NCBI GenBank assembly: GCA_001793945.1 | Contig: MGIW01000006.1 | Coordinates: 1,584-65,583, forward strand | DNA: 64,000 nucleotides | Source: Candidatus Wolfebacteria bacterium RIFOXYD12_FULL_48_21 | GTDB taxonomy: Bacteria; Patescibacteriota; Minisyncoccia; UBA6257; UBA9933 | Direction of reading: 5' to 3' | Shown here: positions 1 to 64,000 of the stretch, in pieces | Position numbering within the stretch: the stretch's first letter is position 1 | How the letters are laid out: each line of letters opens with the position of its first letter | Notes under the pieces: generated by a model | What the model was told of the DNA's origin: nothing | The model's database searches: none | What the model saw: only the letters and a program-made list of their open reading frames with translations | Position numbers and translations under genes: made by a program

Positions 1-30
1 GATGTGAGGTAAGGAAAAGAGAGGTGCGGG
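1..30. repeat. GA-rich low-complexity repeat unit ending in GAGGTGCGGG; near-identical 30-bp copy at 211-240
   Basis: direct reading: gatgtgaggtaaggaaaagagaggtgcggg vs gatgtgagataaggaaaagagaggtgcggg. Confidence 0.8.
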
Positions 31-31
31 G

Positions 32-190
32 ATGACAAAAACGCGTTGTCATCCCGAGTGCAGTGAAGCGAAGCGGAGCGAAATCGACCGCGTGCCGCCA
101 TAGCTTTAGCGGTGGAGCAGGGATCTGCATATTACAGACTCCTTCCGCCAGCCGGCGGACAGGCTTAAGCTCGGAATGACAATACGGGGG
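32..190. repeat. Palindromic GTCATTCC...GGAATGAC modular element (module A gtcatcccgagtgcaNcgaagcgRagcggag; module B cagattccttccgccagccggcggacaggcttaNNctcggaatgacaat)
   Basis: inverted termini gtcatcc/ggaatgac, internal palindrome ccgccagccggcgg; same modules recur at >15 loci in window. Confidence 0.8.
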
Positions 191-240
191 ATGAGAGATA
201 TGAGATATGAGATGTGAGATAAGGAAAAGAGAGGTGCGGG
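191..240. repeat. GA-rich repeat (gatgagagatatgagatatgagatgtgagataaggaaaagagaggtgcggg)
   Basis: direct reading; second copy of 30-bp unit flanking the palindromic element. Confidence 0.8.
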
Positions 241-324
241 TGTTTGACTTTATTTGTAAAAGTTGGTATGGAATAGGCAGGACATAACAATGTAGTTTAT
301 GGTAATACCTACGCAGAGGAGGAA

Positions 325-2028
325 GTGAACATGAAGTTAAGCGATTATGTGATGTGGTTCATCAAGGAGCAGGTTGCGGATACGGTATTCCTGATGTCGG
401 GTGGTGGCATTATGCATTTGGTCGATTCCCTTGGGAAGTCCGACCTGAAGGCAGTTTGCTGTCACCACGAACAGGCTGCGGCGATTGCCGCGGAAGGGTA
501 TGCCCGCATGAAGAATGTTCCGGGTGTCGTGTTGGTAACGACCGGCCCCGGCGGCACGAACGCTTTGACCGGTATTGCCGGCGCATGGCTCGACAGCATC
601 CCTATGCTGGTCATTGCCGGGCAGGTAAAGCGGGCCGACATTACGCCGCGGGAAGATGGCGTGCCTGTGGTGCGGCAAACAGGGTTTCAGGAGTTGAATG
701 TCATCGACATGATGAAACCGATCACCAAATATGCAGTGACGGTTGATAGACCGCAAAGTATCCGGCGTGTCTTGCAAAAGGCGGTCTACCTTGCGACGCA
801 TGGCAGACCCGGGCCGGTGTTTGTGGAAATCCCGCTCGATGCACAGGCTACGGAATTAGATCTTGCCGATTTGGAGGAGTGTGGAAGCTGGTATCCTGCA
901 ATGGATCTTCTGCCGGAGCAATCGGATGCCGTTTTGTGTTTTGCGTATAAAGTTGGACAGCTGTTGCGGAGCGCAAAGCGCCCGCTGTTGATGGCCGGCA
1001 ATGGCATCAGACTTGCGGGTGGTGTGGATGCGCTGAATCGGTTTTTGGAAAAGACATGGGTCAATACGGTTACTCCGATGTTTACCGCGGACGACTTGGT
1101 TACCCGCGATTATCCGTATTATCTTGGACGGCAAGGCATGTCGGGTAACAGGGCGGCGAACTATGCCGTGGATAACTGCGATGTGCTGCTGGTCATCGGC
1201 GAGCGGTTGCAGTTGACCCAAACATCGTACGACCACAAAAACTTCGCCACGCAGGCGACGAAGATCATGGTGGACATTGACTTGGGGGAGTTGCAGAAAA
1301 ACACCCTTTCGATCGATATGCCCATCTGGTGCGATGCAAAAACATTTCTTGAGGCGCTGTGCGCGGAGGATATTGATGTGCTGGCCCCATGGAGTGTACC
1401 TATCGAACGGATCGACCCTGCCGCGCATGAGTGCGCCAAAGGCTACCTCAATGTGTATCGGTTTTTGGAGCGGCTCAATACCTATCCGGACCCGATGCCC
1501 ATTGTAACCGCGAATGGCATGGCGAGTGTTGCTTCGCATCAGGCGCTGACTCTCAAGAACGGACAACGGTTTCTTACCAATGCCGGGCTTGGCCACATGG
1601 GTTCCGGATTGCCGATGGCGATTGGGGCTTGCATTGCAAACGGCTATAAGCCGGTGATCTGCATGGAGGGCGACGGATCCATTATGCTGAACCTGCAGGA
1701 ACTGCAGACGATCGAGCATCACAAACTGCCGATCAAGATCTTCATCTTCAACAACAACGGGTATTATTCCATTCGCAATACGCACCAGAATTATTTCAAC
1801 AATGTGTTCGCGGCCGATTCTACTTCGGGGGTTAGTTTTCCGAGTTTCTACCGGATCGCCCCCGCGTTCGGGTTGCCTATCGTGCGCATTTGCAACGACG
1901 ACGAACTCGACGTGGGACTTGATCAGGTCATGCGACATGGCGGACCTATCGTGTGCGAGTTGGCGCTCGACCCGGCCCAGCCGATGCTGGAGCGGTGGTC
2001 GGCTGGCATGTTGCGCGAAGCGCTGTAG
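325..2028 (+). CDS. ThDP-dependent enzyme, acetolactate-synthase-large-subunit-like (candidate YerE-like two-carbon branch transferase acting on an NDP-4-keto-sugar)
   Basis: 567 aa; N-terminal Pyr domain, central domain, C-terminal ThDP-binding GDGS...NN motif (ICMEGDGSIMLNLQELQT...FIFNNNGY); adjacent to E1 dehydrase gene. Confidence 0.8.
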   Translation: MNMKLSDYVMWFIKEQVADTVFLMSGGGIMHLVDSLGKSDLKAVCCHHEQAAAIAAEGYARMKNVPGVVLVTTGPGGTNALTGIAGAWLDSIPMLVIAGQVKRADITPREDGVPVVRQTGFQELNVIDMMKPITKYAVTVDRPQSIRRVLQKAVYLATHGRPGPVFVEIPLDAQATELDLADLEECGSWYPAMDLLPEQSDAVLCFAYKVGQLLRSAKRPLLMAGNGIRLAGGVDALNRFLEKTWVNTVTPMFTADDLVTRDYPYYLGRQGMSGNRAANYAVDNCDVLLVIGERLQLTQTSYDHKNFATQATKIMVDIDLGELQKNTLSIDMPIWCDAKTFLEALCAEDIDVLAPWSVPIERIDPAAHECAKGYLNVYRFLERLNTYPDPMPIVTANGMASVASHQALTLKNGQRFLTNAGLGHMGSGLPMAIGACIANGYKPVICMEGDGSIMLNLQELQTIEHHKLPIKIFIFNNNGYYSIRNTHQNYFNNVFAADSTSGVSFPSFYRIAPAFGLPIVRICNDDELDVGLDQVMRHGGPIVCELALDPAQPMLERWSAGMLREAL

Positions 2029-2052
2029 ACTACGGCGCGTGAGTTTTACCAA

Positions 2053-2080
2053 GGAGGGGCTATGGCCCCTCTTTTTTTGT
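2053..2080 (+). terminator. rho-independent terminator (aggggctatggcccct + T7)
   Basis: GC hairpin followed by ttttttt directly after stop of 325..2028. Confidence 0.6.
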
Positions 2081-2102
2081 TAGAATGTTAATTACTATAC
2101 TG

Positions 2103-2448
2103 CAGATTCCTCGACAAGCTCGGAATGACAATGCGGGAAAGGGGAGGGAGATACAAATGACAGCTTTCATTTGTCATCCCGAGCGCAACGAAGCGAAGCG
2201 GAGTGAAGTCGAGAGATCTGTAGTAAAAAGCAGATTCCTTCCGCCAGCCGGCGGACAGGCTTAGACTCGGAATGACAATGCGGGGAGGGTGTCATCCCGT
2301 GCCACGACACGGGATCCAGTGTTTTCTGCAGTGGTAACACGGGGACACCCGAGTGCTGGATACCGGCCGGATCCGTCGGCTGACGGACTGATCCGCCAGC
2401 TGGCGGACGAATGGGCCGGAATGACAATACGGGGAATGACAGAGAAAC
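2103..2448. repeat. Cluster of 3-4 palindromic GTCATTCC/GGAATGAC elements
   Basis: cagattcctcgacaagctcggaatgacaat; gtcatcccgagcgcaacgaagcgaagcggag; ccgccagccggcggacaggcttagactcggaatgacaat; ccgccagctggcggacgaatgggccggaatgacaat. Confidence 0.8.
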
Positions 2449-2471
2449 GCGGGAGTGATAAGATTATTATT

Positions 2472-2945
2472 ATGCTTACTAAAAAAGAGATCGATCAGCT
2501 TGCCGTGCTTTTAAAAAAAATAGACAACCCGCGTGGCGGATTGCCGCAGCCTGTGTTTGATGCGCTCTGTGGCGTTGTGCCGTTCGTTGCGTGTGAGCTT
2601 GCCATTATGAACAAAAAAGGGGAGCTGTTGCTTGCATGGCGGGAGGACCAATGGTGGAAGGGCTGGCATTTCCCCGGAGGGCTGATGCGCCACCGGGAAA
2701 CATTTGATGAGCGCATCAAAGCGACGGCATTGCGGGAGGTTGGTATTGATGTGAAAAAACATTCGTTTCTTTTTCCTATCAATTATTCCGAAGGAAGACG
2801 CGGACCAACGGTGTCACTTGTATTTTTGTGCCATGCAGAAACATCCACGGAGGGCAAGTTTTTTAAGACCATGCCAAAGGATATCATTCCCGAGCATCGG
2901 GAAATGTGGAGGGGGATTCGCAAGGCGATTAGGGATGAGGTGTGA
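2472..2945 (+). CDS. NUDIX-family hydrolase (start moved to internal Met; the ORF-track N-terminus 2289-2471 reads through repeat DNA)
   Basis: Nudix-box-like GGLMRHRETFDERIKATALREVGI; the N-terminal 61 aa of ORF 2289.. are translations of palindromic repeats. Confidence 0.5.
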   Translation: MLTKKEIDQLAVLLKKIDNPRGGLPQPVFDALCGVVPFVACELAIMNKKGELLLAWREDQWWKGWHFPGGLMRHRETFDERIKATALREVGIDVKKHSFLFPINYSEGRRGPTVSLVFLCHAETSTEGKFFKTMPKDIIPEHREMWRGIRKAIRDEV

Positions 2946-3010
2946 GGTGAGAGGTGAGAGGGGGGAGGTGTGAGATGAGAGGTGTGAGATGAGAGATGTG
3001 AGGAGAGAAG
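2938..3010. repeat. GA-rich repeat (gtgagaggtgagagg...gagatgagagatgtgagg)
   Basis: direct reading. Confidence 0.7.
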
Positions 3011-3027
3011 GGGGAGCATGCACTTGA

Positions 3028-3412
3028 GTGTCATCCCCGTCCGCCAGCTGGCGGAGGGATCCAGGGTGCACATGCGAAATACTGGATTCCCGTTTTCACG
3101 GGAATGACAATGCGGGAGGGATAGGGGAAATAACCGATGACTGATAACCGATGACTGATGACGGGGTGCGAGGAGTGTGTCATCCCGAGTGCAACGAAGC
3201 GGAGCGGAGTGAAGTCGAGGGATCTGTAGTTATTGGTGGTGGCAGATTCCTCGACTGTGCGGGGTACCGCGGAGTTTACCCTGAGCTTGTCGAACGGGCT
3301 CGGAATGACAATGCAAAATGCTGGATCTCGGCTTTCCTGCCCGCAGTTGCTACAGCGTTGCAGACGGGTGCAGGAATGACAGAAAGAGGGACAGGAATGA
3401 CAATACAACTCG
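3028..3412. repeat. Cluster of palindromic GTCATTCC elements interleaved with (ATAACCGATGAC)n unit at 3128-3172
   Basis: gtgtcatccccgtccgccagctggcgga; attcccgttttcacgggaatgacaat; gtcatcccgagtgcaacgaagcggagcggag; ctgcccgcagttgctacagcgttgcagacgggtgcaggaatgac (45-bp module repeated at 33320-33375). Confidence 0.8.
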
Positions 3413-3527
3413 TGGGGTGTTGCAAAGGCATTGAACCATTATAAAAAGTTGACAAAGCGGGGCAAATAGGCGATGCTATGGGCAGAAAAGCTTTGTCAAT
3501 TTCATAGATGCATTTAACTGCCTACTA

Positions 3528-4880
3528 TTGAGGAGGAGGTGTGTGATGGCACAAGATCGTGAGAGAATCATCAGTTTTGTGAAAAAGTATCTGAAAGATC
3601 GCCCGCAGCCGGGCCCGTTCATTCCCGGGCAAACGCCCGTGCCAGTTTCCGGCAAGGTTGTAAGCGGACTCGACATGCAGTACATGATCGAAGCGGTGCT
3701 GGACGGACATTGGACGGAAGGCAGGTTTGCTGAAGAATTTGAAGAGAGGCTTGCCTCATTTATTCGTGTACGATATTGTTCCATCGTCAATTCAGGCTCA
3801 TCTGCCAACTTGTTGGCGTTGACCGCATTGACATCGTTTCGTATTCCGGAGGATCGTCGGCTGAAAAAAGGCGACGAGGTCATAACCGTCGCGGCCGGGT
3901 TTCCGACGACCATCAATCCGATCATCCAAAACGGATTGCGGCCGGTGTTCGTTGATATCGAACCGGGAACATACAACGCATCGATCGATTCCATTATGGA
4001 GGCGGTGTCGAGTCGCACAAGAGCGGTATTTCTCGCTCACACGCTTGGCAACCCGTTCGAAGCGCAAACGCTCAGAACGCTGTGCGACGAGCTTGGATTG
4101 TGGCTCGTTGAAGACAATTGCGATGCGCTTGGTACGAAGCACCGCAGTGTGCATACCGGCGCATTTGGGCACTTGTCGACCTGCAGTTTTTATCCTGCCC
4201 ATCATATTACCATGGGGGAAGGGGGCGCGGTGTTGACCGATGACCCGCTGTTGCACAAAATAGTTCGATCGCTGCGCGACTGGGGGCGTGATTGTTCTTG
4301 TGCGACCGGTGCGGACAATGCCTGCGGCAAGCGGTTTACGCAACAGCATGGCGATCTGCCCTACGGGTATGACCATAAATATGTGTACTCCGAACTCGGG
4401 TACAATATGAAGGTCACCGACATGCAGGCGGCGCTTGGGCTGGCACAGCTTGAGCGGTTGCCTACATTCATTCGGCGTCGGCGCGAGAACTTTTCATTTC
4501 TGCATATGTTCTTTCGGGAACTGTATGACTCGTTCATATTGCCGGAGTGGAGCATGCATTCGCAGCCGAGCTGGTTTGGCTATCCGCTGACCATTCGGGA
4601 TACTGCCGGTTTTACGCGGGGCGAACTGTTGAAGTTTCTCGAGCAGAAAAAGATCGGCACGCGCCTGCTGTTCGCGGGCAATGTGACCAATCAACCGTAT
4701 TTCAAGAACTACGATTTCAGGTGGCGTAGCGTAGGGAAAGCGGAGGGGAACCGCATTGTGTTGCCCAACACCGACATTGTCATGGATCGCATGTTCTGGA
4801 TCGGCGTATATCCGGGCCTGAACATTGAAATGATCAACTATGTAACCAAGTCTTTTAAGGAGTTCTTGGCGAGCAGGTAA
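3528..4880 (+). CDS. rfbH: CDP-6-deoxy-D-xylo-4-hexulose-3-dehydrase-like (E1, DdhC/RfbH family; PMP/PLP-dependent DegT fold with Fe-S motif)
   Basis: 450 aa DegT-family; conserved PLP-Lys position replaced by His (SFYPAHHITMGEGG); cysteine pattern NCD...(57)...DCSCATGADNACGK = C-X57-C-X-C-X7-C typical of E1 [2Fe-2S]. Confidence 0.7.
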   Translation: MRRRCVMAQDRERIISFVKKYLKDRPQPGPFIPGQTPVPVSGKVVSGLDMQYMIEAVLDGHWTEGRFAEEFEERLASFIRVRYCSIVNSGSSANLLALTALTSFRIPEDRRLKKGDEVITVAAGFPTTINPIIQNGLRPVFVDIEPGTYNASIDSIMEAVSSRTRAVFLAHTLGNPFEAQTLRTLCDELGLWLVEDNCDALGTKHRSVHTGAFGHLSTCSFYPAHHITMGEGGAVLTDDPLLHKIVRSLRDWGRDCSCATGADNACGKRFTQQHGDLPYGYDHKYVYSELGYNMKVTDMQAALGLAQLERLPTFIRRRRENFSFLHMFFRELYDSFILPEWSMHSQPSWFGYPLTIRDTAGFTRGELLKFLEQKKIGTRLLFAGNVTNQPYFKNYDFRWRSVGKAEGNRIVLPNTDIVMDRMFWIGVYPGLNIEMINYVTKSFKEFLASR

Positions 4881-4902
4881 ATGCACGGTATATCGTTTGT
4901 GA

Positions 4903-4928
4903 AGCCCCGGGAAACTGGGGCTTTTTTG
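4903..4928 (+). terminator. rho-independent terminator (gccccgggaaactggggc + T6)
   Basis: hairpin plus T-run immediately after stop at 4880. Confidence 0.65.
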
Positions 4929-4994
4929 TTGCACGCACATACATTTCTTGTTTTTGCCCTTTTCGTGGCGTACAATTGAGGGGAAATAAACATT

Positions 4995-5080
4995 GAGATA
5001 AGAGATGAGAGAAGTGAAGTGTGAGGGATTTATTCCGCATTCTTCATATCTCCTACCTCCTATCTCTAACCTCTAACTCT
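4995..5080. repeat. Inverted pair: GA-rich repeat (gagataagagatgagagaagtgaagtgtgaggg) followed by its TC-rich complement (tcttcatatctcctacctcctatctctaacctctaactct)
   Basis: direct reading; can form long imperfect hairpin. Confidence 0.7.
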
Positions 5081-5081
5081 T

Positions 5082-7250
5082 ATGGCATTTTTTATCAAAC
5101 TTAGTTTATGGGCGTTGGCATTTGTGCCGCTTATTATTACAGAGTCTGTGTTCTTTCCGTTCATCTTCGGAAAGGTTGTTATGATTCGGGTGTTTGTTGC
5201 GCTTGTATCTATGTTGTTCGCGGTGCATGTCATCGCCGATGCAGAGTTTCGAAGGGGCGTTTATGGCAGACTAAAACTCGTCGCGAAAAATCCGCTCTTT
5301 GTAACAACGACCGCGTTCGTCGCACTATCCATCGCGAGTACCATCTTTGCAGCCAATCCGTTCCGGGCATTTTTTGGCGATGTTGAACGCGGGGAGGGGT
5401 TGACCGGCCTGCTCTATTTCTACGGGTTCTTTGTGTATTCCCTGCTGGTGTTTGAGAAAAAGGATTGGATTTGGTTCTTTCGGCTCAACCTGTTTACCGG
5501 CGTCATTTTGTTTACAAAGGCACTGGTTGAAATAAGCGAAGGTGCCGTGCGGCCGGGGTCGTTTACCGGAAACCCAGCGTTTCTTGGTGGGTATTTCTTG
5601 TTCGTCATTTTTGCCGCGTTGGTTTCTTTCTATTACAGCAAAAAAGAACCTGTATGGAAGTTCTTTTCTGCGGCCATGCTTCCGCTTGGAACCATTGGGC
5701 TTTTCTTGACTCAAACGCGCAGTGCTATGGCCGGACTTGTGGTGGGTGTGTTGGCGCTTATTATCTACGGAGCCTTTCACGGGAAAGCCATTATGCTATG
5801 GAAAGGTTTTTCATTGCGCACTGTGGCGTTTGCCACACTGACTGCGATGATCGTAGTAGGAAGTCTTTTCGGCACCACCAAAGAAAGTCCGCTTTGGCAA
5901 CGCGTTCCCGGATTCAATCGAATCGCAAACTTTACATTTATGGACGCCACCGTGCAAACGCGCTTGATCTCTTTGGGCGTCAGTAAAAATGCCATTGACC
6001 CTGCCAAGAATGGCATGCAGAAGTTTTTGATCGGTTGGGGGCCGGAAAACTTCAGCATTGCGTACAATAAATACTACAACCCTGAATATTACCGATATGA
6101 ACATACATGGTTCGATCGCGCGCATAACAAATTGATGGATGTCGCCGTTATGAACGGCGCGCTTGGGCTGCTTGCCTATATGGGCATGTGGATTTCCGTC
6201 GCGTGGCTCGTGTTCCGCAGAAAGGGCTTTTCGTTCGATATGATGGCGGCGTTGTTCTTTGGCGGCGCATTCTTCTTTAACCTGTTGTTCGTATTTGATC
6301 AGGTATCCACAATCATCCCTTTGTTCGCATTCTTTGCATTTCTTTCTCATGTTTCCACAGTGGAAGATGTGGCGCCTGCGACCGGAAAGGAGAAAAAAGC
6401 GTACGCCATTGCCGGCATGCGGGAATACGCAACTTATGGCTCGTTTGGCGCGGCGGGCTTGTTCTTCACATGGGCGCTTATCTTTTGGACGATCGTCCCG
6501 TATTCACAAATGAGCACCTATCTTACGGCTATTGGAACCAAAAATGTGGCGGGGATCCTGCAAAATCCGGAAGCCATATTTGAACCATATACATTCGCAC
6601 AGCAGGATATCCGCGGACACTTCTTGAACGGATTGACCCAATATTACGGCAAGGCGCCACAGTTAAATCCGTTAATTGATGATTCCATCCGACGCATGGA
6701 AGAGCTGATTGCAAAGGAACCAACCAATCCGCGCTATTTTTTGATGATTGCCGGTGCCTATGATCGCAGAGCCCGCGCGGGTGATGGGTTGGACTATTTC
6801 AAAAAAGCGGAGGTGTATTACCACAAGGCCGGCGAACTTGCGCCGATGCGCCAAGATGTCATGTATGCGATCGCATTTAACCTTTCGTTCCAAGGGCGGA
6901 CCGATGAAGCGATAGCGGTATTGCGCACTGTGCTGACGGTCGACGATGTGTCTCCGGAAACCCATTACTTCCTCGGCGCCATACTTAGTGAAAAGGGAGG
7001 GGATTATCGGGAAGCGCTCAAGGAAATGGAGATCGCTATGAGCAGTCCTACCTATATCAATTTCAGAGATGAGCAGACGGTGAATATTTATCAACTTTTT
7101 CTGAAGCGTACATACGCCGCGCGGGATAAGGATAACTTTCTCATCGTTGCAAAACGGCTTGAAATCGTCGACCCTGAGCAGGCTGAAATGGCGCGGCAGA
7201 TGGAAGATATGGTAAGAAAAGGGCAGTGGCCCGCGATCAACTTCAACTAA
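5082..7250 (+). CDS. O-antigen ligase (Wzy_C) family membrane protein with C-terminal TPR domain
   Basis: 722 aa, ~10 TM helices, Wzy_C-like motif FLTQTRSAMAGLVVG; C-terminal ~250 aa soluble TPR-like repeats. Confidence 0.7.
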   Translation: MAFFIKLSLWALAFVPLIITESVFFPFIFGKVVMIRVFVALVSMLFAVHVIADAEFRRGVYGRLKLVAKNPLFVTTTAFVALSIASTIFAANPFRAFFGDVERGEGLTGLLYFYGFFVYSLLVFEKKDWIWFFRLNLFTGVILFTKALVEISEGAVRPGSFTGNPAFLGGYFLFVIFAALVSFYYSKKEPVWKFFSAAMLPLGTIGLFLTQTRSAMAGLVVGVLALIIYGAFHGKAIMLWKGFSLRTVAFATLTAMIVVGSLFGTTKESPLWQRVPGFNRIANFTFMDATVQTRLISLGVSKNAIDPAKNGMQKFLIGWGPENFSIAYNKYYNPEYYRYEHTWFDRAHNKLMDVAVMNGALGLLAYMGMWISVAWLVFRRKGFSFDMMAALFFGGAFFFNLLFVFDQVSTIIPLFAFFAFLSHVSTVEDVAPATGKEKKAYAIAGMREYATYGSFGAAGLFFTWALIFWTIVPYSQMSTYLTAIGTKNVAGILQNPEAIFEPYTFAQQDIRGHFLNGLTQYYGKAPQLNPLIDDSIRRMEELIAKEPTNPRYFLMIAGAYDRRARAGDGLDYFKKAEVYYHKAGELAPMRQDVMYAIAFNLSFQGRTDEAIAVLRTVLTVDDVSPETHYFLGAILSEKGGDYREALKEMEIAMSSPTYINFRDEQTVNIYQLFLKRTYAARDKDNFLIVAKRLEIVDPEQAEMARQMEDMVRKGQWPAINFN

Positions 7251-7261
7251 TGATCATACAT

Positions 7262-7290
7262 AAAAATAACGCTTAAGGCGTTATTTTTAT
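7262..7290 (+). terminator. rho-independent terminator (aaaataacgcttaaggcgttatttt)
   Basis: perfect hairpin with flanking A/T runs after stop 7250. Confidence 0.65.
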
Positions 7291-7296
7291 GTGTGG

Positions 7297-7326
7297 TTGA
7301 CACCTTTTGACACCTTTTGATACAAT
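7297..7326 (+). promoter_or_regulatory. sigma70-like promoter: TTGACA (duplicated) - 18 nt - TACAAT
   Basis: ttgacaccttttgacaccttttgatacaat upstream of 7364 gene. Confidence 0.4.
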
Positions 7327-7330
7327 GTAT

Positions 7331-7363
7331 GGGTAATTTGAAGTTTTTAATTTAGAATTTAAA
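7331..7363. repeat. AT-rich boundary element GTAATTTGAAGTTTTTAATTTAGAATTTAAA (family GTAATTTGAAATTTAGAATT)
   Basis: 5 related copies: 7331, 7717, 15803, 58013, 60686. Confidence 0.75.
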
Positions 7364-7720
7364 ATGAATGAGAATGCATATAATCTTGAGCAGCGAACGC
7401 GAGAGTTTTCTGTTCAGGTAATACGATTTCTTAAAACATTACAACAGGATACTATAAGCAGGCCGATTATTGGTCAACTAATACGGTCTGCTACCAGTGT
7501 CGGTGCAAATTATTGTGAGGCAAATGGGGCAAGCTCAAAAAAAGATTTTTGCAATAAAATATTTATTTGCAAAAAAGAGGCCAAAGAAACACATTATTGG
7601 CTTGATCTTATCGAAGAATGTTGCGGATATAAGAAGGAGCTTAATCATTTAAGAAATGAATGTGTCGAGCTGATTAGAATATTTTCTAAAATAGCCGCAA
7701 GTAGCAAAGAGGAGAGGTAA
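7364..7720 (+). CDS. four-helix-bundle protein (23S rRNA intervening-sequence protein family, TIGR02436-like)
   Basis: 118 aa; signature SATSVGANYCEANGASSKKDF...KEAKETHYWL; two paralogs at 22429 and 63131. Confidence 0.8.
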   Translation: MNENAYNLEQRTREFSVQVIRFLKTLQQDTISRPIIGQLIRSATSVGANYCEANGASSKKDFCNKIFICKKEAKETHYWLDLIEECCGYKKELNHLRNECVELIRIFSKIAASSKEER

Positions 7721-7775
7721 TTTGAAATTTAGAATTTTTAATTTATATTTTCAAATTTCGAATTTCAAATTGTAA
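7717..7775. repeat. AT-rich boundary element (ggTAAtttgaaatttagaatttttaatttatattttcaaatttcgaatttcaaattg); supplies stop codon of 7364..7720
   Basis: direct repeat of element at 7331. Confidence 0.75.
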
Positions 7776-7787
7776 ATTATCCAATGT

Positions 7788-8033
7788 ATGTCTGAAATTC
7801 TACCTAACGAAGTGTATACGACCGGGGAGGCTGAGGCTCTCTTAAAAGTGAGCAACAGCACCATGAAGCGTCTTTTGAAAAAGGGGCTCCTTCGGGCAAA
7901 CAAAGTGGGTGGGCAATACAGGATATTGGGGCATGAATTGTTGCGATTGCTTTCGCCTGAGGTAGATCAAAAGGCGACCGATCTGTATCAAAAGGTAAAG
8001 ACCATAACAAGGGAGGCGACCAAACACTGGTAA
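7788..8033 (+). CDS. helix-turn-helix DNA-binding protein (excisionase/MerR-like HTH_17 family)
   Basis: 81 aa, TGEAEALLKVSNSTMKRLLKKGLLRANKVGGQYRI matches excisionase-family HTH. Confidence 0.55.
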   Translation: MSEILPNEVYTTGEAEALLKVSNSTMKRLLKKGLLRANKVGGQYRILGHELLRLLSPEVDQKATDLYQKVKTITREATKHW

Positions 8034-8038
8034 TACAT

Positions 8039-9508
8039 ATGGATATTGACAAGCAGGCGGGGAAAAACTTTGCATGGCTCTCGACCGCACAGGTTGGCAT
8101 ACGCATTTTGGGCGCGGCGTTTTTCTTTTTTCTGTCGTACATATTGAAAGATACCGGGCTGGGCCAGTACAGCTTCGTTGCTTCGTTGGTTCCGTTTTGG
8201 TTTATTTTGGTTGATTTTGGTGCTAGTGGATATTTGTATCGCGAGTGGACTCGTGGGAAGGATGATCTAAAAACGATGGATCGTGATTTTAATATTTTGT
8301 TCACAACGCGGCTTATTATTATTTCGGCCGTGTTCATTCCGTTCGTCGCAATCAACTATGTTTCCAATCGGGATATATTGAGCTCGTTGATCCTGCTGTT
8401 CATTGCGCTGTTCATATCCCAAATGGTCGGGCTTTACGACTTGTATCTGCAATCGGCTAACCGGTTTAATGTCGTCGCCATCCGACAGGTCATAGAAAAG
8501 CTTGTGGTCACTGCTGTTGCCACCGTGGGACTGTTGTTATTGCCAAAGGTCTATGTCGTCTTTTTTGCCATTTTGGTAAGTTACATCGGCGCACTTTTGT
8601 ATTATCGGTATCGCGCCAACTTGCCATTCAGGTTTCACCTTGTATTTGATTGGGCGCGTTCCAAAGAACTGTTTCGCAAAGGAATGCCGTTTGTTTTTTT
8701 GGGCATGTTCGCCGCCATTTATGGACGCATCGACATGATCATGCTCCGGTACTTCAGTGGATTTGAAGCGGTCGGCTGGTATAGTGTTGCGTACAAGTTT
8801 TTGGATATCTCGTTTGTGTTCCCGTCGCTTTTTCTCGCCTCTATATTTCCTTTGCTTTCTTCCCTGTATGCGCGGGAAGGATCGGCCGGGCAATTTGCCA
8901 AACTGTTCGAAAAAAGTTTTCGCGTACTGTTCTCGTTTGGTGTTCTTGTGGCCGTATTTTTTATGTTTTTTGCGCCGCGCGTCATCGATCTGTTCTTTAT
9001 TGATTCGTTCGCCCCGGCGGCTCCGGCGCTGCGCATATTGATGGTAGGGCAAATGTTCGCATTTTTGAGCCTGTTGTTCAGTAATCTACTCATCGTTCAG
9101 CGAAAGGAATATAAGGGTCTGTATGTCGTCATGGCGTGCGCGTTGCTTAATATCGCGCTCAACATTTTGTTGATTCCAAAGTTTTCGCTCTATGGCGCCG
9201 CATGGGCAACGGTCGCGGCCGAGCTGGTTAATCTTGCCATATTGCAACACTATGCCGAATGGAAGACCACTCGCAATACGCTTATGACGATGTTTGCCGT
9301 GAGCGCGGGCAATTTGGCGTTGTTTGCAATATTTCACATAGCCGGCCTATTGGATGTGCTGTGGTTGGGCATTGTGGCATTGCTCTGTAACTTTGCTTTG
9401 TTGTTTGCAGTACGCTTGGTAAATAAGAATGATATACTCCTGTTTCTTGATCCGTTCGTCATGAAATTCAAAAGCCTACTGCGAAGTAATCAAGTTGATA
9501 CCGTATGA
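8039..9508 (+). CDS. polysaccharide biosynthesis protein / oligosaccharide flippase (Wzx-like, MOP superfamily)
   Basis: 489 aa, 12-14 predicted TM helices, polysacc_synt-like organisation. Confidence 0.6.
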   Translation: MDIDKQAGKNFAWLSTAQVGIRILGAAFFFFLSYILKDTGLGQYSFVASLVPFWFILVDFGASGYLYREWTRGKDDLKTMDRDFNILFTTRLIIISAVFIPFVAINYVSNRDILSSLILLFIALFISQMVGLYDLYLQSANRFNVVAIRQVIEKLVVTAVATVGLLLLPKVYVVFFAILVSYIGALLYYRYRANLPFRFHLVFDWARSKELFRKGMPFVFLGMFAAIYGRIDMIMLRYFSGFEAVGWYSVAYKFLDISFVFPSLFLASIFPLLSSLYAREGSAGQFAKLFEKSFRVLFSFGVLVAVFFMFFAPRVIDLFFIDSFAPAAPALRILMVGQMFAFLSLLFSNLLIVQRKEYKGLYVVMACALLNIALNILLIPKFSLYGAAWATVAAELVNLAILQHYAEWKTTRNTLMTMFAVSAGNLALFAIFHIAGLLDVLWLGIVALLCNFALLFAVRLVNKNDILLFLDPFVMKFKSLLRSNQVDTV

Positions 9509-10437
9509 ACAAGCCAACCCTTACTATCGGCATACCTACTTATAATCACGGTCATTTTTTAAAGGAATGCCTTGCGTGTGTTACTGGCCAGTTCGCCGGT
9601 CAGGGTATTTTTGATCGCGTAGAGATCGTGGTGTCGGACAACGGCAGTATCGACAATACGGCGGATGTTGTCCGGGAATATCAGAAGAGATTTTCAAATA
9701 TCCGATATTCCCGAAATGAAAGAAATTTGGAATTCGACCGGAATGTCGATGCCGTGCTTTCCATGGCGCGCGGGCAATTTTGCTGGACGCTGAGCAGTAA
9801 TGAATATCTGAAACCGGGGAGTATCGCATTTGTTCTTTCGGCGATCGAGCAGAATCGCGACGCGGCATTTTTATGCATATCGAATCGGCGAGAGGATATT
9901 GGGAAATCGGAGCTTCGGCGGTTCGCCAACGGAAGCCAATGGTTGAAGGATATGGGGCTGTTTGGCGGACAAATCTCCCAATGCGTATTCAATATGGAAT
10001 ATTTGCCGAGCGAGCGGGCAAAATATTACGATAATTTCTGGATCCATCTTTCGCTTTTTTGGGAAGCAGCTATTCGCCATCCGGTTGTGTTGCTGCCGTG
10101 CCTGTTTGCGCTGCCAGATGTCGTTCCGGTCTGCAAGTGGGCATGGGATCGGGGCGGTGGGCAGAATCTGATGACATATGTGTATCTTAAAAAGAATGTG
10201 GAAGGCCTTCTTCGGCTCGGTTATACTTATGAGGTAGTAGATCCTATTGTGAGCGGGTTGGCGAAAGGATTGCCTCGTATGGTCGCGTCGGCAAGATTAT
10301 GCGGATTGCCGATCGAGTGGAACAGATTTTTTCTACTGGTAAGGGAATTTTACCGCTATCCTCTGTACCTACTTGCTTCACTCGTGATTTTCGTTGTTCC
10401 CGTTATGGCGTTGCGAATGGTAAAAAAATATAGTTGA
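9505..10437 (+). CDS. glycosyltransferase family 2
   Basis: N-terminal LTIGIPTYNHGHFLKECLACV GT-A signature; start overlaps upstream stop (ATGA). Confidence 0.7.
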   Translation: MNKPTLTIGIPTYNHGHFLKECLACVTGQFAGQGIFDRVEIVVSDNGSIDNTADVVREYQKRFSNIRYSRNERNLEFDRNVDAVLSMARGQFCWTLSSNEYLKPGSIAFVLSAIEQNRDAAFLCISNRREDIGKSELRRFANGSQWLKDMGLFGGQISQCVFNMEYLPSERAKYYDNFWIHLSLFWEAAIRHPVVLLPCLFALPDVVPVCKWAWDRGGGQNLMTYVYLKKNVEGLLRLGYTYEVVDPIVSGLAKGLPRMVASARLCGLPIEWNRFFLLVREFYRYPLYLLASLVIFVVPVMALRMVKKYS

Positions 10438-10438
10438 T

Positions 10439-11488
10439 ATGCATATTGATACCAATAAAAAAATAGTCGTGTTCGATGCGGGTATTCCCCAGCTTTTAGA
10501 CAATAAGGTCTTTGACCCCGTTGCGGCAAAGGCCATAAGCCATACGATATTGCCTGCCTGTTATTTGTATCAAGAAGCGCTTAAGCGGGGCATACAGCTG
10601 GTGACGCCGGATATCTATTTTGCCTTGCCGAACAAGCCCGCGCATGCGCCGTTGATCAGTAATTTGACGAGCGAATATACGCAGCGGCTCATCGATGCGG
10701 GCGTCGAACCGACCCTTCTTGCCTGTGGCGAATCGCCGTTCATCGCTACGCGATTTTATGTCGGTTTGAAACGCATTAGTGCGGCATTTGTGCATTCGTT
10801 TGTGTTTAAGGGGATGAAGAAGCGGCTGAGTAAAAAGACGATTTATCATCAAATGTTTTTTCCACAATCATTTGAAGTGGCTTCTTTTGCGCCGGTTCCG
10901 TTCGGACAAAAAAAGTTCATCACGATGATCAGCGGCAACAAGCGTGTCGATAATTGGAAAAAGAACATCGTACTCAAGTTGCTGTACGGATTCGGGGTGA
11001 CAGAAATCTATGGAAAACGACTGTCGGTCATTGATCATTTTTCGGGCAAGGGGTTCGACTTGTATGGATTTGGATGGGATGCGAGCACGCGGCTGAGCGT
11101 CGTTGCGGCATATCGGGGGACGGTGGAAGATAAAGGTGAAACATTGGCACGATACAAGTTTGCTTTTTGTCTTGAAAACTCTATTTTCGAGGGAAATGTG
11201 ACCGAGAAGATATTTGATGCCTTATTTGCCGCCTGTGTGCCCGTGTATTTGGGCGCACCGGACATTGCCGACTATGTTCCCAAAGATGCATTCATCGACA
11301 TGCGTGATTTTGCTTCGTATGATGCGCTGGAAACATTTTTGCGAGCCATGGATGGAAAAACATACAGCGGATACATCGAGCGCATACAAGCATTTTTACG
11401 GTCGGATCAGTACAAACGCTTTTCTCAGGAACAATATGCAAACGATGTACTTTCTATTCTTGAAGAATCATTCAACAACCATGCCTAA
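10439..11488 (+). CDS. alpha-1,3-fucosyltransferase-like glycosyltransferase (GT10)
   Basis: C-terminal motif YKFAFCLENSIFEGNVTEKIFDAL matches GT10 FucT motif (..CFENS..YVTEK..). Confidence 0.6.
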   Translation: MHIDTNKKIVVFDAGIPQLLDNKVFDPVAAKAISHTILPACYLYQEALKRGIQLVTPDIYFALPNKPAHAPLISNLTSEYTQRLIDAGVEPTLLACGESPFIATRFYVGLKRISAAFVHSFVFKGMKKRLSKKTIYHQMFFPQSFEVASFAPVPFGQKKFITMISGNKRVDNWKKNIVLKLLYGFGVTEIYGKRLSVIDHFSGKGFDLYGFGWDASTRLSVVAAYRGTVEDKGETLARYKFAFCLENSIFEGNVTEKIFDALFAACVPVYLGAPDIADYVPKDAFIDMRDFASYDALETFLRAMDGKTYSGYIERIQAFLRSDQYKRFSQEQYANDVLSILEESFNNHA

Positions 11489-12413
11489 AGTAACCGTCGC
11501 CATACCTACCTATAATAGAAGGGAGCATTTGCGGGAGGCCATTAAGAGTGTACTTGCGCAGACCTTTCAGGATTTTGTCATCATCGTGTTTGATAACCAT
11601 AGCGATTATGATGTCCGTGCGTTTTTGGACGAATTTAATGATAGTCGAATATCGGCAATCGTTGCACCCGTAAACGAAGGTAACTATAATCACATCTTTA
11701 TGCATGGGTTTGATTCTGAGTATGCCATTTTATTTCATGATGACGATGTGATGCATCCCGAATTGTTGGCGCGCGAGGTTGCCGTACTTGATGCGCACAC
11801 GGAGCTGGTATGGGTCGGGACCGATCTGCAATTCGTTCGAAGCGATGCACGCATGCATGACTTTGTGCCCGTTAAGAGCGACATCATTTTTACGCACGAT
11901 GCGGCAGGCATTGTACGGCTTATCCTGCAAGGCTTTAATTTATGTTATGATTCGGTCATGTATCGGACTGTTCATCTCGATGATGCCGCTCCACTTACCA
12001 ATCAATATTCCAAATGGGGCGATCGGCCGTATCTTGTCAGTTTGTTGCATGGCGGGAAGGCGGGCATCATAAAGGAAAGGCTGGTAAACTATCGCATCCA
12101 CCCCGGGCAGGATTCGCAGGCTGCGGCGCCCGACTCCGCGCAATATGCCATCAACCTTTTGTTGTTCTATAAAAAATGTTTGCATAATTTGCAAATAGCA
12201 TCGGACAGGCGATTGTTTTATAGGCATGTCGTCGACAGTCTTATCCCCGCGACGATCGTTTCTTCGCGTACCATCGCGGAGTTCAAGCAATTTCTTTTAC
12301 CGTATCGTCGTGTTGGCCTTGTGCGATTGCGTTACATTACCCCGAAAGGAGTATTTCGATCGTTGCGTGCCTTAGTGCGAACTATACAGAAAAAATTACC
12401 ATGGAAAAATTGA
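11481..12413 (+). CDS. glycosyltransferase family 2 (start at in-frame Met 11481 overlapping upstream stop by 8 nt; ORF track start 11214 overlaps previous gene)
   Basis: MPKVTVAIPTYNRREHLREAIKSVLAQTFQDFVIIVFDN GT2 signature. Confidence 0.7.
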   Translation: MPKVTVAIPTYNRREHLREAIKSVLAQTFQDFVIIVFDNHSDYDVRAFLDEFNDSRISAIVAPVNEGNYNHIFMHGFDSEYAILFHDDDVMHPELLAREVAVLDAHTELVWVGTDLQFVRSDARMHDFVPVKSDIIFTHDAAGIVRLILQGFNLCYDSVMYRTVHLDDAAPLTNQYSKWGDRPYLVSLLHGGKAGIIKERLVNYRIHPGQDSQAAAPDSAQYAINLLLFYKKCLHNLQIASDRRLFYRHVVDSLIPATIVSSRTIAEFKQFLLPYRRVGLVRLRYITPKGVFRSLRALVRTIQKKLPWKN

Positions 12414-13384
12414 CCATTTTGACCCGCCGTGTTTCCCTTGCATATGCATTGCTAAAAAAGGCAAGGAATATGTTGCGGTTTTTGCGCGCATTCGCAAAAG
12501 GCGGCATTATCGATTTTGATTATATTCGGTATGGCGGACATGTTGCCGTTACTCGAAGTTTGGTCCATGGGTTACGGGAGCTCGGCACGAGTTTTAATTA
12601 TAACCCTGTTTCGGTATCTGCCATCGGCGATGTGGTCGTCGTGTTAAGCGGTGTCGGTGCGGTACGGCAGGCCATCGAACTAAAAAAACAGGGAAAGATA
12701 AAGAAGCTGTTCGTGGGGCCCAATGTCGTTGAGATGTCTACCGAGTATGACAATCTTCTTGCGGCGCCTGAGATCGACGCCTGTCTTGTTCCATCCGACA
12801 TGACCGTCGCGATCTATGAGCGGCTTACGCCCGCGCTTCGTGGCCGATGTGTGTCGTGGTATGCGGGGGTCGGCGAGAAATATTGGAGTCCACTTGAGCA
12901 TGTATCGATCGCAAAAAATGTCGCGGTCTATTGGAAAAATGCTCCCAAGCCGTTTTGCATGGAAGTGGAGCGGTTGTTGACCGTGCATGGATACACCCCT
13001 TTGCGGATTGTGTATGGGCGATATAATAAAAAAGAGTTCAGGCGCAAGTTGCGCATGAGCGCCTTTTCCGTTTTTTTAAGCATTACGGAAACACAGGGAA
13101 TAGCCCTTGCCGAATCGTGGGCGGTAAATGTGCCGACGCTTGTGTGGGACCCGCAGATCGAGCATTATTATATACGCGGGTTGCAGACCACGGCGGCGCC
13201 GTATCTGACCGATGCAACGGGACTGCGGTGGAAGGAGTTGGGCGAGTTTGAAGCCGCCATAAAAAACTTTTCCGCAGACGGTTTTCAACCGCGAGCGTGG
13301 GTCATGGAGCATATGACCGATCGGGTATCAGCGGAACAACTCGTGCAATTGTGCAAAGCCACACCTGATACAAAAACATTATGA
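12401..13384 (+). CDS. glycosyltransferase, GT-B fold (GT1/GT4-like)
   Basis: C-terminal FSVFLSITETQGIALAESWAVNVPTLV resembles GT4 E-x7-E region; weak. Confidence 0.4.
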   Translation: MEKLTILTRRVSLAYALLKKARNMLRFLRAFAKGGIIDFDYIRYGGHVAVTRSLVHGLRELGTSFNYNPVSVSAIGDVVVVLSGVGAVRQAIELKKQGKIKKLFVGPNVVEMSTEYDNLLAAPEIDACLVPSDMTVAIYERLTPALRGRCVSWYAGVGEKYWSPLEHVSIAKNVAVYWKNAPKPFCMEVERLLTVHGYTPLRIVYGRYNKKEFRRKLRMSAFSVFLSITETQGIALAESWAVNVPTLVWDPQIEHYYIRGLQTTAAPYLTDATGLRWKELGEFEAAIKNFSADGFQPRAWVMEHMTDRVSAEQLVQLCKATPDTKTL

Positions 13385-14139
13385 TTAAACATCTCATTAA
13401 AAAAGCAATTCCCAAAAAACTGTTACCCAAGGTAAAGGCGATCAATTTTATTTTGCGCAATAAGGTGACTTACGCGCAGGATTGTTTGTATACGACCGTC
13501 AATGCCGATTTTATGAACGATGCGCGGTTTGCAAACGCGTACGCGAAAGGGCGCGCGCTCATGCTCGAGTCGTGGGGCGATTATCAATTCCATTGGCGTG
13601 CATATGTTGCGTGCTGGGCTGCTCAAAAGGCGAGCGGTATTGAAGGCGACTTTGTTGAGTGCGGCGTGAATACGGGCATGCTTGATAGGATGATCATCGA
13701 TTATGTTGATTTTGCGCACTTGCCTAAAAAGTTCTACCTTATGGATACATTTCAAGGCATGGACGAGGCGTACAGCACCGAGGCAGAAATGAAACGATCC
13801 CATACCATGGGATATGTCGATGTGTACGAGCAGGTGAAGAAAACATTCAAGGAGTTTCCGAATGTCGAATTGGTCAAGGGGCCTATTCCTGACACCTTGC
13901 CGCTGGTCCCGTCTAAGGCAATCGCGTATTTGTCGATCGACATGAATTGCGTCGCGCCCGAAGTCGCCGCACTGGAATATTTTTGGGACAGGATCGTTTC
14001 GGGCGGTGTTGTTTTGTTCGATGACTACGGCTTCCCGGGGCATGAACAACAAAAGACTGCCCATGATGCATTTGCCGCGAAAAAAGGAGTATCTATTTTG
14101 CCGCTTCCTACGGGGCAGGGGCTCATTATTAAACCTTGA
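13381..14139 (+). CDS. TylF/MycF-family sugar O-methyltransferase (class I SAM-dependent)
   Basis: 252 aa; GDFVECGVNTGM and VVLFDDYGFPGHEQQKTAHDAF motifs typical of macrocin-O-methyltransferase family. Confidence 0.65.
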   Translation: MIKHLIKKAIPKKLLPKVKAINFILRNKVTYAQDCLYTTVNADFMNDARFANAYAKGRALMLESWGDYQFHWRAYVACWAAQKASGIEGDFVECGVNTGMLDRMIIDYVDFAHLPKKFYLMDTFQGMDEAYSTEAEMKRSHTMGYVDVYEQVKKTFKEFPNVELVKGPIPDTLPLVPSKAIAYLSIDMNCVAPEVAALEYFWDRIVSGGVVLFDDYGFPGHEQQKTAHDAFAAKKGVSILPLPTGQGLIIKP

Positions 14140-14142
14140 TTC

Positions 14143-15066
14143 ATGCCATTGGTTTCCATCATCATTCCCACTTATAACAGTGCACGATTTCTCTCGCGAA
14201 CCATCGAGAGCGTGTTGGCGCAGACCTATCGGAACTTTGAATTGATCATCGTCGATGATGTTTCTACCGATGATACCGTTTCGATCATTCGCTCGTTCGC
14301 GGAAAAGGATTCGCGCATACGCTCTATTGTTTCGGATACCAATTCCGGCGGCCCTGCCCGGCCGACTAATAAAGGACTTGTCGTTGCGAAAGGGGACTTT
14401 GTCGCATTTCTGGATCATGACGATGAATGGTTGCCCGAAAAGCTGCAAGAGCAGGTTTCATTTTTACAGTCTGCATCAAAGGATGTCGGCGCCGTAGTTT
14501 GCGATGTCGATCTGTTGACGCCGGATGGTGCGCGCCGTCCCATGCATGTATTTCCCGATTATCCGACCAAAGAGAGTTTTCTTACCGCAGTCTTATGCGC
14601 GAAATTCTTTTTTATGTTTTCTGACCTGTGTATGCGCAGGGAAACACTGGATGCCGTAGGCTTGCTTGATGAACGCTATGTGCTGGGCGCGGATCATGAC
14701 TATTATGTTCGCATTGCGCAGGTTTGTTTGATCGGCGTGGTGCATAAGCCGTTGATCCGTTATGCCGTGCATCCGCAAAATCTTTCGCGCGGGTCGCTTT
14801 CTTTAACCAATGCCATAGCCGATCTGGAGCTGTCGCTTGATACGCATGCGGAGCTGTTTGCTCGATACCCTCGGTGTTATCGGCGCAGAGTGGTACAATT
14901 AGGTAGTGCGTTAATAGCCGTCGGAAATATGAAGCAGGCACGCAGCGCATTGCGTACTGCATTTTTCCTGAATCCGCTGGCGCTTGATGTTCCATTTTAT
15001 TTGCTCCTTTCTTTTTTGGGTAAGCGAATACATCGCGCATTGAAGACAATAAAAAATACGGTTTGA
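14143..15066 (+). CDS. glycosyltransferase family 2
   Basis: VSIIIPTYNSARFLSRTIESVLAQTYRNFELIIVDDVSTDDT. Confidence 0.75.
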   Translation: MPLVSIIIPTYNSARFLSRTIESVLAQTYRNFELIIVDDVSTDDTVSIIRSFAEKDSRIRSIVSDTNSGGPARPTNKGLVVAKGDFVAFLDHDDEWLPEKLQEQVSFLQSASKDVGAVVCDVDLLTPDGARRPMHVFPDYPTKESFLTAVLCAKFFFMFSDLCMRRETLDAVGLLDERYVLGADHDYYVRIAQVCLIGVVHKPLIRYAVHPQNLSRGSLSLTNAIADLELSLDTHAELFARYPRCYRRRVVQLGSALIAVGNMKQARSALRTAFFLNPLALDVPFYLLLSFLGKRIHRALKTIKNTV

Positions 15067-15070
15067 AACC

Positions 15071-15808
15071 ATGCTTAAAGCGATCGTCAAAAAAACAAAA
15101 AAAATTGCATTGCTTCCGCTTATTATTGGGGATTATTTTGCATTCAAAAAAGCAGCCGGCCGTAACGGGCGCTTTACCGTAAATCTTGGCGATGCTTATC
15201 CGTGTCCTTTTGACAAGACCATGTTGACCGGGTTTGATCGGCATTATGTGTATCATACCGCTTGGGCGGCGCGGAAGGTTGCGTACATAAAGCCGGAGGT
15301 CCATACGGATATATCTTCGAGTCTGTATTTTTCTTCCATCGTTTCGGCTTTTGTGCCGGTAACATTTTATGATTATCGGCCGGCCGATCTTCAGTTGAGC
15401 GGCTTGCTTAGTGAAAAGGCAGATCTGCTTGCATTGCCGTTTGCAGACAATAGTGTTGCGTCGCTTTCATGCATGCATACCGTGGAGCATGTGGGGCTGG
15501 GGCGCTATGGCGACCCTATCGACCTAGATGGCGACCTGAAGGCAATCAAGGAGTTGCAGCGGGTGCTTGCGCCGGGCGGATCGCTGTTGTTCGTAGTACC
15601 GATAGGCAAGGCAAAGATCCAATTTAATGCGCATCGCATCTATTCCTACGCCATGATCATGGAATATTTTAATGATCTTGAGTTGAGGGAGTTTTCGCTT
15701 ATTCCCGAAACAAGCGGCTCCATGATCGTCAATGCAACAAGAGAGCAGGCGGACGAGGAGGCATATGGATGTGGATGCTTTTGGTTTGTGAAGAAAGGGA
15801 ATGGGTAA
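15071..15808 (+). CDS. putative SAM-dependent methyltransferase (Methyltransf_11/DUF268-like); stop codon lies inside AT-rich boundary element
   Basis: LQRVLAPGGSLLFVVPIG motif II-like; weak overall. Confidence 0.4.
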   Translation: MLKAIVKKTKKIALLPLIIGDYFAFKKAAGRNGRFTVNLGDAYPCPFDKTMLTGFDRHYVYHTAWAARKVAYIKPEVHTDISSSLYFSSIVSAFVPVTFYDYRPADLQLSGLLSEKADLLALPFADNSVASLSCMHTVEHVGLGRYGDPIDLDGDLKAIKELQRVLAPGGSLLFVVPIGKAKIQFNAHRIYSYAMIMEYFNDLELREFSLIPETSGSMIVNATREQADEEAYGCGCFWFVKKGNG

Positions 15809-15852
15809 TTTGAAATTTAGAATTTTAAATTTTAAATTTATAATTTTATATA
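15803..15852. repeat. AT-rich boundary element (gggtaatttgaaatttagaattttaaattttaaatttataattttatat)
   Basis: same family as 7331/7717. Confidence 0.75.
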
Positions 15853-16718
15853 TGATCATCATCAAATTAAAAGGAGGGTTGGGGAATCAGATGTTCCAGT
15901 ATGCGTGCGCGAAGCATTTGGCCGAGCGTAATGGTGATGTATTGAAATTGGACATCAGCCTTTACCAACCGGGCAATGCTCCCGCGGGCGATACCGCGCG
16001 TTCGTATGCCTTGGGCGCGTTTTCCATTTCCGCACAGGTGGCGAGCAAAGAAGAGGTCCGGCGGGTCAGGGGGCTACTGTGGCACATTATGGCATTAGCC
16101 ATGAAGGTCATTAACAGGGTGCGGCCGATATCCAGTTACATGTTTGACCCGCAGGTATTAGAACGCAGAGGCAATGTGTATCTGGATGGATATTTTCAAA
16201 GCGAGCGATATTTTAAGGATATAAAAGCTTGCATCAGAAATGAATTCCGATTGCGTGAACCTATGGGTGAGCAGGCGCAGGCCATGTTGCGCGACATCGA
16301 CGGATCGGATTCCGTTTCCCTGCATATACGGCGAGGCGATTATGTGACAAATAAAAACGCCAATGCGTTTCATGGGACCTGCCCGCCCGAATATTATCAT
16401 GCGGCTATCAAGGAAATAGGTAAGCATGTACATTCGCCGAAGTTCTTCATATTTTCTGATGACATCGAATGGGCAAAAGCGGATGTCGGCATGCCGGCTC
16501 ATGCTACCTATGTGTCCCGCGATGGCATAGCAGATTATGAGGAGCTTTTATTGATGAGCAAGTGCAAGCACAACATCATCGCGAACAGCAGTTTTAGCTG
16601 GTGGGGTGCGTGGCTCAATGCAAACTCGAACAAGATCGTTGTTGCGCCGAAGCGGTGGATAAACGACGAGCGTGTCGATACGAGTGATGCGGTGCCTGTG
16701 GAATGGGTTAGTATGTGA
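15852..16718 (+). CDS. alpha-1,2-fucosyltransferase (GT11); start moved from 15801 (which reads through the AT-rich repeat) to Met 15852
   Basis: IIKLKGGLGNQMFQYACAKHLA = canonical GT11 N-terminal motif (FutC-like). Confidence 0.75.
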   Translation: MIIIKLKGGLGNQMFQYACAKHLAERNGDVLKLDISLYQPGNAPAGDTARSYALGAFSISAQVASKEEVRRVRGLLWHIMALAMKVINRVRPISSYMFDPQVLERRGNVYLDGYFQSERYFKDIKACIRNEFRLREPMGEQAQAMLRDIDGSDSVSLHIRRGDYVTNKNANAFHGTCPPEYYHAAIKEIGKHVHSPKFFIFSDDIEWAKADVGMPAHATYVSRDGIADYEELLLMSKCKHNIIANSSFSWWGAWLNANSNKIVVAPKRWINDERVDTSDAVPVEWVSM

Positions 16719-16734
16719 TTAAAAATCCCGGTCG

Positions 16735-17454
16735 TCAGATCGGGATTTTTAACCATATGCGCATGAATGCAAGAATGCGGATGATAATCGTTTTGCGTAT
16801 CATAGGTCCCCAATGCTTTTGCGTGACTGACCCTTCCGTAATGCGGTATTTAAAAAGATACTCGGGCAGGTTTGCGGTGTTGAATGTTGCGACTATGCGT
16901 GTCCAAAGCTCGTAGTCTTCTGCATGTTTGTATTCTTGCCGATAGCGACCGACTTTTTCGATTGCTTGTTTTGTGAACATCACGCTTGGGTGAATAAAAG
17001 GATTATGTCGCAGCATCGCGCGCTTTATTTCCGCATGTGTTGTCGAGGGATAGTCGTATGCGCCTGTTTCTTCCCCTGTATCGCTTATCGTCTTCGCCCA
17101 TGTGCCGCACAGGGCAATATCGGGGTGTCCTCTTAAAAAGGTAACCTGCTTTTCGAGGCGTACGGGCTCAGACATATCATCAGCGTCCATGCGGGCGATG
17201 TAGGTTCCTTGGGCGATTTTCAGCCCTGTGTTAAGTGCGCCAATGATTCCCGTATTGGATTGCGAGACCATATGAATACGCGGATCCGTAAAACTTTTTA
17301 TAATTTCTGCCGATCTATCCGATGATCCATCATTTATAATAATGAATTCAAAATCGGTAAATGTTTGATGGAGGATGCTCTCGATCGCTTCTTTTACAAA
17401 TCGCTCCGCGTTATATACCGGCATTATGACGCTTATGAGTGGCGTTTTATTCAT
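16735..17454 (-). CDS. glycosyltransferase family 2
   Basis: LISVIMPVYNAERFVKEAIESILHQTFTDFEFIIINDGSSDRS. Confidence 0.75.
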   Translation of the reverse strand: MNKTPLISVIMPVYNAERFVKEAIESILHQTFTDFEFIIINDGSSDRSAEIIKSFTDPRIHMVSQSNTGIIGALNTGLKIAQGTYIARMDADDMSEPVRLEKQVTFLRGHPDIALCGTWAKTISDTGEETGAYDYPSTTHAEIKRAMLRHNPFIHPSVMFTKQAIEKVGRYRQEYKHAEDYELWTRIVATFNTANLPEYLFKYRITEGSVTQKHWGPMIRKTIIIRILAFMRIWLKIPI

Positions 17455-18565
17455 ATATTTTTTCGTATTGCCTTACCATCGCTTCTCCTTCGAATTGGGC
17501 GCGGTGGTTTTTTTGTGCTTCGGAATATGTGCTGTCTTTTTGCGAATGAATCGTCTTTACCTTTATGATAAAATCTTCGACATCGTCGAGCTTATAGGTT
17601 TGTGCCGGATCACCGAGCAGTTCCGGTGTGCCGCCGACGCGGGAGGCTAAAATCGGCACTTCGGCAAACATTGCTTCTATGAGCGTTATCGACATACCTT
17701 CGTATTCGGAGGGAAGCGCAAATAGGTCAAATGCTTTGATGTATTGATATGCGTCAACCAGCTCGCCCACAAAAAATACATTGTTTGACAATTTTCTGAG
17801 CCCGATCATGCGCTCGTATTTTTCCCGCTCCGGTCCTTCGCCGATGACAAGTATGGTCGCGTCGGGGATATCGCGCAGGATATCAGGCAGCGTGTCTATA
17901 AGGAATTCATAATTCTTCGGATAGGCAAGGCGGCCTATGGAACCGATGATGAAACGGTTTGAGATGTCTGTTTTTGTCAGCGTGGAAAGGGAAATGCGGG
18001 CTTCATTGCGAGGCAAAAATCGCAATGCATTTGCGGCGATGCCATTGTGGATCACCGTGCCTTTCGCAAGCAGGCCCACCTTTTTCGCATACTCGAAGTT
18101 TTCTTTGCTTACAAATACGGATTCATCGACAAGCGACAGGAGGAACTTGAACAGAAGTCGATATAAGCCCTTTATGATCTTTGACGCGGAAAAATTTGGG
18201 TCTACTATTGAAAGGCCATGCAGTGTAAAAACGATCTTTGGACGATGGCGCAATAATCGTGTGCCGATGACGCCGAACAGCGCATTTGAACTGTTGAAAT
18301 GCACGACATCAAATGAATGTTGCGCGAGAAATGTCCGCAGCTCCCAGCCAAAAAACAGATTCGTGAGCGGGTTTTTTGTCCGACGCAATGAACTGAATCG
18401 AACAATAGAAATGCCTTCCGGGGCCAGCGTGTCGCGCAGGTAGTCTCCTTCGCCACAGGCAACGGTTATTTTGTGTCCTTGTTTGTGCAATATTTTTGCG
18501 AGCGTTGAAACAAAGACTTGCGCTCCGCCGATTTCCCCTTTGGTTATTACGATGAGAATGTTCAT
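17447..18565 (-). CDS. glycosyltransferase family 4 (GT-B)
   Basis: 372 aa, N-terminal NILIVITKGEIGGAQVFV, C-terminal EGMSITLIEAMFAEVPILASRVGG (E-x7-E region). Confidence 0.7.
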   Translation of the reverse strand: MNILIVITKGEIGGAQVFVSTLAKILHKQGHKITVACGEGDYLRDTLAPEGISIVRFSSLRRTKNPLTNLFFGWELRTFLAQHSFDVVHFNSSNALFGVIGTRLLRHRPKIVFTLHGLSIVDPNFSASKIIKGLYRLLFKFLLSLVDESVFVSKENFEYAKKVGLLAKGTVIHNGIAANALRFLPRNEARISLSTLTKTDISNRFIIGSIGRLAYPKNYEFLIDTLPDILRDIPDATILVIGEGPEREKYERMIGLRKLSNNVFFVGELVDAYQYIKAFDLFALPSEYEGMSITLIEAMFAEVPILASRVGGTPELLGDPAQTYKLDDVEDFIIKVKTIHSQKDSTYSEAQKNHRAQFEGEAMVRQYEKIYE

Positions 18566-18690
18566 GATGTGAGGTTGGAGATGTGAGATTAGAGGTGTGA
18601 GGTTGGAGATGGGAGGTATGAGATGCGAGATGAGAGATGAGAGGTGAGAGATGCGAGGTTAGGGGGTGGAGATATGAGACGGGGGGCGGA
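18566..18690. repeat. GA-rich repeat tract (gtgaggttggagatgtgagattagaggtgtgagg...gagatgcgaggttaggggg)
   Basis: direct reading, lies between two minus-strand genes. Confidence 0.7.
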
Positions 18691-20143
18691 GGCGGTGGAG
18701 GATTGGGTCGGTGATTTCTTTAAATGTTGGGTCTTGTAGTAGGTGCAGAATATATCCGTAGAGTGCAGCCGATGCAATGATAATAATGATTGCGTTGAGT
18801 TCGAGTAATGCAAGGCTTATGATGGACATGAAAAGAATAAATGACGCCGTAAGAATGTTCGGCAGTTTTTTTCGTATCGAGATGGATATTTCCTGTTTGA
18901 GCTTGGTGGATAGATAGACCGTGATGATGGTTTGGGTGATCAATGTAGAAAAGGCGGCGCCCGCGATGCCGAAGTGGGGTATCAGTGCCAAATTGAAGAA
19001 AAAGTTGCCGAAGATCCCGATAAGCGCATAGGCGAACAGACTGCGCTCCTTATTGAGCGCGAAAAGCGCGTTGCCCAATATCGGTGCAAGAAAACCTGTA
19101 ATGAATGTAAGCGACATGATCGCAAATGCAAACGAGCCTGCGAGGTACTGGTCGCCGTAGACGATGTATATGATGTCCTTTGCGAGTAGCGCTCCGCCGA
19201 TGGCCATGGGGATGCCTATCATGAGGAGCGCGAGTATCGATCGTTCAAGCGCATGCGTGAAGCGATCTTTGTCATGTGCGAATCGAGCAAGCGAAGGGAA
19301 GAGTGCGGTGCCGAGCAATGCCGGGATCATGAAGATGATCTGTGCTATGCGCAATCCTGCGGAATAATAACCGACATCGGTTATGTCACGAAACCAGCCT
19401 ATCATGATAGTATCGGTGTTGAGCATGGTCGCCGTCATGAGCCCGAGCATGCCAATGGGCCAGCTTGCGTAGAGGATGGGCTTGATGAGTTTCGGATCGA
19501 ATGTTTGGCGAATGTTTTTGAAATAGCGGCGGAATGGATGGAATGCCACAAGCATACCGATGCCGACACCAATGGTGTATCCGACGGAAAGGGAATAGGA
19601 AGTTCCGTAATAGGAGAGCGCAACAAGTCCGCCTATGACAATGGCTATATTGGTAATTATCTGTATTGCCGCTTCGATTTCCATTTTTTCCCATGCGCGG
19701 GAAAGCGATGCGGCAAAATCGCGCATACCGTCGAGACTGACGAGTAGGATAATGATTGGCAAAAGCGCCATAATAGCCTTTTGTTTTATGATGAACGGCG
19801 CGAGTGCAAGGAATATGATAATGGAGGCGACCGTCATGACGAGCTTAATGACGATCGAGGTGGAAAAATATTTTTCCTGCACGGAAAGATCCTTTGCCGA
19901 TTCGCGGGTTATGACCGTGCTGATGCCGAAGTCGGTAAATACCGTAAAGAACGCCGCCAAAGAAAGTGCATAGGAAAAGACACCCCACTCTCCTGCGCCA
20001 AGAATACGCGCAGCATAGATGATGATACCCGCCTTTATGAGCCGGGAGCTGATATTGCCAAAAAAGAGCCAAAATGTATTTTTTTCTATGGTCTGTCGGG
20101 TTGTTTTGTTCTCCAAGAGGAGGGATTTGGCTTTTGAAAACAT
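18659..20143 (-). CDS. polysaccharide flippase (Wzx-like); start moved to Met (MFSKAKSLL..), ORF-track N-terminal 45 aa is translation of repeat DNA
   Basis: multi-TM MOP-family organisation; N-terminus PPYTFYPHPFTPIPYTYYP is low-complexity read-through of GA/TC repeat. Confidence 0.6.
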   Translation of the reverse strand: MFSKAKSLLLENKTTRQTIEKNTFWLFFGNISSRLIKAGIIIYAARILGAGEWGVFSYALSLAAFFTVFTDFGISTVITRESAKDLSVQEKYFSTSIVIKLVMTVASIIIFLALAPFIIKQKAIMALLPIIILLVSLDGMRDFAASLSRAWEKMEIEAAIQIITNIAIVIGGLVALSYYGTSYSLSVGYTIGVGIGMLVAFHPFRRYFKNIRQTFDPKLIKPILYASWPIGMLGLMTATMLNTDTIMIGWFRDITDVGYYSAGLRIAQIIFMIPALLGTALFPSLARFAHDKDRFTHALERSILALLMIGIPMAIGGALLAKDIIYIVYGDQYLAGSFAFAIMSLTFITGFLAPILGNALFALNKERSLFAYALIGIFGNFFFNLALIPHFGIAGAAFSTLITQTIITVYLSTKLKQEISISIRKKLPNILTASFILFMSIISLALLELNAIIIIIASAALYGYILHLLQDPTFKEITDPILHRLRPPSHISTP

Positions 20144-20149
20144 GGGGGT

Positions 20150-20235
20150 AGGGATAGGAGGTGAGAGGGGAAGGGTGCGAGTAGAAAGTATAGGGTAGTA
20201 GGTATACGGTATAGGAGTGAAAGGGTGCGGGTAGA
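20150..20235. repeat. GA-rich repeat tract
   Basis: gggatagggataggaggtgagaggggaagggtgcgagtagaaagtatagggtagtaggtatacggtataggagtgaaagggtgcggg. Confidence 0.7.
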
Positions 20236-20239
20236 AGGT

Positions 20240-20280
20240 ATATGGGGGCTCGCCGGCTGGCGGACGGGAATGACACACAG
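20240..20280. repeat. palindromic element fragment (ccggctggcggacgggaatgacac)
   Basis: shares ccgccRgctggcgga + ggaatgaca modules. Confidence 0.6.
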
Positions 20281-20454
20281 GGAGCGGCTCTTATAGAGGT
20301 AATGATACCGTAAAAAGGGAGTGGGTTAAAGAGGAAAATTTGAGATTAGATGTATGAGATGAGAGATTGGAGGGTAAGGGCTAACTTTATAAAGTTATGA
20401 GTATTTTGACTAACATTTATAATGTTTGAGCATGTGCGAAATTCTTAGTATGCT

Positions 20455-20480
20455 TGCGCTTTTATGGTATACTATGTACA
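20455..20480 (+). promoter_or_regulatory. extended -10-like promoter motif TGGTATACT
   Basis: ttatggtatactatgtac 20 nt upstream of 20497; motif TGnTATACT recurs upstream of several genes (24222, 25705, 31671, 40795, 60762). Confidence 0.35.
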
Positions 20481-20496
20481 GTAACCCTATATATTT

Positions 20497-20862
20497 ATGA
20501 CCAAGATAAATACTAAAAAATCAGGAGTCGTAAGGACTATCATTTTCCCGATTCGTGGTGGATATAGGGCTGTTTGCCTTGATTTTGATATTATCGAGGA
20601 GGCAAGTACCCGGCTGGAGGTCGAGGAGCAGATCAAGGAGGTAATTGTTGGGTATGTGGCCAATATTTGCAAAAACAAGCTTAATGATGCGTTGCTTAAT
20701 AGACATGCAGATAAACGATACTGGGATATGTACGATTCGTATCAAAAGTTGATAACTGCGAAGAGGGAGGCTGTAAATACTTCGTCAGCTACGAATAAGG
20801 TTTCATTATTCACTACGCCGGTTGCCGATCTGTTTAAGCAATCGGCATATTGCTCCGCGTAA
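20497..20862 (+). CDS. HicB-like antitoxin (UPF0150/RNase-H-like fold), putative
   Basis: YRAVCLDFDIIEEASTRLEVEEQIKEVIVGYV resembles HicB N-domain pattern; adjacent HicA-like gene. Confidence 0.4.
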   Translation: MTKINTKKSGVVRTIIFPIRGGYRAVCLDFDIIEEASTRLEVEEQIKEVIVGYVANICKNKLNDALLNRHADKRYWDMYDSYQKLITAKREAVNTSSATNKVSLFTTPVADLFKQSAYCSA

Positions 20863-20869
20863 AGAAAAT

Positions 20870-21142
20870 ATGAGCAAGCTCAGGAATTGGTCGTTTCGCG
20901 ACCTTTGTAAATTCTTGGAGGCGTATGGATTTGTTCCGGGGTATATCAATGGGTCCCATCATTTTTATAATGGAAGCATTAACGGTTCGCAACGAGTTGT
21001 ACAGGCTATTTTGAGCAGTAAGGAGCGTCAGTGCCAAACCAATAAGACAATGAATATGGCGGTACGGCATACCGGAATTGAAAAGAAATATTTTGAAGAA
21101 TGGAAAAAGAAGGGGTTTGTACATGCTGAGATTATTTATTAA
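20870..21142 (+). CDS. HicA-like mRNA interferase toxin (YcfA family), putative
   Basis: KFLEAYGFVPGYINGSHHFY contains HicA hallmark G-S-H-H after dsRBD-like helix; start moved to MSKLRNW. Confidence 0.4.
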   Translation: MSKLRNWSFRDLCKFLEAYGFVPGYINGSHHFYNGSINGSQRVVQAILSSKERQCQTNKTMNMAVRHTGIEKKYFEEWKKKGFVHAEIIY

Positions 21143-21354
21143 AACTTGGATGTATGAAATCCGCTTCACATTGGCAGAGTTTTTAGCTCTGTATATTATC
21201 GTGCGTGATTGATATACTATAATATGTTCGGGATTTTCCCGCGGCCCTGCCTTTTGAATGGTGGGGAATATGGGGTAATTAAAGAGATGGAGGTATAATT
21301 TAAAATTACCAATTTTGAATTTTTAATGGGAGAATGCTTACTATCCGTTAGTGG

Positions 21355-21425
21355 ATAGACGGGTTTAGGACCGGAATGACCCCGTAAAGTCCGCCGGCGG
21401 GCGGACCACGGGGGCAAGCAATGCG
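21355..21425. repeat. palindromic element variant (ggaccggaatgacc...gtccgccggcgggcggac...gcaatgcgggg)
   Basis: direct reading. Confidence 0.55.
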
Positions 21426-21442
21426 GGGATAACAGAAATACT

Positions 21443-22363
21443 ATGATTGAAATCTATCGAAAATCATTGAAGGATGCCCATATCCAAAGGGGTAGCGTGG
21501 TGCAGAAGGGAAGTTGGGTTTCGGTGACCGACCCGTCGGAGCACGAGATCGAATTTTTGACCGATGACCTTAAGCTGGAGCGCGGGCATATTTCCGACGC
21601 ACTCGATCCGTTCGAGGTGCCGCGTTTTGAAGTGGAAGGTACGACCATGTACATCTTTTTGCGGTTTCCGTACGAAGATCGGGGAGCCATACAAACGATG
21701 CCCATCCTTTTTGTCGTAGCAGAGGATTTTTTGGTGACGGTCACGCGGGATCGCAAGGCGATGTTCGAAGACTTCCTTTCCGGAAAGATCGATTTTACGA
21801 CCACGCAAAAGGAAAAGTTTTTGCTACTGTTCTTTATCAAGATCAATGTGCTCTACCAAAGCTATCTGCATTCGATCAATAAAGATGTCCGCATAAAGCA
21901 ATCGAATATCGAACGCATTACCAACCGCGACATTATCGCATTCGTAGATCGCGAGCGCGTGCTGAATGATTTTGTGACCGCGTTGGTCCCGGCGGGAAAG
22001 ATCTATAATACCTTGCTTGGCAAGCAGCACCTTGCATTTATCAAGGAAGACAGCGACATCGTCGAGGATCTTACGCTGAGCAACGAAGAGGCTATCGACA
22101 TTTGCAATACGAGCATCAAGGCGATCTCGAATATTCGGCAGGCCTACTCGACCATTTTGACGAACGACCTGAACAAGACCATGAAGTTTTTGGCAGGTAT
22201 TACCATTCTTTTGACCCTGCCTACGATGATCGCAAGCATATTTGGCATGAATGTGCAGTTCCCGCTGCAGGAAAACCCAATGGCATTTACAGGGATTATA
22301 GGGTTAATCGCGCTTGTCTCGCTTATCGCGTTCTGGATTTTCTCGAAGAAAGACTGGTTTTGA
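21443..22363 (+). CDS. corA: magnesium/cobalt transporter CorA
   Basis: 306 aa, two C-terminal TM helices with GMN motif (IFGMNVQFP). Confidence 0.8.
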   Translation: MIEIYRKSLKDAHIQRGSVVQKGSWVSVTDPSEHEIEFLTDDLKLERGHISDALDPFEVPRFEVEGTTMYIFLRFPYEDRGAIQTMPILFVVAEDFLVTVTRDRKAMFEDFLSGKIDFTTTQKEKFLLLFFIKINVLYQSYLHSINKDVRIKQSNIERITNRDIIAFVDRERVLNDFVTALVPAGKIYNTLLGKQHLAFIKEDSDIVEDLTLSNEEAIDICNTSIKAISNIRQAYSTILTNDLNKTMKFLAGITILLTLPTMIASIFGMNVQFPLQENPMAFTGIIGLIALVSLIAFWIFSKKDWF

Positions 22364-22367
22364 TAAT

Positions 22368-22399
22368 GTGAGATTGGAGGTTAGAGGTATGAGGTGTGG
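22368..22399. repeat. GA-rich repeat, left inverted repeat flanking four-helix-bundle gene
   Basis: gtgagattggaggttagaggtatgaggtgtgg; reverse complement recurs at 22811-22855. Confidence 0.65.
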
Positions 22400-22428
22400 A
22401 ATGATAAAATGAAACGAATATATTTATT

Positions 22429-22809
22429 ATGAACGGAGAATCCTTAAAGATTAGATCGTTTACTGATTTACATGCGTGGCAAGAAGCGCATGCATTAGTG
22501 GTGGCTATTTATACGCTGACAAAGTTGTTTCCCAAGGAAGAGCTTTTTGGATTAACCTCTCAAGTTCGTCGTGCCGCCATATCGGTTCCTTCTAATATTG
22601 CCGAGGGGTTTAGTAGGGGTTCATATAAAGAACGCCATCAATTCTATTCAATAGCAAGGGGATCTCTTACCGAAGTGCAGAGCCAGCTACTTATTGCGCG
22701 AGATGTACATTATATTAATAGGGACATGTGTGAAAAGCTATTTTTGCAAACAGAGACAGTTAGTCGGATAATAAATGGACTTATGAAAAGCACTAAAGCA
22801 TTATGTTGA
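22429..22809 (+). CDS. four-helix-bundle protein (23S rRNA IVS protein family)
   Basis: 126 aa, LTSQVRRAAISVPSNIAEGFSRGSYKERHQFYSIARGSLTEVQSQL. Confidence 0.8.
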   Translation: MNGESLKIRSFTDLHAWQEAHALVVAIYTLTKLFPKEELFGLTSQVRRAAISVPSNIAEGFSRGSYKERHQFYSIARGSLTEVQSQLLIARDVHYINRDMCEKLFLQTETVSRIINGLMKSTKALC

Positions 22810-22810
22810 T

Positions 22811-22855
22811 TATCTTATCTCTCACCTCTGACCTCATACCTCTCATCTCACACCC
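22811..22855. repeat. TC-rich repeat, right inverted repeat partner (tatcttatctctcacctctgacctcatacctctcatctcacaccc)
   Basis: shares cctcatacctct and atctcac with reverse complement of 22368-22399. Confidence 0.65.
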
Positions 22856-24196
22856 ATGAACATTTCACGCGCAAAAATAACTGCCATATTGTTGGGTGAC
22901 ATCGCGTTGTTTTATGTATCGCTGTTTTTGTCGTTGCTTATTCGTTACAAGGGTGAGCACATCAGCGCGTTGTATAGTTTTGTATACGCACATGTTGTGC
23001 CGTTTTCGTTCGTATTGGTCTCGTGGGTCTTGGTATTTTATTTATTCGACCTGTATCGTGAAAAGAACTTCAAGCCGGATAGCCGTACGCTGACGGTGTT
23101 TGGGCAGGCGTTGGGCGTGAATGTCGCCGTCGCTATCGCGATCTTCTATTTCTTTTTTCCGGTCTTTGGTATTTCGCCTAAAACGAATCTGGTCATCTTC
23201 ACGGTTGTCTTTGCTGCGCTCGATTATGTCTATCGCCTCGGACTTGGCAAGGTGTTCGTACGCAGGGGAATGCGCAACAATGTTTTGTTTATCGGGGAAT
23301 CTCCGGAAATGACCTTGACCATGGATTTTATCAGGCAAAATCCGCAGGTAGGATATTCCGTGGCGATGCATATGGCCGGCGAAGATGGCGGGTTTGCACA
23401 TATCGAATCGATCATCGCCAATCGGCACATCAATACCCTGGTCATCCAATCAAATATCATTAAAAAATCTTCGACCGCAAAGATCGTGTATCGCCTGCTC
23501 CCCATGGGTGTGCGCATCGCCGATTTTGTCGATTTCTACGAGCAGATATTCCGGCAGATCCCGCTCAAGGAGATCGAAGAAAACTGGTTCATAGAAAACA
23601 TTCGACCTGCAGGATCGCTTTACTCGTTCACCCGTTCGGTGTTCGAGCGCCTGTTGGCCGTGGTGATGCTGGTTGCGTTGGCGCCTTTTATGGTGCTCGC
23701 CGCGCTTGCGGTAAAACTTACTTCGCGCGGGCCCGTTATTTACCGGCAAGCGCGAGTCGGTAAAAATGAGGTTTCGTTCGATATTTACAAATTCAGAAGC
23801 ATGCGCATGGATGCGGAAAAGCACGGAGCACAGTGGTCAAAGCCGGGGGATAATCGCGTGACGAATGTCGGCAAAATATTGCGCGCCACGCATATCGACG
23901 AATTTCCGCAATTGTGGAATGTGCTGCGAGGGGAGGTTTCGTTCGTCGGTCCGCGCCCTGAACGGCCGGAGTTTGTGGCCGATCTAAAAAAGAAGATCCC
24001 TTATTATGAAGTGCGGCATTTGATAAAGCCGGGCATTACCGGGTGGGCGCAGATCGGGTATCGCTATGGGTCGACCGTTGAGGATGCGTATCGCAAGCTT
24101 GAATTTGATATTTATTATTTAAAGAATATGTCTTTCACACTGGATATGCTGATCATCTTGAAAACGATCAAAACCGTATTCGTAAATGAGAAGTGA
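22856..24196 (+). CDS. undecaprenyl-phosphate sugar phosphotransferase (WbaP/exopolysaccharide polyprenyl glycosylphosphotransferase family), initiating enzyme
   Basis: 446 aa, N-terminal TM helices, C-terminal bacterial sugar transferase domain with EFPQLWNVLRGEVSFVGPRPERPEF. Confidence 0.8.
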   Translation: MNISRAKITAILLGDIALFYVSLFLSLLIRYKGEHISALYSFVYAHVVPFSFVLVSWVLVFYLFDLYREKNFKPDSRTLTVFGQALGVNVAVAIAIFYFFFPVFGISPKTNLVIFTVVFAALDYVYRLGLGKVFVRRGMRNNVLFIGESPEMTLTMDFIRQNPQVGYSVAMHMAGEDGGFAHIESIIANRHINTLVIQSNIIKKSSTAKIVYRLLPMGVRIADFVDFYEQIFRQIPLKEIEENWFIENIRPAGSLYSFTRSVFERLLAVVMLVALAPFMVLAALAVKLTSRGPVIYRQARVGKNEVSFDIYKFRSMRMDAEKHGAQWSKPGDNRVTNVGKILRATHIDEFPQLWNVLRGEVSFVGPRPERPEFVADLKKKIPYYEVRHLIKPGITGWAQIGYRYGSTVEDAYRKLEFDIYYLKNMSFTLDMLIILKTIKTVFVNEK

Positions 24197-24214
24197 GGGG
24201 GGTAGTATGTATTT

Positions 24215-24240
24215 GGTATATGGTATACTGTATAATAATT
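24215..24240 (+). promoter_or_regulatory. extended -10-like promoter motif (tggtatatggtatactgtataat)
   Basis: TGGTATACT/TATAAT-like upstream of 24261. Confidence 0.35.
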
Positions 24241-24260
24241 AAATTATTATACTAAATACT

Positions 24261-25070
24261 ATGGAACAACACGAAACAGAACAAACACAGGGGAGTGGCA
24301 ATGCGGCCGTTGAAGAAACGGCCCATGAAATAAAAAAGGAAGAAAAAAAGGAATGGATGTTGCCGGCAAGTATTGTATTTGCGGCCATCGTGATTGGCGC
24401 AGCATTTGTTTATGCATCGGGGCCGGGCGGCGCCGCTACAACCGGGCAACCCGAAAAGGCGGTGGCAACCGCTCCGCCGGTCACCGATAAAGATGTGATC
24501 GTTGGCGACCCGAATGCGCCGATGACCATCATTGAATATGGCGATTTTCAATGCCCGGGTTGTGTTTCATTTTTTGCCGTCGGAGAGGGGCTGATACGGC
24601 AGCAGCTTGTTGAGACCGGCAAGGCCAAATTTATCTTCAGGCCATTTCCTATAGTTGATAAGATTGTAGGCAAGGGGACCGAATCGGTCGATTCTTCGTT
24701 GGCACTTTTGTGCGCACGCGATCAAGGCAAATTTTGGGAAATGCACGACGGGTTGTACACTGCCGAAGCGAAAGATGAAGAAGCGATCGCGCGCACTGGA
24801 GTTGGTTCTTCCGAGGGCAATGGCAATCTGAACCGGGAACTTTTTGTGCAGATCGCAAAAAATAGCGGAGCGGATGTGAAAGCTTTTTCGGCATGTTACG
24901 ATGCGCGAACCCCGGCGGGTGAATTGAGCGAGATCGTTGCGAGCGCGAATGAGGCCGGTGTACAGGGCACTCCGACGCTTTTTGTAAATGGCGTCCTGTT
25001 CGATCTTGATCCCCGCCAATATCCTACATGGCAATCGGTGATCGATTATATCGCCCAATCCTCGAAGTAA
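24261..25070 (+). CDS. DsbA-family thiol:disulfide oxidoreductase (thioredoxin fold), membrane-anchored
   Basis: N-terminal TM, CPGC active site (FQCPGCVSF), DsbA-like C-terminal region. Confidence 0.65.
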   Translation: MEQHETEQTQGSGNAAVEETAHEIKKEEKKEWMLPASIVFAAIVIGAAFVYASGPGGAATTGQPEKAVATAPPVTDKDVIVGDPNAPMTIIEYGDFQCPGCVSFFAVGEGLIRQQLVETGKAKFIFRPFPIVDKIVGKGTESVDSSLALLCARDQGKFWEMHDGLYTAEAKDEEAIARTGVGSSEGNGNLNRELFVQIAKNSGADVKAFSACYDARTPAGELSEIVASANEAGVQGTPTLFVNGVLFDLDPRQYPTWQSVIDYIAQSSK

Positions 25071-25096
25071 GTTTATTGTGGTACACTATTACTATC

Positions 25097-25270
25097 ATGA
25101 ACTATTTTAGTTGGGCAAAACTTATTCTTGGTCTTTGGGTGTTCGTTTCTCCATGGGTGCTCGGGTTTGCCGGATATCCACTCGCATTGTGGAGCAACAT
25201 TCTGAGCGGCGCGGGCATTGTTGTTCTTGTGCTTTGGACCTTGTTTGGGAAGAGGGATGCTAACAGATAA
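25097..25270 (+). CDS. SPW-repeat small membrane protein
   Basis: MNYFSWAKLILGLWVFVSPWVLGF; start moved to internal Met. Confidence 0.4.
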   Translation: MNYFSWAKLILGLWVFVSPWVLGFAGYPLALWSNILSGAGIVVLVLWTLFGKRDANR

Positions 25271-25420
25271 CAGATAACCAATAACCGATAACGAGATGCG
25301 AGGGAATAACCAATAACCAATAACAGATAACCAATAACCAATAACGGGATGCGGGAAATAACCTATGACAGATAACTAATAACCGATAACGAGATGCGAG
25401 GGGAAAACATAAAATTATTT
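25262..25420. repeat. (ATAACCRATRAC)n low-complexity repeat, three units each ending in G(A/G)GATGCG(A/G)GG
   Basis: taacagataacagataaccaataaccgataacgagatgcgaggg...ataaccaataacgggatgcggg...ataaccgataacgagatgcgagggg. Confidence 0.8.
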
Positions 25421-25433
25421 TTATAATACAACC

Positions 25434-25661
25434 ATGGTAATTATCTACTCAACCAACACATGCCCATATTGCGTTATGGCAAAGGATTATTTCAAGGAGA
25501 AGGGTGTTGAATTTGTGGAAAAGAATGTGCAAATGGATCACGATGCCGCGAAAGAAATGGTGGAAAAGACGCACCAGCTTGGCGTGCCTGTCATTGATAT
25601 CAACGGAACCATTGTGCTTGGATTCGATCGGGAAGCGATCGATAAGGCTTTGGCCAACTAA
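25434..25661 (+). CDS. glutaredoxin-like protein (NrdH/YruB family)
   Basis: 75 aa, CPYC active site near N-terminus. Confidence 0.7.
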   Translation: MVIIYSTNTCPYCVMAKDYFKEKGVEFVEKNVQMDHDAAKEMVEKTHQLGVPVIDINGTIVLGFDREAIDKALAN

Positions 25662-25684
25662 AAATCCCTTCGGGGATTTTTAGT
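25661..25684 (+). terminator. rho-independent terminator (aaaatcccttcggggattttt)
   Basis: hairpin with UUCG loop + T-run. Confidence 0.65.
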
Positions 25685-25748
25685 TGGCAGAATGTATACG
25701 GTATACGGTATACTGTATACATACTACGCTTCTCTTATCTCTAACTAT

Positions 25749-26672
25749 ATGTACGATCTCATTATCATCGGGGGAGGGCCCGCGGGCGTTGCCGCAGGGG
25801 TCTATGCTTCTCGTAAAAAATTGAATGCGTTACTACTGACCAAGGATTTTGGCGGGCAGGCGGTCACATCGGCAAAGATCGAGAACTTTATTGGACACAT
25901 CGCTATTTCCGGGCTGGAGCTTGCCCGGGCGCTGGAAGCGCAACTGCGCGCACAAAAGCATATTGAGATCAGGGATGGGATAATGGTACAGAGCGTCAAA
26001 AAGATTGACGGCGGGTTTGAGGTTGCCGATTTAAAAGGAGGTACATACCAAACCAAGACGGTGTTGATGACACTCGGAAGCAGCTATAAACATTTAAATG
26101 TGCCCGGAGAAAAGGAATATTCCGGCAAAGGGGTATTTTATTGTTCTACATGCGATGCACCGCTTATGCAGGACAAGGCGGCTGTCGTGATCGGCGGGGG
26201 AAATAGCGGGCTTGAAGCGGCACGGGATCTGCTACCGTTCGCTTCAAAGATTACCATTTTAGAATTTGCGCCGACGCTAAAAGGCGATGCGGTAACGCAA
26301 GAGGCGTTGCGGAAAGATCCTAAGGTGGAGATCGTTACACAAGCGCAAACGAAGGAAATTTTGGGGAATGATTTTGTGAGCGGATTGATGTATGTCGATC
26401 TGGCGACCGGCGAAGAGAAAAAACTGGCTACCGAAGGCGTGTTTGTCGCCATCGGTATGCGGCCGAATTCCGATGTGATCAATGGGCTGGTTGATCTGAC
26501 ACCGACCGGAAATGTGATCGTCGATCATAAAACGATGCAGTCTTCGGCGAAAGGCATTTGGGCGGCGGGCGATATTACTGATGGTTCTTATAATCAGATC
26601 AATACAGCTATTGGGGAAGCCATCAAGGCAGTATTGAATATTCACGAATATTTGTTTACGGATAGGGTTTGA
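25749..26672 (+). CDS. trxB: thioredoxin-disulfide reductase
   Basis: IIIGGGPAGVAAGVYA FAD motif, CSTCDAPL-like redox centre (YCSTCDAPL), GGGNSGLEAA NADPH motif; start moved to MYDLIII. Confidence 0.85.
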   Translation: MYDLIIIGGGPAGVAAGVYASRKKLNALLLTKDFGGQAVTSAKIENFIGHIAISGLELARALEAQLRAQKHIEIRDGIMVQSVKKIDGGFEVADLKGGTYQTKTVLMTLGSSYKHLNVPGEKEYSGKGVFYCSTCDAPLMQDKAAVVIGGGNSGLEAARDLLPFASKITILEFAPTLKGDAVTQEALRKDPKVEIVTQAQTKEILGNDFVSGLMYVDLATGEEKKLATEGVFVAIGMRPNSDVINGLVDLTPTGNVIVDHKTMQSSAKGIWAAGDITDGSYNQINTAIGEAIKAVLNIHEYLFTDRV

Positions 26673-26751
26673 GCGGAGCGTGTTTTTTAAAAATAATTTC
26701 TTGTATACTATATTGTAATGAACACCAAGTTAAAACTCGGTTTGCAACTGT

Positions 26752-26964
26752 TTGCGATTACTAACGATGAGCATTGCCATTGCATTGGTCGCCCGCGAGG
26801 GTTTTGCGTGGACAAGCCCCGCCAGTAATCCGCCGTTAGGCTCAGGAGTATTGAAAGTAAGCGGTGGTAATGTCGGTATTGGGACATCAACACCAAGTTA
26901 TACATTGGAGGTCAACGGAACGATCAGCGGGGCTTCCGTATTAAACCCGACTTATGCTCCTTAA
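26752..26964 (+). CDS. small ORF resembling the N-terminal segment of tail-fiber-like/collagen-stalk proteins (GNVGIGTSTPSYTLEVNGTI); possible gene remnant
   Basis: 70 aa; motif NVGIGTxxPxxxLxVxG seen at N-termini of long fiber-like proteins; here no downstream continuation in frame. Confidence 0.25.
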   Translation: MRLLTMSIAIALVAREGFAWTSPASNPPLGSGVLKVSGGNVGIGTSTPSYTLEVNGTISGASVLNPTYAP

Positions 26965-27664
26965 TAGGAAACAAATTATTTACATAATTATTGTTATTGG
27001 AGTCGTGCTTGTCGCGGCTCTTTTGGGGTATGTGTATCGCGCGCAATTGAATAGTATTTTAAATAACCCCGAATTGCCCGCAGCGGAATCCCGTACCGAA
27101 CTGCAAATACAGGAGCAACTTGGCGAGCTTATAAAAGGAGGCAACTTCGACGACTGCGAAAAGATTGGCAATGCGTATTACGAAACGGTGTGTGTAAACA
27201 ACATTGCGTTGCAGTTGGCACAAGAGCGGCTCGATGTAAGCTATTGTCAAAAAATAGATAACAAACTTATTCCGATTGCTGATTGTGAGCGGCAGGTGGT
27301 GGTGAAAAAATCGATCGAACGCGAGAGTGTTGCCATTTGTGATGAGGCGACCGATGGCGATGTACGCGAACAATGCAAAGCGTCTTTTTTAATCGGGTTG
27401 GCATATAAAAAGAACGATGTCAGTATTTGCGACCGAGAGCAGGACAGTGTCCGTCGAAATGAGTGCGTTGATATGTATGTATTCCAGCGAGAATATGTTA
27501 CAAATTCTGTCGGGTTTGATTGCGGGCGTTTTTCCGATGGCGATGTACGCCGGGACTGCGTGCTTTTTGCGCAGCGATATGCCGTGCGTGATATGCAGGC
27601 ATGCGATGGATTAAGATCGGGATTATTCGTAAGCCATTGCATGATGCAGAATGTGTTTAGATAA
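26954..27664 (+). CDS. membrane-anchored cysteine-rich repeat protein (six C-x10-12-C modules, several with DGDVR)
   Basis: N-terminal TM helix; repeats CDEATDGDVREQC, CGRFSDGDVRRDC, CDREQDSVRRNEC etc. Confidence 0.45.
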   Translation: MLLNRKQIIYIIIVIGVVLVAALLGYVYRAQLNSILNNPELPAAESRTELQIQEQLGELIKGGNFDDCEKIGNAYYETVCVNNIALQLAQERLDVSYCQKIDNKLIPIADCERQVVVKKSIERESVAICDEATDGDVREQCKASFLIGLAYKKNDVSICDREQDSVRRNECVDMYVFQREYVTNSVGFDCGRFSDGDVRRDCVLFAQRYAVRDMQACDGLRSGLFVSHCMMQNVFR

Positions 27665-27715
27665 TCATATAAATAAACATATGTTGCGCGGAATGCGAAT
27701 AGCTTTAATTATAGT

Positions 27716-29227
27716 ATGAGATATTTTTTACAAACAATCTTTGCCGCTACTATTGTATTATTTTTTATTGCCAATGTTGGTACTGTTTTTGCCGCGGAGG
27801 GGGATTTGGTGTGGACGCAGGTCAATAACCCGAGTGCGATTTCTGATGCCGCGGGACCCATTGCCGTCGACGCGAGCGGCATTTATGTTGCGGGTTATGA
27901 TACAATCCCCGGCAATTACCAGTGGCGCATAGAAAAGCGCAGCCTTTCCGATGGTGCGGTTATATGGACCAAAACAAGTAACCCGAGTTCGGATACTGAT
28001 TATGCGACAGCCATTGCCATCGACGCGAGCGGCATTTATGTCGCTGGGTATGATTATGTTTCCGGCAGGTTCTTTCGATGGCGCATAGAAAAGCGCAGCC
28101 TTTCCGATGGCGCGGTCATATGGACCAAAACGAATGACCCGAGTGCGAGTCATGATATTGCTAACGCCATTACCATCGACGCGAGCGGTATTTATGTCGC
28201 CGGGTTTGATTCTATTCTCGCCAACTATCAATGGCGCATAGAAAAGCGCAGCCTTTCCGACGGCGCGATCATATGGACCAAAACGAACAACCCGAGTGCG
28301 GGCGGTGATTATGCGACAGCCATTACCGTCGACGCGAGCGGCATTTATGTCGCTGGGGTGGATGCTATTCCCGGAAACAATCAATGGCGCATAGAAAAGC
28401 GCAGCCTTTCCGACGGCGCGGTGATTTGGACCCAAACAAGCAATCCGAGTGCGCAACCTGAGGGTGTAGGCGCCATCACCGTCGACGCGAGCGGCATTTA
28501 TGTCGTCGGTGATGATTTTACTCCCGGTTTCGGCAATTCCCAATGGCGCATAGAAAAGCGCAGCCTTTCCGACGGCGCGGTGATTTGGACCCAAACAAGC
28601 AATCCGAGTGCGAGTTATGATGGCCCTGGATCCATTGCCATCAACGCGATCGGTATTTATGTCGCCGGGTTTGATTCTATTCTCGCCAACTATCAATGGC
28701 GCATAGAAAAGCACAGCCTTTCCGACGGTGCGGTCATATGGACTAAAACGAACAACCCGAGTGCGAGTTCTGATGTCCCGGGAGGCATTGCCGTTGATGC
28801 GATTGGTATTTATGTGGCGGGTAATGACCGTGCGTCCGTCAATGATCAATGGCGCATAGAAAAGCGTGAAAGAGCTTCCTTCATCTGCGCTGGTCCGTTT
28901 GCCGCATCTTGGACCGATTCGACCATTACCGCCAACAGCACCAAGATCCGCAAGGTGCACATCGACGAGTTGCGGAGCGCGATAAACACTCGTCGTATCG
29001 ACGCCGGGTTAACTAACTATTCTTGGACCGATCCGACGATCACAGCCAATTCCACCAAAATCCGTAAGGTGCACATTGATGACCTCCGCACGGCAATTTC
29101 GCAAGTCTATACGACCTGTGGGCAAGCGGCCCCGAGTTGGACCGATCCGACGATCACAGCCAACACCACCAAAATCCGCAAGGTGCATATTGATGAATTG
29201 CGGAGCGCGGTCAGTAATGCCCAATAA
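27716..29227 (+). CDS. secreted SBBP-type beta-propeller repeat protein with C-terminal triple 40-aa repeat
   Basis: signal peptide; 7-8 x ~50 aa blades WRIEKRSLSDGAVIWTKTNNPSA...IDASGIYVAGYD (SBBP-like DxSGnIYVTG); then 3 x SWTDPTITANSTKIRKVHIDELRSAI. Confidence 0.55.
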   Translation: MRYFLQTIFAATIVLFFIANVGTVFAAEGDLVWTQVNNPSAISDAAGPIAVDASGIYVAGYDTIPGNYQWRIEKRSLSDGAVIWTKTSNPSSDTDYATAIAIDASGIYVAGYDYVSGRFFRWRIEKRSLSDGAVIWTKTNDPSASHDIANAITIDASGIYVAGFDSILANYQWRIEKRSLSDGAIIWTKTNNPSAGGDYATAITVDASGIYVAGVDAIPGNNQWRIEKRSLSDGAVIWTQTSNPSAQPEGVGAITVDASGIYVVGDDFTPGFGNSQWRIEKRSLSDGAVIWTQTSNPSASYDGPGSIAINAIGIYVAGFDSILANYQWRIEKHSLSDGAVIWTKTNNPSASSDVPGGIAVDAIGIYVAGNDRASVNDQWRIEKRERASFICAGPFAASWTDSTITANSTKIRKVHIDELRSAINTRRIDAGLTNYSWTDPTITANSTKIRKVHIDDLRTAISQVYTTCGQAAPSWTDPTITANTTKIRKVHIDELRSAVSNAQ

Positions 29228-29245
29228 CCTTGATTTTTAAAGGGG

Positions 29246-29288
29246 ATTGCAAGAGCCGCCCGAATCGGGCTGCTCTTGCAATTTTAGG
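29246..29288 (+). terminator. rho-independent terminator (long hairpin ttgcaagagccgcccgaatcgggctgctcttgcaa + T)
   Basis: direct reading after stop 29227. Confidence 0.65.
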
Positions 29289-29344
29289 CCATTTTCAGTA
29301 GACTATCTGCACATTCCTTTAGTAAATAAGGAATTTATTAATTT

Positions 29345-30082
29345 ATGGATAACAAAATAACCACAGAAGCAGTCGAGGGGATGACCCAAGCCGACGAGAT
29401 CGATGTTGACATGACTCTTATCAAAGAGATGGCCGACAACGGTTTGTTGTATGGACACAAGAAACAGCGGACCCATCCGCGTTTCAAGCAGTTCATCTAC
29501 ACTACTAGGAATGGCGTGGAAATCATCGACTTGGCGAAAACGTCGAAAAAGATCGACGAAGCAGTAGCGTTTTTGAACGCGCAATTGCAGGAGAAGAAAA
29601 CCGTACTCGTGGTCGGGACTCAGGCGGCGAGCTGGGACGCGGTTGAAGCATTTGCGAAGAAATTCGGAATGCCGTATGTAAAGAACGGTTGGGTCGGAGG
29701 TTTGGTAACTAACTTTAAGGTGGTCGGACAGCGCTTGGATTATCTCCGCAAGGCGCTCGTGTCTATAGAGAAGGGCGAATTCGACAAATACACCAAAAAG
29801 GAGCGCGTGACTATCAACCGCAAGATCGACAAGATGAAGATCATGTTCGAAGGCTTGGACACATTGACCAAGGCCCCGGATGTCATGTTCGTCATCGATG
29901 GCTCGCTTAGGAACCATATTACCGCCATCAAGGAAGCGGCAACGCTGAAGATCCCGGTGGTCGCCATCATCGATAGCGATGACAATCCCGATCTGGTAAC
30001 CTATCCGATCCCGGCGAATGATCATGCTAAGTTGAGCATTACATGGCTTATGGATCACATCGGAAATCGTCTTAAAGCGTAA
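29345..30082 (+). CDS. rpsB: 30S ribosomal protein S2
   Basis: 245 aa, LLYGHKKQRTHPRFKQFIYTTRNGVEIIDLAKT matches S2 N-terminal region. Confidence 0.85.
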   Translation: MDNKITTEAVEGMTQADEIDVDMTLIKEMADNGLLYGHKKQRTHPRFKQFIYTTRNGVEIIDLAKTSKKIDEAVAFLNAQLQEKKTVLVVGTQAASWDAVEAFAKKFGMPYVKNGWVGGLVTNFKVVGQRLDYLRKALVSIEKGEFDKYTKKERVTINRKIDKMKIMFEGLDTLTKAPDVMFVIDGSLRNHITAIKEAATLKIPVVAIIDSDDNPDLVTYPIPANDHAKLSITWLMDHIGNRLKA

Positions 30083-30086
30083 TAGC

Positions 30087-30390
30087 ACTGTCATTCCCGT
30101 GAAAACGGGAATCCAGTTTTCTGTACTTTTTTCTAAGAAAAAAGTACCCGTCGGATTCGTGTAAGAATAATCGAATCCGACAGCCCGGCCCGCTGCACAC
30201 TCTCCGCCGGCCCTGCCTACCGGCAGGCAGGTGGCGGATCGTTAGCAACGCCAAGGGTAAAAAGTCGCGAGCGAATAAAAAATGCCGGAGTACCCTATGC
30301 TGTCATCCCGGGCTTGACCCGGGATCTCGATGATTATTGACGAGATTCTGGCTTCCGCTAGTCTGCGGACAGGCGTGGGCCGGAATGACA
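30087..30390. repeat. Cluster of palindromic elements between rpsB and tsf (gtcattcccgtgaaaacgggaatccag; ccgccggccctgcctaccggcaggcaggtggcgga; gtcatcccgggcttgacccgggat; ...ggccggaatgacat) plus two perfect hairpins 30124-30182
   Basis: direct reading. Confidence 0.8.
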
Positions 30391-30471
30391 TGAATTAGAT
30401 GTTGCCCCGCCATTTTCACAGGCTCGCACAGAGGGCTCAGGATAAAAAATAATTAAACCAATTTTATCACT

Positions 30472-30915
30472 ATGGCAATGGAAGATGTAGCAAAATTGCG
30501 GGAATTGACCGGAGCGGGTGTTGTGGAGTGCAAAAAGGCACTCGATGAGGCAGCGGGGGATTTCGACCGTGCAAAAGACATCATTTTTGAGCGCGGCATC
30601 GCCCGAGCCGAGAAAAAGAGCGATCGTGCGACTGGCGCAGGGCTGTTGGAGACCTATATTCACAATGGCCGCGTGTCCGTTATGCTTGAACTGCGTTGCG
30701 AGACCGATTTTGTGGCGCGCAATGAAAAGTTTCAAGCCTTGGCGCACGACATCGCTATGCATATCGCCGCGATGAATCCGGCGACCGTTGAGGAATTGTA
30801 CGCCCAGCAGTATGTAAAGGATCCCTCCATGACTGTTGAGGAGCTGATCAAAAATTTGATTGGAACCATCGGGGAGAATATGAAGGTGGAGAAGTTTGTG
30901 AGATTCGAGATCTGA
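30472..30915 (+). CDS. tsf: elongation factor Ts (short form)
   Basis: 147 aa, VAKLRELTGAGVVECKKALDEA UBA-like N-terminus, conserved TDFVARNE motif. Confidence 0.85.
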   Translation: MAMEDVAKLRELTGAGVVECKKALDEAAGDFDRAKDIIFERGIARAEKKSDRATGAGLLETYIHNGRVSVMLELRCETDFVARNEKFQALAHDIAMHIAAMNPATVEELYAQQYVKDPSMTVEELIKNLIGTIGENMKVEKFVRFEI

Positions 30916-30944
30916 GATAAGAGATTAGTGGTGAGAGGTAAGAT

Positions 30945-30982
30945 AAATCCCGAATGGCATGCCATTTGGGATTTGTTTTTTA
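30945..30982 (+). terminator. rho-independent terminator (aaatcccgaatggcatgccatttgggattt + T6)
   Basis: direct reading. Confidence 0.65.
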
Positions 30983-31011
30983 GGGGGTAATCGCCGTATA
31001 ATAAAGTAATT

Positions 31012-31467
31012 ATGTATCACTTTGTATTGCAAATTTTGATCATGATCTCGTTGGGTGTATTAGTCTATTTGGCTGCCCGCAAGATCCCGCAAATATCGGA
31101 CACGGTTGATGAAGATACCACCGGCCAGTCCAAGGGGGTTTGGTATCGAATAGAGCTCCTGCTTGGGCGGTTGCCGCTTGATCGGTTTGACCTTGCCGTG
31201 AGCCAATTTTTGGAAAAAAATGTCCGCAAGATGAAGCTGATACTTGCGCGGCTTGATAATTATCTGACCCATCATTTGGAGCAGTTTAAGAAGGTCAAAC
31301 AGCGCACACACCGCAAACAGCAAAAGAAATTTGCGCTGTTTGAGTCTGCGGAGACCGCGGAAGGGGAACCGGATCTGAAGGCGATCGCGGAGCTCGATGA
31401 GGCACAGACCCGCTCTACCGAGGCACCCGAGGCCATAAAAAAGGAGGAATCAGACCTTGCAAAATAA
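31012..31467 (+). CDS. hypothetical membrane protein
   Basis: 151 aa, one N-terminal TM helix, charged C-terminus; no recognisable family. Confidence 0.35.
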   Translation: MYHFVLQILIMISLGVLVYLAARKIPQISDTVDEDTTGQSKGVWYRIELLLGRLPLDRFDLAVSQFLEKNVRKMKLILARLDNYLTHHLEQFKKVKQRTHRKQQKKFALFESAETAEGEPDLKAIAELDEAQTRSTEAPEAIKKEESDLAK

Positions 31468-31494
31468 TTTCCAATAAGGCATTATTGGAAAACT

Positions 31495-31581
31495 GGGTGG
31501 GTAGTCCCGTAGGGGCCGGGAGCAGACTGTAAATCTGTCAGGCATGTACTCGCGTGAGTTCGACTCTCACCTCACCCACCA
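31495..31581 (+). tRNA. tRNA-Tyr (anticodon GTA), class II with long variable arm, CCA encoded
   Basis: acceptor GGGTGGG/CTCACCC, anticodon loop CTGTAAA, T-arm GTGAGTTCGACTCTCAC, 3' ACCA. Confidence 0.8.
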
Positions 31582-31612
31582 AAAAAATCCCGCGAGGGAT
31601 TTTTTTATTTTG
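31582..31612 (+). terminator. rho-independent terminator (atcccgcgagggat + T7)
   Basis: hairpin + T-run right after tRNA-Tyr. Confidence 0.6.
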
Positions 31613-31686
31613 TTTTAGTTGGTAGACATATATTTCCATTAAAACTTGCTTTGCTATCCCCGTGATTTATTGGTATACTATGAGTA

Positions 31687-32280
31687 ATGGATATCCAATT
31701 TACTCCTGACATATTAAAAAGACTTTATTTAGAAGAGAAAAAATCAACCTTTGATATTGCAGCGTTATTGCATTGCTCTGAAAATAAGATTAATTATTGG
31801 TTAAAGAAATTTGGTATTTCTAAACGCTCTATCAGTGAGGCAATCTATTTAAAAAAGAATCCTAACGGAGACCCTTTTGTTTTTCGTATGCCAAAAACTC
31901 GAGAAGAGGCTATTCTTTTTGGCATGGGTATCGGTTTATACTGGGGCGAGGGTACTAAAGCGAACGGAAATACTGTGCGATTGGGTAATTCAGATCCTAA
32001 ATTGATTCGAAAATTTATGGATTTTTTAGTCACATTTTTTGCTGTTGACGAGCGCGATTTTCGCTATCATTTGCATATTTTTACCGATATTGATATAAAG
32101 AAGGCATGTCAATTTTGGATGGATGAACTTGGTATTGAAGAAAATCAGTTCTATAAGCCAACCATAACGCGTACCGGTAAATTGGGAACCTATAGGCATA
32201 AAAGCGAATATGGGGTTTTGACAATTTACTACGGAAACATTAAACTGAGGAACAAATTAATAGAAATAGTGCCGATGTAG
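31687..32280 (+). CDS. hypothetical protein with N-terminal HTH-like region and a single LAGLIDADG-like motif (possible homing-endonuclease relative); stop overlaps first 10 nt of intron-containing tRNA
   Basis: 197 aa; EAILFGMGIGLYWGEGTKANG resembles LAGLIDADG block (GLxxGEG); weak. Confidence 0.3.
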   Translation: MDIQFTPDILKRLYLEEKKSTFDIAALLHCSENKINYWLKKFGISKRSISEAIYLKKNPNGDPFVFRMPKTREEAILFGMGIGLYWGEGTKANGNTVRLGNSDPKLIRKFMDFLVTFFAVDERDFRYHLHIFTDIDIKKACQFWMDELGIEENQFYKPTITRTGKLGTYRHKSEYGVLTIYYGNIKLRNKLIEIVPM

Positions 32281-32546
32281 CTCAGTTGGTAGAGCAGCTC
32301 CATGGTGGGTCGCAAACCCCCGCCCACTTCGATAGAGATGTCGAGGTGAATCCCGAATAACGGTTAAAGGCCAGTAATGGTTAAGACCGTGGCGCTCCGG
32401 CGCCCGAACGACTGACAAGGGGATCCTCATTGTTGTAAAAACGAAAGGTTCAAGATACAGTCTAGCCCGTCTATAATTCGCTTTGTGCGATGAAATGAAG
32501 GTGTAAGCGAAGGAGCAGGTCGAAGGTTCGAATCCTTTCATCGGCT
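32271..32546 (+). tRNA. tRNA-Thr (inferred anticodon GGT) interrupted by 203-nt group-I-like intron in anticodon loop (exons 32271-32306 and 32510-32546)
   Basis: 5' half GCCGATGTAGCTCAGTTGGTAGAGCAGCTCCATGGT; 3' half AAGGAGCAGGTCGAAGGTTCGAATCCTTTCATCGGCT; perfect 7-bp acceptor, anticodon stem GCTCC/GGAGC; 5' exon ends in U and intron ends in G. Confidence 0.7.
32307..32509 (+). ncRNA. putative group I intron (self-splicing) within tRNA-Thr
   Basis: 203 nt; contains S-element-like AAGATACAGTCT (cf. group I consensus AAGAUAUAGUC) preceded by GTTC, and R-like GACTGACAAGG; terminal G before 3' exon. Confidence 0.5.
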
Positions 32547-32564
32547 CATTTTTTGTGAAAAGTG

Positions 32565-32637
32565 GCCACCTTAGCTCAGCTGGTAGAGCAACGCATTTGT
32601 AATGCGTGGGTCCGCGGTTCGATCCCGCGAGGTGGCT
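32565..32637 (+). tRNA. tRNA-Thr (anticodon TGT)
   Basis: acceptor GCCACCT/AGGTGGC, anticodon stem-loop ACGCA-TTTGTAA-TGCGT, T-arm CGCGGTTCGATCCCGCG. Confidence 0.8.
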
Positions 32638-32681
32638 CAAAGGTTGCAAAACCGTAAAAATAGTGATATATAATAAAGACT

Positions 32682-32852
32682 ATGGCGAAATCAAAGCTTA
32701 AAGAACAACTGACCCGTTTGCGCTGTGCGACCTGTAAGCATGTTAATTATCATACCCGGAAGAACAAGAAGTCCGTTTCCCGGAAGATCGAACTGAACAA
32801 GTTCTGTGATTGGTGCCGTGTTCATACCACCCATAAGGAGGCACGCAGATAA
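32682..32852 (+). CDS. rpmG: 50S ribosomal protein L33
   Basis: 56 aa MAKSKLKEQLTRLRCATCKHVNYHTRKNKKSVSRKIELNKFCDWCRVHTTHKEARR with C4 zinc ribbon; below ORF-track length cutoff. Confidence 0.75.
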   Translation: MAKSKLKEQLTRLRCATCKHVNYHTRKNKKSVSRKIELNKFCDWCRVHTTHKEARR

Positions 32853-32994
32853 TTTAGAACTTTCACATTTGGCGAATTACTGCGTTGCGGGGCCCCGTTG
32901 GCTTGGGCACCGTACTATTAGTACGGCTTCTGCGCCAACTTCCCCGCGCCTTGTACTTCATCCAAATGTGCGCGTTCTAAGCGTTTATATTGCA

Positions 32995-33054
32995 TAAAAA
33001 ATGCGCCATAAGTATACTGAATATGCTTTTGGCGCATTTTTTATAATATATTCA
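32995..33054 (+). terminator. rho-independent terminator (aaaaaatgcgccat...ttggcgcattttttat)
   Basis: long hairpin with T-run after rpmG. Confidence 0.55.
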
Positions 33055-33061
33055 ATCAATC

Positions 33062-33123
33062 TGTCATTCCCGCGGAGGCGGGAATCCAGTATTATATAGA
33101 TTCCCGCCTCCGCGGGAATGACA
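33062..33123. repeat. palindromic element: gtcattcccgcggaggcgggaatccag...gattcccgcctccgcgggaatgacac (nested inverted copies)
   Basis: direct reading. Confidence 0.8.
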
Positions 33124-33160
33124 CGCAAGAAGATCGTCATAGTGCGATAAGCCCATAAAC

Positions 33161-33231
33161 GGGGGATTAGTTAAATGGTATAATTTCTCTCTCCAAAAGA
33201 GAAGTCGATGGTTCGATTCCTTCATCCCCCG
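33161..33231 (+). tRNA. tRNA-Trp (anticodon CCA)
   Basis: acceptor GGGGGAT/ATCCCCC, anticodon stem-loop TCTCT-CTCCAAA-AGAGA, T-loop GGTTCGATTCC. Confidence 0.75.
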
Positions 33232-33236
33232 CATTT

Positions 33237-33270
33237 AAGAAAATAGACCTTTTGAGGTCTATTTTCTTAA
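33237..33270 (+). terminator. rho-independent terminator (aagaaaatagaccttttgaggtctattttctt)
   Basis: hairpin after tRNA-Trp. Confidence 0.55.
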
Positions 33271-33278
33271 TGGCGTTT

Positions 33279-33378
33279 TTGTCATTCCTGCGAAAGCAGG
33301 AATCTACATCGCCGCAGATTCCTGCTTTCCTGCCCGCAGTTGCTACAGCGTTGCAGACGGGCGCAGGAATGAAAGTGC
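33279..33378. repeat. palindromic element (gtcattcctgcgaaagcaggaatc ... ctttcctgcccgcagttgctacagcgttgcagacgggcgcaggaatga)
   Basis: 45-bp module nearly identical to 3330-3380. Confidence 0.8.
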
Positions 33379-33446
33379 GCCTCACTTTTTGCTTACCGTT
33401 GTTAGTTATGGGTTGTTAGTTATAGGTTATTTAGTATACTAAAACC

Positions 33447-35462
33447 ATGAATCGAAAGAACTATACTCCGGAAGATTTTGCATGGGTGAACTGGACCCCC
33501 GAGATCATCAAGAAAAAAATACAGGAAGCGATCGAAGCAAAGAAGGCCCGCTACGCGACCATCAAGGCGATTACTCCCGAAGCGCGCACTTTTGAAAACA
33601 CGATCGTTGCCATTGAATCATCGAGCTATGACTATGATGATGCCACAGAGGCGATCGGCCTATTGACGCATGTTAGCTCTGTCAAAGAGGTGCGCAGTGC
33701 CGCGCAATCAGCCGTCGAAGAATTGCAAAAAGCGATGATCGATATCGAATACGATGAGGCAATGTATCGTGCCGTGCAGGAATATGCGGCAAAGAATGAA
33801 CAGCTCGAAGGCGCCGATGCGCAATTGTTCGCCGATACGATGCGTGCCTATAAACGCATGGGTTTTGCTCTCGACCCCGAGAAGCAAAAGCAGCTCAAGA
33901 ACAATCTTAAGGAGATAGCCGAGCTTGCGTCCGGATTTGAAAAGGCGATTGCGGACCATACGGATCGCATCCTTGTTCGTCGGGAAGAGCTTCGCGGATT
34001 GCCCGAGGCCTACATTAACGGGTTGAAGCGTGATGAGGAGGGGAATTATATCGTATCGTTGGCCTACCCCGATTACATTCCATTTTGCGAACGGTGTGAT
34101 TCCGCTCAGCGACGCAAGGAATTGATGGATAAGTTCAATCGCCGCGGTGGCGTGGTGAACATGGAGCGCCTGAAGCGCATTCTTGAGTTGCGTGGCGAAA
34201 ATGCAGTATTGCTTGGCTATCCGCACCATGCGGCATTCAAGCTGGAAGATCGTATGGCAAAAACGGTCGATACCGTAAATGCGTTTTACGATGATCTTCG
34301 CGCCGCGATCGGTAATCCGGCGAAGTTTGACCTGCAACTGCTTGCCGCCATGAAACAGAAAGATTTGGGTGATCCGTCTGCGCGCCTTGCGTATTATGAT
34401 ATCGGCTATTATATCCAGCAGGACAAAATGAACGGCTATGCCGTCGATGACGAAGCGGTACGGGAGTATTTTCCCTTGGAAATGGTCAAGGCGACCATGT
34501 TTGATCTTTACTCGACCGTGCTTGGACTTTCATTCTCTGTGGAACAATTTCCCACATGGCATGAGAGCGTGCAATGGTATCGGGTCAATAATACGGACGG
34601 TTCGTTGGTCGGGTATTTTGCGCTCGACCTGTTCCCGCGCGAAGGTAAATATGGTCATGCGATGATGCAACCGATCGTGCAGGGGCGCATGGTTTCGCGC
34701 AAGCCGCAATCGGCCTATGCTACGCCGACCTGCGCGGTGGTCGCGAATTTTAATCCTTCCGCTGGTGATACTCCTGCATTGTTGAGCCACGGAGAAGTGC
34801 AAACGCTGTTCCATGAATTTGGTCATGCCATACATACATTGGTTACCGTTGCGCCGTATGCATCCCAAGCGGGCACAAGCACGGCGCGCGATTTTGTGGA
34901 GGCACCATCGCAGATGTTTGAATATTGGGTATGGGAAAAAGATCTGCTTAAGAAGATGTCAAAGCATTACGCAACGGGCGAGCCGTTGTCCGATGATCTG
35001 ATCGATCGGATCATCCGCGCAAAGAACCATGCGCAAGGGTATTCCGTGTTGCGGCAGTTGTTTTTGGGCACATTTGACATGGCATTGCATACGACCGTTG
35101 AACCGGTTGATCCGGTACAGGTCTATGCCGATCTGTATAAAAAGACATTCGAGCTGGATTCGTCGGCCGACCAATTGTGGGCTGCGGGCTTTGGGCATTT
35201 AATGGGGTACGATGCAGGCTATTATGGGTACCTGTGGTCCGAGGTCTATGCGGCGGACATGTTCGCCCGTTTCCGTGCGGAAGGCGTGCTTGACCCGAAG
35301 GTCGGCATGGACTATCGAAAAAAGATATTGGAAGTCGGTTCGAGCCGCGATGAGATGGAATCGGTCAAAGATTTTCTTGGTCGGACTCCGAATAACAAAG
35401 CATTCCTGCAAGACATGGGTCTTGCTACTCGCGACGAGCACGGAGAAGCGGCGGGGGAATGA
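33447..35462 (+). CDS. M3-family zinc metallo-oligopeptidase (oligoendopeptidase/thimet-like)
   Basis: 671 aa, HEFGH zinc motif (LFHEFGHAIHTL) plus downstream E ligand region. Confidence 0.85.
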   Translation: MNRKNYTPEDFAWVNWTPEIIKKKIQEAIEAKKARYATIKAITPEARTFENTIVAIESSSYDYDDATEAIGLLTHVSSVKEVRSAAQSAVEELQKAMIDIEYDEAMYRAVQEYAAKNEQLEGADAQLFADTMRAYKRMGFALDPEKQKQLKNNLKEIAELASGFEKAIADHTDRILVRREELRGLPEAYINGLKRDEEGNYIVSLAYPDYIPFCERCDSAQRRKELMDKFNRRGGVVNMERLKRILELRGENAVLLGYPHHAAFKLEDRMAKTVDTVNAFYDDLRAAIGNPAKFDLQLLAAMKQKDLGDPSARLAYYDIGYYIQQDKMNGYAVDDEAVREYFPLEMVKATMFDLYSTVLGLSFSVEQFPTWHESVQWYRVNNTDGSLVGYFALDLFPREGKYGHAMMQPIVQGRMVSRKPQSAYATPTCAVVANFNPSAGDTPALLSHGEVQTLFHEFGHAIHTLVTVAPYASQAGTSTARDFVEAPSQMFEYWVWEKDLLKKMSKHYATGEPLSDDLIDRIIRAKNHAQGYSVLRQLFLGTFDMALHTTVEPVDPVQVYADLYKKTFELDSSADQLWAAGFGHLMGYDAGYYGYLWSEVYAADMFARFRAEGVLDPKVGMDYRKKILEVGSSRDEMESVKDFLGRTPNNKAFLQDMGLATRDEHGEAAGE

Positions 35463-35473
35463 GTATATGTAAA

Positions 35474-35503
35474 GAAAACCTGCGCATTGCGCAGGTTTTT
35501 TTA
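35474..35503 (+). terminator. rho-independent terminator (aacctgcgcattgcgcaggtt + T7)
   Basis: direct reading. Confidence 0.65.
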
Positions 35504-35640
35504 GGCAGATGGCGGCCATGTTGTCGGCTACTTCTTCTTGCCGGCGGAGGAGCCGCCGATGCCGTGTTTTACCACATGGTCGTGGTCTCTCTTGTCACCT
35601 TGAATTACGAAACTCTCTTGTTTTGGCATAAGCCAGACCA

Positions 35641-35742
35641 TTGTCATTCCGAGCGTATCCGCCAGTAGGCGGAGCAGTCGAGGAATCTGCAGCGTTTTTA
35701 CTACAGATCCCTCGGCTCCGTTTCACTACACTCGGGATGACA
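35641..35742. repeat. palindromic element (ttgtcattccgagcgtatccgccagtaggcggagcagtcgaggaatctgcag...ctcgggatgacat)
   Basis: direct reading. Confidence 0.75.
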
Positions 35743-35842
35743 TGCCAAGTGTAGTAATCGAGAGTCGTCAGGTTGTCGTGGTGTAGGATGCTAGTACATT
35801 GCCTTGACCTTTTGTACTATAATAGCTATACAGACCATACAT

Positions 35843-37114
35843 ATGCAGCGCATTTATTTGGACAATGCGGCGACCACGCCGCTGGATAGCGAAGTAAAAC
35901 AGGCCATGGAGCCTTATTTTGGCGATACATACGGCAATCCGAACTCGTTGCATTGGTTCGGCCAGCAGGCGCGGGCGGCCGTTGACCGGGCACGCGAAAC
36001 GATCGCCAACGCCATTGGTTCCCGATTTAGAGAGGTCATTTTTACCGGGTCGGCGACCGAAGCGAACAACTTGGCAATACGGGGTGCCATTATGCATGCG
36101 CGTGAGACTTTTAACAAAATTGCCGATGGCCGGCCTATGAAGGTTATTGTTTCGACCATAGAGCATGATTCCATTTTGGCCGCCGTGCGGGACATTGAAA
36201 AAGAAGGTGTGGAGGTGGTGCGCATTCCGGTCGATGGCCGTGGATTTGTGGATGTGCAAAAACTTGAGGCGGCGCTCGACGAACGCACCGTGCTGGTATC
36301 GATCATGTATGCGAACAACGAGATTGGGTCCATACAGCCGATCAAAGAAATCGCGAATATACTTAAAAAGTTTCGCGAACGGGAACATGCGTTGCCCTAT
36401 TATCCGCTATTGCATACCGACGCGGTGCAGGCGTTTCAATTTTTGGATTGCACTGTCGATGAACTGGGTGTCGATTTGATGACGCTTTCGGCACATAAGC
36501 TCTACGGACCGAAAGGCATCGGTGCGTTGTATGCACGCACCATGAATACGGTCATGCACGCAAAGGACAACCGCGTCCACATGATACGCCCTCGCGTATC
36601 GGGAGGCGGGCAGGAGTTTGGCATGCGTTCAGGCACGGAAAATGTGGCCGCCATCGCGGGCTTCGCGAAAGCGGTTGAACTGGCGCAAGTGCATCGCACC
36701 AATGAGGGGGAGCGACTTGTGGGATTGCAAAAACGCTTGTGGATTGGGATTCAGGATGCATGCCCCGAAGCAATCATAAACGGGGTTGAAGTGGATTCCC
36801 GCCTCCGCGGGAATGACAGAGGGGAGGGTGGGAATGACAATACAAAAGAGATGACGCTCCCGAACATTCTTAATGTACATGTGCCCGGTAAAAAGGGAGG
36901 GGATCTGCTCATCGCGCTCGATATGCGCGGCATTGCGGTTTCCAGTGGGTCCGCATGCGCGGCATTTTCCGCAAAGCCGTCCCATGTGCTTATGGCACTT
37001 GGGTTTACCGATGCCCGCGCGGGTGGCAGTCTGCGGTTCAGTTTCGGGCGCCACACGACCCAGGAGGACATCGATGGCGCCGTTGAAGCGCTGCGTGCCG
37101 TTTTGCGGGCCTAA
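35843..37114 (+). CDS. iscS: cysteine desulfurase (IscS/NifS family, class V aminotransferase) carrying an in-frame 48-nt palindromic-repeat insertion
   Basis: MQRIYLDNAATTPLD..., PLP Lys in SAHKLYGPKGIGALY, active-site SSGSACA; insertion DSRLRGNDRGEGGNDN encoded by gattcccgcctccgcgggaatgacagaggggagggtgggaatgacaat. Confidence 0.85.
   Translation: MQRIYLDNAATTPLDSEVKQAMEPYFGDTYGNPNSLHWFGQQARAAVDRARETIANAIGSRFREVIFTGSATEANNLAIRGAIMHARETFNKIADGRPMKVIVSTIEHDSILAAVRDIEKEGVEVVRIPVDGRGFVDVQKLEAALDERTVLVSIMYANNEIGSIQPIKEIANILKKFREREHALPYYPLLHTDAVQAFQFLDCTVDELGVDLMTLSAHKLYGPKGIGALYARTMNTVMHAKDNRVHMIRPRVSGGGQEFGMRSGTENVAAIAGFAKAVELAQVHRTNEGERLVGLQKRLWIGIQDACPEAIINGVEVDSRLRGNDRGEGGNDNTKEMTLPNILNVHVPGKKGGDLLIALDMRGIAVSSGSACAAFSAKPSHVLMALGFTDARAGGSLRFSFGRHTTQEDIDGAVEALRAVLRA
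36794..36841. repeat. palindromic GGAATGACA element embedded in frame in iscS-like CDS
   Basis: sequence identical in style to intergenic copies (cf. 46040-46101, 33062-33123). Confidence 0.8.
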
Positions 37115-37243
37115 GGGTTGCGGCATTGCGATTTGTGCGGTTTATTGCTAAGGTTTGCAGTACTCTTTTTCGGGCTATTAGCGTTGTGCTATAGTATAAT
37201 AGTAGAAAGAAAACATAACACTCTATCGATATTTTAGGTTTAC

Positions 37244-39910
37244 ATGAATAATTTTAATCGGTTTACAATCAAGGCACAGGAAGCGTTGCAGAACGCGCAG
37301 GATTTCGCCGCGAAAGAAAACCACGGCGAACTCAAGGCGCTCCATTTGTTGGTGGCGCTCGTGAGCGATGAAAGTACATTGGTGCGGCCGTTGCTTGCCA
37401 AGGCGGGTGTGAGTTCCGACGATGTGCGCTCCGAAGCCATCGTGGAATTGATGAACGAGCCCAAGGCCATGGGCAATGTTAATTTGTCGCAGTTGTATCT
37501 GTCGCAGGAATTGATGAATATCCTCGACAAGGCGGGGAAGATCGCCCAGCATCAAAAGGATGAATATATTTCATGCGAGCATTTGTTGCTCGCCATTCTT
37601 GAAGCAGGGTCGTCGAAAGCGTCCCGTATTTTGGTAACGCTCGGGTTGAAGCGCGACGCGGCCATTCGCATTTTGGCGCAGTTGCGCGGTTCTTCGCGGG
37701 TTACCGATGAAACGCCGGAAACAAAGTTTCAGGTTCTCGAAAAGTACGGCGTCAACCTTACCGACATGGCGCGGGACGGCAAGCTTGACCCGGTCATCGG
37801 CCGCGATGAAGAATTGCGCCGTGTGATACAGGTGCTGAGCCGCCGCACGAAAAACAATCCGGTATTGATCGGCGAACCGGGCGTCGGAAAAACGGCGGTC
37901 GTTGAAGGCCTCGCACAGCGCATCATTACGGGCGATGTCCCCGAGCCGCTGAAAGGAAAAGAAATAGTCATGCTTGATCTTGGTTCGCTGATCGCGGGAA
38001 CAAAGTTTCGCGGTGAATTTGAAGACCGCCTGAAGGCGTTCATGCGCGAAGTGCAAAACTCCGCAGGGCGCATCATTTTGTTCATAGACGAGATCCACAT
38101 GATCGTAGGCGCAGGCGCCGCAGAGGGCGCCATCGATGCATCGAACTTGCTGAAGCCGCCATTGGCGCGCGGAGAATTGCATGCCATTGGTGCAACGACC
38201 ATCACTGAATACCAGCGGCATATCGAAAAGGATATGGCGCTTGAGCGCCGGTTCCAGCCTATTATGGTTGAAGAACCTACTATTGAAGACAGTATCGCCA
38301 TTTTGCGTGGACTGAAAGGAAAATACGAATTGCACCACGGCATCCGCATCAGCGATGAAGCCATTGTGTCCGCGGTAAATTTGTCTGCCCGTTATTTGAC
38401 GGACCGCTTTTTGCCGGACAAAGCCATCGACCTGATCGATGAAGCGGCTGCGGCCCGCCGACTTGAATCTGAAAGTCTGCCGTCTGAAATAGACAAGGTG
38501 CGTCACGAGATCATTAAGCTGGAAATCGAAAAGTCCGCGCTGTCCACAGAGACCGCCGACAAGGCGAAGGTCCGTTTGAAGGCGATCGAAAAGGAGCTGA
38601 ACGCGCTCAAAGATCGCAACGATGAACTGTCTGCGAAGTGGCATGCCGAAAAGCTGACCTTCGAAGAGTTTCATAATTTGAAAAAGAAGATCGAAGACCT
38701 GCGTCGCCAGGCGGAGCTGGCCGAACGCGAGGGAAGTCTCGATAAGGTTGCAAAGATCCTCTACGGTGAATTGCCACAGGCGGAAAAGGACCTTAAGGTG
38801 TTTGAAAAGAAGTTTGTTGAAACCGGTAAACCAAAGGGAAAGAAAATAAAGGCAGGCGATGAAAAGTTCATCAAGGAGGCTATCGATGAACACGATGTTG
38901 CCGCCGTGGTTTCTAAGTGGACCCATATTCCGGTCATGAAGATGGTCGAGTCGGAAGCGAACAAACTTTCGACCATCGAAGACCAGCTGCGGGCTCGGGT
39001 CGTCGGGCAGGAAGATGCCGTCAAGGCCATCGCCAATGCCTTGCGCCGCGCCCGTACGGGCCTTTCCGATGAAAAGCGCCCGTTTGGTTCCTTTATGTTC
39101 TTGGGGCCCACGGGGGTTGGAAAAACGGAGCTTGCCAAGGCGCTTGCCGAAATCATGTTCAACGACGAAAGGGCGTTGGTCCGCGTGGACATGTCCGAAT
39201 ATATGGAACGGCACTCGGTGTCCCGTCTAATCGGTTCGCCCCCGGGCTATGTCGGCCACGAAGAGGGCGGCAAACTGACGGAAGCCATGCGTCATCGTCC
39301 ATACAGTCTTGTATTGTTCGATGAAATAGAAAAGGCGCACCCTGATGTGTTTAACATTCTGTTGCAGGTACTTGATGATGGCCGCTTGACCGACAGCAAA
39401 GGCAAGAGCGTGAACTTCAGGAACTCCATCATCATTCTTACATCGAATGTAGGCAGCGAATTCTTCCATGAAATGTCCAAGCTCGGGTTTGATACGGGTA
39501 AAGACGAAGAAGTTGTCGAGCGACAAGAAGAATTGTTCAAGGAGCGGGTCAACGCATCGTTGAAAGATACATTCCGTCCGGAGTTTCTGAACCGATTAGA
39601 CGAGATCATTGTGTTTAATCCGCTGACCCAAAAGGAAATAGGGGAGATCGTGGAAATACAGGTCAACGAGGTGCTGCGCAGACTTGCCCAGCGCAATCTG
39701 AATGTTACCATCGACGCGTCGGTGAAAAAGTACATTGCCGAGCACGGGTTTGATCCCGATTACGGCGCGCGGCCGATCAAGCGATTGATCCAAAAGACCA
39801 TCTTGGACCAGCTTGCCGATAAGATCATCAAAGGCGAATTCAACAATGTTAAAAAGATTAAGATCAGTTTCAAGGATCATCGTCTCAACATCGTTTCCGC
39901 TCGCGCTTAG
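37244..39910 (+). CDS. clpB: ATP-dependent chaperone ClpB (Hsp100, two AAA+ modules with M-domain)
   Basis: 888 aa; Clp_N repeats, Walker A GEPGVGKT and GPTGVGKT, coiled-coil middle domain. Confidence 0.9.
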
Positions 39911-39980
39911 GGCGGGGAGATATTTTGGCAAAACAGCCACCGCTTCCGCGTCGCGTCTTGCGCGGCGGTTGCGGTTGCCT

Positions 39981-40721
39981 ATGTTGATGCCCTCCATCAT
40001 AAAGTCGGCGTTGTTTGCGATCGCACTTGCGGTCGCCGTGTTTGAGGGCGGATTCTTTTGGGGAGCGGTTTTCTTCGGACTTGCGTTCTACTGGTACTTT
40101 CGCTCGTCATTCGAATGGGGCACATTCTTTTGCTCGTTCCTCATCTTGACATTGTATGCGTATCTCGACACTTCGTTTCTGTATTATGCGACGGAAACGA
40201 ATGTTTCTTCGGGCGTTGCACCGGTATGGCTTGCATCCGCGTTGTTTGGCGCCCTATTTTTTCTATTGCTCGGCATTAAGGAATTTGTGTTCTTGCGGCG
40301 ACAGGCCATCTTCAATTTTCTTTCCGGCTCACTTTACTTCTTTGTCGGCGGCACATTTTTCGTAGCCGATAAAGACGCCGGTGGTCCGTTTCTTTTATAC
40401 GCGTTGCTTTCATCGGTGGTGTTTTACCTGCTCATAAAGGAATCTATTGATTTTTTCATGGAAGATGCGCCAAAGCGCAAAAAGGAAGTGCTCGCCATCG
40501 GTTCGACCTTGTTGATCATGGAGTTCCTCGGTGTCGTCGGCATATTGCCGATCGGGTTCCTTAATTCCGCGGCATTGATCGTGCTGATCGTATTCGTTTT
40601 TGAGGATCTTATTTATCATCACTTGAAAGGAGCTCTTAGCCGGCAGATTGTGTTGAACAATGCGACTATTTTGATCGTTTGTTTGTTATTTATCTTTGCC
40701 ACATCAAAATTGACCCTGTAG
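39981..40721 (+). CDS. hypothetical polytopic membrane protein (start moved downstream of clpB stop)
   Basis: 6-7 TM helices; no family recognised. Confidence 0.35.
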   Translation: MLMPSIIKSALFAIALAVAVFEGGFFWGAVFFGLAFYWYFRSSFEWGTFFCSFLILTLYAYLDTSFLYYATETNVSSGVAPVWLASALFGALFFLLLGIKEFVFLRRQAIFNFLSGSLYFFVGGTFFVADKDAGGPFLLYALLSSVVFYLLIKESIDFFMEDAPKRKKEVLAIGSTLLIMEFLGVVGILPIGFLNSAALIVLIVFVFEDLIYHHLKGALSRQIVLNNATILIVCLLFIFATSKLTL

Positions 40722-40817
40722 GGGGGGTATTTTGGGGAGTTTGACCGAGTGGGCGGAATGGCAAATAGCCCCATTCCACGGCTTTATTCTTTATACGGTA
40801 TACCGTATACTAAGCGT

Positions 40818-41792
40818 ATGGCCAGGGTTATTGCGGTATACAACCAAAAGGGGGGAGTGGCAAAAACGACGACATGTGTAAACCTGTCGGCGTACCTGGC
40901 GCTTGAAGGAAAAAAAGTCTTGTTGATTGATTTTGATCCGCAGGCCAATGCGAGTTCCGGTTTGGGCCATCCTGCAAAATTGAATGAGGGCAGTATTTAT
41001 CACGGCTTGTTCGGTCTTGCCGAGCCCGATGCGCTCACCAAGCCGACCATTTTTTATAATTACCATCTTATCCCGTCGAGCCAGCATCTTGCTGGTGCGC
41101 TTATCGAATTGGTAAACATCCCTGAGCGGGAGCATAAGTTGCGACAGTTTATCGACAAGATACGCGACAAATATGACTATATATTCATCGACATGCCGCC
41201 GTCTTTGAGCCTGTTGACCATCAACGGGTTGGTTGCTGCCGACGAAATAGTCATTCCGGTGCAGAGTCATTACTTTAGTATGGAAGGGTTGAGTCAGTTG
41301 CTCGAGATTATCGAACTGGTTCATAAAAATATTTCCACACGGGGGCTAAAGGTATCGGGTGCCGTCATGACCATGTTCGACGAAAACGAACCGTTGTCCC
41401 ATAAGATCGCCGGCGACATTGCGGCGAGTTTTCCACATAATGTCTTTAAGACGCGCATCCCGCGTTCCTCCGCCCTTTCCGAGGCGCCGAGCTATGGTCG
41501 CCCGGTCATTTTGCACGATCCAAACTCCACCGGTGCGCGTGCATACGAACAACTCGCAAAAGAATTGATCGCGCAGGAAACGCCCAAGCAGTTTCAGATG
41601 CCCAGTCAAATGGTTTCCGCGGTCGAGCCAAAGCAAGAACAGATCGTAACCCCGTTGCCAAACGAATCGGATATTTTGATAGACATAAAACCGCAGTCGC
41701 AGCCTGAGCAACCACCCGTTGTAGCGACGGAAGCTCCGATCCGTGATGAAGCCCTTCGACAGGCTCAGGGTGATTCCACTTTTTATTTTTAG
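40818..41792 (+). CDS. parA: chromosome partitioning ATPase ParA/Soj with long Pro/Gln-rich C-terminal extension
   Basis: MARVIAVYNQKGGVAKTTT deviant Walker A; start moved to this Met. Confidence 0.8.
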   Translation: MARVIAVYNQKGGVAKTTTCVNLSAYLALEGKKVLLIDFDPQANASSGLGHPAKLNEGSIYHGLFGLAEPDALTKPTIFYNYHLIPSSQHLAGALIELVNIPEREHKLRQFIDKIRDKYDYIFIDMPPSLSLLTINGLVAADEIVIPVQSHYFSMEGLSQLLEIIELVHKNISTRGLKVSGAVMTMFDENEPLSHKIAGDIAASFPHNVFKTRIPRSSALSEAPSYGRPVILHDPNSTGARAYEQLAKELIAQETPKQFQMPSQMVSAVEPKQEQIVTPLPNESDILIDIKPQSQPEQPPVVATEAPIRDEALRQAQGDSTFYF

Positions 41793-41802
41793 ATACACGC
41801 GA

Positions 41803-41892
41803 TTGTCATTCCGAGCGAAGAAGTACTCTTCGTAGTCGAGGAATCTGCTTTATGACTTCAGATTCCTCGACAAGCTCGGAATGACAATACAC
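41803..41892. repeat. palindromic element pair (ttgtcattccgagcgaagaagtactcttcgtagtcgaggaatctg...cagattcctcgacaagctcggaatgacaat)
   Basis: direct reading. Confidence 0.8.
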
Positions 41893-41912
41893 AAGCATTT
41901 AACTCATTAATC

Positions 41913-43295
41913 ATGATAGGACAGGGACTTAATTCATTAATACCGCCAAGGGAACCGCAACGCCCCGAGCAGCCCGCTGGACAAGCGCAGGGCTCAACCC
42001 TTCGGCAAGCTCAGGACATGGCGCAACCACAGGTACCGCAAGCGCAGCCTCAAGTGCCTGTTTCTGCTATTCCTGCTCCAAACCTCTCACCGTCCATTCG
42101 ACAAGCTCAGGATGCTCCGCGAATAGCGGAAGTGATCCATGTGGACCCGGAACAGATGCGGGCCGATGAGCATGCCGAGATTTCGATCAAAGCAATACGC
42201 GAAGCGGGCGAACATCCGAATGTCGTGGGTATCGAAGTGACCCCGCAGGAACGCGAAGTATTTTTTGCGGACCAGCGACGCGAAAATATCCCAGTCGATT
42301 CCGCATATGCCATGGATCAGCCAAGCGTAGTTGGTGTGCGCATCTCCGAGCAAGACCGCGCCGACATTGCACGCGATGTTGCGTATCATACGCTTGCGCA
42401 AGATGATTCCGAATTTGCCGCAACCAAGCGGGCGGTTGGGTTTTCTAAAAAAACGGCGCTTCACGATGCTATCTTTCACATAGAGGTAGACAAGATCAAG
42501 CCGAACCCGTACCAGCCACGCAAGCATTTTGACGAGGGCGCGTTGAAGGACCTTGCAAGCTCCATTCGTGAGTTTGGCATTTTGCAGCCGTTGGTCGTTT
42601 CCAAGATAGAAACGGAAACCGACAGCGGAACAAAAGTAGAGTACCAGCTCATCGCGGGGGAGCGCCGATTGATGGCGTCGAAGCGTGCCGGCTTGGAGCG
42701 TGTGCCGGTCATCATCCGTCAGGCCGCGGAGCGCGCCGAACAGCTCGAGCTTGCCATCATCGAAAACCTCCAGCGCGAAAACTTGGACACCATTGAAATG
42801 GCGCGTTCATACGCGCGGTTGCAGGATGAATTTGGCATGACCCAGCGTGAGGTGGCCGCCCGGCTTGGCAAGAGCCGCGAGGTCATCGGCAACGCATTGC
42901 GGTTGTTGAGCTTGCCGGTAGAAATACAAGATGCGTTGGCGCACAATCAGATCAACGAAAGCCAAGCTCGATTGCTGCTTTCCATTCCGAACATGACGGT
43001 GCAGAAGCAACTATTTGCCGACCTGTTGACCAAAAACTTCAGTGTGCGCGAACTGAAGGCGAAAATAAAGAACATTCATAACCCGCCCATGCCACAGGGC
43101 GCACGGGTTGATTTTGCCGGCCAACAGGGCGAAGACCTCGAAATGCGCGACTTGCAAAATAGACTCAAAAGCGCCCTGGGCACCGATGTGCGCATAGACA
43201 AGCGCGGCGACAGCGGCAAGATCGTAATCAGCTTCTATTCCCCCGAGGAATTGTACGGAGTTGTGAAGAGGATAAACCCGGGAGGGGAGATATAA
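41913..43295 (+). CDS. parB: chromosome partitioning protein ParB/Spo0J with disordered N-terminal extension
   Basis: ParB box GERRLMASKRAG, HTH region QREVAARLGKSREVIGNALRLL. Confidence 0.8.
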   Translation: MIGQGLNSLIPPREPQRPEQPAGQAQGSTLRQAQDMAQPQVPQAQPQVPVSAIPAPNLSPSIRQAQDAPRIAEVIHVDPEQMRADEHAEISIKAIREAGEHPNVVGIEVTPQEREVFFADQRRENIPVDSAYAMDQPSVVGVRISEQDRADIARDVAYHTLAQDDSEFAATKRAVGFSKKTALHDAIFHIEVDKIKPNPYQPRKHFDEGALKDLASSIREFGILQPLVVSKIETETDSGTKVEYQLIAGERRLMASKRAGLERVPVIIRQAAERAEQLELAIIENLQRENLDTIEMARSYARLQDEFGMTQREVAARLGKSREVIGNALRLLSLPVEIQDALAHNQINESQARLLLSIPNMTVQKQLFADLLTKNFSVRELKAKIKNIHNPPMPQGARVDFAGQQGEDLEMRDLQNRLKSALGTDVRIDKRGDSGKIVISFYSPEELYGVVKRINPGGEI

Positions 43296-43300
43296 AGCCT

Positions 43301-44047
43301 ATGTTTATAACGGGCCCGACATCGACAATTATTACCGGAGAAACTTTACTTGATTGGCAGCTAGAATGGTCAAGACATCTAAGCACACAATCAGTTGAGT
43401 ATCTCGGAATAGCTATTGGCGTGATAACCTTACTCGGTGGAGGTTTTTATTTCTTTTCCTTAAGACCTTTGGAAAAAGGGCTTGATGAGCAAGAAAAACA
43501 AATAGAAAATCAGAAAAAAGAAGTAGAGCGATTGATAAAGGAGGAAATAGAAAAAGCAAAGAAAGACATTAAAGCATTAGTTGTTGAATCAACGGTTAAA
43601 GATATTAGCATTGCTGTTTCTCAAAGCCGAGAGAGTATCGAAAAAGAGTTGAATGGAATTCGAACAAAATTAAGTTCATTAGATATTACGCGTGCCGAGC
43701 AAAGTAAAGAGGTGCAGTCAATAAAGAAGGATCAAGGTGCTACAAAAACTTATTTAAGAGATGTTGATTTTAGATTGCGAGACCTGGAAATATATAAATA
43801 CTCCAAGGAGGGGCAAATGGGTGCAATTTATGTCGCCATTGAAACAATTAAAAAGGCAATAGGGACGCTGGAGGATTGGCGCATCCCTTATCTGCTTGAT
43901 TCGCTTGAAAAGGAAATAGATGGCCTTACTCTTGATTTCGATATTAAGAACAAGATAGGGGATATATTATCCTCAATAGAGAATACAGAGCATAAACAGC
44001 TTACTGTAAAATTGCGTGGCATACTTAGAGAAAGCGAAAAGAAATAA
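43301..44047 (+). CDS. hypothetical coiled-coil protein with N-terminal TM helix
   Basis: 248 aa, heptad-rich, Lys/Glu-rich. Confidence 0.35.
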   Translation: MFITGPTSTIITGETLLDWQLEWSRHLSTQSVEYLGIAIGVITLLGGGFYFFSLRPLEKGLDEQEKQIENQKKEVERLIKEEIEKAKKDIKALVVESTVKDISIAVSQSRESIEKELNGIRTKLSSLDITRAEQSKEVQSIKKDQGATKTYLRDVDFRLRDLEIYKYSKEGQMGAIYVAIETIKKAIGTLEDWRIPYLLDSLEKEIDGLTLDFDIKNKIGDILSSIENTEHKQLTVKLRGILRESEKK

Positions 44048-44140
44048 TGCACCCCACTTACCACGCAATTGATGCGATGATAGAGGTGCCACTGGAGCCG
44101 GATCGGGGGATTTGTGCGAAGATATAAGATAAATACATAA

Positions 44141-44178
44141 ACGCCCCAGCCAGCCGAAAGGTCCGCTGGGGTTTTTGT
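44141..44178 (+). terminator. rho-independent terminator (ccccagccagccgaaaggtccgctgggg + T5)
   Basis: direct reading. Confidence 0.6.
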
Positions 44179-44229
44179 TTACGCATTCGATCTAATAGTA
44201 TTGACTTGCGATGTCGATAATTCGGGAGT

Positions 44230-44420
44230 GGACTCCTGCTTTGGAATGTACGCCTTGCGAAGGCGTACATATTGAATTTTGGGAGAAGGCCCTGTGTTGA
44301 TATGTACGCCTTGCGAAGGCATACATATTTGTTGTTATCTTTTGCGGTCGCAAAAGATAACAACAAAATGGAGGGGGGGGAGAGGGGGGGGTAAACATTC
44401 CGTCTTGCGATGACGGAAAA
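44230..44420. other. cluster of GNRA-capped hairpins (2 x atgtacgccttgcgaaggcRtacat; gttgttatcttttgcggtcgcaaaagataacaac; ccgtcttgcgatgacgg) plus G8-GAGAG-G8 tract; candidate structured ncRNA or compound terminator in convergent intergenic region
   Basis: direct reading; small minus-strand ORFs here (MYAFARRT...) are repeat artefacts. Confidence 0.3.
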
Positions 44421-44437
44421 TTATGTTAATAGGTGAT

Positions 44438-44487
44438 GGATTCCTCCGCCGGCCCTGCCTGCCGGCAGGCAGGTGGCGGACGGGAAT
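44438..44487. repeat. palindromic element (ccgccggccctgcctgccggcaggcaggtggcggacgggaatgacaa)
   Basis: near-identical to 30205-30239 module. Confidence 0.75.
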
Positions 44488-44561
44488 GACAAACATATGG
44501 GAATAAAAAACCCCGACTCTTGCGAGTCGGGGTGGTTATCAAAAAAGGGAACGGATGTCGG

Positions 44562-45905
44562 TCAGAGCGCGATGCCGAGCTCTTCGGTCATGACGCGCTT
44601 GAGTTCAGCTGCCGGATCGGGGGCTCGCAGAAATTGCCGGCCGGCGACGAGGTGTGTTGCTCCGTTTTTCAGTGCCTCGGCGTGGGTGACCACATTTTTT
44701 TGGTCATGTGTCTCCGCGCCGGGCGAACGCGTTCCGGGGGTAACGAATATCCGGCCGGGGAAGGTCGCGCGAAGCGCGGCTACTTCCTTTTTGCCCGAGC
44801 AGACAAAGCCGTGGCACCCGCCGTCTTCGCTTGCGATGGCTGCCAAGTTCTCTACCGTGCGGGGGCGTTTGTTCCCGTAGATCGTTTTGCATGCGTTGTC
44901 GTCCAACGAGGTAAGTGCCGTAACGGCCAACACCTTGGTGGGTGTGCCCGTGAATGCCTTCATGGCGGCGCGAACCATTTCGCTATTGCCGCTGGCATGC
45001 ACGGTGACCGCCCAGGGCGGGTGCTCCCGGTAACGCAGACAGGTGTTGTACACGGTTTCCGGGATGTCATGGCCTTTAAAGTCGACCATGACCTTGCCGT
45101 AGACGCCGATATCGCGGACGATGTGCGTGCGATGTTGATCGTGCAACAGGTCGTTGATCTTGAAGATTGAACCGGACGGCCGAAGCACATCGATGAGCGG
45201 GAGGATTTCCTCCCATGGTTTGCCGTCGAGCGAGACGATGAACGGGTTCTTTGCTTCCATCGCGGGGTCGCACCGTCGCATGAGTTTGAAGGTGTCGATG
45301 ACATGGCGACGGACGGTGTGCAGATCGGTGGCTGACCAGACGGGCATGTTGATGCCGAGCTGAGCGAACTTTTGCTTCCAGCCCTGCTGTCGATCGACCA
45401 TGACGATCAAATACGGCATGATTCCCATCGCAGAGAGTGCGAAGTAGGGAGCAGCTTTCGAGCCGCCATCGGTGATGACGTCGTCGAAAATCGCTACCCG
45501 GTCGCTCGGCTTTATATCGCCGATAATGAGCCCTTTCGTTGCGCGCCCTTCCTTTGCTTGTTCACGGATGGTGATCATAGGCAGGCGCGTGCGCTCGGCT
45601 ATGGAGCCGGTCAGATGACTTACTGCTTGGGGTATGTCCGCAAAGCGGTTGACCCCCAGGCGTGTCATTGCCGGAGCATAGAGACTGGCGAGGAACGCGG
45701 TCGCTTCGTGATTGTTGCGGGAATCACGGATGTTGATGTAGATGTCCGTGAAGCCGCCCTTTTTCAGGGGCAGGTCTCGTGCGTTGGACAGCTTAAGCAG
45801 TCCGTAGTAAGCGAGGCCTGCCACGAGCTGTTTCTGCTCCGACGGGTCCAAGAAATGGCCCACCGGAAAATCGGGATTGTATAACGCCTCTTTGAGATTC
45901 GTCAA
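44562..45905 (-). CDS. bifunctional orotate phosphoribosyltransferase / orotidine-5'-phosphate decarboxylase (PyrE-PyrF fusion)
   Basis: N-terminal PRPP-binding motif VAIFDDVITDGGS; C-terminal ODCase region ALTSLDD...IFVTPGTRSPG. Confidence 0.7.
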   Translation of the reverse strand: MTNLKEALYNPDFPVGHFLDPSEQKQLVAGLAYYGLLKLSNARDLPLKKGGFTDIYINIRDSRNNHEATAFLASLYAPAMTRLGVNRFADIPQAVSHLTGSIAERTRLPMITIREQAKEGRATKGLIIGDIKPSDRVAIFDDVITDGGSKAAPYFALSAMGIMPYLIVMVDRQQGWKQKFAQLGINMPVWSATDLHTVRRHVIDTFKLMRRCDPAMEAKNPFIVSLDGKPWEEILPLIDVLRPSGSIFKINDLLHDQHRTHIVRDIGVYGKVMVDFKGHDIPETVYNTCLRYREHPPWAVTVHASGNSEMVRAAMKAFTGTPTKVLAVTALTSLDDNACKTIYGNKRPRTVENLAAIASEDGGCHGFVCSGKKEVAALRATFPGRIFVTPGTRSPGAETHDQKNVVTHAEALKNGATHLVAGRQFLRAPDPAAELKRVMTEELGIAL

Positions 45906-46002
45906 TTGCTACTCCTCCTGTGTTTTTTTGATAAAAATTGTTGTTGGGTACTGGATTACTTATGACATATAATTTTAGAAATGTAAAGACCATAATGCGG
46001 GG

Positions 46003-46101
46003 CAGATTCCTCGTCCGCCGGCTGGCGGATCGGAATGGCAATGCAACATGCTGGATTCCCGCCTCCGCGGGAATGACAGAGAGATGGATGGGAATGACAC
46101 C
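46003..46101. repeat. palindromic elements (cagattcctcgtccgccggctggcggatcggaatggcaat; gattcccgcctccgcgggaatgacagagagatggatgggaatgacac)
   Basis: direct reading; forms spurious N-terminal extension of ORF 45938.. Confidence 0.8.
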
Positions 46102-46141
46102 AATAGAGAAATTGGTGTGGCAAAAGTGGTATACTTATGAC

Positions 46142-47887
46142 ATGAGGATCACCAATGCCGAGATCGCACAATTGTTGAGTGAAATAGCGGAATATCTTGA
46201 AATGGACGATGTGCTATTTAAGCCGCGTGCGTACCAAAAGGTGGCAGATGCCATCGCGGCTTTGGATGAAGAAATTGTCGAGATCCATAAAAAGGGCGGT
46301 TTAAAAGCAGTTAGCAGTATTCCCGGTGTGGGCGCTTCCATTGCAAAAACGATCGAAGAATACATACAAACGGGACGCATCGCCCAATACGAAGAATTGA
46401 AGAAAAAGATCCCTGTCGATCTGCGTAGTTTGACGGCGGTCGAAGGCTTGGGCCCGAAGAAGATCAAGAAATTGTACAAGGCGCTTGATGTTAAAACTTT
46501 GGACGATCTGGAAAAGGCGGCGGCCTCGGGCGCGCTTGCAAAAGTGGAAGGATTTGGCGCGAAGTCGGTGGAGAATATTTTGAAAGGGATCGAATTTGTA
46601 AAGACATCGGGAGGCCGACTTATTTTGGGCAATGCATTTCCCGTGATCGAATATATCAGGGACGGACTTGCGAAAGTCAAAGGAGTGGAGCGCGTGGATA
46701 TTGTTGGTTCGGCGCGGCGGAAAAAGGAAACGGTGGGCGATTTTGACCTGTTGGTCATTGCGAAAGATTCCGGCCCTGTGATGCACTTTTTTGTGCATAT
46801 GGACGAGGTTGTGCTCGTACATGCGCAAGGCGAAACAAAAGCTTCGGTGCGCATTAAGGCGGGCATCGATGTGGATGTTCGCGTTGTCGCGCGGGAATCA
46901 TATGGCGCCGCGCTGTTGTATTTTACCGGGTCAAAGGCGCACAATGTCGCCTTGCGGCAAATGGCCATTAAAAAAGGGTTGAAGCTGAACGAATATGGAC
47001 TGTTCCGCATGAAGGGAGGGAAGGAAGAAAAGATGATCGCTGGCGATACGGAGGAGGGTATTTATAACGCATTGGGTCTTACCTATGTGGAGCCGGAAAT
47101 GCGCGAAGATGTCGGAGAACTTGAGCTTGCACAAAATCATAAACTGCCGGTATTGGTCGATTACGATGCCATGAAAGGAGATATGCAGATGCATACCAAC
47201 TGGAGCGATGGCGCAAATACGATCGAGGAGCTTGCTTATGCGGCCATGGCTTTGGGTTTGGAATATATTGTCATTACGGATCATACGAAGCGATTGACCG
47301 TTGCCAACGGGCTTGATGAGACCCGACTGCTTGAGCATATGAAAGCGGTTGATGCAGTAAATGCGAAACTGAAAAAAGAAGGGAAGAAGTTCACCGTACT
47401 TAAAGGGAGCGAAGTGGACATTTTGAAGGATGGATCCCTCGACATGTCCGATGCAGTTTTGGCGAAGCTGGATGTGGCGGGTGCCTCGGTGCATTCGTAT
47501 TTTAACTTGCCGCGCGAAGCGCAAACGAAACGCATTATTGCTGCTATGGAAAATCCGCATGTGGATATCATTTTTCATCCGACGGGGCGGGTCATTAACA
47601 GGCGACCTGCATATGATGTAGATATGGATGCCATTATCGAGGCGGCGAAGCGCACCAAGACGGTGCTCGAGATCAATGCATTTCCCGATCGGCTCGATCT
47701 TAAAGATGAATATGTACGCAAGTGCGTACGCGCGGGAGTAAAGTTGTCCATCGGTACCGATGCGCATGCCATCGCGCATTTGTCGTATCTTGCGTGGGGT
47801 GTGGGGCAGGCCCGCAGGGGTTGGGCGGAGCGAAGCGATATTGTGAATGCATGGCCTGTGGAGAAGATGAAGAAGATGCTTAAATAA
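46142..47887 (+). CDS. polX: DNA polymerase X family protein with C-terminal PHP phosphoesterase domain (PolX); start moved to MRITNAEIAQLL (alternative Met at 46094 lies inside repeat)
   Basis: HhH motifs (GVGASIAKTIEE, GLGPKKIKKLY), pol-beta-like nucleotidyltransferase GSARRKKETVGDFDLLV, PHP His-rich C-terminus. Confidence 0.8.
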   Translation: MRITNAEIAQLLSEIAEYLEMDDVLFKPRAYQKVADAIAALDEEIVEIHKKGGLKAVSSIPGVGASIAKTIEEYIQTGRIAQYEELKKKIPVDLRSLTAVEGLGPKKIKKLYKALDVKTLDDLEKAAASGALAKVEGFGAKSVENILKGIEFVKTSGGRLILGNAFPVIEYIRDGLAKVKGVERVDIVGSARRKKETVGDFDLLVIAKDSGPVMHFFVHMDEVVLVHAQGETKASVRIKAGIDVDVRVVARESYGAALLYFTGSKAHNVALRQMAIKKGLKLNEYGLFRMKGGKEEKMIAGDTEEGIYNALGLTYVEPEMREDVGELELAQNHKLPVLVDYDAMKGDMQMHTNWSDGANTIEELAYAAMALGLEYIVITDHTKRLTVANGLDETRLLEHMKAVDAVNAKLKKEGKKFTVLKGSEVDILKDGSLDMSDAVLAKLDVAGASVHSYFNLPREAQTKRIIAAMENPHVDIIFHPTGRVINRRPAYDVDMDAIIEAAKRTKTVLEINAFPDRLDLKDEYVRKCVRAGVKLSIGTDAHAIAHLSYLAWGVGQARRGWAERSDIVNAWPVEKMKKMLK

Positions 47888-48075
47888 CCTACAACCGACA
47901 ACTAACGACCTATAACGGGATGCAAAGGTTGTCATTCCGGCCTACGAGCCGGAATCTCATGAAAAAATCATGGGATTATAGATCAAGAAATTTGAAAATT
48001 AATGACATTTAATGTCGTTAAAAATATGCGGGTGCTATTGTCGACGAGATCCCGGGTCAAGCCCGGGATGACAAA
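47887..48075. repeat. (ACAACCGACAACTAACGACCTATAAC)GGGATGC unit followed by palindromic element fragments (ttgtcattccggcctacgagccggaat; gatcccgggtcaagcccgggatgacaa)
   Basis: direct reading. Confidence 0.7.
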
Positions 48076-48122
48076 CTTCTGGGCCTGTGGAAATACAGCA
48101 AAAAATGTTAAAATAACGGCAT

Positions 48123-48791
48123 ATGAAGCATCCGCATTGCAATCGATCTCTCGCATCTCATTTGTTTTGGTGTCGTGGGTTTGCGCCTACATTTTTCGTT
48201 ATTGTGGTTGCGTTGTTCGTAGTTTCCGTCGGAAGCGGATTTTATTTCGCATCGCGGCCTGATTCGGCGCTTGCTCCGAGCGAGCCGATTGCCGTTGCGG
48301 AACAAAAGATCGAGGATATCGCGGCATCGACTCAAGATGCGGTTGTTGTGGAACCTGTAACTGCGAAGCCCGCCGTTGTTGTTGCTACTCCGGTTGCAAA
48401 GCCTGCCACTGCGCCTGTTGTCGCGCCGAAGCCTGTACAGGCCAAGCCTGTCGATTGTGGGTTGGGAGCGGCTGCTGATGCGTGCATGTTCGAAAGTATC
48501 GCCAACTGTACACCCGCAAAGGCAATGCTTTTTGATGAGCGTACCGGGGTGCGCGTCGAGCATGTCATTAGCGGATTGGTGAATGGAAAATGCCTTTATC
48601 AGTCGGTGATCGCGTCTGCTCCGGGAGATTTCGCCTTGCTTGAGGGACTTACCGTGCGCTGCCTTCTTCCGAAAGAGCAATTACTGCAAGTAGTACAGGA
48701 GGCCGATGAAGCCGAACTGTTAAAGGTGTGTACCGGTTCATATATCGATATCTTGCGTCAGGCCCGGGGCATGGAACCGACCGCCCAATAA
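48123..48791 (+). CDS. hypothetical membrane-anchored protein with Ala/Pro/Val-rich linker and Cys-containing C-terminal domain
   Basis: 222 aa; TM helix, AKPAVVVATPVAKPATAPVVAPKP linker. Confidence 0.35.
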   Translation: MKHPHCNRSLASHLFWCRGFAPTFFVIVVALFVVSVGSGFYFASRPDSALAPSEPIAVAEQKIEDIAASTQDAVVVEPVTAKPAVVVATPVAKPATAPVVAPKPVQAKPVDCGLGAAADACMFESIANCTPAKAMLFDERTGVRVEHVISGLVNGKCLYQSVIASAPGDFALLEGLTVRCLLPKEQLLQVVQEADEAELLKVCTGSYIDILRQARGMEPTAQ

Positions 48792-48794
48792 CAT

Positions 48795-49973
48795 ATGAAA
48801 AACCTTTCCGCATTGTACGACCGGAATCTTTCCGAAGAGATCGTCATCGTTCGCGTCGATCTGAATATTAATAACAAGACCTTGCGTGTAAGCGGGCCTA
48901 ATTTGCGCGTCACCTCCATTATCCCAACGATCAAATTCTTGACCAAGCGTGGCGCAAAGGTCGTGCTGGTCAGCCATCGGGGAAGACCGGCTGGCGTAAC
49001 CAATAACCAACGACCAATAACCGATAACATAAAAGAATTTACATTGAAACCGTTTGCGAAGATCCTTGGTGGATTACTGAAGAAAGATGTTTCGTTTATT
49101 CCGCACGATACGAAAGAATATCGTTTGTTTTCGGATGCGAGCGCCGAGAAGATCAAAAAAGCCTCAAAGGGTTCCGTGTTCCTGCTTGAAAACATGCGTT
49201 TCTTTGCCGGCGAAGAGAAGAACGACCCCGCCGTCGTGCGTCCGCTTGCGGAGCTGGGTACATTTTATGTGAATGACGCATTTGCCGTCAGTCATCGCAA
49301 GAACGCTTCGGTGGTCGCCATCACCAAGCTATTGCCTTCGTGCGCGGGGCTTCTGTTGGAAAAGGAAGTGTTTCATATGGACGAAGCAATCAATAACCAT
49401 AAACATCCGTTTGTGGTCATTTTGGGTGGCGCAAAAATGACCGACAAGATGGGGCTGATCAAGCGCTTTATCGGCAAAGCCGATTACTTTCTCGCGGGGG
49501 GTGGCGTGGCCAATACATTTTTTGCGGCCGACGGCCTGCCGATCGGCGATTCCATTTATGAATCGCACATGATCCCCGTTGCAAAAAAGATCATGAAAAC
49601 GAACAAGGTCATTATGCCTATGGATGTTGCCATTTTCGAACGAAAGATCGTAGACAACGGCCCGGGAACGACCGACGAGTGGGTGGAGATCATCAAAAAC
49701 GCAAAGACGATCATTTGGAATGGGCCGGTAGGCGTTATTGAAAACAAAAAATTTGCCAAGGGTTCCGTTGGCATTGCGCAGGCCATCGCCAAGAGCAAGG
49801 CGTTTTCTGTGGTGGGTGGTGGTGAAACAGCACTTGCCTTTACAGGCGTTCCGCTTAAAAAGAACACATTTCTTTCTACGGGGGGTGGTGCGATGTTGGA
49901 GTACCTTTCTGGCATCAAGCTGCCTGGAATAGAGGCGCTGCGCGAGAAAAAAGGAAAAGGAAAAAAGAAATAA
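48795..49973 (+). CDS. pgk: phosphoglycerate kinase carrying an in-frame (ATAACC)-repeat insertion
   Basis: 392 aa; VRVDLNI, SHRGRP, VFLLENMRFFAGEEKNDP, YVNDAFAVSHR motifs; between GRP and EFTLKPF sits GVTNNQRPITDNIK encoded by aaccaataaccaacgaccaataaccgataac. Confidence 0.9.
   Translation: MKNLSALYDRNLSEEIVIVRVDLNINNKTLRVSGPNLRVTSIIPTIKFLTKRGAKVVLVSHRGRPAGVTNNQRPITDNIKEFTLKPFAKILGGLLKKDVSFIPHDTKEYRLFSDASAEKIKKASKGSVFLLENMRFFAGEEKNDPAVVRPLAELGTFYVNDAFAVSHRKNASVVAITKLLPSCAGLLLEKEVFHMDEAINNHKHPFVVILGGAKMTDKMGLIKRFIGKADYFLAGGGVANTFFAADGLPIGDSIYESHMIPVAKKIMKTNKVIMPMDVAIFERKIVDNGPGTTDEWVEIIKNAKTIIWNGPVGVIENKKFAKGSVGIAQAIAKSKAFSVVGGGETALAFTGVPLKKNTFLSTGGGAMLEYLSGIKLPGIEALREKKGKGKKK
48998..49029. 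repeat. (ATAACCRAYRAC)n repeat embedded in frame in pgk
   Basis: sequence matches intergenic repeat units at 25262-25420. Confidence 0.75.
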
Positions 49974-49978
49974 GGAAA

Positions 49979-50112
49979 CTTGTCATTCCGAGCGGAGAAG
50001 TACCCTTCGCAGGCGAGGAATCTGCAGTTATGTTACTGCAGATCCTTCGTCCGCCAGCTGGCGGATCAGGATGACGATGTACTGGATTCCGGCCTCCGCC
50101 GGAATGACAAAG
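49979..50112. repeat. palindromic element cluster (cttgtcattccgagcggagaagtacccttcgcaggcgaggaatctgcag...ccgccagctggcggatcaggatgacgat...gattccggcctccgccggaatgacaaa)
   Basis: direct reading; creates spurious TTG-initiated N-terminal extension of ORF 49980.. Confidence 0.8.
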
Positions 50113-50135
50113 AATGGAATTTGGATGATAATGCG

Positions 50136-50993
50136 ATGAAACAGCAACAAACAAAACTGAAAAATATCGTCGTGCTTTATCATAACGGGTGCAGCGATGG
50201 GTTTGGTGGTGCGTGGGCGGCATGGCAGATATTTAAGAATAAGGCCACCTATGTTCCTGTCGATCACGGCAGGGTCATGACGGACGATCTTGTCGATAAA
50301 GAGGTCTATCTGATAGACCTTTGTTTTTCTATAGAGGTTATGCGCGACCTGTTGGCAAAGAACAAAAAGGTGATCGTACTTGACCATCATATCAGCCAGC
50401 GTGATGCCGTCGGTATTTCTACGGAACATGTATACGATAACAACCGATCCGGTGCGATGATCGCATGGCAGTATTTTTCCCCCGATGCGCCGATTCCGAA
50501 ATTATTGAAACATATCCAGGATATTGATCTGTGGAAGTTCAAGATATCGCATACCCGGGAATTGATGGCCGCATTGAATGAATATCCGTTCGAGTTCAGA
50601 ACATGGAACAAGATCGCGCAGGAATGGGAAGACAAGGAAACCATAAAAAAGTATATCGGGGACGGGAAGTCCATTTTAAAATACGAAGATCGCATTGTTG
50701 ATCGTTTGATTCGGCATGCCGAGCGCGTCGAGTTTGAAGGAAAGACCGCGTATGCGGTCAATTCGCCCATTCTTGAATCGGAGATCGGGAATTGGATCGT
50801 GAAACACAGAAAAGCGATCGGGATCGTTTGGGCATATAAAGGACGCGATGTGCGTGTATCGTTGCGTTCCGACGGCAAGACCGATGTTTCCGAGCTTGCC
50901 CAGCGGTATGGCGGAGGAGGGCACAAGGCGTCGGCCGGGTTTGCATTTGATGTACAGTTGGCGTTTCCATGGGTCAAGCATGTGCCAAAGTAA
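50136..50993 (+). CDS. DHH-family phosphoesterase (NrnA-like bifunctional oligoribonuclease/pAp phosphatase)
   Basis: VVLYHNGCSDGFGGAWAAW DHH motif I, VIVLDHH motif, C-terminal GGGHKASAG DHHA1 motif. Confidence 0.7.
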   Translation: MKQQQTKLKNIVVLYHNGCSDGFGGAWAAWQIFKNKATYVPVDHGRVMTDDLVDKEVYLIDLCFSIEVMRDLLAKNKKVIVLDHHISQRDAVGISTEHVYDNNRSGAMIAWQYFSPDAPIPKLLKHIQDIDLWKFKISHTRELMAALNEYPFEFRTWNKIAQEWEDKETIKKYIGDGKSILKYEDRIVDRLIRHAERVEFEGKTAYAVNSPILESEIGNWIVKHRKAIGIVWAYKGRDVRVSLRSDGKTDVSELAQRYGGGGHKASAGFAFDVQLAFPWVKHVPK

Positions 50994-51052
50994 GCGAGCC
51001 ATTGGTTTGACATGATTTGCATTTTAGGGTATTAATATATCAGTTGTAATTA

Positions 51053-51580
51053 CCGCTATGTCGGTAGGGAGGCGATTACCTTTTTGCTTCGGCAAAGGGG
51101 AGGAAGGTCCGGACACTCATTTGTCCCACCGATCAGGCCAATGTCTTGCGGCAACGGTTGAAGCAACCGCGCTACCGCTTCGTGTTGTCGTGGGATGTTG
51201 ATCTGATCGGTGGGATATCTAACAAGATAGCGGCTAACAGCCGTCGGGAGCGATCCTCGAGGTGCGAGCAGAGACGCCGCAATTTGAAAAAATTGCGGGC
51301 CCTGTACCGCATGGTACAGGGTAGCTCTTATGGAAACATAGGAGGTGAAACGGCTAAATCCTTATCGGGTGCAAGGTCGTACTCTTGTCCTTCGGACAAG
51401 AACTTATAACCAATGACCTATAACTAATAACGGGAATTCTCGTTATGAGTTAATGGTCATGAGTTTTTGGTTCTTGCCCGGAGGGCAGGGGGGTACCGCA
51501 CGAACTTTGGAGCGATCCAAGGTCCAGATACATTATCGTCGAGACACAGAATCCGGCCTATCACCTGCCGATATAGCGGT
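51053..51580 (+). ncRNA. rnpB: RNase P RNA (bacterial type) containing a ~70-nt (ATAACC)-family repeat insertion at 51397-51470
   Basis: P4 strands GGAGGAAGGTCCGGACACTC and ACAGAATCCGGCCTA; terminal P1 pairing ccgctatgtcggtagggagg / cctatcacctgccgatatagcgg; followed by terminator. Confidence 0.75.
51397..51470. repeat. (ATAACC)-family hairpin element inside rnpB (cttataaccaatgacctataactaataacgggaattctcgttatgagttaatggtcatgag)
   Basis: shares ataaccaatgac / ataactaataac words with intergenic repeats; internal palindromes ataacg..cgttat and tgacc..ggtca. Confidence 0.6.
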
Positions 51581-51592
51581 GACTACAACATA

Positions 51593-51626
51593 AAAACAGC
51601 CCCCCTCACGGGCTGTTTTTATATGT
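51593..51626 (+). terminator. rho-independent terminator (aaaaacagcccccctcacgggctgttttt)
   Basis: direct reading after rnpB. Confidence 0.65.
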
Positions 51627-51668
51627 ATGCTTTGCATTACGAAACTTCATTTGCTGCTTTAAAATAGC

Positions 51669-51752
51669 ACTGTCATCCTGAATTTATTTCAGGATCTCTC
51701 AGTGATATCAATCAGATTCTGAATCCGCCGGCTGGCGGATCAGAATGACAAA
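51669..51752. repeat. palindromic element variant (ctgtcatcctgaatttatttcaggatctc...cagattctgaatccgccggctggcggatcagaatgacaaa)
   Basis: direct reading. Confidence 0.75.
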
Positions 51753-51785
51753 ATGAGTTTTGTAATTCAAAGTGTATAGGCTATA

Positions 51786-53141
51786 TCAAATAAACGATAC
51801 CAATAGTGCAATAGCAAATATTGCCATGATCGCGAATGCCGTCCACAGGCCCAGCTTTGAAAGCCATCCGCTTTTGTATTCTCCCATAACATCCTCCCGG
51901 CTCGAGATGCGTGCTATGAGGAAAATGAGCGGTACGGCTGCTATGCCGTTAAACACCGCCGTAAAGACAAGCGCCTTGATGGGATTGAAGCCGATGAAAT
52001 TAAACAGTAGTCCTGCCAAGGTGCCAAAGATGATCACGAAATAGAAATTGCGCGATTGCCGAAACTTTCTATACAGTCCTTCGCGCCAACTGAACGTTTC
52101 CGCCACGGCATAGGCCGAGGAGCCTGCGAGAACGGGAATGCTTTGCAGTCCTATGCCGATGATACCTATGGCAAAGATTAGCTTTGCGAGGAAGCCGGCG
52201 TTGGGAAATGTATGTACGAGCGGTTCGAGCGCGCGAGCGGCATCGGCAGCTGTTTCTATTGTAGTAATGCCTGCTTGGTTTAGTACTACGGCGCCTACGA
52301 TGATGATGAACCATGCGGTGACATTGGAAAATAGCATGCCGATGGCCGTATCGATACGCAACCGTTTTAGGTACGATCGTGTAAGATGGGGGATGCCGCC
52401 GCGCTGAGGGAGTCTATGGTTTGCTATTTCTTCCTCTACGACATTGCTTGTCTGCCAAAAAAACAAATAGGGTGAAATGGTCGTGCCGAAAATGGCAACA
52501 ATGATATAAAGGTATGTGGCACTCCACTCCACGCGCGGCGTGAAGGTTGCCTTGAGTACTGTGAGCCACGGAACATCAATCAAAAAAGCGGTGATGAAAT
52601 AGGCAAACAAGGCCATCGACAGCCACTTCAAGATGCGGATGTATGTCCGATAGGAAATAAATACCTCGAGCAATATGATGAGCAGTGCAAAGGCGATTGC
52701 GAGTAGCGGGAATGGCAGCGCAGGCACGAGCAATTCCGCGCTGGCGGCCATTGCACCGATGTCCGAGCCGATGTTAAGCGTGTTGGCAAGCACCACCAGC
52801 CCGACAACCGGGTAGAGTATTTTTTTCGGATAATGTTCGCGTACCGCCGCGGCCAAACCCTTGCCTGTAATGGCTCCTATGCGCATGCACGCTTCCTGTA
52901 CCGCTGTCATGAGCGGATAGGTAACAAGCATGGTCCACGGCATTTGAAAACCGAATTGTGCGCCTGCTTGCGAGTAGGTTGCGATGCCCGACGGATCGTC
53001 GTCAGCCGCGCCCGTTACGATGCCGGGGCCAAGGATCCGCAAAAAGCGGCTGAACCGTTTCAGACGCTTATGCTCTACGGGTTTTTCTTCCACTTTTTGC
53101 CCTACTGCCTCGTTGAGTATTTCGTCGGGGAACTGGACCAT
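51786..53141 (-). CDS. mntH: Nramp-family divalent metal (Mn2+/Fe2+) transporter
   Basis: 451 aa, 11 TM, N-terminal GPGIVTGAADDDPSGIATYSQAGAQFGF Nramp signature. Confidence 0.85.
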   Translation of the reverse strand: MVQFPDEILNEAVGQKVEEKPVEHKRLKRFSRFLRILGPGIVTGAADDDPSGIATYSQAGAQFGFQMPWTMLVTYPLMTAVQEACMRIGAITGKGLAAAVREHYPKKILYPVVGLVVLANTLNIGSDIGAMAASAELLVPALPFPLLAIAFALLIILLEVFISYRTYIRILKWLSMALFAYFITAFLIDVPWLTVLKATFTPRVEWSATYLYIIVAIFGTTISPYLFFWQTSNVVEEEIANHRLPQRGGIPHLTRSYLKRLRIDTAIGMLFSNVTAWFIIIVGAVVLNQAGITTIETAADAARALEPLVHTFPNAGFLAKLIFAIGIIGIGLQSIPVLAGSSAYAVAETFSWREGLYRKFRQSRNFYFVIIFGTLAGLLFNFIGFNPIKALVFTAVFNGIAAVPLIFLIARISSREDVMGEYKSGWLSKLGLWTAFAIMAIFAIALLVSFI

Positions 53142-53169
53142 ATGCGATAATTATACTGGAAAACATGAA

Positions 53170-53208
53170 TAAAAAATACCGACTGGCTGAGCCAGTCGGT
53201 ATTTTTTA
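53170..53208. terminator. bidirectional rho-independent terminator (aaaaaataccgactggctgagccagtcggtatttttt)
   Basis: perfect hairpin flanked by A-run and T-run. Confidence 0.6.
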
Positions 53209-53225
53209 TATTGAAGTCGTGTGAC

Positions 53226-53582
53226 TTAGTAGCTGCTGCGATATCCACCGCCGAAGCCTCCTCGTCCACCACGGTCTCCGCCACGTCCTCCGCCGAAGCC
53301 ACCGCCTCCGCCTTCACGGCGAGGTGCGCGCTCTTCCATCGGACGAGCAACGTTCACGGTCAAAGAACGTCCTTCGAAGTCCTTTCCGTTGAACATGTCG
53401 ATCGCTTTCTCGGCGTCCTCATCGGATGCCATTTCTACAAAGCCAAAACCCTTCGAGCGGCCGGTCATCTTATCGATGATGATCATGGCTGACTCTACGG
53501 TTCCTGCCTGGGAGAACAGATCGTTCAATGCGTCTTGGGTGGTTGCATACGGCAATCCACCTACGTATAATTTTTTGCCCAT
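53226..53582 (-). CDS. RRM-type glycine-rich RNA-binding protein
   Basis: KLYVGGLPY (RNP2) and KGFGFVEM (RNP1); C-terminal RGG/GGG tail. Confidence 0.8.
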   Translation of the reverse strand: MGKKLYVGGLPYATTQDALNDLFSQAGTVESAMIIIDKMTGRSKGFGFVEMASDEDAEKAIDMFNGKDFEGRSLTVNVARPMEERAPRREGGGGGFGGGRGGDRGGRGGFGGGYRSSY

Positions 53583-53776
53583 ATTGAGATAGTATATTTA
53601 ATTCTGTAAGTCGACCCTTCTCATAGGCCTCGAGAGCGCATAAAACAAAAACGTTTTACCTTCATTATCCACATCCGCTACAGCAGTTCAGGATTGGAAG
53701 CAAACTGAGAAAACTTACTGTTCACAGTATAAACCACCTCTCTATAAATAGCAAATGGCGTTGGGGGGGAGGGGGG

Positions 53777-53820
53777 ATAACTGATGACTGATGACTAATG
53801 ACCGATGACGGGATGCGGGG
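53777..53820. repeat. (ATAACTGATGAC)n repeat ending GGGATGCGGGG
   Basis: gataactgatgactgatgactaatgaccgatgacgggatgcgggg; preceded by G-tracts. Confidence 0.75.
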
Positions 53821-53829
53821 AGTTGCATA

Positions 53830-54579
53830 ATGGCTGTAAATGCGTATGCTCAATACATGGAACCGATTGAATACCCCATTCGTATAAACCGCTATCTTGC
53901 CTTGCAGCAATATGCCAGTCGCCGCGAGGCTGACCGGCTTATTGCCGACAAGCAGGTGCATATCAACGGCAACATTGCCGTGGTGGGTGATAAGGTTCAA
54001 AAAGGAGACAAGGTGACGGTAGGTAGCGGGGTAAAGGCGCTCGCGAAGAAGCGCGTGTATCTTGCGTTTTGCAAGCCGGAGGGCATTGTGACCCATAGCC
54101 CCGAGCGGGGTCAAAAAAGCATCGCCGATATTTTTGATTTCGGGGAGCGGCTGTTTCCGATTGGACGGCTGGATAAGGATTCCCGCGGGTTGATCATATT
54201 GACCAACGACGGACGCATTACCGACAAACTGCTTAACCCCGAGGGCGAACATGAAAAGGAATATCTTGTGCGCGTCGACAAGCCGGTCAATCCGGAGTTT
54301 ATTGAAAAGATGGGTAACCGTGTAAAGCTCGATGACGGGTATGTGACAAAAAAATGCGTTGTGGAATCCACGGGCGCAAAACAATTTCGCATCGTTTTGA
54401 CCGAAGGGAAAAAGCGGCAGATCCGCCGCATGTGCGAAGCACTTGGCTATGGAGTTACCGACCTGTTGCGCATTCGCATCATGAATGTGCGTTTGCGCGA
54501 TCTGCGCGCGGGCGAGTTTCGCCAGCTGAAAGGTGCGGAATTGCAAACCTTGTTGAAAGGCATCGGCATGGGCCAATAA
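53830..54579 (+). CDS. pseudouridine synthase, RsuA/RluB family (S4 domain + catalytic domain)
   Basis: RINRYLA S4-like N-terminus; catalytic Asp motif GRLDKDSRGLIILTNDG. Confidence 0.8.
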   Translation: MAVNAYAQYMEPIEYPIRINRYLALQQYASRREADRLIADKQVHINGNIAVVGDKVQKGDKVTVGSGVKALAKKRVYLAFCKPEGIVTHSPERGQKSIADIFDFGERLFPIGRLDKDSRGLIILTNDGRITDKLLNPEGEHEKEYLVRVDKPVNPEFIEKMGNRVKLDDGYVTKKCVVESTGAKQFRIVLTEGKKRQIRRMCEALGYGVTDLLRIRIMNVRLRDLRAGEFRQLKGAELQTLLKGIGMGQ

Positions 54580-54580
54580 A

Positions 54581-54614
54581 TAAAAACCGTACGCCCAAGG
54601 CGTACGGTTTTTTA
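54581..54614. terminator. bidirectional rho-independent terminator (aaaaaccgtacgcccaaggcgtacggtttttt)
   Basis: direct reading. Confidence 0.6.
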
Positions 54615-55349
54615 ATCGCGCGTTTCAGAACAGAGAACGAATTTGTCGTGATAGCGTAGCATCATGACATTGATAATGATGAGCGATATGAGTACGACCG
54701 GGCCGGTGGCTATGAGCGCAATTGCCATCCACGATTCAACATTCAAGAATAACAATCCGAATACGACCCCCGTTACGACCGTCGACAGCAATACGCTGAA
54801 TCCGATCGCCGAATACAGCGGAGACGGGGATTTTTTTGCGCATTTATATGCAAGGTAGGTGTGGGGAGTGATGACGCACAGTAGGCTTACGAGAACAAAA
54901 AGCGTAATAAAGAATGGGAATGATGTCATGGCCCGGTTGACCAGGTCGGTAAACGGCATGTAGTCGATGAACCGGTTCAGCTCAGGGTGTTGCGTGCTGA
55001 AATAGTGCTCAACCTGCGCATAGAAATAGGTGATTGCCGGAAATGCGAACAGCAATACGAATAGCGATGTGAATTCGTACCCGAGTACCAGTTTCTGCCC
55101 CTCGATCGTTTTTGTGCTTATCCTTTGTGGGATACAGGCAAAGAAGTTCTTTATTTTTTTTGCGTTGATGATGAGCATCAAGCCGATGCAGACCATGTAG
55201 ATCCACGAGCCGTTAAATGCGAGCGCATCGATGATGATGGGCAGTATGGGGGCGGGCGATAGTTCGCGCATGAGGATCGCTGCGCTATGGATGATCGCCG
55301 CAATCACGATGCCCGAGAGAATTGGTTTTTTGTAAAATTCTTTTAGCAT
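54612..55349 (-). CDS. hypothetical polytopic membrane protein
   Basis: 245 aa, ~7 TM helices. Confidence 0.35.
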   Translation of the reverse strand: MLKEFYKKPILSGIVIAAIIHSAAILMRELSPAPILPIIIDALAFNGSWIYMVCIGLMLIINAKKIKNFFACIPQRISTKTIEGQKLVLGYEFTSLFVLLFAFPAITYFYAQVEHYFSTQHPELNRFIDYMPFTDLVNRAMTSFPFFITLFVLVSLLCVITPHTYLAYKCAKKSPSPLYSAIGFSVLLSTVVTGVVFGLLFLNVESWMAIALIATGPVVLISLIIINVMMLRYHDKFVLCSETRD

Positions 55350-55372
55350 TGTCGTGTTATAGGGATGGCTGT

Positions 55373-56002
55373 TTATCGTTGTGTCGTTTCCGCTTTGATG
55401 ATGGTAAATATGCCGAATACTTTATCGTTCAAATATTGCCAAAAGCGTTTTGCGCGCCTGTAGAACAGGAAGGAGCCCAATAGGGAAAGCAGGAAGAATG
55501 CCAAGACCGTCGGCGTGTAGGCAACGACCAACAGGTAGCCAAGCAATATTGCCTCCAACAGGAGCGCGGTAAACCAACCGCGATACAGATTGTAATATGC
55601 GCTAAAGGTTTCCACCTGGCCCGTTGCATCCTTTCCTATTGCAAACAAATAGCAAAGATTCCATAGATAATCGGCTTTGTGTTCCTGATCGTTTTGTTTG
55701 AAATAGGTTTTTGCTTCTTCGAACAGTTTCTTTTCGTGCGGCAGGTAGCTCGGCGTCGCTTCCCATCCGAGCAAAGGGATCAGCGGGATGTCGCGGATCG
55801 CGTTGGATAGGATCTGTATCAGGTGTCCGGCGAAGTAGGCGATTGCCAACCAAGCCAATGCCGATCCGAGATCGATCACGGGAAGCGGCATGGTGAATAG
55901 GTACGCCGCATCCAATACGACGATGATCGTTGCTATTGCACCGACCATGAGAAAGCTGATCTGATCAAAAAGGCTTGTTCTGGGAAATAGTTTGTGGTCC
56001 AT
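55373..56002 (-). CDS. hypothetical membrane protein
   Basis: 209 aa, 4-5 TM helices. Confidence 0.35.
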   Translation of the reverse strand: MDHKLFPRTSLFDQISFLMVGAIATIIVVLDAAYLFTMPLPVIDLGSALAWLAIAYFAGHLIQILSNAIRDIPLIPLLGWEATPSYLPHEKKLFEEAKTYFKQNDQEHKADYLWNLCYLFAIGKDATGQVETFSAYYNLYRGWFTALLLEAILLGYLLVVAYTPTVLAFFLLSLLGSFLFYRRAKRFWQYLNDKVFGIFTIIKAETTQR

Positions 56003-56114
56003 ATGTTGCTTTATAATCTATATGGGTAAGTATATCATGTTTTTAATTCCTCGCTAACTAATGGGTCTATTGGGTTCGCCAACTATAAAAAACAGCCCAG
56101 TAGGCGGGCTGTTT

Positions 56115-58010
56115 TTAGTTGAAGGTCAGTGCATCAACGATCTCATCGATGTTTGCGGTGGCAACTCCTACCACCTTGTCCGCTCCGCCGTAGTAGATAA
56201 ATAGCTTTTTGCCATTGACGGTGCTTCCGCAGGGGAATACCACATTGGGTATGATTCCGTTCTTTTCGTAATCCGTTTCCGGTGCGAAGATATAGTCGGT
56301 CGTTCGCGCCAGTACGATCATCGGATCGTGCAGATCGAGCAATAGGGCGCCGACTCGATAGATGCCTTCTTCGGAAACGCCATGATAGAGGAGGAGCCAT
56401 CCCTTTGTTGTTTTGATCGGTACCGATGCGATACCGACTTTTCGGCCATCCCACATCCCGCGCCGTGGTCCGATGATTGGCGTGAAGGTGTCTATCTTAT
56501 TAGTATCAAAATCAAGTGATTTGATTGGGTCGAGGCAGATATGCTCATGCGTACGGTGGAACACAAGATAGTTGTCGCCAATCTTTTCCGGGAACAGGCA
56601 GGAATCCTTGTCGTCCACGGTCGCCGGTGTAATGATTGCCGGCCAGGACCAGTTCCAATTCTTTTTTAGAAAATCTGCCGTCGATATGCTTGTTGCCGCA
56701 ACCGCCGGGGAATGGGTGCCATCGTAAGCCGTATAGAACATATACAGCATGTCATCTATCTGGGTAATGCGCGGATCTTCGCACCCTGAGTTTCCCGGAT
56801 GCGTCTTTTTTTCAAACGATTCGCGGGGAACATAGATCGGATGATCAACGCGTTCTGTTATTTTCATGCCATCTTTGCTGCATGCGTATCCCAGTACCGA
56901 TGTATCATCGTCGCCCATGGCGCGATATATGATATGTATCTTGCCTCCGATTTCCACGGCAGTCGGGTTGAATACCGCCTTATTTTCCCACGCATGTTCC
57001 TTGATTGGTTCGAGAATGGGATTCTTTTTATACCGGGTAACCACCGGCTCTTTTTTCATGCTCTTGAGTAGTGCCTCAAGATTCACATCGGCCCGGCAGC
57101 AGGTCGTATCGGTCGCGCCATAATAGATATACAGTTCGTTTCCTTTGATAGTCGCGCCGGATGGGAAGATGACATTTGGGATCTGCCCAAACTCCTCGTA
57201 GGTTTCTTCGGGAATGAGTAATGGACTGTCGGTGCGGGCAATGATCTTTTTGGGATCTTTTAGGTCGAGTAAAAGTGCTTCAATGCCGAAGATCTTGTTG
57301 TCGCTGAAGTAATTCTGAATATGCGAATAGATGACCAGCCAGCCATCTTTCGTCTTAAGCGGCACGGCTCCGATCTCGACTTGATCGCTATCTTTTCTGC
57401 GAACGATCATGCGATGAGATTCTATTTCGTTGTGCCATTTGTCCCAATATGCCGTTGACCATATTTGGTCGATGGTATCGAATTCTGCCAAGGCTATTTT
57501 TACCGGCGGCATATCGGTGTGCGCCGCCAAAAGGGCTACATATTTGCCGTTGATCTTTTCGGGGAACAGCGCCATCGCCTTTGCATTGAAGGGTGTTACC
57601 AAATGCCGTTCGGTGATCGTTTCGAAGTCCTTGGTCATCGCCACGGCGATGCGGATACCTTCCGCACTGAATGGGAATGTGCCGAGCGCGGTATAAAAAA
57701 TATAATAGGTGTCGTCGATCTTCGTGACGCGTGGATCTTCACATCCGTATTTTTCCCACTCATATTTGGGTGTGATCAACGGTTTGCGGGGTTCGTACCA
57801 GTGGCCGTCCTTGCTTACGCCGTATCCGATGGTCGAGAGGCGGAGTTCGTGCCCTTTGATATATTTCATCTCGGACATCGCCCGGTAGACGCAATGGAAT
57901 TTGTTCTTGTCTTGGATCGGGCACCAATTAAAGGCAGCGAATGATTCCCATGGATGGTCTATGGTTGGACTAATGATGGGGTTATAGAGTGAGCGTTTTA
58001 CTACGAACAT
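56115..58010 (-). CDS. GH130-like (DUF377) beta-propeller glycoside phosphorylase/hydrolase-family protein with two tandem propeller domains
   Basis: 631 aa; each half carries GCEDPR(V/I)T..IDD.YY.FYTA motif typical of GH130/GH43-type 5-bladed propellers. Confidence 0.5.
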   Translation of the reverse strand: MFVVKRSLYNPIISPTIDHPWESFAAFNWCPIQDKNKFHCVYRAMSEMKYIKGHELRLSTIGYGVSKDGHWYEPRKPLITPKYEWEKYGCEDPRVTKIDDTYYIFYTALGTFPFSAEGIRIAVAMTKDFETITERHLVTPFNAKAMALFPEKINGKYVALLAAHTDMPPVKIALAEFDTIDQIWSTAYWDKWHNEIESHRMIVRRKDSDQVEIGAVPLKTKDGWLVIYSHIQNYFSDNKIFGIEALLLDLKDPKKIIARTDSPLLIPEETYEEFGQIPNVIFPSGATIKGNELYIYYGATDTTCCRADVNLEALLKSMKKEPVVTRYKKNPILEPIKEHAWENKAVFNPTAVEIGGKIHIIYRAMGDDDTSVLGYACSKDGMKITERVDHPIYVPRESFEKKTHPGNSGCEDPRITQIDDMLYMFYTAYDGTHSPAVAATSISTADFLKKNWNWSWPAIITPATVDDKDSCLFPEKIGDNYLVFHRTHEHICLDPIKSLDFDTNKIDTFTPIIGPRRGMWDGRKVGIASVPIKTTKGWLLLYHGVSEEGIYRVGALLLDLHDPMIVLARTTDYIFAPETDYEKNGIIPNVVFPCGSTVNGKKLFIYYGGADKVVGVATANIDEIVDALTFN

Positions 58011-58012
58011 GA

Positions 58013-58045
58013 GAAAGTAATTTGAAATTTAAAATTCGAAATGAC
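58013..58045. repeat. AT-rich boundary element (gaaagtaatttgaaatttaaaattcgaaatgac) abutting start codon of 56115..58010
   Basis: same family as 7331/7717/15803/60686. Confidence 0.7.
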
Positions 58046-58095
58046 ACACCCTGTCATTTCGATTCGCCAGCTGGCGGACGAGGAATCTGCAGGAT
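58041..58095. repeat. palindromic element fragment (ctgtcatttcgattcgccagctggcggacgaggaatctgcag)
   Basis: direct reading. Confidence 0.7.
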
Positions 58096-58101
58096 GGATG
58101 T

Positions 58102-59958
58102 TTACGCGAGTTTTGTCAGGGTGATGTGCGCCGTTTTGATCGGCACTGTGGTTTCGGGTGTCGATTCTTTCATGACCGCTTCGAGAAACTCGTCGAGTGG
58201 TGCGGTTGCCACACATGCGACACTGTCGGCTCCGCCATAGTAGACAAAGAGCGTATCGTCTTTGATGACACTGCCGCAGGCGAAGACTACGCCACGCTTT
58301 GCGCCCTCGTTTTCGTACCATTCGTTCGGTTCCAACAAGGGGATATTTGAACGATAGAGTATCTTTGTGGGGTCGTCATGGTCCAATATCATTGCGCCGA
58401 CTTTGTACCGATTCGGATCACGCTTGTCCATTGCATGGTAGAGTACTAACCACCCCTCTTTTGTTTTGAGTGGTGGCGTTGCCGCGCCGCGCATAAGGTT
58501 ATCCCATCGTGTCCGGTCTCCACTGCAGGAAAACGGACTTTCAATCGCCATTTCTGCGTCCATCGGGTCGTCGAAGTAATCGATTCGGATCGTAGGATTG
58601 ATGCCGTGCAGAAATGCATATTTGCCGTGGATCTTTTCCGGAAACATGACCCAGTTTTTTTGGATCTGTTCCGGTTTTGATATCAGGATCGGTTCTGCCC
58701 AATTCCAGTTTTTTTCAAGAAAGTCAGATACCGGTATCGAGGTAAGTGCCATTCCGGGCGGATGATATCCGTCGAATGCGGTGTAGGTCATGTAGATCGT
58801 GTCGTCCACCTTGACCATGCGCGGATCTTCGCAACCGCTCCAACTGCCACCCGACATATAAAAGTTCACATAGCGTTCCTTTTTAGCTTTTGGCTCCCCG
58901 TAATGTTCCTTGGCGATATAGACCGGCTTTTCCGACCGTTCTTCAAAATTGATACCGTCTTCACTGGACGCGTGGCCGATATATGACATGCCGTTTGCGC
59001 CGATCGCCCGATAGAGCAGGTGTACTCTGCCATCGAGATAGATGGCCGCGGGGTTGAATGTCGCTTCACATTCCCAATGATTGTCGGGATTTGGCGTGAT
59101 GATCGGATTGGCGGGGTGCCGCACGAGTGCTACCGCAGGTTCCACCGGTTGTGGACCGAACAGGGACACGGGGAGTGTGACGGATATGACCTTATTTTTT
59201 TGCGTTCGCCAGTAGTGTTGGATCTGTCCATTGCGATAGACCGTGCCGAGGGAAACTGCCGGAGCGGATCCCTTTGCAAGTGTGGTTTCCCAAATAGGGA
59301 ATGCCGAGCGCCATATCGGGCGGTAGGGTTGGTCGTATGCAAACAGTGCCGCTCCCATAAGGATATGGTTTGCATTGTGTTCGTAGTCGGTTGCATCGTA
59401 GATTGTCAGGATACCCGCGCTGATCGCAGCGGCTCCGATGACGCTCAGTGTCGCACTGTCGAACTCTTCATTGCGCCTATCGAGCAGGGGGCCGGTGATG
59501 TTCCAGTTTTGAAAATCTTTTGTTGCCGCCGCGCGAATTGAACCGTTTCCAAGATATGCGATAAAGTGATCCTTGTATGCGTGGTTTGGAACAATAACAA
59601 GCGGTTCGTTTGCAAAAGGCGTTTTACTGATGACGCGAAAGGTTGTTAGGTCGCTTGAGGCGGCGACGATCCGTTCTGTTTTATTGCGTATGGTGCGCGT
59701 ATAGGTGAGGTACTGCGTAGGGCCGTCATTTGTGATTTGGAAGTGAGTGGCATGGGTGAGCGGTTCCGGCTCTCCGATTGTCGTAAGAACGGCAACTTCG
59801 TTCGCCAATGCAAAATTTACTCCGTCGGAGGCGGTAAAAAGAAACAGTTTCGTTTTTGAAGCGAGCGGGAGCACATACAGGAGTGCGAGTGTATCACCAA
59901 TAGAGGTGACGGCGACGGAGATCATTTGATTTTTGTCGGGTGTAACTGCTTTTTTCAT
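58102..59958 (-). CDS. GH130-like (DUF377) beta-propeller family protein, paralog of 56115..58010, with distinct N-terminal beta-rich domain
   Basis: 618 aa; C-terminal half has SGCEDPRMVKVDDTIYMTYTAFDG and NWNW motifs shared with neighbour. Confidence 0.5.
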   Translation of the reverse strand: MKKAVTPDKNQMISVAVTSIGDTLALLYVLPLASKTKLFLFTASDGVNFALANEVAVLTTIGEPEPLTHATHFQITNDGPTQYLTYTRTIRNKTERIVAASSDLTTFRVISKTPFANEPLVIVPNHAYKDHFIAYLGNGSIRAAATKDFQNWNITGPLLDRRNEEFDSATLSVIGAAAISAGILTIYDATDYEHNANHILMGAALFAYDQPYRPIWRSAFPIWETTLAKGSAPAVSLGTVYRNGQIQHYWRTQKNKVISVTLPVSLFGPQPVEPAVALVRHPANPIITPNPDNHWECEATFNPAAIYLDGRVHLLYRAIGANGMSYIGHASSEDGINFEERSEKPVYIAKEHYGEPKAKKERYVNFYMSGGSWSGCEDPRMVKVDDTIYMTYTAFDGYHPPGMALTSIPVSDFLEKNWNWAEPILISKPEQIQKNWVMFPEKIHGKYAFLHGINPTIRIDYFDDPMDAEMAIESPFSCSGDRTRWDNLMRGAATPPLKTKEGWLVLYHAMDKRDPNRYKVGAMILDHDDPTKILYRSNIPLLEPNEWYENEGAKRGVVFACGSVIKDDTLFVYYGGADSVACVATAPLDEFLEAVMKESTPETTVPIKTAHITLTKLA

Positions 59959-59984
59959 GCGCGCTTAAATACTTTTGTTGCGGG

Positions 59985-60332
59985 TTATGAAGAAGTTCTT
60001 CCGTATGAGTCTTCGAGTCGCACTATATCGTTTTCATTGAATGCGCCAAAGGCCAGCTCAAGGATGCGAACGGTTTGTTCATTTGCCTTTATGCGGTGGT
60101 GCGTTTTTTTAGGAACAACAAATTCATCGCCTTCTTTTGCGATCGTTTCATTTTCACCAATGATAATAGTCGGATTGCCGTCGAGTACCCTCCAAAATTC
60201 CTCGCGGTCATTATGATATTGCAAGCTCAGTTGCTTGCCGGCAGTAACGGTGACCAATTTGACGGTGCTTGGCTCGTTTACTGTGAACCGACGAAAGGAG
60301 CCCCATGGCCGTTGTTCATCTTGGATATCCAT
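59985..60332 (-). CDS. cupin-domain protein (mannose-6-phosphate isomerase type II C-terminal-like)
   Basis: 115 aa; QRPWGSF...SLQYHNDREEFWRVLDG cupin motifs. Confidence 0.6.
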   Translation of the reverse strand: MDIQDEQRPWGSFRRFTVNEPSTVKLVTVTAGKQLSLQYHNDREEFWRVLDGNPTIIIGENETIAKEGDEFVVPKKTHHRIKANEQTVRILELAFGAFNENDIVRLEDSYGRTSS

Positions 60333-60436
60333 AGTTCAATAGATAAAATTGATATTTTTTCGATGCCTGTTCTATAAGTATACTATATCTGACAGGCAAA
60401 AGAAAAAGTAACATTGACCCGCGATGGGTGGGATTT

Positions 60437-60685
60437 TTATGTCGATCCGATCAGGCACAGTTTTTGTGCGCGGGTCAATGTTTTAATAAAGGCTTCCCGC
60501 TTGAGCGCTTCGTTGCGCGAGGGCGCTTCTTCCGTATATGCTATGCGCTTTGCTCCACGGGCATGGACATATTTTGAGCCTTTGCCCGCGGCGTGTTCGG
60601 CAAAGCGGCGATCGACATCGGTTGCTATGCCTGTGTAGAGGGACCCGTCCGAGCATTCGAGAATATAAACGAAATAACAAGGCAT
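60437..60685 (-). CDS. GIY-YIG nuclease-family protein (UPF0213-like)
   Basis: 82 aa; YFVYILECSDGSLYTGIATDVDRRFAEH = GIY-YIG signature. Confidence 0.7.
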   Translation of the reverse strand: MPCYFVYILECSDGSLYTGIATDVDRRFAEHAAGKGSKYVHARGAKRIAYTEEAPSRNEALKREAFIKTLTRAQKLCLIGST

Positions 60686-60724
60686 AGGGTAATTTGAAAT
60701 TTAGAATTCGAAATTTGAAATAAA
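60686..60724. repeat. AT-rich boundary element (gggtaatttgaaatttagaattcgaaatttgaaataaaag) abutting GIY-YIG start
   Basis: same family. Confidence 0.7.
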
Positions 60725-60759
60725 AGGGGAGGGTCTTAAATTTCCGCAGGCTGTACTTT

Positions 60760-62007
60760 ATGATATACTATTACAGTATGGCCGCAATAGACAAAGATTC
60801 GATCGACAAGCTGTTAAAACAGCCGGAAGAGACCATTTCCATTATTGACCTGGTAAAGAGTCTTATTGAATTTGCCTACGCTTCCCGCGCATCCGACATC
60901 CACCTTGATCCGTCTGAGGATAAGCTTATCGTGCGGTTTCGCATCGACGGGGTAATGCATGATGTTTTTCATGTTCCGAAAGCGATTCACCCCGAGGTTA
61001 TTAGTCGTATCAAGGTGCTGTCCGGTCTGCGCACGGATGAACATCAAATTCCGCAAGACGGGCGTCTGCAATTCATAACATCCGATAAGGTAAAATTTGA
61101 TATTCGCGTTTCCATCGTGCCAACCTACCATGAAGAAAATACCGTCATGCGACTTTTGATCCAAGAGGGTCAGGCGGCGCGTGAACTTGAAACGCTCGGG
61201 TTTTCCGAGCGCGATCTTGGCATCGTGCGAAACGCCATCGCAAAACCGTACGGCATGTTGTTGATCACCGGTCCGACCGGCTCGGGAAAGACCACGACGC
61301 TGTACACGATGTTGAAAAAATTGAACCAGCCCGATGTTTCCATTATTACTATCGAAGATCCGGTGGAGTTTTCACTTGAGGGCGTGGATCAAATACAGGT
61401 AAATGCCCAAACCGGCCTTACCTTTGCAAACGGTCTGCGCGCCATTTTGCGGCAAGATCCGAACATCATCATGGTGGGCGAGATCCGCGATGAAGAGACC
61501 GCTTCCATTGCCGTGAACGCCGCGCTTACGGGGCATTTGCTGTTGTCCACCTTGCACACGAACGATGCCGCCACTACACTGCCTCGGTTACTCGATATGG
61601 GTATCGAACCGTTTTTGATCGCTTCCACCGTGAACATTGCCATTGCCCAACGCTTGGTCCGCAAGATATGCCCAGTTTGCAAGGAAGAAGAAAAATATTC
61701 CGTTTCTGCACTGGAAACGCTTGGTGCCGCTTTTCCGGTAGGCACCATTTCTGCAGATATGAACTTTTTCAAAGGAAAGGGCTGCAAAACATGCAACAAC
61801 ACGGGCTATCTTGGTAGGCTTCCTATCTACGAGGTCATGGATGTGTCCGATGCCGTTCGTGAGGCGATTATCGGTCGCGTGAGCGCCGATGAACTGAAAA
61901 AGATCGCCGTACATGAAGGCATGACCACCATGTTGCAAGACGGCATTCGCAAGTCCACGCAAGGACTTACGACACTTGAAGAAATTCTTCGCGTTATTCA
62001 TGGCTAA
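60760..62007 (+). CDS. pilB: type IV pilus assembly ATPase PilB / GspE family
   Basis: Walker A GPTGSGKTTT, Asp box, His box, tetracysteine CPVC...CKTC motif. Confidence 0.85.
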   Translation: MIYYYSMAAIDKDSIDKLLKQPEETISIIDLVKSLIEFAYASRASDIHLDPSEDKLIVRFRIDGVMHDVFHVPKAIHPEVISRIKVLSGLRTDEHQIPQDGRLQFITSDKVKFDIRVSIVPTYHEENTVMRLLIQEGQAARELETLGFSERDLGIVRNAIAKPYGMLLITGPTGSGKTTTLYTMLKKLNQPDVSIITIEDPVEFSLEGVDQIQVNAQTGLTFANGLRAILRQDPNIIMVGEIRDEETASIAVNAALTGHLLLSTLHTNDAATTLPRLLDMGIEPFLIASTVNIAIAQRLVRKICPVCKEEEKYSVSALETLGAAFPVGTISADMNFFKGKGCKTCNNTGYLGRLPIYEVMDVSDAVREAIIGRVSADELKKIAVHEGMTTMLQDGIRKSTQGLTTLEEILRVIHG

Positions 62008-63094
62008 CTTCATCGCTTCGCTCAATCAATCGTTTACCAATGCATTCACGAGAGTTTCGCTCGCGGAGCGTATTATGTTCGTGAAGCACATGTCCATGAT
62101 GATCCATTCGGGCATGACCGAGGTGGAGAGCTTGCGGCTTATCCGAAGTCAGATTAGGAACAAGGGATTTTTGACCATACTCGATGACATCATCGTGAGT
62201 GTTGAAAACGGACAGGCGCTTTCCACCGCGCTTGCGCGATATAACCGCGTGTTTGGGGACCTGTTTGTCAATATCATCAAAATAGGCGAGCTGAGTGGAA
62301 CGCTATCGGAAAACCTTGACTACCTTGCGCTTGAAATGAGAAAAAACCAGTCGCTTCGCTCGAAGGTACGCGGCGCGCTTATTTATCCGGCGGTCATCTT
62401 TGCAGCCACCATCGGCGTGGTCGGCGGTTTGATCTTTTTCATTCTTCCGAAGATTCTGCCGATATTCAAAAGTCTCAAGGTCACGCTTCCGTTCACGACG
62501 CGCGCGCTGATGGCCGTGTCCGACGCGTTGCGGTCGCATACCATTCTTATCGGAATTTTACTTATTGCCTTTATCGCACTGATGTTCGTCTTGCGGCGCA
62601 TCCCCGCAACGCGCTATATATTGCATCGCGTATTGCTTTCGTTGCCGATCTTCGGGAACATATCCATCGGCTTCAATATGGCAAATATGACGCGCATATT
62701 GGGCATGTTGCTCAAGAGCGGTGAAAAGATCGTGCAGGCCATTTCCATTACCGCGGATGCTTCATCCAACATGGTCTATCGCAAGGCGTTACAGGAAGCC
62801 GTCGTCGAGATTCAAAAAGGAAAGACGCTGTATGCTTATTTTGAAGAGCACGAGCGCCTGTTCCCGCCCACGGTCGGGCGCATGATCGAGGTAGGGGAAA
62901 AGACGGGCAACCTCGACAACAACCTTGCCTACCTTGCCGAGTTTTACGAAAATGAGGTAGACGAGGTGACGAAGAACCTGTCGGGCATTCTTGAGCCGCT
63001 TTTGTTGGTGGTCATGGGTGTTGCGGTGGGGTTTGTGGCGTTGGCGATTATTACGCCGATATACGGAATCACCCAAGGCTTGAAAACCAAATAG
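61976..63094 (+). CDS. pilC: type IV pilus platform protein PilC / GspF family
   Basis: 372 aa, two T2SSF repeats, 3 TM segments. Confidence 0.8.
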   Translation: MKKFFALFMANFIASLNQSFTNAFTRVSLAERIMFVKHMSMMIHSGMTEVESLRLIRSQIRNKGFLTILDDIIVSVENGQALSTALARYNRVFGDLFVNIIKIGELSGTLSENLDYLALEMRKNQSLRSKVRGALIYPAVIFAATIGVVGGLIFFILPKILPIFKSLKVTLPFTTRALMAVSDALRSHTILIGILLIAFIALMFVLRRIPATRYILHRVLLSLPIFGNISIGFNMANMTRILGMLLKSGEKIVQAISITADASSNMVYRKALQEAVVEIQKGKTLYAYFEEHERLFPPTVGRMIEVGEKTGNLDNNLAYLAEFYENEVDEVTKNLSGILEPLLLVVMGVAVGFVALAIITPIYGITQGLKTK

Positions 63095-63130
63095 TTCACA
63101 GGAGATAGTTCACGGTTAATTGGTGAGCAT

Positions 63131-63484
63131 ATGCATAATTTTGAACACTTGGATGTGTATAACAAATCGCTGGATATCGTCAATCGTATCTATGGGGTGG
63201 TTAGGGCGTTTCCGAGAGAGGAGCTTTTTTCTTTATCGGATCAATTTAGGCGCGCTGCAACTTCCATTGTTTTGAATATCGCCGAAGGAAGCGGAAGAAG
63301 CAGAAAAGAATTCGCCCATTTCCTTACCGTATCCAGATCGTCTGCATATGAATGCAGTGCTATCGCCGAGATAGCACGAAGGAGGACATATGTCAGCGAA
63401 ACAGAGTTTAAAGAGCTTTATTGTGAATTGGAAGTGATTATCAAGATGCTTAATAGGCTCAGGCAATCCATCCGTGAACTGTGA
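63131..63484 (+). CDS. four-helix-bundle protein (23S rRNA IVS protein family), inserted between pilC and pilin gene
   Basis: LSDQFRRAATSIVLNIAEGSGRSRKEFAHFLTVSRSSAYECSAIAEI; flanked by inverted agttcacgg / ccgtgaact. Confidence 0.8.
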   Translation: MHNFEHLDVYNKSLDIVNRIYGVVRAFPREELFSLSDQFRRAATSIVLNIAEGSGRSRKEFAHFLTVSRSSAYECSAIAEIARRRTYVSETEFKELYCELEVIIKMLNRLRQSIREL

Positions 63485-63515
63485 ACCGTCGACCGTAAAC
63501 GGTGCCGTAGTTAAT

Positions 63516-64000
63516 ATGCAATTACAACATCATCAAAAAAGAACAGGTAGGAGTGCATTTACGCTCATTGAAATGCTTATTTCGGCGTCGTTGTTCGTGG
63601 TCATCGGTACGACGACATACTTTGCGTTTCAAAATGTTCTTGAGGCCATTTCGCGCAGTCAGGTGCGGAGCGATGCCATAGCGCTTGTGAAAGGAGAAAT
63701 AGAAACGGTTCGCAACATGCCCTATGTTGATGTGGGTATTTTAGGCGGTTATCCGGCGGGGAAACTGTCGGCAAGCAAAGATCTTTCGTATGAAGGTAAT
63801 ACATTTGCATTGACCACTACGGTGCGCAATATCGACGATCCATTCGACGGAACGCTGGGCGGCTCGCCAAACGATACCGCTCCGGCCGATTACAAAATAG
63901 TGGAGTTCGAGATCGCATGCACCACATGCGGAACATTTGTGCCAATCGCCATGACCACGACCATTTCCGCGAAAGGGTTGGAAAGTGCGAGTACGAACGG
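63516..64000 (+). CDS. type IV (pseudo)pilin with prepilin N-terminal cleavage/methylation motif; 3' end beyond window
   Basis: MQLQHHQKRTGRSAFTLIEMLISASLFVVIG = class III signal (G|FTLIEM). Confidence 0.65.
   Translation, partial: MQLQHHQKRTGRSAFTLIEMLISASLFVVIGTTTYFAFQNVLEAISRSQVRSDAIALVKGEIETVRNMPYVDVGILGGYPAGKLSASKDLSYEGNTFALTTTVRNIDDPFDGTLGGSPNDTAPADYKIVEFEIACTTCGTFVPIAMTTTISAKGLESASTN

Follow-up and report, generated by a model that had tools for sequence, protein, structure and literature searches.

A dense family of TGTC/CGTC-tagged hairpin repeats in a Candidatus Wolfebacteria genome

Repeat loci along the window

We have analyzed a 64-kb stretch of DNA (the window) from a groundwater Candidatus Wolfebacteria, a microbe with a tiny genome in which hairpin repeats are found at high density. 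A first-pass annotation had listed 17 loci of repeated palindromes, about one per 3.5 kb. All 17 contain hairpin units or recognizable degenerate copies, and the density was correct. The first locus (32..190) is a tail-to-tail doublet, with the left unit TGTCATCCCGAG...GGGATCTGC at 47-128 (+) and the right unit CAGACTCC-TCCGCCAGCCGGCGGA-...CTCGGAATGACAAT at 133-182, its head on the minus strand. The cluster at 2103..2448 has four features: a single unit (2105-2129, -), a doublet (2172-2280) with modules 1 and 2 of the annotation as its left and right halves, a perfect short hairpin (2290-2319, +) that matches the strict regular expression for Ssn-related motifs (SRM), and a long unit with a nested CCGCCAGCTGGCGG palindrome (2359-2428, -). 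At 3028..3412 units are interleaved with heptamer arrays (3029-3064, +; 3082-3109, -, similar to the Neisseria NTS; 3178-3227, +; 3243-3312, -), and the same cluster holds the module 5 hairpin (3333-3382), whose loop contains a nested palindrome, and a spare GGAATGACA head (3394-3403). A partial unit at 20240..20280 (-, repeat family D20) consists of an inner CGCCGGCTGGCGGA palindrome and then a GGGAATGACA head, while 21355..21425 is a degenerate copy that has CCGGAATGACC as well as a TCCGCCGGCGGGCGGA inner palindrome.

The cluster at 30087..30390 starts 4 nt 3' of rpsB and contains an NTS-like unit (30089-30116, +), a CGTC-headed composite (30149-30257) missing from strain L011, and a tail-to-tail pair (30301-30329, +, with 30341-30390, -); its units 30090 and 30302 are kept in L153/L154. 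Upstream of tRNA-Trp, TGTCATTCCCGCGGAGGCGGGAATCCAG, which differs from the Neisseria NTS by 2 mismatches, makes a perfect tail-to-tail doublet (33062..33123). At 33279..33378, TGTCATTCCTGCGAAAGCAGGAATC forms a doublet with module 5 as its partner hairpin with nested palindrome, and relatives have a plain doublet at this site. Another tail-to-tail doublet is located at 35641..35742 (units 35643-35687, +, and 35706-35741, -). An NTS-like unit with a second GGGAATGACA head (36791..36841, -) lies in frame within the cysteine desulfurase gene 35843-37114 and translates as ...DSRLRGNDRGEGGNDN...; relatives have a different element at this insertion site. Between parA and parB, the doublet 41803..41892 (TTGTCATTCCGAGC...CGAGGAATCTGC, a 10-nt spacer, CAGATTCCTCGACAAGCTCGGAATGACAAT) is kept in two other Wolfebacteria. 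The unit at 44438..44491 (-) has a long nested palindrome, module 4 of the annotation, between its closing stem bases. Three heads of the same orientation are found at 46003..46101 (-): GCAGATTCC-TCCGCCGGCTGGCGGA-TCGGAATGGCA, an NTS-like unit (46051-46078) and a spare GGGAATGACA. Units 47931-47956 (+) and 48045-48073 (-) make up a tail-to-tail pair with a 91-nt spacer (47929..48075). Locus 49979..50112 is a doublet (49982-50022, +, and 50041-50075, -, the latter with the sole CGTC head among the units of the window) and then a unit at 50085-50108 (-). The last two are a tail-to-tail doublet 3' of the RNase P RNA gene (51669..51752, with an AT-rich-stem unit 51672-51696, +, and 51715-51749, -) and a single degenerate unit TGTCATTTCGA-TTCGCCAGCTGGCGGA-CGAGGAATCTGCAG (58041..58095, +; families I2 and I5).

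The sequence GTCATTCC is present in 28 copies over both strands, against 2.25 +/- 1.4 expected (100 dinucleotide shuffles, maximum 7). Defining a hairpin unit as TGTCAT plus, no more than 80 nt on, a reverse-complement match to the first 5 stem bases that is followed by C, we found 29 oriented units where 0.65 +/- 0.73 were expected (200 shuffles, maximum 3). With these numbers the repeated palindromes are real. The modules described previously were recovered by the repeat finder as direct families D12, D13 and D15-D20 and inverted families I1-I24, and can be refined to hairpin units, doublet halves and palindromes nested in loops. Elements cover 2,280 nt, 3.6% of the window and approximately 26% of the 8.8 kb outside genes, and all units but the one in the cysteine desulfurase gene are in non-coding DNA. 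As had been proposed, the ORFs at 2289, 45938 and 49980 carry false N-terminal extensions that start inside elements. Public gene calls start at 2331, 45995 and 49980, within elements or at their 5' edge; the one at 45995 is PolX, counted inside the 46003..46101 locus, and the false TTG start at 49980 arises from the 49979..50112 locus. The same scaffold carries 6 more units in 4.9 kb of upstream sequence and a further 2 in 3.3 kb downstream, and orthologous loci of two other Wolfebacteria have 11 units per 22 kb. Together with the copies in other genomes (at least 119 stretches, see below), this is a dispersed family and not a local duplication.

Structure of the hairpin unit

All units share the same plan, an unpaired TGTC head, a stem that begins with A-T and T-A, a loop and an ATC-Y-R tail. 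The next stem pairs are Y-R and C-G, and C-Y-R of the tail is unpaired. The head was TGTC in 28 of the 29 units and CGTC in one, and ATC-Y followed the stem in 29/29. The loop sometimes holds a nested GC-rich palindrome, e.g., TCCGCCAGCTGGCGGA. The 8-bp stem was 100% paired in a set of 14 distinct short units, with compensatory changes at 5 of the 8 pairs, while positions slid as a control paired at no more than 53%. On folding, the energies of short units were between -8.9 and -9.3 kcal/mol (z from about -4 to -4.6); doublets formed one long hairpin of -30.8 and -34.2 kcal/mol (z = -9.6 and -11.9). Units are mostly arranged in tail-to-tail pairs with the heads outward. The inverted termini previously attributed to every element hold for these doublets; they are not universal because single units occur.

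Relationship to NTS, SRM and CGTC-tagged REPs

Judged by sequence, the elements belong with Neisseria dRS3/NTS and SRM to the class of TGTC/CGTC-tagged REP hairpins. The class is already described and very widespread, the novelty being the Wolfebacteria host lineage. Six copies in the window are 2-3 mismatches from CGTCATTCCCGCGMAVGCGGGAATCYRG, the consensus (28 nt) of the Neisseria NTS, where none was expected. The window units share with NTS/SRM the oriented hairpin with a GTC head, an ATTCCC..GGGAAT-type stem and a C-Y-R-G tail, as well as the extragenic, clustered disposition. Chenal et al. (Nat Commun 2025, PMC11893778) found that SsnA depends most, for cutting as well as binding, on the GTC preceding the palindrome and the C following it, and describe its homologs as mainly from Pseudomonadati, whereas the host here belongs to the CPR/Patescibacteria. 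Only 5 units of the window fit the degenerate SRM pattern as published, because the loops and long or nested stems of the others exceed it; most units differ in having longer loops, bipartite stems and nested palindromes.

The CGTC-REPs surveyed by Di Nocera et al. (BMC Genomics 2013, PMC3733652) are defined by a CGTC/TGTC head, an 8-9 bp stem starting with AT and a CCA-like tail, and include dimers and intragenic copies; CGTC-1 is identical with dRS3 and Rickettsia RPE-6. Our elements agree in head, 8-bp AT-first stem and tail, and also in forming dimers, in appearing within mosaic clusters among other repeats (as in Neisseria dRS3/NIME mosaics and Rickettsia RPE-6/RPE-4), in their in-frame genic copies and in having no transposase gene nearby. 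They differ in the extensive loop-nested palindromes, in a host phylum outside the five of the survey and in the dimers, mostly head-to-head in the survey and mostly tail-to-tail in the window.

Variation among strains and species

Strain L011 is 99-99.9% identical to the window (about 99.5%), and hairpin elements account for three of the four indels of at least 5 nt between them, among them the 99-nt segment 33269-33367, missing from L011. In other Wolfebacteria some copies are orthologously conserved and others replaced. The boundaries of the strain indels did not coincide with hairpin termini and showed no consistent junction signature, and therefore the mode of insertion is not visible. 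The MITE- or REP-like character proposed in the first-pass annotation is supported by the REP-class hairpins, their extension beyond the window and these presence/absence differences.

Polymorphism of this kind would also be expected of classical MITEs, internally deleted relatives of an insertion sequence with a DDE transposase. The doublets, of 60-110 bp, do have clear terminal inverted repeats (13-14 bp, TTGTCATTCCGAGC...GCTCGGAATGACAA), and they resemble Correia elements and Nezha in being small, intergenic and of high copy number and in creating spurious ORF starts. However, none of three polymorphic sites has a target-site duplication, so the elements are not classical derivatives of transposons with terminal inverted repeats and target-site duplications. 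Many copies are single hairpins, and the stem interior varies in a compensatory way over a fixed head and tail, which fits recognition of a structure and not of a terminal repeat sequence. No insertion sequence with these ends was found in the window, its flanks or the at least 119 loci of other genomes, no parental DDE insertion sequence is known, and the sole ORF found bracketed by the hairpins is a GIY-YIG gene. We consider this origin highly improbable.

The breakpoint of a rearrangement in strain L009 falls in the right unit of the 33062..33123 doublet. A break within a hairpin is consistent with the elements being attachment or target sites of a site-specific recombinase, like dRS3, a documented integration target of Neisseria filamentous phages (Piv/IS110-type; PMC11893778), or the REPs targeted by the IS110 family. 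Against this, neither a recombinase of the Piv/IS110 type nor a prophage was found in the window or flanks, and being a target leaves the multiplication of the repeats unexplained. We regard it as very unlikely.

Occurrence in other genomes and the flanked nuclease gene

A pattern of 25 specified bases made from the right-hand hairpin of the window had matches in other genomes, in at least 119 stretches that represent more than a dozen phyla. Unit scans of these matched loci gave 43 tail-to-tail dimers versus 6 head-to-head and 6 head-to-tail. Hairpins of the same left and right types bracket a GIY-YIG gene of 94-98 aa in two CPR MAGs, one from Parcubacteria (L152) and one from Roizmanbacteria (L160/L162), reproducing the SRM-gene-SRM unit. 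The flanked form is TGTCATCCCGAG...CGAGGGATCT, the ssn-like gene and AGATTCCTCGAC...GCTCGGAATGACA, with the heads outward, and L160 also has, adjoining the gene-bearing pair, a copy of this pair that lacks the gene.

The REPs of Pseudomonas and E. coli, mobilized by a RAYT (an IS200/IS605-like Y1 transposase), have a comparable organization. REPINs (Bertels & Rainey, PLoS Genet 2011, PMC3116915) are likewise inverted hairpin doublets with a short spacer that form one long fold, extragenic, abundant, non-autonomous and dependent on a single-copy nuclease/transposase gene that is itself flanked by the repeats. But the head of our units is TGTC or CGTC in 29/29 cases and never GTAG, the gene between the hairpins of the CPR relatives codes for a GIY-YIG nuclease and not an HUH/Y1 transposase, and the hairpin interiors are far more diverse in the Wolfebacteria genome than in typical REPIN populations. 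Genes called in the window and its flanks gave no Pfam match to Y1_Tnp, DDE or IS110, and CGTC repeats are reported never to flank tyrosine-transposase genes (PMC3733652). Mobilization by a RAYT has very little probability.

Structures selected by the host would be another explanation, as RNA terminators, mRNA stabilizers or sites for chromosome-organizing proteins that are kept for their function and not currently mobile. Twelve of the 17 loci are between co-directional genes, several just 4-10 nt past a stop codon, the rpsB and parA/parB copies are conserved across Wolfebacteria species, and many REPs have been argued to be transcribed (PMC3733652). Yet both orientations are comparably frequent, most units are not followed by a T-run, one copy is in frame within a gene where relatives have a different element, and elements differ between near-identical strains. 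Their recurrence, with unchanged sequences, across more than a dozen phyla fits a spreading element better than independent invention by hosts. As the primary explanation this is rather unlikely; a structural role may exist as a secondary, exapted function, compatible with the explanation that we prefer.

Proposed mode of spread

We think it probable that the elements are of the Ssn type, i.e., TGTC/CGTC-tagged REP hairpins whose doublets are non-autonomous derivatives, presumably multiplied in trans by an Ssn nuclease. By analogy with Neisseria SsnA, the hairpin would be extruded on single-stranded DNA and bound by a small single-domain GIY-YIG endonuclease, whose cut would be confined to one strand and fall a few nucleotides 5' of the head; in Wolfebacteria such binding and cleavage are extrapolated from that enzyme. 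The autonomous form would be the head-outward hairpin pair around an ssn-like gene. Since in the other CPR genomes the pair flanks an Ssn-like GIY-YIG gene (~95 aa), the window doublets would be such pairs minus the gene, MITE/REPIN-like and folding into one long hairpin. Single units and mosaic clusters would be products of decay or recombination. Multiplication might follow this route, and the repeats may serve the host by modulating incoming ssDNA or recombination.

No Ssn-type gene (cd10448) was found in the 64 kb of the window, and neither the adjoining ~8 kb of scaffold nor ~45 kb from related Wolfebacteria loci contained one. The only GIY-YIG gene in the window (60440..60685, -, 82 aa) is a weak candidate partner and not an established part of the system. 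Its product matches PDB 1zg2 (E = 3e-20), is 29% identical to the SRM-flanked proteins and does not have their GVTN, GF..KY and NP.W.DL signatures. Being UPF0213/YhbQ-like, with the signatures missing and no hairpins flanking the gene, it was rejected as an SRM-flanked Ssn type. At E <= 1e-5, 2,964 proteins are related to the hairpin-flanked GIY-YIG family; among the best 120 of these, several named ones come from Patescibacteria.

Abundance and placement of the repeats

Genomes of the Candidate Phyla Radiation (CPR, Patescibacteria) are generally held to be minimal and streamlined. Here, about one quarter of the non-coding DNA in 64 kb of a Wolfebacteria genome consists of hairpin repeats of the type linked to Ssn, a small GIY-YIG nuclease of single-stranded DNA (ssDNA). 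The first-pass annotation had located elements at 17 places, and when the intergenic sequences were read an element was present at every one; together they amount to 2,280 nt, ~26% of the non-coding DNA (8.8 kb). Co-directional genes flank twelve of the loci, convergent genes two and divergent genes two; the remaining one is intragenic. On a gene map from public gene calls, all but one of the genuine units fall outside genes. The host is a small-genome member of the CPR whose longest contig is 893 kb. The proteins encoded in the window are identical in the metagenome-assembled genomes (MAGs) RIFOXYD12_FULL_48_21 and RIFOXYD1_FULL_48_65 (Rifle aquifer groundwater; GCA_001793935.1, GCA_001793975.1), and the ENA and NCBI contigs of the population have 99.99-100% identity to the window.

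A repeat finder returned the five modules of the first-pass annotation as direct and inverted families, in agreement with their description as multi-copy repeats. The GCATTCC-type motif GTCATTCC alone has 28 copies, on both strands, against 2.25 expected. We defined a structural unit as TGTCAT and, no more than 80 nt further on, the first five stem bases in reverse complement followed by C. The window holds 29 such units versus 0.65 +/- 0.73 in 200 dinucleotide shuffles, a density of ~0.45 per kb. If the window is representative, extrapolation gives ~400 units in a genome of ~0.9 Mb. Rfam at gathering thresholds gave two tRNAs only in the window and no RNA family for the repeats, and a protein-database search with a spurious ORF from a repeat cluster matched only the query ORF.

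The repeats break assemblies and mislead gene callers to false starts. Several public contigs end in them, for instance contig L022 at window position 50110. The false N-terminal extensions that had been proposed are real: the ORFs at 2289, 45938 and 49980 start within elements, and the public start codons at 2331, 45995 and 49980 are within elements or at their 5' edge.

Structure of the hairpin unit

The modules are one oriented hairpin plan, with an unpaired head, a stem, a loop and a tail. The head reads TGTC in all but one of the 29 units, the exception having CGTC; the first two stem pairs are A-T and T-A, and the tail starts with C, followed by Y in 29/29 and then mainly by R (CCAG in 8 units, CTGC in 9). 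GTC directly 5' of the palindrome and C directly 3' of it appear in 29/29 units but are imposed by the unit search; T at -1 (28/29) and Y at +1 (29/29) are not imposed by it. In short units a perfect stem of 8 bp encloses a loop of 4-6 nt, as in TGTC-ATTCCCGC-GGAG-GCGGGAAT-CCAG. The variants of their stem are ATTCCCGC, ATTCCCGT, ATCCCGGG, ATTCCGGC, ATTCCTGC, ATCCCGTG, ATCCTGAA, ATCCCCGC and ATACCGGC. Across 14 distinct short units from the window genome and related Wolfebacteria the stem was 100% paired, against at most 53% in control registers shifted by 1-3 columns. Compensatory changes were found in five of the eight stem pairs, pairs 1 and 2 being invariant AU and UA; the three innermost pairs are outside the constraint of the unit search. 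This data demonstrate both the structure and the constraint on head, stem and tail.

The first-pass annotation had also proposed folding single units as a test for a conserved hairpin. The short ones, as ssDNA, fold at ~-9 kcal/mol (z ~-4 to -4.6). The long units are weak alone (z = +0.55, -1.7) and strong only as doublets. They have the form TGTCATYCCGAG...CGAGGRATCTGC, with a closing stem of only 5 bp, and pair mainly with their doublet partner; nearly always they stand tail-to-tail with such an inverted partner (GCAGATTCC...CTCGGAATGACAAT) across a spacer of 10-20 nt. The doublet folds as a single long hairpin (-21 to -34 kcal/mol, z = -3.5 to -11.9). Pairs of units no more than 200 nt apart in the window are tail-to-tail in 8 cases, head-to-head in 3 and head-to-tail in 2.

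In about half of the units a long or nested palindrome takes the place of the 4-6-nt loop. Modules 2, 4 and 5 are units with an extra GC-rich palindrome in the loop (TCCGCCRGCYGGCGGA, GGCCCTGCCTRCCGGCAGGCAGG or CTGCCCGCAG...CGGGCG), and since related Wolfebacteria have a plain hairpin at the site, the inner palindrome of module 5 is a nested addition. A reading that seems improbable, related to the one on the UPF0213 protein given below, would take the nested palindromes as a sign that the elements themselves insert preferentially into hairpin loops. The near-perfect-stem hairpin search misses bipartite units. A composite at 30149-30257 begins with a CGTC-headed hairpin whose stem does not start with AT (CGTC-GGATTCG...CGAATCC-GACAG); the module-4 palindrome comes after it.

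The repeats belong to a known class

Di Nocera et al. (2013; PMC3733652) defined a superfamily of CGTC-tagged REPs. These have a CGTC/TGTC head, an 8-9-bp stem beginning with AT, a 4-5-nt loop and an unpaired CCA-like tail; they occur in high copy, mainly extragenic, often as dimers and in some cases within genes. One of them, CGTC-1, was equated with the Neisseria dRS3 repeat and the Rickettsia RPE-6, and the repeats of the superfamily were noted to have no transposase of their own (PMC3733652). The short units of the window agree with this definition in head and stem, and the copy number, extragenic placement and dimers of the window repeats agree with it too. Almost every unit has a C-Y-R tail, and loops range from 4-6 nt in short units to long or nested palindromes in others.

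Chenal et al. (2025; PMC11893778) found that dRS3 lies within the Neisseria Transformation Sequence (NTS, CGTCATTCCCGCGMAVGCGGGAATCYRG), an oriented hairpin of 28 nt. The small single-domain GIY-YIG protein SsnA binds this hairpin and cleaves upstream of it, on ssDNA only and on one strand, and GTC directly 5' and C directly 3' of the palindrome are critical for both cleavage and binding. The ssnA homologues (CDD cd10448), present in many phyla, are flanked by Ssn-related motifs (SRMs) in an IS-like SRM-ssn-SRM arrangement, and among symbionts there is an enrichment of SRM-rich genomes (PMC11893778). The NTS consensus with 2-3 mismatches has six copies in the window against 0 expected. The degenerate SRM pattern of the same authors, HGTCWYN(0-2)YYVSBRHN(0-5)WNVSBRGN(0-2)RNCYNB, applied strictly, matches 5 times (0.22 expected), the remaining units being outside the pattern. 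Because the literal pattern finds only 5 units, the structural definition with shuffle controls was adopted.

The repeats are therefore members of the TGTC/CGTC-REP and SRM class, and their reading as a dispersed family of MITE or REP character was essentially right. The conceptual point is not new, as the element class and its likely partner nuclease have already been published (2013, 2025). New here are a host within the CPR, the repeat density, an organisation that is nested and mosaic, the copy placed in frame (described below) and the fact that no canonical ssn gene appears to lie nearby. If the extrapolated density applies genome-wide, this organism would join the SRM-rich symbionts and the class would extend to an episymbiotic, DNA-uptake-dependent radiation.

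Turnover between species and strains

The presence or absence of the elements in relatives, which the first-pass annotation had proposed to compare, does vary: hairpin elements differ between strains and between species. In two other Wolfebacteria, L153 (GCA_001793895.1) and L154, the units that follow rpsB are identical to those of the window and the parA-parB spacer holds the same doublet, indicating that some copies are old and stable; their other spacers have different units or none. For the conserved copies a host function only, as terminator or RNA stabiliser, may be the explanation, but it does not account for units in both orientations, the copy within a gene, differences between strains or the spread across phyla. 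Intrinsic terminators in particular are at odds with the finding of both orientations and with a tail that is C-Y-R-G/C, not a T-run. Separate terminator-like hairpins are found beside some units, e.g. at 30126-30150.

At the level of strains, we compared the window with L011, a strain 99.0-99.9% identical to it. Over 16 kb, hairpin elements account for three of the four indels of at least 5 nt. A 99-nt doublet (33269-33367) and the 109-nt CGTC-headed composite (30149-30257) are missing from L011, and at window position 31457 L011 carries an inserted segment of 139 nt that includes a doublet. The composite being present in the window and missing from L011, repeats without TGTCAT are polymorphic too. 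The indel boundaries do not match the hairpin termini at 30149, 31457 or 33269. Target-site duplications, for which the first-pass annotation had proposed to look, were absent at these three filled and empty sites, and no parental IS was found in the window, its flanks or 119 stretches fetched from other genomes. Both results contradict an origin as classical MITEs, derivatives of an IS with a DDE transposase.

The repeats also mark recombination breakpoints between strains. In another strain (L009), a rearrangement breakpoint falls within the right-hand unit 33099-33123. That the hairpins are the target site of a recombinase is a reading to which we give reduced weight. A further strain contig, L003, carries a 2.9-kb insertion (its positions 1625-4611) at window ~243-289, beside the first hairpin locus; it includes a zeta-toxin-like gene, and a duplication of 47 nt (window 243-289) marks its boundaries.

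The intragenic element, at 36791-36841, lies in frame within the cysteine desulfurase gene and adds ~14 residues (SRLRGNDRGEGGND) that solved homologues lack at this position. A copy is thus tolerated in frame even in an essential-looking gene, which recalls the Rickettsia palindromic elements, of the same superfamily according to Di Nocera et al. (PMC3733652). In L153 (9530-9580) and L154 (8701-8751) a different hairpin element was found, also in frame and at the same codon position. This suggests that the site is a hot spot or that the element was replaced.

Hairpins and ssn-like genes in other genomes

We scanned one genome per species with a pattern taken from the window, CAGATTCCTCG-N0-30-GCTCGGAATGACAA (25 specified bases), and found it in at least 119 stretches of other genomes. 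By their record titles, the stretches listed include Acidobacteriota, Pseudomonadota, Bacteroidota, Chloroflexota, Actinomycetota, Gemmatimonadota, Armatimonadota, Verrucomicrobiota, Omnitrophota, Melainabacteria, Nitrospirota, Zixibacteria, KSB1, Patescibacteria and others. Among these the tail-to-tail arrangement is again predominant (43 pairs, versus 6 head-to-head and 6 head-to-tail), and in two of them a small GIY-YIG ORF adjoins the hairpins.

The SRM-ssn-SRM architecture, with the hairpin types of the window, is seen in other CPR genomes and not in the searched part of the genome of the window. In a Parcubacteria MAG (L152), a gene of 98 aa lies exactly between TGTCATCCCGAG...CGAGGGATCTG and CAGATTCCTCGACTTCGCTCGGAATGACAAT. 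At E <= 1e-5 the protein database contains 2,964 relatives of its product, and the best 120 of them include several named Patescibacteria and no Wolfebacteria. Many of these 120 are on very short contigs, as expected if the genes are flanked by repeats. In a Roizmanbacteria MAG (L160, L162) a 94-aa homologue is bracketed by hairpins in the same way, and directly beside this ssn-like gene there is a gene-less copy of the hairpin pair, with a 48-nt spacer replacing the gene. In L162 (1039-1785) the whole hairpin-ssn-hairpin unit is tandemly duplicated and in L160 and L161 it is single; the duplication may be an assembly difference or real. Given the flanked-gene units of CPR relatives, the Wolfebacteria doublets are best read as gene-less derivatives of hairpin-ssn-hairpin units. 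A GIY-YIG ssDNA nuclease would then have recognised the Wolfebacteria hairpins and driven their multiplication. Another mobilising enzyme considered is the Y1 HUH transposase of the REPIN/RAYT systems. This origin is contradicted by the head, which in the window is TGTC, not GTAG, and by the fact that no gene called in the window or its flanks has a Y1_Tnp match.

A GIY-YIG protein in the genome of the window

Chenal et al. (PMC11893778) delimit the Ssn clade by blastp to Nm SsnA (E < 1e-10 over 75% of the length) and by cd10448. A six-frame search that covered the window, ~8 kb of the scaffold next to it, the strain variants and ~45 kb of two related Wolfebacteria gave no gene of this clade. 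The sole GIY-YIG ORF is at 60440-60685 (minus strand, 82 aa). Its protein has the GIY-YIG domain (Pfam E = 2e-17) and is of the UPF0213/YhbQ kind (PDB 1zg2, E = 3e-20). It was judged against the SRM-flanked proteins and the UPF0213 entries of PDB. It is homologous to the profile of the SRM-flanked proteins (hhalign probability 97.9%), at an identity of 29% with them versus 52% among themselves across phyla, and it is without the GVTN, GF..KY and C-terminal NP.W.DL motifs that are invariant in that group. Among solved structures, UPF0213 also comes closest to the Ssn-like profile, which means that the two families are related but distinct. Neither side of the gene has a TGTCAT hairpin.

The UPF0213-type gene is divergent from a type-IV-pilus-like operon with T2SSE ATPase, T2SSF and N-methyl pilins (window 60440-63484 and L023 1-9926). 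A link of this gene to DNA uptake is speculative. It seems to us improbable that the hairpins together with this UPF0213/YhbQ-type protein, instead of a canonical Ssn, would mark or cut incoming ssDNA in a bacterium apparently reliant on a type-IV-pilus DNA-uptake apparatus. If true, UPF0213, a large family without established function, would be a second family of hairpin-directed ssDNA nucleases.

Other features of the window

Intergenic tandem arrays with a period of 7, 14 or 21 are present in many spacers and often adjoin hairpin elements. They are found at 195-221, 2936-3008, 3130-3162, 7719-7771, 15799-15855, 18566-18662, 20188-20215, 22819-22854, 25261-25398, 25694-25720, 30899-30925, 33398-33428 and 53776-53809. 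Four sequence types were distinguished (GAGATGA/GAGGTGT, TAACCGA/TAACCAA, AATTTGA and GTATACG), and the arrays, often bounded by GATGCGGG or GGTGCGGG, are similar to the STRR heptamers of cyanobacteria. Within the phosphoglycerate kinase ORF, a TAACCAA-type array (48997-49028) encodes ...GVTNNQRPITDN... between the conserved motifs GRP and EF(T/S)L and appears to be an in-frame insertion. The RNase P RNA gene at 51060-51576 (+) (RF00010, 76.3 bits versus a gathering threshold of 100, E = 3e-23) has large insertions, of which ~51395-51475 is a hairpin of TAACCAA-type heptamer repeats.

Heptamer arrays also flank each of three genes for 23S_rRNA_IVP/bAvd-like four-helix-bundle proteins (7364-7720, 22429-22809 and 63131-63484). 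Around the second one the flanking arrays (22377-22407 and 22817-22854) are inverted and resemble the stem that encloses an intervening sequence of 23S rRNA. Finally, an ORF of 503 aa (27716-29227), with no confident Pfam family, is made of ~6.7 tandem copies of a 153-nt (51-aa) repeat.

Follow-up and report, generated by a model that had tools for sequence, protein, structure and literature searches.

The short-period tracts dispersed over the 64,000-nt stretch of Candidatus Wolfebacteria (CPR) DNA analysed here, referred to as the window, probably belong to a known class of heptamer repeats and behave as insertional, slippage-prone DNA, in places forming the arms of small gene cassettes, rather than as gene-start signals. 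Every tract listed in a first-pass annotation is present, with a repeat unit that had been misread as a 6-mer or 12-mer. The unit is a heptamer: in 28-nt windows, lags 7 and 14 are the only ones reaching at least 21 self-matches (156 and 132 positions) apart from 5 positions at lag 8, with none at lags 2–6 and 9–13, and TRF also gives periods of 7 and 14. Each unit combines 4–5 fixed positions with 2–3 free ones. The two kinds of tract described earlier are both real, but they are not the whole set, as the window contains at least five heptamer flavours (GAGRTNN, ATRACNN, AATTTNN, GTATACN and AGTTCAC), and GAAAAAG arrays are present too. About 27 arrays are found in total, about 26 of them outside protein-coding sequence; they are mostly located after stop codons, and the gene orientation on either side varies. 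Patterns of 4–5 units of the three main flavours have 11, 11 and 9 matches, against 0.00 in shuffled sequences, which agrees with the earlier view that the tracts are not random microsatellites; their strand bias is real as well. Dispersed copies of one flavour have identical starts of 18–22 nt, as observed in five AATTT arrays, and array lengths differ in 7-nt steps.

Each of the three PF05635/TIGR02436 genes in the window lies between inverted arrays of the same flavour. In cassette 1, an AATTT-type array (7333–7365, + strand) forms the upstream arm of a four-helix-bundle gene (7364–7720, + strand), which is followed by a hairpin of forward and reverse AATTT-type arrays (7716–7783). Cassette 2 (22366–22855, + strand) is composed of a GA arm (22366–22399), the PF05635 gene (22429–22809) and a TC arm (22811–22852). 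In three relatives a single nucleotide separates corA from the gene after it (TGA-T-ATG); in the window the 490 nt of the cassette lie at exactly this point, between the TGA-T and the ATG, and the junction 22366/22855 shows a duplication of at most 1 nt. The corA/22366 junction is unlikely to be an assembly chimera, given that six independent assemblies match the window throughout their overlaps with it (27.2–49.9 kb). Cassette 3 (63095–63503, + strand) contains an AGTTCAC-type arm (63095–63121), the PF05635 gene (63131–63484) and the inverted arm (63473–63503); four relatives have no PF05635 gene at this site, between pilC and a pseudopilin gene. At least one cassette has been inserted precisely between two neighbouring genes. 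A mobile-element remnant or recombination site had rightly been among the candidates put forward earlier. The analysis identified neither a transposase nor a target-site duplication, nor any other machinery for insertion. Each window cassette has its own flavour, and two of the three flavours occur as solo arrays too. PF05635 proteins are relatives of Avd, a nucleic-acid-binding protein of diversity-generating retroelements.

Inverted pairs are also found without a gene. A GA arm (4995–5030) and a TC arm (5040–5079) fold together at −29.8 kcal/mol (z = −3.3); the first reading had recognized this pair as well as that at 22366/22811, and both are confirmed. Another pair, consisting of an ATAAC arm and a GTTAT arm (51406–51470), occupies the P12 region of the RNase P RNA gene (51060–51576) and folds at −35.1 kcal/mol (z = −8.1), whereas three relatives have a short hairpin in this region. 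Moreover, pgk carries ATAAC-type heptamers within its coding sequence (48998–49029, + strand), where an in-frame insertion of 21 nt (GTAACCA, ATAACCA and ACGACCA) is located in the loop that follows SHRGRP. The same loop contains a GAAAAAG array in the relative L211 and nothing in L210 or L212. A GAAAAAG-type array (49943–49978, + strand), which relatives have too, codes for the Lys/Gly-rich C-terminal tail of PGK. Arrays sit wherever insertions are tolerated, in spacers, in an RNase P RNA loop and in a surface loop of PGK.

The solo arrays are all oriented on the + strand. GA-type arrays are located at 1–31 (an array end closing with GAGGTGCGGGG and adjoining a hairpin element), 191–240 (GAGATNN, closing with GAGGTGCGGGT), 2930–3010 (about 11 units, beginning within the last codons of a NUDIX gene whose stop is at 2945), 18566–18665 (14 units, closing with GAGATGCGAGG, between − strand glycosyltransferase GT4 and flippase genes), 20335–20385 (about 6 units in a divergent spacer) and 30897–30943 (between the tsf stop codon and the tsf terminator hairpin). 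A G-rich degenerate tract at 20150–20235 contains GGGTGCGRGTAG twice, about 50 nt apart. Among the ATRAC type, the array at 3128–3173 (ATAACCG/ATGACTG, closing with GGGGTGCGAGG) has a hairpin element on each side, three successive ATAAC-type arrays each closing with GRGATGCGRGG fill 25262–25401 between the SPW gene and grx (glutaredoxin), and an ATAAC-type array closing with GGGATGCAAAGG directly follows the polX stop codon (47887–47931), with a hairpin element next to it. The ATGAC-type array at 53777–53820, closing with GGGATGCGGGG, harbors the sole exact TAACTGA and ends 16 nt before a start codon. Solo AATTT-type arrays lie between two + strand genes (15803–15853, with the start GGGTAATTTGAAATTTAGAATT of the other AATTT arrays), at 58018–58046, where the final unit, AATGACA, doubles as the left arm of a hairpin element, and next to the start of a GIY-YIG gene (60685–60721). 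GTATA-type and GTATACN arrays overlap a −10-like box (short GTATA-type, 24212–24235), separate the grx terminator from the start of trxB (thioredoxin reductase; GTATACN, 25693–25722) and precede a parA-like gene (short GTATACN, 40793–40812), while an array of 14-nt period (GTTGTTAGTTATRG) lies upstream of an M3 peptidase gene (33396–33426).

All six intergenic ATRAC array segments end in AC-GRG-RTGC-RRR with identical offset and register (0.06 expected), although three of their closing words are one base off strict RTGCGRGG (among them 25347, with a final A, and 47920, ATGCAAAG). Three GA arrays (24, 233 and 18651) have the same ending. The terminus RTGCGRGG, previously thought to be shared by both kinds of tract, is real and closes every ATRAC segment but is not enriched over the window as a bare 8-mer (14 matches, 11.0 ± 3.1 expected; 12 on the + and 2 on the − strand). 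Its reported position a few tens of bases before start codons holds for only two or three copies (25394, 53813 and perhaps 233). The word may represent a fixed closing module of the ATRAC arrays, made up of what would be one or two in-register GA-type units; its sequence appears similar to the tail, GGAATGACAATGCGGGG, found in the hairpin repeat family.

Relatives at 75–85% TrxB identity contain 0–88 array bases per 10 kb, compared with 162 in the window, and in close relatives the corresponding spacers hold few arrays or none. The site of the 18566–18665 array is a 2-nt spacer in the relative L129, and 25262–25401 is a lineage-specific block of about 130 nt. Different flavours are found at one spacer among close relatives; at the 60685–60721 spot, L215 and L216 have a GTATAAG array and L214 has none. 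The tsf 3′ array is in the same place in L129, one 7-nt unit longer, and its GAGR periodicity is kept across species, which could indicate a function. Within the species, a strain variant of the 47887–47931 array is equal in length with many substitutions. Arrays are identical across 4–5 assemblies, indicating that slippage is slow on population time scales.

The same architecture is observed beyond the window. Inverted flanks accompany 52 of 73 diverse metagenomic PF05635 genes (71%) but 10 of 309 control genes (3%), and a period-7 signal is present in 63–66% of the flanks of the former and 17–20% of those of the latter. Cassettes of this kind are also found in Nostoc PCC 7120, N. punctiforme and Riemerella plasmids. 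Cassette flavours all differ but track PF05635 protein identity: at least 6 of 7 flavour positions are shared by 63% of pairs at 60–80% protein identity and by 2–5% below 50%. Inverted pairs have the G-rich arm first in 33 gene-less pairs against 5 and in 45 cassette-sized pairs against 6 (78 to 11 overall). At least 120 stretches, drawn from more than 10 phyla, contain the pattern (GAGRTNN)x5, and the majority of these GA-array loci, among the matches listed, have arrays of other flavours as well. In 839 kb of such loci only 3 PF05635 ORFs were found; most arrays have no PF05635 gene nearby, so the descent of solo arrays from cassettes is a conjecture.

Taken together, we propose that the arrays are insertional DNA which would renew itself through slippage and dispersal. 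Two same-flavour arrays in inverted orientation, G-rich arm first, constitute the ends of the small PF05635/TIGR02436 cassettes; gene-less pairs and solo arrays probably derive from cassette arms or else are independent expansions. Paired arms could fold into long stems with a mismatch regularly every 7 nt. By analogy with rRNA intervening sequences, such stems might allow the insert to be looped or cut out of the transcript, which would make the insertion harmless. The mismatches between arms have no G.U bias (38 sense, 41 antisense) and thus give no support for selection on an RNA stem.

An unlikely alternative is that the tracts are plain microsatellites, produced by local slippage of chance proto-repeats at a polymerase-favoured length of 7 nt (Mrazek 2007), with no dispersal and an incidental link to PF05635. 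The 7-nt indels, the GTATA-type arrays that appear locally seeded at −10-like boxes, and the variation of flavours among genomes and sites would all be expected from such slippage. However, it does not account for the identical starts of five AATTT arrays or the common ATRAC closing word, for arms that come with the gene in one precise insertion and flank 71% of PF05635 genes against 3% of controls, for the strong G-first polarity, or for flavours that follow protein identity. This last correlation, together with weak Avd matches of PF05635 proteins and the separate flavour of each window cassette, two of which are also solo, suggests another reading, which we consider rather doubtful: the arrays might be putative cognate binding sites, with each PF05635 paralogue recognizing its own flavour on its own arms and on solo arrays, in a genome-wide protein-repeat network. 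Common descent of gene and arms gives the same correlation, however, no PF05635 gene in the window goes with the ATRAC or the GTATAC flavour, and most heptamer-rich loci elsewhere have no PF05635 gene nearby.

A role as cis-regulatory RNA or DNA signals, either as binding sites of translational regulators (for example ribosomal protein S1, a cold-shock protein (Csp) or CsrA) or as Shine-Dalgarno-like GAGG tracts to which ribosomes are recruited or on which they are held, with RTGCGRGG as the functional end, is quite improbable. The GA units contain GAGGTG, which is complementary to the 3′ end of 16S rRNA. PF05635 genes have purine-rich upstream arms that often include AGGAG, two or three closing words lie 16–35 nt ahead of a start codon, and a second species has the tsf 3′ array in the same place and with the same periodicity. 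Such a regulator-binding role was proposed for TAACTGA repeats (MacGregor 2015, PMC4679880). Nevertheless, most arrays follow stop codons or are + oriented between − strand genes (18566, 58018), some are within RNase P RNA and pgk, orthologous spacers of relatives have no array or another flavour, and at least five unrelated flavours exist. In addition, the 69 GA arrays from other genomes with called genes on both sides (27 (+,+), 19 (−,−), 16 convergent and 7 divergent) do not show a promoter or leader pattern. The transcription or translation start signal suggested in the first-pass annotation therefore does not fit arrays that follow stops, lie in an RNA gene and a coding loop, and are missing in relatives. 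Finally, an origin as repair scars is very unlikely. Here, reiterative copying of a short template would lengthen both 3′ ends at a double-strand break before these are joined, at times with capture of a gene. This predicts two inverted same-flavour arrays in which the G-rich strand points inwards (5′ to 3′), in line with the polarity of 78 to 11, the absence of target duplication and a 5+2 unit structure that would resemble degenerate reiterative-synthesis products, but no enzyme candidate is known, PF05635 as the usual cargo and the shared starts of solo arrays are left unexplained, and the polarity is accounted for just as well by selection favouring a purine-rich leader ahead of the gene.

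Among known systems, two share with the window the 7-nt unit, head-to-tail arrays, many dispersed and mostly intergenic copies and several units per genome: the STRR (short tandemly repeated repetitive) heptamers, which occur in heterocystous cyanobacteria, and the heptamer long simple sequence repeats that Mrazek et al. (2007) described. PF05635 genes on Nostoc and Calothrix plasmids are flanked by such arrays. STRR units are near-perfect, whereas the GAGRTNN, ATRACNN and AATTTNN units of the Wolfebacteria (CPR) window have 2–3 free positions, a fixed closing word and an interleaved hairpin repeat family. The TAACTGA direct repeats of Beggiatoaceae, Cyanobacteria and Bacteroidetes (MacGregor 2015, PMC4679880) also occur interspersed with other heptamers, show 7-nt indels between strains and are lacking in close relatives, and the window ATRAC arrays correspond to TRACYGA in another register. 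Most TAACTGA sets of 'Maribeggiatoa' lie in forward orientation a few nt before start codons (PMC4679880), in contrast to the window, where most arrays follow stops and only one is close to a start. The G-quadruplex heptamers GGGAATC and GGGGAYT of Xanthomonas and Nostoc (Rehm 2015, PMC4692102) likewise form intergenic arrays, some as inverted pairs able to form stem-loops, and vary in length between related strains, but require G3–4 runs that the window units lack except for a few closing Gs. Intervening sequences with a PF05635 ORF in 23S rRNA (Leptospira, Coxiella; CPR rRNA insertions, PMC11270868) resemble the cassettes in their small gene, inverted repeats able to pair into a stem, insertion in a host transcription unit and sporadic occurrence among relatives. 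They lie in rRNA helices, whereas the window cassettes lie between protein genes, with a gene-less heptamer pair in another structural RNA, RNase P RNA. MITEs and REPINs (miniature inverted-repeat elements) resemble the window elements in that they end in inverted repeats, include derivatives without a gene, exist in many dispersed copies and are present in some relatives but absent from others; however, they carry one conserved terminal inverted repeat instead of tandem heptamers of cassette-specific sequence, and neither target duplication nor a cognate transposase was found for the window elements.

To our knowledge, the arms of rRNA PF05635 elements have not been described as heptamer arrays, and the link of such arrays to PF05635 genes appears to be new. 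Heptamer arrays are widespread as spacer DNA in bacteria, and many other phyla also have them as the inverted arms of PF05635 cassettes.

Every tract listed in the first-pass annotation is found in the window, and the units of 6 and 12 nt assigned to them are misreadings of a heptamer. In a self-match scan with 28-nt windows, at least 21 matches occur at 156 positions for lag 7 and 132 positions for lag 14, with 5 positions at lag 8 and none at lags 2–6 and 9–13. Tandem Repeats Finder likewise returns periods 7 and 14 throughout the arrays of the window. Put into the 7-nt register, '(GAGRTG)n' becomes GAGRTNN (the GA type) and '(ATAACCRATRAC)n' becomes ATRACNN. Several heptamer types, here called flavours, were absent from that list, namely AATTTNN (five sites), GTATACN (three), AGTTCAC (two), and GAAAAAG. 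Each unit is composed of four or five fixed and two or three free positions, and patterns of 4–5 units have 9–11 matches each in the window and never appear in shuffles. About 27 arrays lie in the 64 kb, their units contiguous head to tail. Some 26 of the 27 are non-protein-coding or reach only into the last few codons of a gene, the exception being an insertion in pgk. Within the window, solo (unpaired) arrays of any one flavour all point to the same strand. No array of the window has an Rfam match at gathering score, and a CRISPR array is ruled out, the units being contiguous and 7 nt long as opposed to 24–48-nt repeats with unique spacers. TATAAT- or TATACT-like boxes, overlapped by the GTATAC-flavour arrays, stand 7–20 nt before several starts (24225–24260, 25410–25433, 25730–25750, and 40800–40818), a distance that suggests very short or absent leaders.

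The tracts are bacterial heptanucleotide tandem repeats of the class comprising STRR, heptamer LSSR, TAACTGA (PMC4679880), and GGGAATC repeats (PMC4692102), and hence no new type of object. The window arrays share with STRR and heptamer LSSR the 7-nt head-to-tail unit, the many dispersed and mainly non-coding copies, and, among relatives, changes of length by multiples of 7. STRR sensu stricto, which belong to heterocystous cyanobacteria and have the units CCCCAGT, TTGGTCA, and CAACAGT, differ from the arrays of Candidatus Wolfebacteria in host and in units. The exact word TAACTGA occurs once, at 53778, and degenerate TRACYGA is found 10 times within arrays. The TAACTGA repeats (BOGUAY pattern) lie in forward orientation a few nucleotides upstream of a start codon, whereas only one window array, at 53777–53820, is close to a start (16 nt), the others following stop codons or lying between hairpin elements. 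MacGregor (2015) described heptamers intermixed with TAACTGA, strains differing by 7-nt indels, and close relatives without arrays, and raised a role in gene rearrangement as a possibility (PMC4679880). Inverted heptamer pairs were already observed by Rehm et al. (2015) in work on GGGAATC repeats (PMC4692102).

The window DNA originates from Rifle aquifer groundwater and belongs to Candidatus Wolfebacteria (Parcubacteria, CPR). Its ClpB is identical to a protein on ENA scaffold ANAN16-1 scaffold_31 and in GCA_001793975.1, and NCBI assigns its TrxB to Candidatus Wolfebacteria bacterium RIFOXYD1_FULL_48_65. The window is matched at 99.8–100% identity by six independent assemblies from this species, so the array and cassette features are not assembly artefacts. 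No population variation in copy number is seen for the arrays at 30897, 33396, 40780, 47887, and 48995, which are identical in assemblies L001 and L004–L006, with only L003 deviating, through substitutions. This stability sets them apart from phase-variable contingency repeats. L001 departs from the window only at a 153-nt tandem repeat (27827–28866; 6.7 copies, 78% matches) within a 503-aa ORF (27716–29227). In assemblies L002 and L003, pgk is called as two fragments.

Three genes of the window, at 7364–7720, 22429–22809, and 63131–63484 (cassettes 1, 2, and 3), belong to the PF05635/TIGR02436 'four-helix-bundle' family, with Pfam E-values of 5e-18 to 5e-39 and a TIGR02436 match for all three. 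Each is flanked by a single flavour in inverted orientation, and the flavour differs from gene to gene. The arms of cassette 2 are inverted and able to pair; those of cassettes 1 and 3 are inverted as read off the sequence and score weakly in the arm-pairing analysis. In three relatives, 1 nt separates the stop codon of corA from the next start (TGAT/ATG), and exactly there the window has a 490-nt block (22366–22855) composed of a GA array, the PF05635 gene, and a TC array, which reads as the GA type in reverse complement. The block has the termini TGTGAGAT...ATCTCACA, and its two junctions have at most 1 nt in common. At least one cassette of the window is a clean insertion. The interval between pilC and the pseudopilin gene contains no gene in four relatives, while the window carries there a PF05635 gene with inverted flanks of the AGTTCAC type. 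The exact junctions of cassette 3 are not definable, as its spacer is unalignable with relatives.

In their terminal inverted repeats and their presence or absence among relatives the cassettes resemble MITEs or DNA transposons, from which 22366–22855 differs in having no target-site duplication; the ORFs scanned in the 64-kb window include no noted transposase. A PF05635 ORF bounded by inverted repeats is also characteristic of the rRNA intervening sequence, which sits in a helix of 23S (or 16S) rRNA, whereas all three window cassettes sit between protein genes and no rRNA is present in the window. PADLOC gave no defence-system match for the PF05635 proteins, and their assignment to a defence system was dropped. 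A separate 197-aa ORF at 31687–32280, which neighbours the genes for tRNA-Tyr and tRNA-Thr, matches LAGLIDADG_3 and DUF3606 only faintly. PF05635 has been described as functionally uncharacterised, with occurrences in CPR rRNA insertions (PMC11270868). No paper tying PF05635 or TIGR02436 to repeats or heptamer arrays was found in a search that had subscription journals outside its reach, and inverted heptamer arrays as regular ends of PF05635 gene cassettes appear to be new.

The same association is seen in other genomes. Metagenome contigs were scanned with a narrow PF05635 alignment, a first, more divergent one being unsuitable, and the flanks of 73 diverse PF05635 genes were set against the flanks of 309 control genes drawn from these loci. 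An inverted-repeat score of at least 26 is found for 52 of the 73 PF05635 genes and 10 of the 309 controls. The corresponding numbers for a period-7 signal are 46 and 52 upstream, and 48 and 61 downstream. The flavours of the metagenomic cassettes are very diverse. Read from the outer end inwards, cassette arms are G-rich and C-poor; AG is present in 77 of 89 arm units, compared with 15 on the opposite strand, and most units contain AGT or AGG. The G-rich arm comes first in inverted pairs, by 45 to 6 in cassette-sized and by 33 to 5 in gene-less ones. The same architecture occurs on plasmids of Nostoc PCC 7120, N. punctiforme, and Riemerella anatipestifer, the plasmid matches being mostly from Nostoc and Calothrix, from which the first descriptions of STRR heptamers came. 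Moreover, flavour similarity grows with PF05635 protein identity, indicating that gene and arms are inherited together. The arrays might also be putative cognate binding sites of the PF05635 proteins, a rather improbable reading that is compatible with the cassette explanation.

A scan for (GAGRTNN)x5 with one genome per species yielded at least 120 stretches, among them stretches in Verrucomicrobiota, Planctomycetota, Bacteroidota, Chloroflexota, Cyanobacteria, Acidobacteriota, Gemmatimonadota, and Gammaproteobacteria. Among the matches listed, only three PF05635 ORFs, all from one locus, occur in 839 kb of GA-array loci; the link is thus one-way, from gene to arrays, and the idea that GA arrays generally adjoin PF05635 genes was rejected. 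Nor are inverted array pairs always cassettes, since wider pairs often enclose ordinary genes (minD, hypB, dedA). A replication link of GA orientation was likewise rejected, local GC skew agreeing in 62 of 108 cases (p = 0.15). In a Verrucomicrobia MAG (Pedosphaerales; locus L115, 2300–8000), three PF05635 genes lie inside 6 kb. Those at 2348–2767 and 5327–5626 have inverted heptamer arrays, each gene with its own flavour, and the third (7634–7999) reaches the locus end, with only its downstream array visible.

Paired arms fold as long stems of 5–6-bp helices with unpaired free positions every 7 nt (-29.8, -35.1, and -47.3 kcal/mol; z-scores of -3.3, -8.1, and -6.9, respectively). Solo arrays form no RNA structure (z = -0.25 and +1.3). 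Arm mismatches compatible with G.U pairing are in excess on neither strand (38 sense versus 41 antisense), so they provide no positive evidence of stem selection at the RNA level. We tentatively propose that PF05635/TIGR02436 genes travel in cassettes ended by inverted, cassette-specific heptamer arrays, G-rich arm first, and that these cassettes may represent a widespread, hitherto unrecognised insertional element, an explanation that we regard as possible and still short of probable. The PF05635-bearing rRNA intervening sequences would then be a special case of this element, and its arms, gene-less derivatives, and debris would make up the STRR-type arrays of cyanobacteria, Bacteroidota, Verrucomicrobiota, CPR, and others. 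Gene-less pairs and solo arrays would derive from cassettes, the stems might allow a transcript to loop out or shed the insert harmlessly, as in rRNA intervening sequences, and the G-first polarity could supply a purine-rich leader for the enclosed gene.

Array placement was compared with syntenic loci of relatives (L127–L129, 75–85% TrxB identity; L210–L212, 77–84% PGK; L213–L216, 85–96% PilC), which contain 0–88 array bases per 10 kb versus 162 in the window. The pgk loop after SHRGRP holds 21 nt of ATAACC-type heptamers in frame in the window, a GAAAAAG x5 array in L211 (6195–6246), and no array in L210 and L212; on this sequence comparison, the surface loop repeatedly receives arrays and tolerates them. 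Beside the GIY-YIG gene, the spacer carries AATTT units in the window, GTATAAG units in both L215 and L216, and no array in L214. A GA array between tsf and the terminator is also present in L129, one unit apart (37 nt past the stop codon in the window, 44 nt in L129) and with many free positions changed. In the RNase P RNA gene (RF00010; 51060–51576, + strand), the P12 region consists of an ATAAC array, a short loop, and a complementary array, and in three relatives of a 16-nt hairpin. The gene scores 76 bits where the gathering score is 100, one reason being the P12 heptamer hairpin; a further insertion of ~100 nt lies near 51145–51245. The spacer between the glycosyltransferase and flippase genes has a 100-nt GA array in the window, where the close relative L127 has a PemK-family toxin gene with hairpin-element flanks (4161–4577). 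The arrays have the behaviour of insertional DNA renewed by slippage, and spacers, RNA loops, and protein loops all tolerate them. That they are purely local microsatellites is unlikely; the common start GGGTAATTTGAAATTTAGAATT of the five AATTT arrays speaks for dispersal and against a separate local origin of each.

The terminus RTGCGRGG proposed for the tracts stands in its placement and not in its abundance. As a bare 8-mer it is not enriched in the window (14 matches versus 11.0 ± 3.1 expected, 12 of them on the + strand). Its placement is non-random, as AC-GRG-RTGC-RRR closes all six intergenic ATRAC segments at a constant offset from the last unit, with ~0.06 expected, three of the closings being one base away from strict RTGCGRGG. 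When aligned to the register, the word corresponds to one or two units of the GA type (GAGATGC GAGGG..) terminating an ATRAC array, and at 25262–25401 it stands between three consecutive arrays. A tail GGAATGACAATGCGGGRRGG, resembling the closing word, follows many right arms of GTCATYCC...GGAATGAC hairpins, and at 58018–58046 AATGACA, the final heptamer of an AATTT array, doubles as the left arm of such a hairpin. We infer from this arrangement that RTGCGRGG is probably a boundary module common to the array/hairpin mosaics. The hairpins form a dense, nested family whose arms are GTCATYCC / GGAATGAC and whose inner stems vary; the 64 kb contain 42 of the arm motifs. They lie at 1–300, 2100–2460, 3030–3410, 30090–30400, 33060–33330, and elsewhere in the window, adjoin heptamer arrays, and resemble the REP-like elements of many bacteria. 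In-frame pieces are found inside coding sequence at 36793–36850 (ORF 35837–37114) and 46055–46100 (polX ORF), with successive GGAATGAC copies spaced by 21 nt, and in the cysteine desulfurase they encode DSRLRGNDRGEGGNDNTKE. The word had been placed often tens of bases before start codons, yet only two or three copies are so located, and the behaviour of the arrays does not fit a gene-start signal; a regulatory role of the arrays is distinctly unlikely. Break-repair scars are a most improbable origin for them.

Bacterial heptamer tandem repeats have been known since 1990; in many genomes they outnumber every other long simple repeat, and they are enigmatic in origin and function. The PF05635 family is very common and uncharacterised. 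Joining the two gives both problems a handle, in the form of a defined unit made up of the gene and its inverted arms, a rule of polarity, and empty-site comparisons, and Nostoc PCC 7120, Riemerella, and Xanthomonas offer tractable hosts for mobility, RNA processing, and protein–repeat binding. For CPR genomics, arrays lengthen real genes and may split them, pgk being a candidate case. Through them RNase P RNA also falls short of the Rfam threshold, so that annotation is affected, and standard annotation would miss the RNase P RNA gene of the window.

Follow-up and report, generated by a model that had tools for sequence, protein, structure and literature searches.

Organization of the locus

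Candidatus Wolfebacteria RIFOXYD12_FULL_48_21 is a CPR bacterium from groundwater with a tiny genome. The genes at the start of the window, that is the entire 64-kb stretch of DNA analysed, form the downstream end of a sugar-precursor cassette of about 15.5 kb; glycan-assembly genes occupy the next 19 kb or so (5082..24196):

1..330, spacer with short repeat modules 5' of the ThDP gene, ribosome-binding site AGGAGG at 317-322
331..2028, + strand, predicted ThDP-dependent YerE-like carboligase, 565 aa, OGM94303.1, three TPP Pfam domains
2029..2471, repeat-filled spacer with repeat families D2-D7, overlapping the N-terminal extension of the longest NUDIX ORF
2472..2945, + strand, NUDIX-fold protein, core of about 157 aa, Pfam NUDIX 1.4e-06
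2946..3545, repeat-filled spacer with the 97-aa ORF 3151..3444 inside
3546..4880, + strand, E1/DdhC/RfbH, predicted CDP-6-deoxy-L-threo-D-glycero-4-hexulose 3-dehydrase, 444 aa, OGM94307.1, NCBIfam and PDB matches
5082..7250, + strand, Wzy_C (O-antigen polymerase/ligase-like) membrane protein with C-terminal TPR region
8039..9508, + strand, Wzx-type (MOP) flippase
9505..16718, + strand, glycan-assembly gene run, consisting of:
9505..10437, + strand, GT2
10439..11488, + strand, GT10-like
11481..12413, + strand, GT2
12401..13384, + strand, unknown protein
13381..14139, + strand, TylF-type O-methyltransferase
14143..15066, + strand, GT2
15071..15808, + strand, methyltransferase
15801..16718, + strand, GT11-like
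16735..20278, - strand, convergent glycan genes, consisting of:
16735..17454, - strand, GT2
17447..18565, - strand, GT4
18659..20278, - strand, second Wzx-type flippase
22856..24196, + strand, polyprenyl-phosphate sugar-phosphate transferase (Bac_transf), likely the initiating enzyme of the glycan

The two open reading frames singled out in an earlier note, 325..2028 (+, GTG) and 3528..4880 (+, TTG), are real. Their likely true starts are ATG 331, 8 nt past the AGGAGG motif, and ATG 3546, and public gene calls contain the same products of 565 and 444 aa. Both genes lie on the same strand with 1.5 kb between them, where the NUDIX gene and repeat-filled spacers intervene. The spacer 1..330 harbors copies of TGTCATCCCGAG..., CGGAATGACAAT... 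and the palindrome TCCGCCAGCNGGCGGA as well as a 30-nt direct repeat (1-30 and 211-240). A 14-nt tandem array is present at 2923-3030, and ORF 3151..3444, a gene in public annotations but without any family match, encodes the repeat modules CHPECNEAERSEVEGS and GMTERGTGMT. The start of the NUDIX gene is placed at 2331 or 2436 in public calls and at 2289 in the longest ORF, the N-terminus of which (GMTIRGMTEKRG) is repeat-derived. The weak best NCBIfam match of the NUDIX protein is GDP-mannose mannosyl hydrolase, and a search of its sequence for the canonical Nudix box gave no match. Homologues of 153-199 aa either directly adjoin the ThDP gene (L009, L017 and L091) or are encoded elsewhere in the cluster (L051, L066, L081 and L083). 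The predicted NUDIX protein is conserved as a component of clusters of the NeuB/radical-SAM type.

Some 15 kb upstream of the window, the cassette opens with genes for a glucose-1-phosphate cytidylyltransferase-like protein, a CDP-glucose 4,6-dehydratase-like protein, a NeuB-cupin fusion and a SemiSWEET-like protein. Four radical-SAM enzymes follow, one of them B12-dependent and the last one encoded after a GT2 and an atypical SDR without recognisable YxxxK. A 109-aa protein without family match, a HAD hydrolase directly upstream of the ThDP enzyme, the ThDP enzyme itself, the NUDIX protein and E1 complete the series. The cytidylyltransferase and the 4,6-dehydratase had been predicted to lie upstream, and genes resembling both were indeed found there, with TIGR02623 (278.7 bits over the full length, under the cut-off of 300.25) and TIGR02622 (212 bits, under the cut-off of 278.45; dTDP type 161) as best families. 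The dehydratase-like protein carries the motifs GATGLVG, SSDK and YDVSK.

The E1-type enzyme and its electron supply

By family, the product of 3546..4880 is a true E1/RfbH-type enzyme with predicted 3-dehydrase activity. When compared with DdhC/RfbH profiles, it reached 646.7 bits for NF011936, the NCBIfam equivalog for RfbH (cut-off 423, E 1.5e-194), in addition to a Pfam DegT match (2.3e-86), and Yersinia E1 (PDB 3bcx) was found with 513 bits (6e-153) and 53.4% identity over 436 columns, all of which greatly exceeds chance similarity. The hallmarks from which this identity had originally been proposed, replacement of the PLP lysine by histidine and a C-X57-C-X-C-X7-C array, are both borne out and shared with Yersinia pseudotuberculosis E1 (AscC/DdhC/RfbH), in which the array is identical. 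The stretch SFYPAHHITMGEGG represents residues 214-227 of the 444-aa protein and its first histidine, His219, pairs with His220 of Yersinia E1 in the HMMER alignment. The PLP-lysine position is marked by PDB entry 3bb8, which we take to be the H220K variant of Yersinia E1 and which has lysine at position 220. The cysteine pattern matches exactly once, at C192/C250/C252/C260, and these residues pair with C193/C251/C253/C261 of 3bcx.

The system differs from that of Y. pseudotuberculosis in that its host is a CPR bacterium and not an enterobacterium, in that the E1 gene closes the cassette, with about 12.6 kb between it and the end of the ddhB-like gene upstream, and in that a gene for E3 (AscD/DdhD) is not located nearby. 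An E3 reductase, which according to the earlier note might lie upstream, was found neither in the 15.5 kb upstream nor in the 64-kb window nor in any related locus examined. Electrons for E1 would therefore have to come from a general ferredoxin or flavodoxin system, and the missing reductase counts against our reading. The lack of an E3-type gene would also fit an E1 homologue that converts a 4-keto sugar in the manner of ColD or of an aminotransferase, without reductive 3-deoxygenation, and ColD too has histidine for lysine (2gms, 3gr9). We consider this very unlikely, as ColD matches with 178 bits versus 513 bits for E1, and as all four [2Fe-2S] cysteines are retained not only here but in 36 of the 42 E1-family members from the GTDB loci, which implies that the cluster is in use. 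Furthermore, SpnQ, an E1 homologue, functions with general ferredoxin or flavodoxin reductases.

The YerE-like ThDP enzyme and its gene neighbourhood

All three TPP Pfam domains were detected in the ThDP protein (1e-30 to 1e-34), along with an HHEQ motif containing the catalytic glutamate and the ThDP motif GDG-X25-NN (447-476). By homology, the protein belongs with the YerE-like sugar-branching enzymes, as originally suggested, and not with acetolactate synthase. Its best PDB match, at 381 bits and about 40% identity on a trimmed alignment, is 8rph, the YerE-like enzyme JanthE (PMC12188165), while plant and E. coli acetolactate synthases reach about 224 bits. PpYerE (PDB 5ahk; 254 bits, 32% identity) scores little above the latter, and 'YerE-like' is therefore not sharply bounded as a sequence clade. 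Acetolactate synthase models are the top NCBIfam matches by E-value, and one source labels a cluster member 'acetolactate synthase'. However, not even half of any equivalog cut-off is reached (e.g. 350 vs 738), ilvN, ilvC and ilvD were not found in the window or upstream, and the ThDP gene resides within a sugar cluster in all relatives. A biosynthetic ilvB/ilvG for branched-chain amino acids is thereby effectively refuted and retains a negligible probability.

The three-domain AHAS-like fold, the catalytic glutamate and the ThDP motif are common to the YerE-like carboligases YpYerE, ErwE, MMAR_2332, MyGE, JanthE and PpYerE, although the GDG is canonical here and replaced by CDG in JanthE. YerE is not the only sugar-pathway counterpart, as had been assumed: ErwE, MMAR_2332, MyGE and JanthE have been characterised as well, the majority with longer keto acids as donors (PMC9306805; PMC12247030). 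As in the erw, mmar and yer clusters, the ThDP gene is grouped with ddhA-, ddhB- and E1-type genes (PMC9306805). Unlike the characterised YerE-like clusters, in which BphI-type (ErwI) or HpcH/citrate-lyase-type aldolases supply the keto acid, the present one encodes a NeuB-cupin fusion plus HAD, presumably for this role, and is accompanied by four radical-SAM enzymes.

Gene linkage was analysed in 80 GTDB loci from species' genomes with a ThDP homologue, E1-type being defined by the histidine and four cysteines; the counts are approximate lower bounds owing to crude ORF calling, the NeuB-cupin of L014 having been missed for an antisense ORF. An E1-type gene lies within 10 kb of the ThDP homologue in 33 loci, and a DdhA-like gene was likewise counted in 33/80. 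About half of the loci are without E1 within 10 kb, many of these contigs being short. Keto-acid synthase genes occur in 40 of the 80 loci (NeuB-cupin 18, HpcH 18, HMGL 5) and in 34 of these 40 within three genes of the ThDP gene, while a HAD gene is found at most two genes away in 19 loci.

The homology to JanthE and the family-wide linkage to ddhA, ddhB and E1 genes point to a C4-branching step, in which the ThDP enzyme would attach an acyl branch at C4 of a CDP-4-keto-3,6-dideoxyhexose. Alternatively, it could be a plain decarboxylase or small-molecule carboligase in a NeuB-HAD-ThDP side pathway, with the E1 route leading via the SDR to an unbranched 3,6-dideoxyhexose. AHAS-like enzymes include simple decarboxylases, a 5-guanidino-2-oxopentanoate decarboxylase model matches the ThDP protein, five NeuB-linked loci (L019, L032, L038, L067 and L070) have no E1 within reach, and MyGE lacked ketone activity in vitro (PMC12247030). 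On the other hand, the carboligase JanthE as the best characterised relative accepts ketones, many E1-less loci are merely short contigs, and E1, DdhA and DdhB genes co-occur far more frequently than expected for an unrelated pathway. A side pathway is thus quite improbable.

The branch donor and the predicted sugar

In the proposed pathway, CDP-glucose would be formed and dehydrated to CDP-4-keto-6-deoxyglucose, as the best-hit families suggest, and E1 would strip the 3-hydroxyl group via PMP and [2Fe-2S] chemistry to give CDP-4-keto-3,6-dideoxyglucose. The ThDP enzyme would decarboxylate a 2-keto acid and transfer the acyl anion onto C4, generating a tertiary-alcohol branch. The donor may be a 3-deoxy-2-ulosonic acid, produced by isomerization and PEP-dependent condensation on the NeuB-cupin protein and trimmed by the HAD phosphatase. 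The NeuB-cupin protein has a Pfam NeuB domain in common with the nonulosonic-acid synthases NeuB, PseI and SpsE, the closest solved structure being 3g8r, 'spore coat polysaccharide biosynthesis protein E' (360 bits). It scores far below the cut-offs for NeuB (142/400) and PseI (124/340), and its C-terminal region is not the domain typical of these enzymes but a cupin with weak resemblance to D-lyxose/D-mannose isomerases.

ErwE refuses pyruvate and takes the product of its co-encoded aldolase (PMC9306805), and a NeuB-made donor would parallel the aldolase-made donors of ErwE and MMAR_2332. The closest relatives always occur with NeuB-cupin and with HAD, the latter being fused to the ThDP enzyme in one case, and hence point to such a donor, which would be long and polyhydroxylated. 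NeuB-cupin is present in the organism itself and in 6/6 loci with ThDP enzymes 58-76% identical to that of the window, the sister group of the tree likewise shows the NeuB/radical-SAM/NUDIX type, and in P0073 the ThDP enzyme carries, fused to its C-terminus, a HAD domain homologous to that of the cassette (E 3e-18). A point against the proposal is the predominance of cyclic hemiketals among 3-deoxy-2-ulosonic acids, which makes them poor substrates for ThDP enzymes except where the chain is short or the enzyme captures the open form. That such an acid is used rather than pyruvate is a tentative assignment, to which we accord slightly less than an even chance.

Were pyruvate the donor, a two-carbon branch of the yersiniose type would arise, as envisaged in the earlier note, and NeuB-cupin and HAD would provide the same glycan with an unrelated sugar. 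In fact, YerE uses pyruvate, JanthE takes it among other donors (PMC12247030), and the ThDP gene, which almost adjoins the E1 gene, is separated from the upstream NeuB-cupin gene by about 11 kb. In close relatives, however, NeuB-cupin usually adjoins the ThDP gene (L011, L013, L017), the HAD fusion ties the phosphatase to the ThDP enzyme, a tested enzyme with a co-encoded keto-acid synthase rejects pyruvate (ErwE; PMC9306805), and a CMP-ulosonic-acid synthetase (CTP_transf_3), the partner needed for a separate NeuB product, was not found among the cluster's genes. The two-carbon branch is accordingly disfavoured, and the pyruvate route appears unlikely. A NeuB-made ulosonic donor would instead lead to a long-branched product resembling caryophyllose. 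The pathway would share with those for erwiniose, caryophyllose and gastriose a dedicated enzyme for the keto acid (a 4-hydroxy-2-keto acid in these cases), ThDP-dependent addition to CDP-4-keto-3,6-dideoxyglucose and a final reduction (PMC9306805), but the donor synthase would be a PEP-dependent NeuB family member plus phosphatase instead of a pyruvate aldolase, and the candidate reductase is the atypical SDR. The SDR and the radical-SAM enzymes would tailor the product, and the Wzx/Wzy machinery of the window would install it in a surface glycan.

Of the earlier interpretation, the E1/DdhC-type and YerE-like identities and the upstream genes stood, whereas the sole counterpart, the two-carbon branch and the E3 gene did not. 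From the sequences we infer donor, acceptor and product alike, and a cassette in which E1 and a YerE-like ThDP enzyme cooperate in forming a branched CDP-3,6-dideoxy sugar appears fairly probable as a whole. A catalogue by Krug et al. from 2024 (Angew. Chem. e202403535) reportedly lists over 200 clusters of the YerE-like kind, among which the present type may already be represented. The predicted pathway is of a known type, of which this locus is a new variant; most likely, its genes provide a rare carbon-branched 3,6-dideoxy sugar for a surface glycan, the branch probably being a long side chain and not a two-carbon unit.

The 3-dehydrase and the ThDP-dependent enzyme

The DegT-family protein of 444 residues encoded near the start of the window is accepted here, on sequence grounds, as a 3-dehydrase of the E1/DdhC/RfbH type, because it well exceeds the curated cut-off of the RfbH equivalog NF011936 (646.7 versus 423 bits) and because ColD, the other histidine-containing dehydrase (178 bits), and, lower still, the aminotransferases fall far behind. 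The features under study are:

331..2028, plus strand: ThDP-dependent enzyme, 565 aa (OGM94303.1)
2472-2945: NUDIX protein
3546..4880, plus strand: E1-type 3-dehydrase, 444 aa (OGM94307.1)

ORF calling returned both reading frames, 325..2028 (+) and 3528..4880 (+), with the coordinates of the earlier note; the likely starts are ATG 331, which is preceded by AGGAGG, and ATG 3546, and public gene calls agree with both. Long antisense reading frames such as 856..2052 (-; 398 aa) were regarded as mere shadows of genes on the plus strand, to which all homology is confined.

Comparison with characterised DdhC/RfbH proteins, which the earlier note had recommended, gave 513 bits and 53.4% identity to E1 of Yersinia pseudotuberculosis (PDB 3bcx), besides 290.7 bits for Pfam PF01041 (DegT/DnrJ/EryC1). 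His219, located in the segment SFYPAHHITMGEGG (residues 214-227), aligns with His220 of 3bcx, and the position can be equated with that of the Schiff-base-forming PLP lysine because entry 3bb8 carries lysine there. The pattern C-X57-C-X-C-X7-C has a single exact match, formed by C192, C250, C252 and C260, which align with C193, C251, C253 and C261 of the Yersinia enzyme. Replacement of the PLP lysine by histidine together with the cysteine array, as proposed from the sequence at the outset, is thus confirmed far beyond chance. An ordinary DegT aminotransferase or a ColD protein was rejected on the basis of the histidine, the four cysteine positions and the score gap (513 versus 178 bits). The protein is predicted to catalyze PMP- and Fe-S-dependent deoxygenation at C3.

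The neighboring ThDP-dependent enzyme contains the Pfam domains TPP_enzyme_N, M and C, and the ThDP motifs to be checked are present: HHEQ with the catalytic glutamate at residues 45-48 and the cofactor motif GDG-X(24-27)-NN, here as GDG-X25-NN at 447-476. Its second solved relative, 5ahk (254 bits, about 32% identity), is presumably PpYerE and has only a small margin over the acetohydroxyacid synthases (AHAS) of plants and E. coli (about 224 bits, best 224.7). The best solved relative, 8rph (381 bits, about 40% identity), is JanthE, a characterized YerE-like carboligase that accepts ketones (PMC12188165). The NCBIfam models for acetolactate synthase are missed: the best one yields 350.5 bits, less than half of the 738 required, and TIGR00118 gives 342 against 538. 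Neither ilvN nor ilvC nor ilvD occurs in the window or among the upstream genes. A true AHAS (IlvB/G/I) is ruled out by these cut-offs and by a gene context lacking both a small subunit and ilvC, so that the probability left to this explanation is close to nil. The earlier note's suggestion that the acetolactate-synthase-like protein belongs with YerE is thereby borne out. We place it in the YerE-like branching family on the basis of its sequence, and also because the E1-type, DdhA-like and keto-acid synthase genes near its homologues match the signature of the erwiniose, caryophyllose and gastriose clusters, in which ddh genes accompany those for an aldolase, a reductase and a YerE-like enzyme (PMC9306805). 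The acceptor of its acyl anion is predicted to be a ketone, namely a 4-keto sugar. If the enzyme were a decarboxylase only, the E1 route would lead to an ordinary dideoxyhexose; with a ketone-accepting carboligase as its best solved relative, we regard this as quite unlikely. In general terms, synthesis of a branched sugar is the probable function of the locus.

The upstream cassette and the electron supply of E1

The genes preceding the window were read from the same metagenomic contig in an extended version. The E1-type dehydrase, the YerE-like enzyme and two genes with best hits to the CDP-glucose pathway form one co-directional cassette, which starts about 15.5 kb 5' of the ThDP gene and is preceded by unrelated genes (Fic, SpoU, pilin-like).

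Cassette genes upstream of the ThDP gene, in order
1, NTP-transferase: best model TIGR02623 (glucose-1-phosphate cytidylyltransferase), 278.7 bits over full length, cut-off 300.25
2, SDR: best model TIGR02622 (CDP-glucose 4,6-dehydratase), 212.1 bits, cut-off 278.45; dTDP type 161
3, NeuB-Cupin_2 fusion, 509 aa
4, SemiSWEET-like protein
5, radical-SAM/SPASM enzyme
6, B12-binding radical-SAM enzyme
7, radical-SAM enzyme
8, GT2
9, atypical SDR
10, radical-SAM/SPASM enzyme
11, 109-aa protein without family match
12, HAD hydrolase, directly upstream of the ThDP gene

Pfam scans detected no cytidylyltransferase, 4,6-dehydratase or E3 inside the 64-kb window, and the earlier note had suggested that all three may be encoded upstream. 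This held for a cytidylyltransferase-like protein and for a 4,6-dehydratase-like SDR (genes 1 and 2), both scoring just under the curated cut-offs of their best models, the SDR with the motifs GATGLVG, SSDK and YDVSK; it failed for E3. Proteins with Fer2, FAD_binding_6 or NAD_binding_1 domains were absent from Pfam scans of the window and of the 15.5 kb of upstream genes, and the plant-type ferredoxin motif CX4CX2CX20-40C was absent from stop-free segments of at least 200 aa in the window and in the fetched loci. Furthermore, no reductase of the E3/DdhD type resides near any E1-type gene in the family of clusters compared (L017-L096 and L009-L013). A dedicated E3 is a trait of the classical system and not of the E1 protein family. 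The Fe-S cluster of this family is evidently in use, to judge from its four cysteines, which are all kept in 36 of the 42 members from GTDB loci. SpnQ, a homologue of E1, runs on general ferredoxin or flavodoxin reductases, and by analogy we assume that such reductases serve E1 here too. That E1 works non-reductively, as the lack of E3 might be taken to imply, appears very improbable.

The atypical SDR of the cassette (308-315 aa) lacks YxxxK, and no relatives were found in NCBIfam and the PDB; in many related loci an SDR of about 300 aa is encoded after the ThDP enzyme. It is possibly a YerF-like reductase of the branch carbonyl. The radical-SAM/SPASM enzyme at 10001-11020 of the extended contig (339 aa) has 62-67% identity to counterparts in CPR, Omnitrophica, Ignavibacteria, Desantisbacteria and Bathyarchaeia, and this unusual conservation suggests that tailoring genes travel horizontally along with the cassette. 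In a strain variant from one sample (L005, 1669-4551) the spacer between the HAD and ThDP genes contains additional genes, among them those for a 314-aa protein clustering with Hydrolase_3 and a kinase-like Zeta_toxin/AAA_33 protein, so that the cassette varies among members of the population. The resulting order mirrors Hydrolase_3 - AAA_33 - ThDP of another metagenome locus (L013). The G+C content is 0.52-0.54 at 1-4000 of the window (ThDP-E1 part) versus mostly 0.44-0.49 at 6000-28000 (glycosyltransferase region), as would fit a precursor cassette of mosaic or horizontal origin.

The spacers of the cassette (1-330, 2029-2471 and 2946-3545) are full of short repeat modules, which also occur at 35727-35741. 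The module TGTCATCCCGAGYGCA...GAAGCGGAG has three copies in the spacers and one elsewhere in the window, CGGAATGACAATRCGGGG has six copies, the palindrome TCCGCCAGCNGGCGGA has five, and a 14-nt unit forms a tandem array at 2923-3030. A publicly annotated gene for 97 aa at 3151..3444 was discarded as a cluster member, consisting of translated repeat modules without family match. The repeats also lengthen the N-terminus of the NUDIX reading frame. The NUDIX protein is a conserved member of clusters of the NeuB/radical-SAM type; the canonical Nudix-box pattern is absent, and visual inspection gives GLMRHRETFDERIKATALREVGI for the motif region. It may not be a standard pyrophosphohydrolase, since only part of the acidic REUxEE signature appears to be kept.

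Donor of the branch and relatives of the cassette

YerE proper uses pyruvate as donor, and the earlier note had envisaged a two-carbon, yersiniose-like branch. This is not favored by the genes that accompany the ThDP enzyme. Its close clade (L009, L011, L013, L017, L018 and L019; 58-76% identity) has NeuB-cupin in all members. A HAD gene lies directly 5' of the ThDP gene, and in a metagenome homologue of 787 aa (P0073, on a 4.9-kb contig) a ThDP enzyme (residues 1-560) is fused to a C-terminal HAD domain (563-757) homologous to that separate HAD protein (E 3e-18). The NeuB-cupin protein stays below the cut-offs for nonulosonic-acid synthases of the NeuB and PseI types (142 versus 399.65 for NeuB, 124 versus 340.25 for PseI) and has no CMP-activating partner; CTP_transf_3, the CMP-transferase for a free ulosonic acid, is missing among the cluster genes. 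Its NeuB domain matches an uncharacterized 'SpsE' structure (3g8r) with 360 bits and true NeuB with 82 bits, and its C-terminal cupin domain weakly resembles D-lyxose/D-mannose isomerases. A precedent is provided by ErwE, whose donor is not pyruvate, which it refuses, but what a co-encoded aldolase makes (PMC9306805).

On account of the universal presence of NeuB-cupin in the close clade, the structural matches of its two domains, the adjoining or fused HAD, the missing CMP-transferase and the analogy with ErwE, the donor could be a 3-deoxy-2-ulosonic acid supplied by NeuB-cupin and HAD, and the branch would then be long and polyhydroxylated, resembling caryophyllose and not yersiniose. We give this proposal a little less than an even chance. 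The alternative that the branch consists of two carbons derived from pyruvate, with NeuB making a separate sugar, agrees with the donor of YerE proper but has the gene context of the ThDP enzyme against it, and we consider it unlikely.

Homologues of the ThDP enzyme with 60-76% identity are numerous in metagenomes, most of them from named Patescibacteria and one from a Pacearchaeota. The same gene set recurs in three of the metagenome loci (L009, L011, L013), comprising NeuB with cupin, HAD or Hydrolase_3, the ThDP enzyme, a small protein (NUDIX or another), an E1-type DegT protein, methyltransferases, SDRs and radical-SAM enzymes. When each GTDB species was represented by one genome, the scan yielded 80 loci with 39-67% identity; they stem from several archaea and from a great diversity of bacterial phyla and were annotated by ORF calling, BLAST and clustering.

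Genes accompanying the ThDP homologue in the 80 GTDB loci (counts based on greedy ORF calling, with at least one gene called wrongly)
E1-type gene (His and all four Cys in aligned columns) within 10 kb: 33/80; 21/41 of those with full flanks
DdhA-like gene nearby: 33/80
Keto-acid synthase gene of any type: 40/80
Keto-acid synthase at most three genes from the ThDP gene: 34/80
NeuB-cupin nearby: 18/80
HpcH/HpaI aldolase nearby: 18/80
HMGL-like gene nearby: 5/80
HAD-superfamily gene: 21/80, 19 of them at most two genes from the ThDP gene

In a neighbor-joining tree, which is distance-based and carries no support values, the type of donor module follows the phylogeny of the ThDP enzymes: the group neighboring the clade of the window is likewise of the NeuB/radical-SAM/NUDIX type, and HpcH aldolases appear in Campylobacter and relatives. 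Of the 80 loci, 36 encode a GT2 of about 317 aa, in 13 cases with a GtrA-like protein beside it. Several loci contain two paralogous ThDP genes (L035, L040, L042, L084, L091). In thirteen homologue loci, among them L029, L032, L043, L044, L061, L065, L069, L076, L093 and L094, the ThDP gene is accompanied by a 3-dehydroquinate-synthase-like gene (sugar-phosphate cyclase), in many of them also by a short-chain dehydrogenase; this pairing may represent a further variant of the family with its own donor or acceptor.

Proposed pathway and its implications

Exact sequence matches assign the ThDP and E1 genes to Candidatus Wolfebacteria bacterium RIFOXYD12_FULL_48_21, and they are also present in the sister MAG RIFOXYD1_FULL_48_65, both MAGs being CPR/Patescibacteria from Rifle groundwater, and the longest contig bearing the two genes measures 893 kb. 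Downstream of E1 the window contains a Wzx/Wzy-type glycan assembly region with a Wzy_C-TPR protein, two MOP flippases, a Bac_transf initiating transferase, five GT2 genes, GT4, GT10-like and GT11-like transferases and two methyltransferases. The Wzy-like gene is separated from the Wzx gene by genes for a 23S-rRNA-intervening-sequence protein (7364..7720) and an HTH_17 protein (7788..8033, absent from the NCBI gene calls for the MAG). AT-rich repeats, both direct and inverted, flank these two genes (7255-7295, 7332-7361, 7716-7771), and region 7255-8033 could be a small inserted element. Two adjoining GH130 genes (mannoside phosphorylase family) at 56115-59958 (-) encode proteins of 631 and 618 aa, both with an N-terminal extension of about 300 aa without Pfam match.

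In the proposed pathway, CDP-glucose would be converted to CDP-4-keto-6-deoxyglucose, from which E1, using PMP and its [2Fe-2S] cluster, would form CDP-4-keto-3,6-dideoxyglucose. For the donor, a sugar phosphate might be isomerized by the cupin domain, condensed with PEP by NeuB and dephosphorylated by HAD to a 3-deoxy-2-ulosonic acid. The ThDP enzyme would decarboxylate a 2-keto acid, perhaps this one, and add it at C4, the branch carbonyl would be reduced, possibly by the atypical SDR, and the product would be tailored by radical-SAM enzymes and methyltransferases, transferred by glycosyltransferases and exported by the Wzx/Wzy machinery. Only tentatively do we extend this to a horizontally shared, E3-independent cassette (DdhA, DdhB, E1, YerE-like ThDP enzyme, NeuB-cupin, HAD, NUDIX and several radical-SAM enzymes) that might endow the cell surface of CPR bacteria and of some DPANN and other archaea with an undescribed high-carbon branched sugar, built from a long ulosonic-acid donor and tailored by the radical-SAM enzymes.

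Carbon-branched 3,6-dideoxyhexoses such as yersiniose, erwiniose and caryophyllose are rare antigenic sugars, to our knowledge found so far in a few Gram-negative bacteria and in mycobacteria. E1 and YerE-like enzymes are already known, and according to PMC12247030 more than 200 YerE-like clusters were catalogued in silico by Krug et al. (2024). Compared with the characterized YerE-like clusters, the present one appears to differ in its PEP-dependent NeuB-cupin and HAD donor module, in the accompanying radical-SAM and NUDIX genes, in the lack of E3 and in its CPR host; the searchable library returned no literature linking NeuB-type synthases with ThDP-dependent sugar branching or RfbH with Patescibacteria. 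With the NeuB-cupin/HAD module, PEP-dependent synthases would be added to the scheme of 'aldolase plus ThDP enzyme', and new carboligases that accept ketones would become available for making tertiary alcohols. As E3 is consistently missing, one has to ask how E1 is reduced in these organisms. Wolfebacteria have genomes of less than 1 Mb and yet devote several per cent of them to this glycan. Together with the occurrence of related cassettes in many phyla including archaea, this suggests that branched dideoxy sugars have a much wider distribution than previously assumed and may be important at the surface of CPR cells living as episymbionts.
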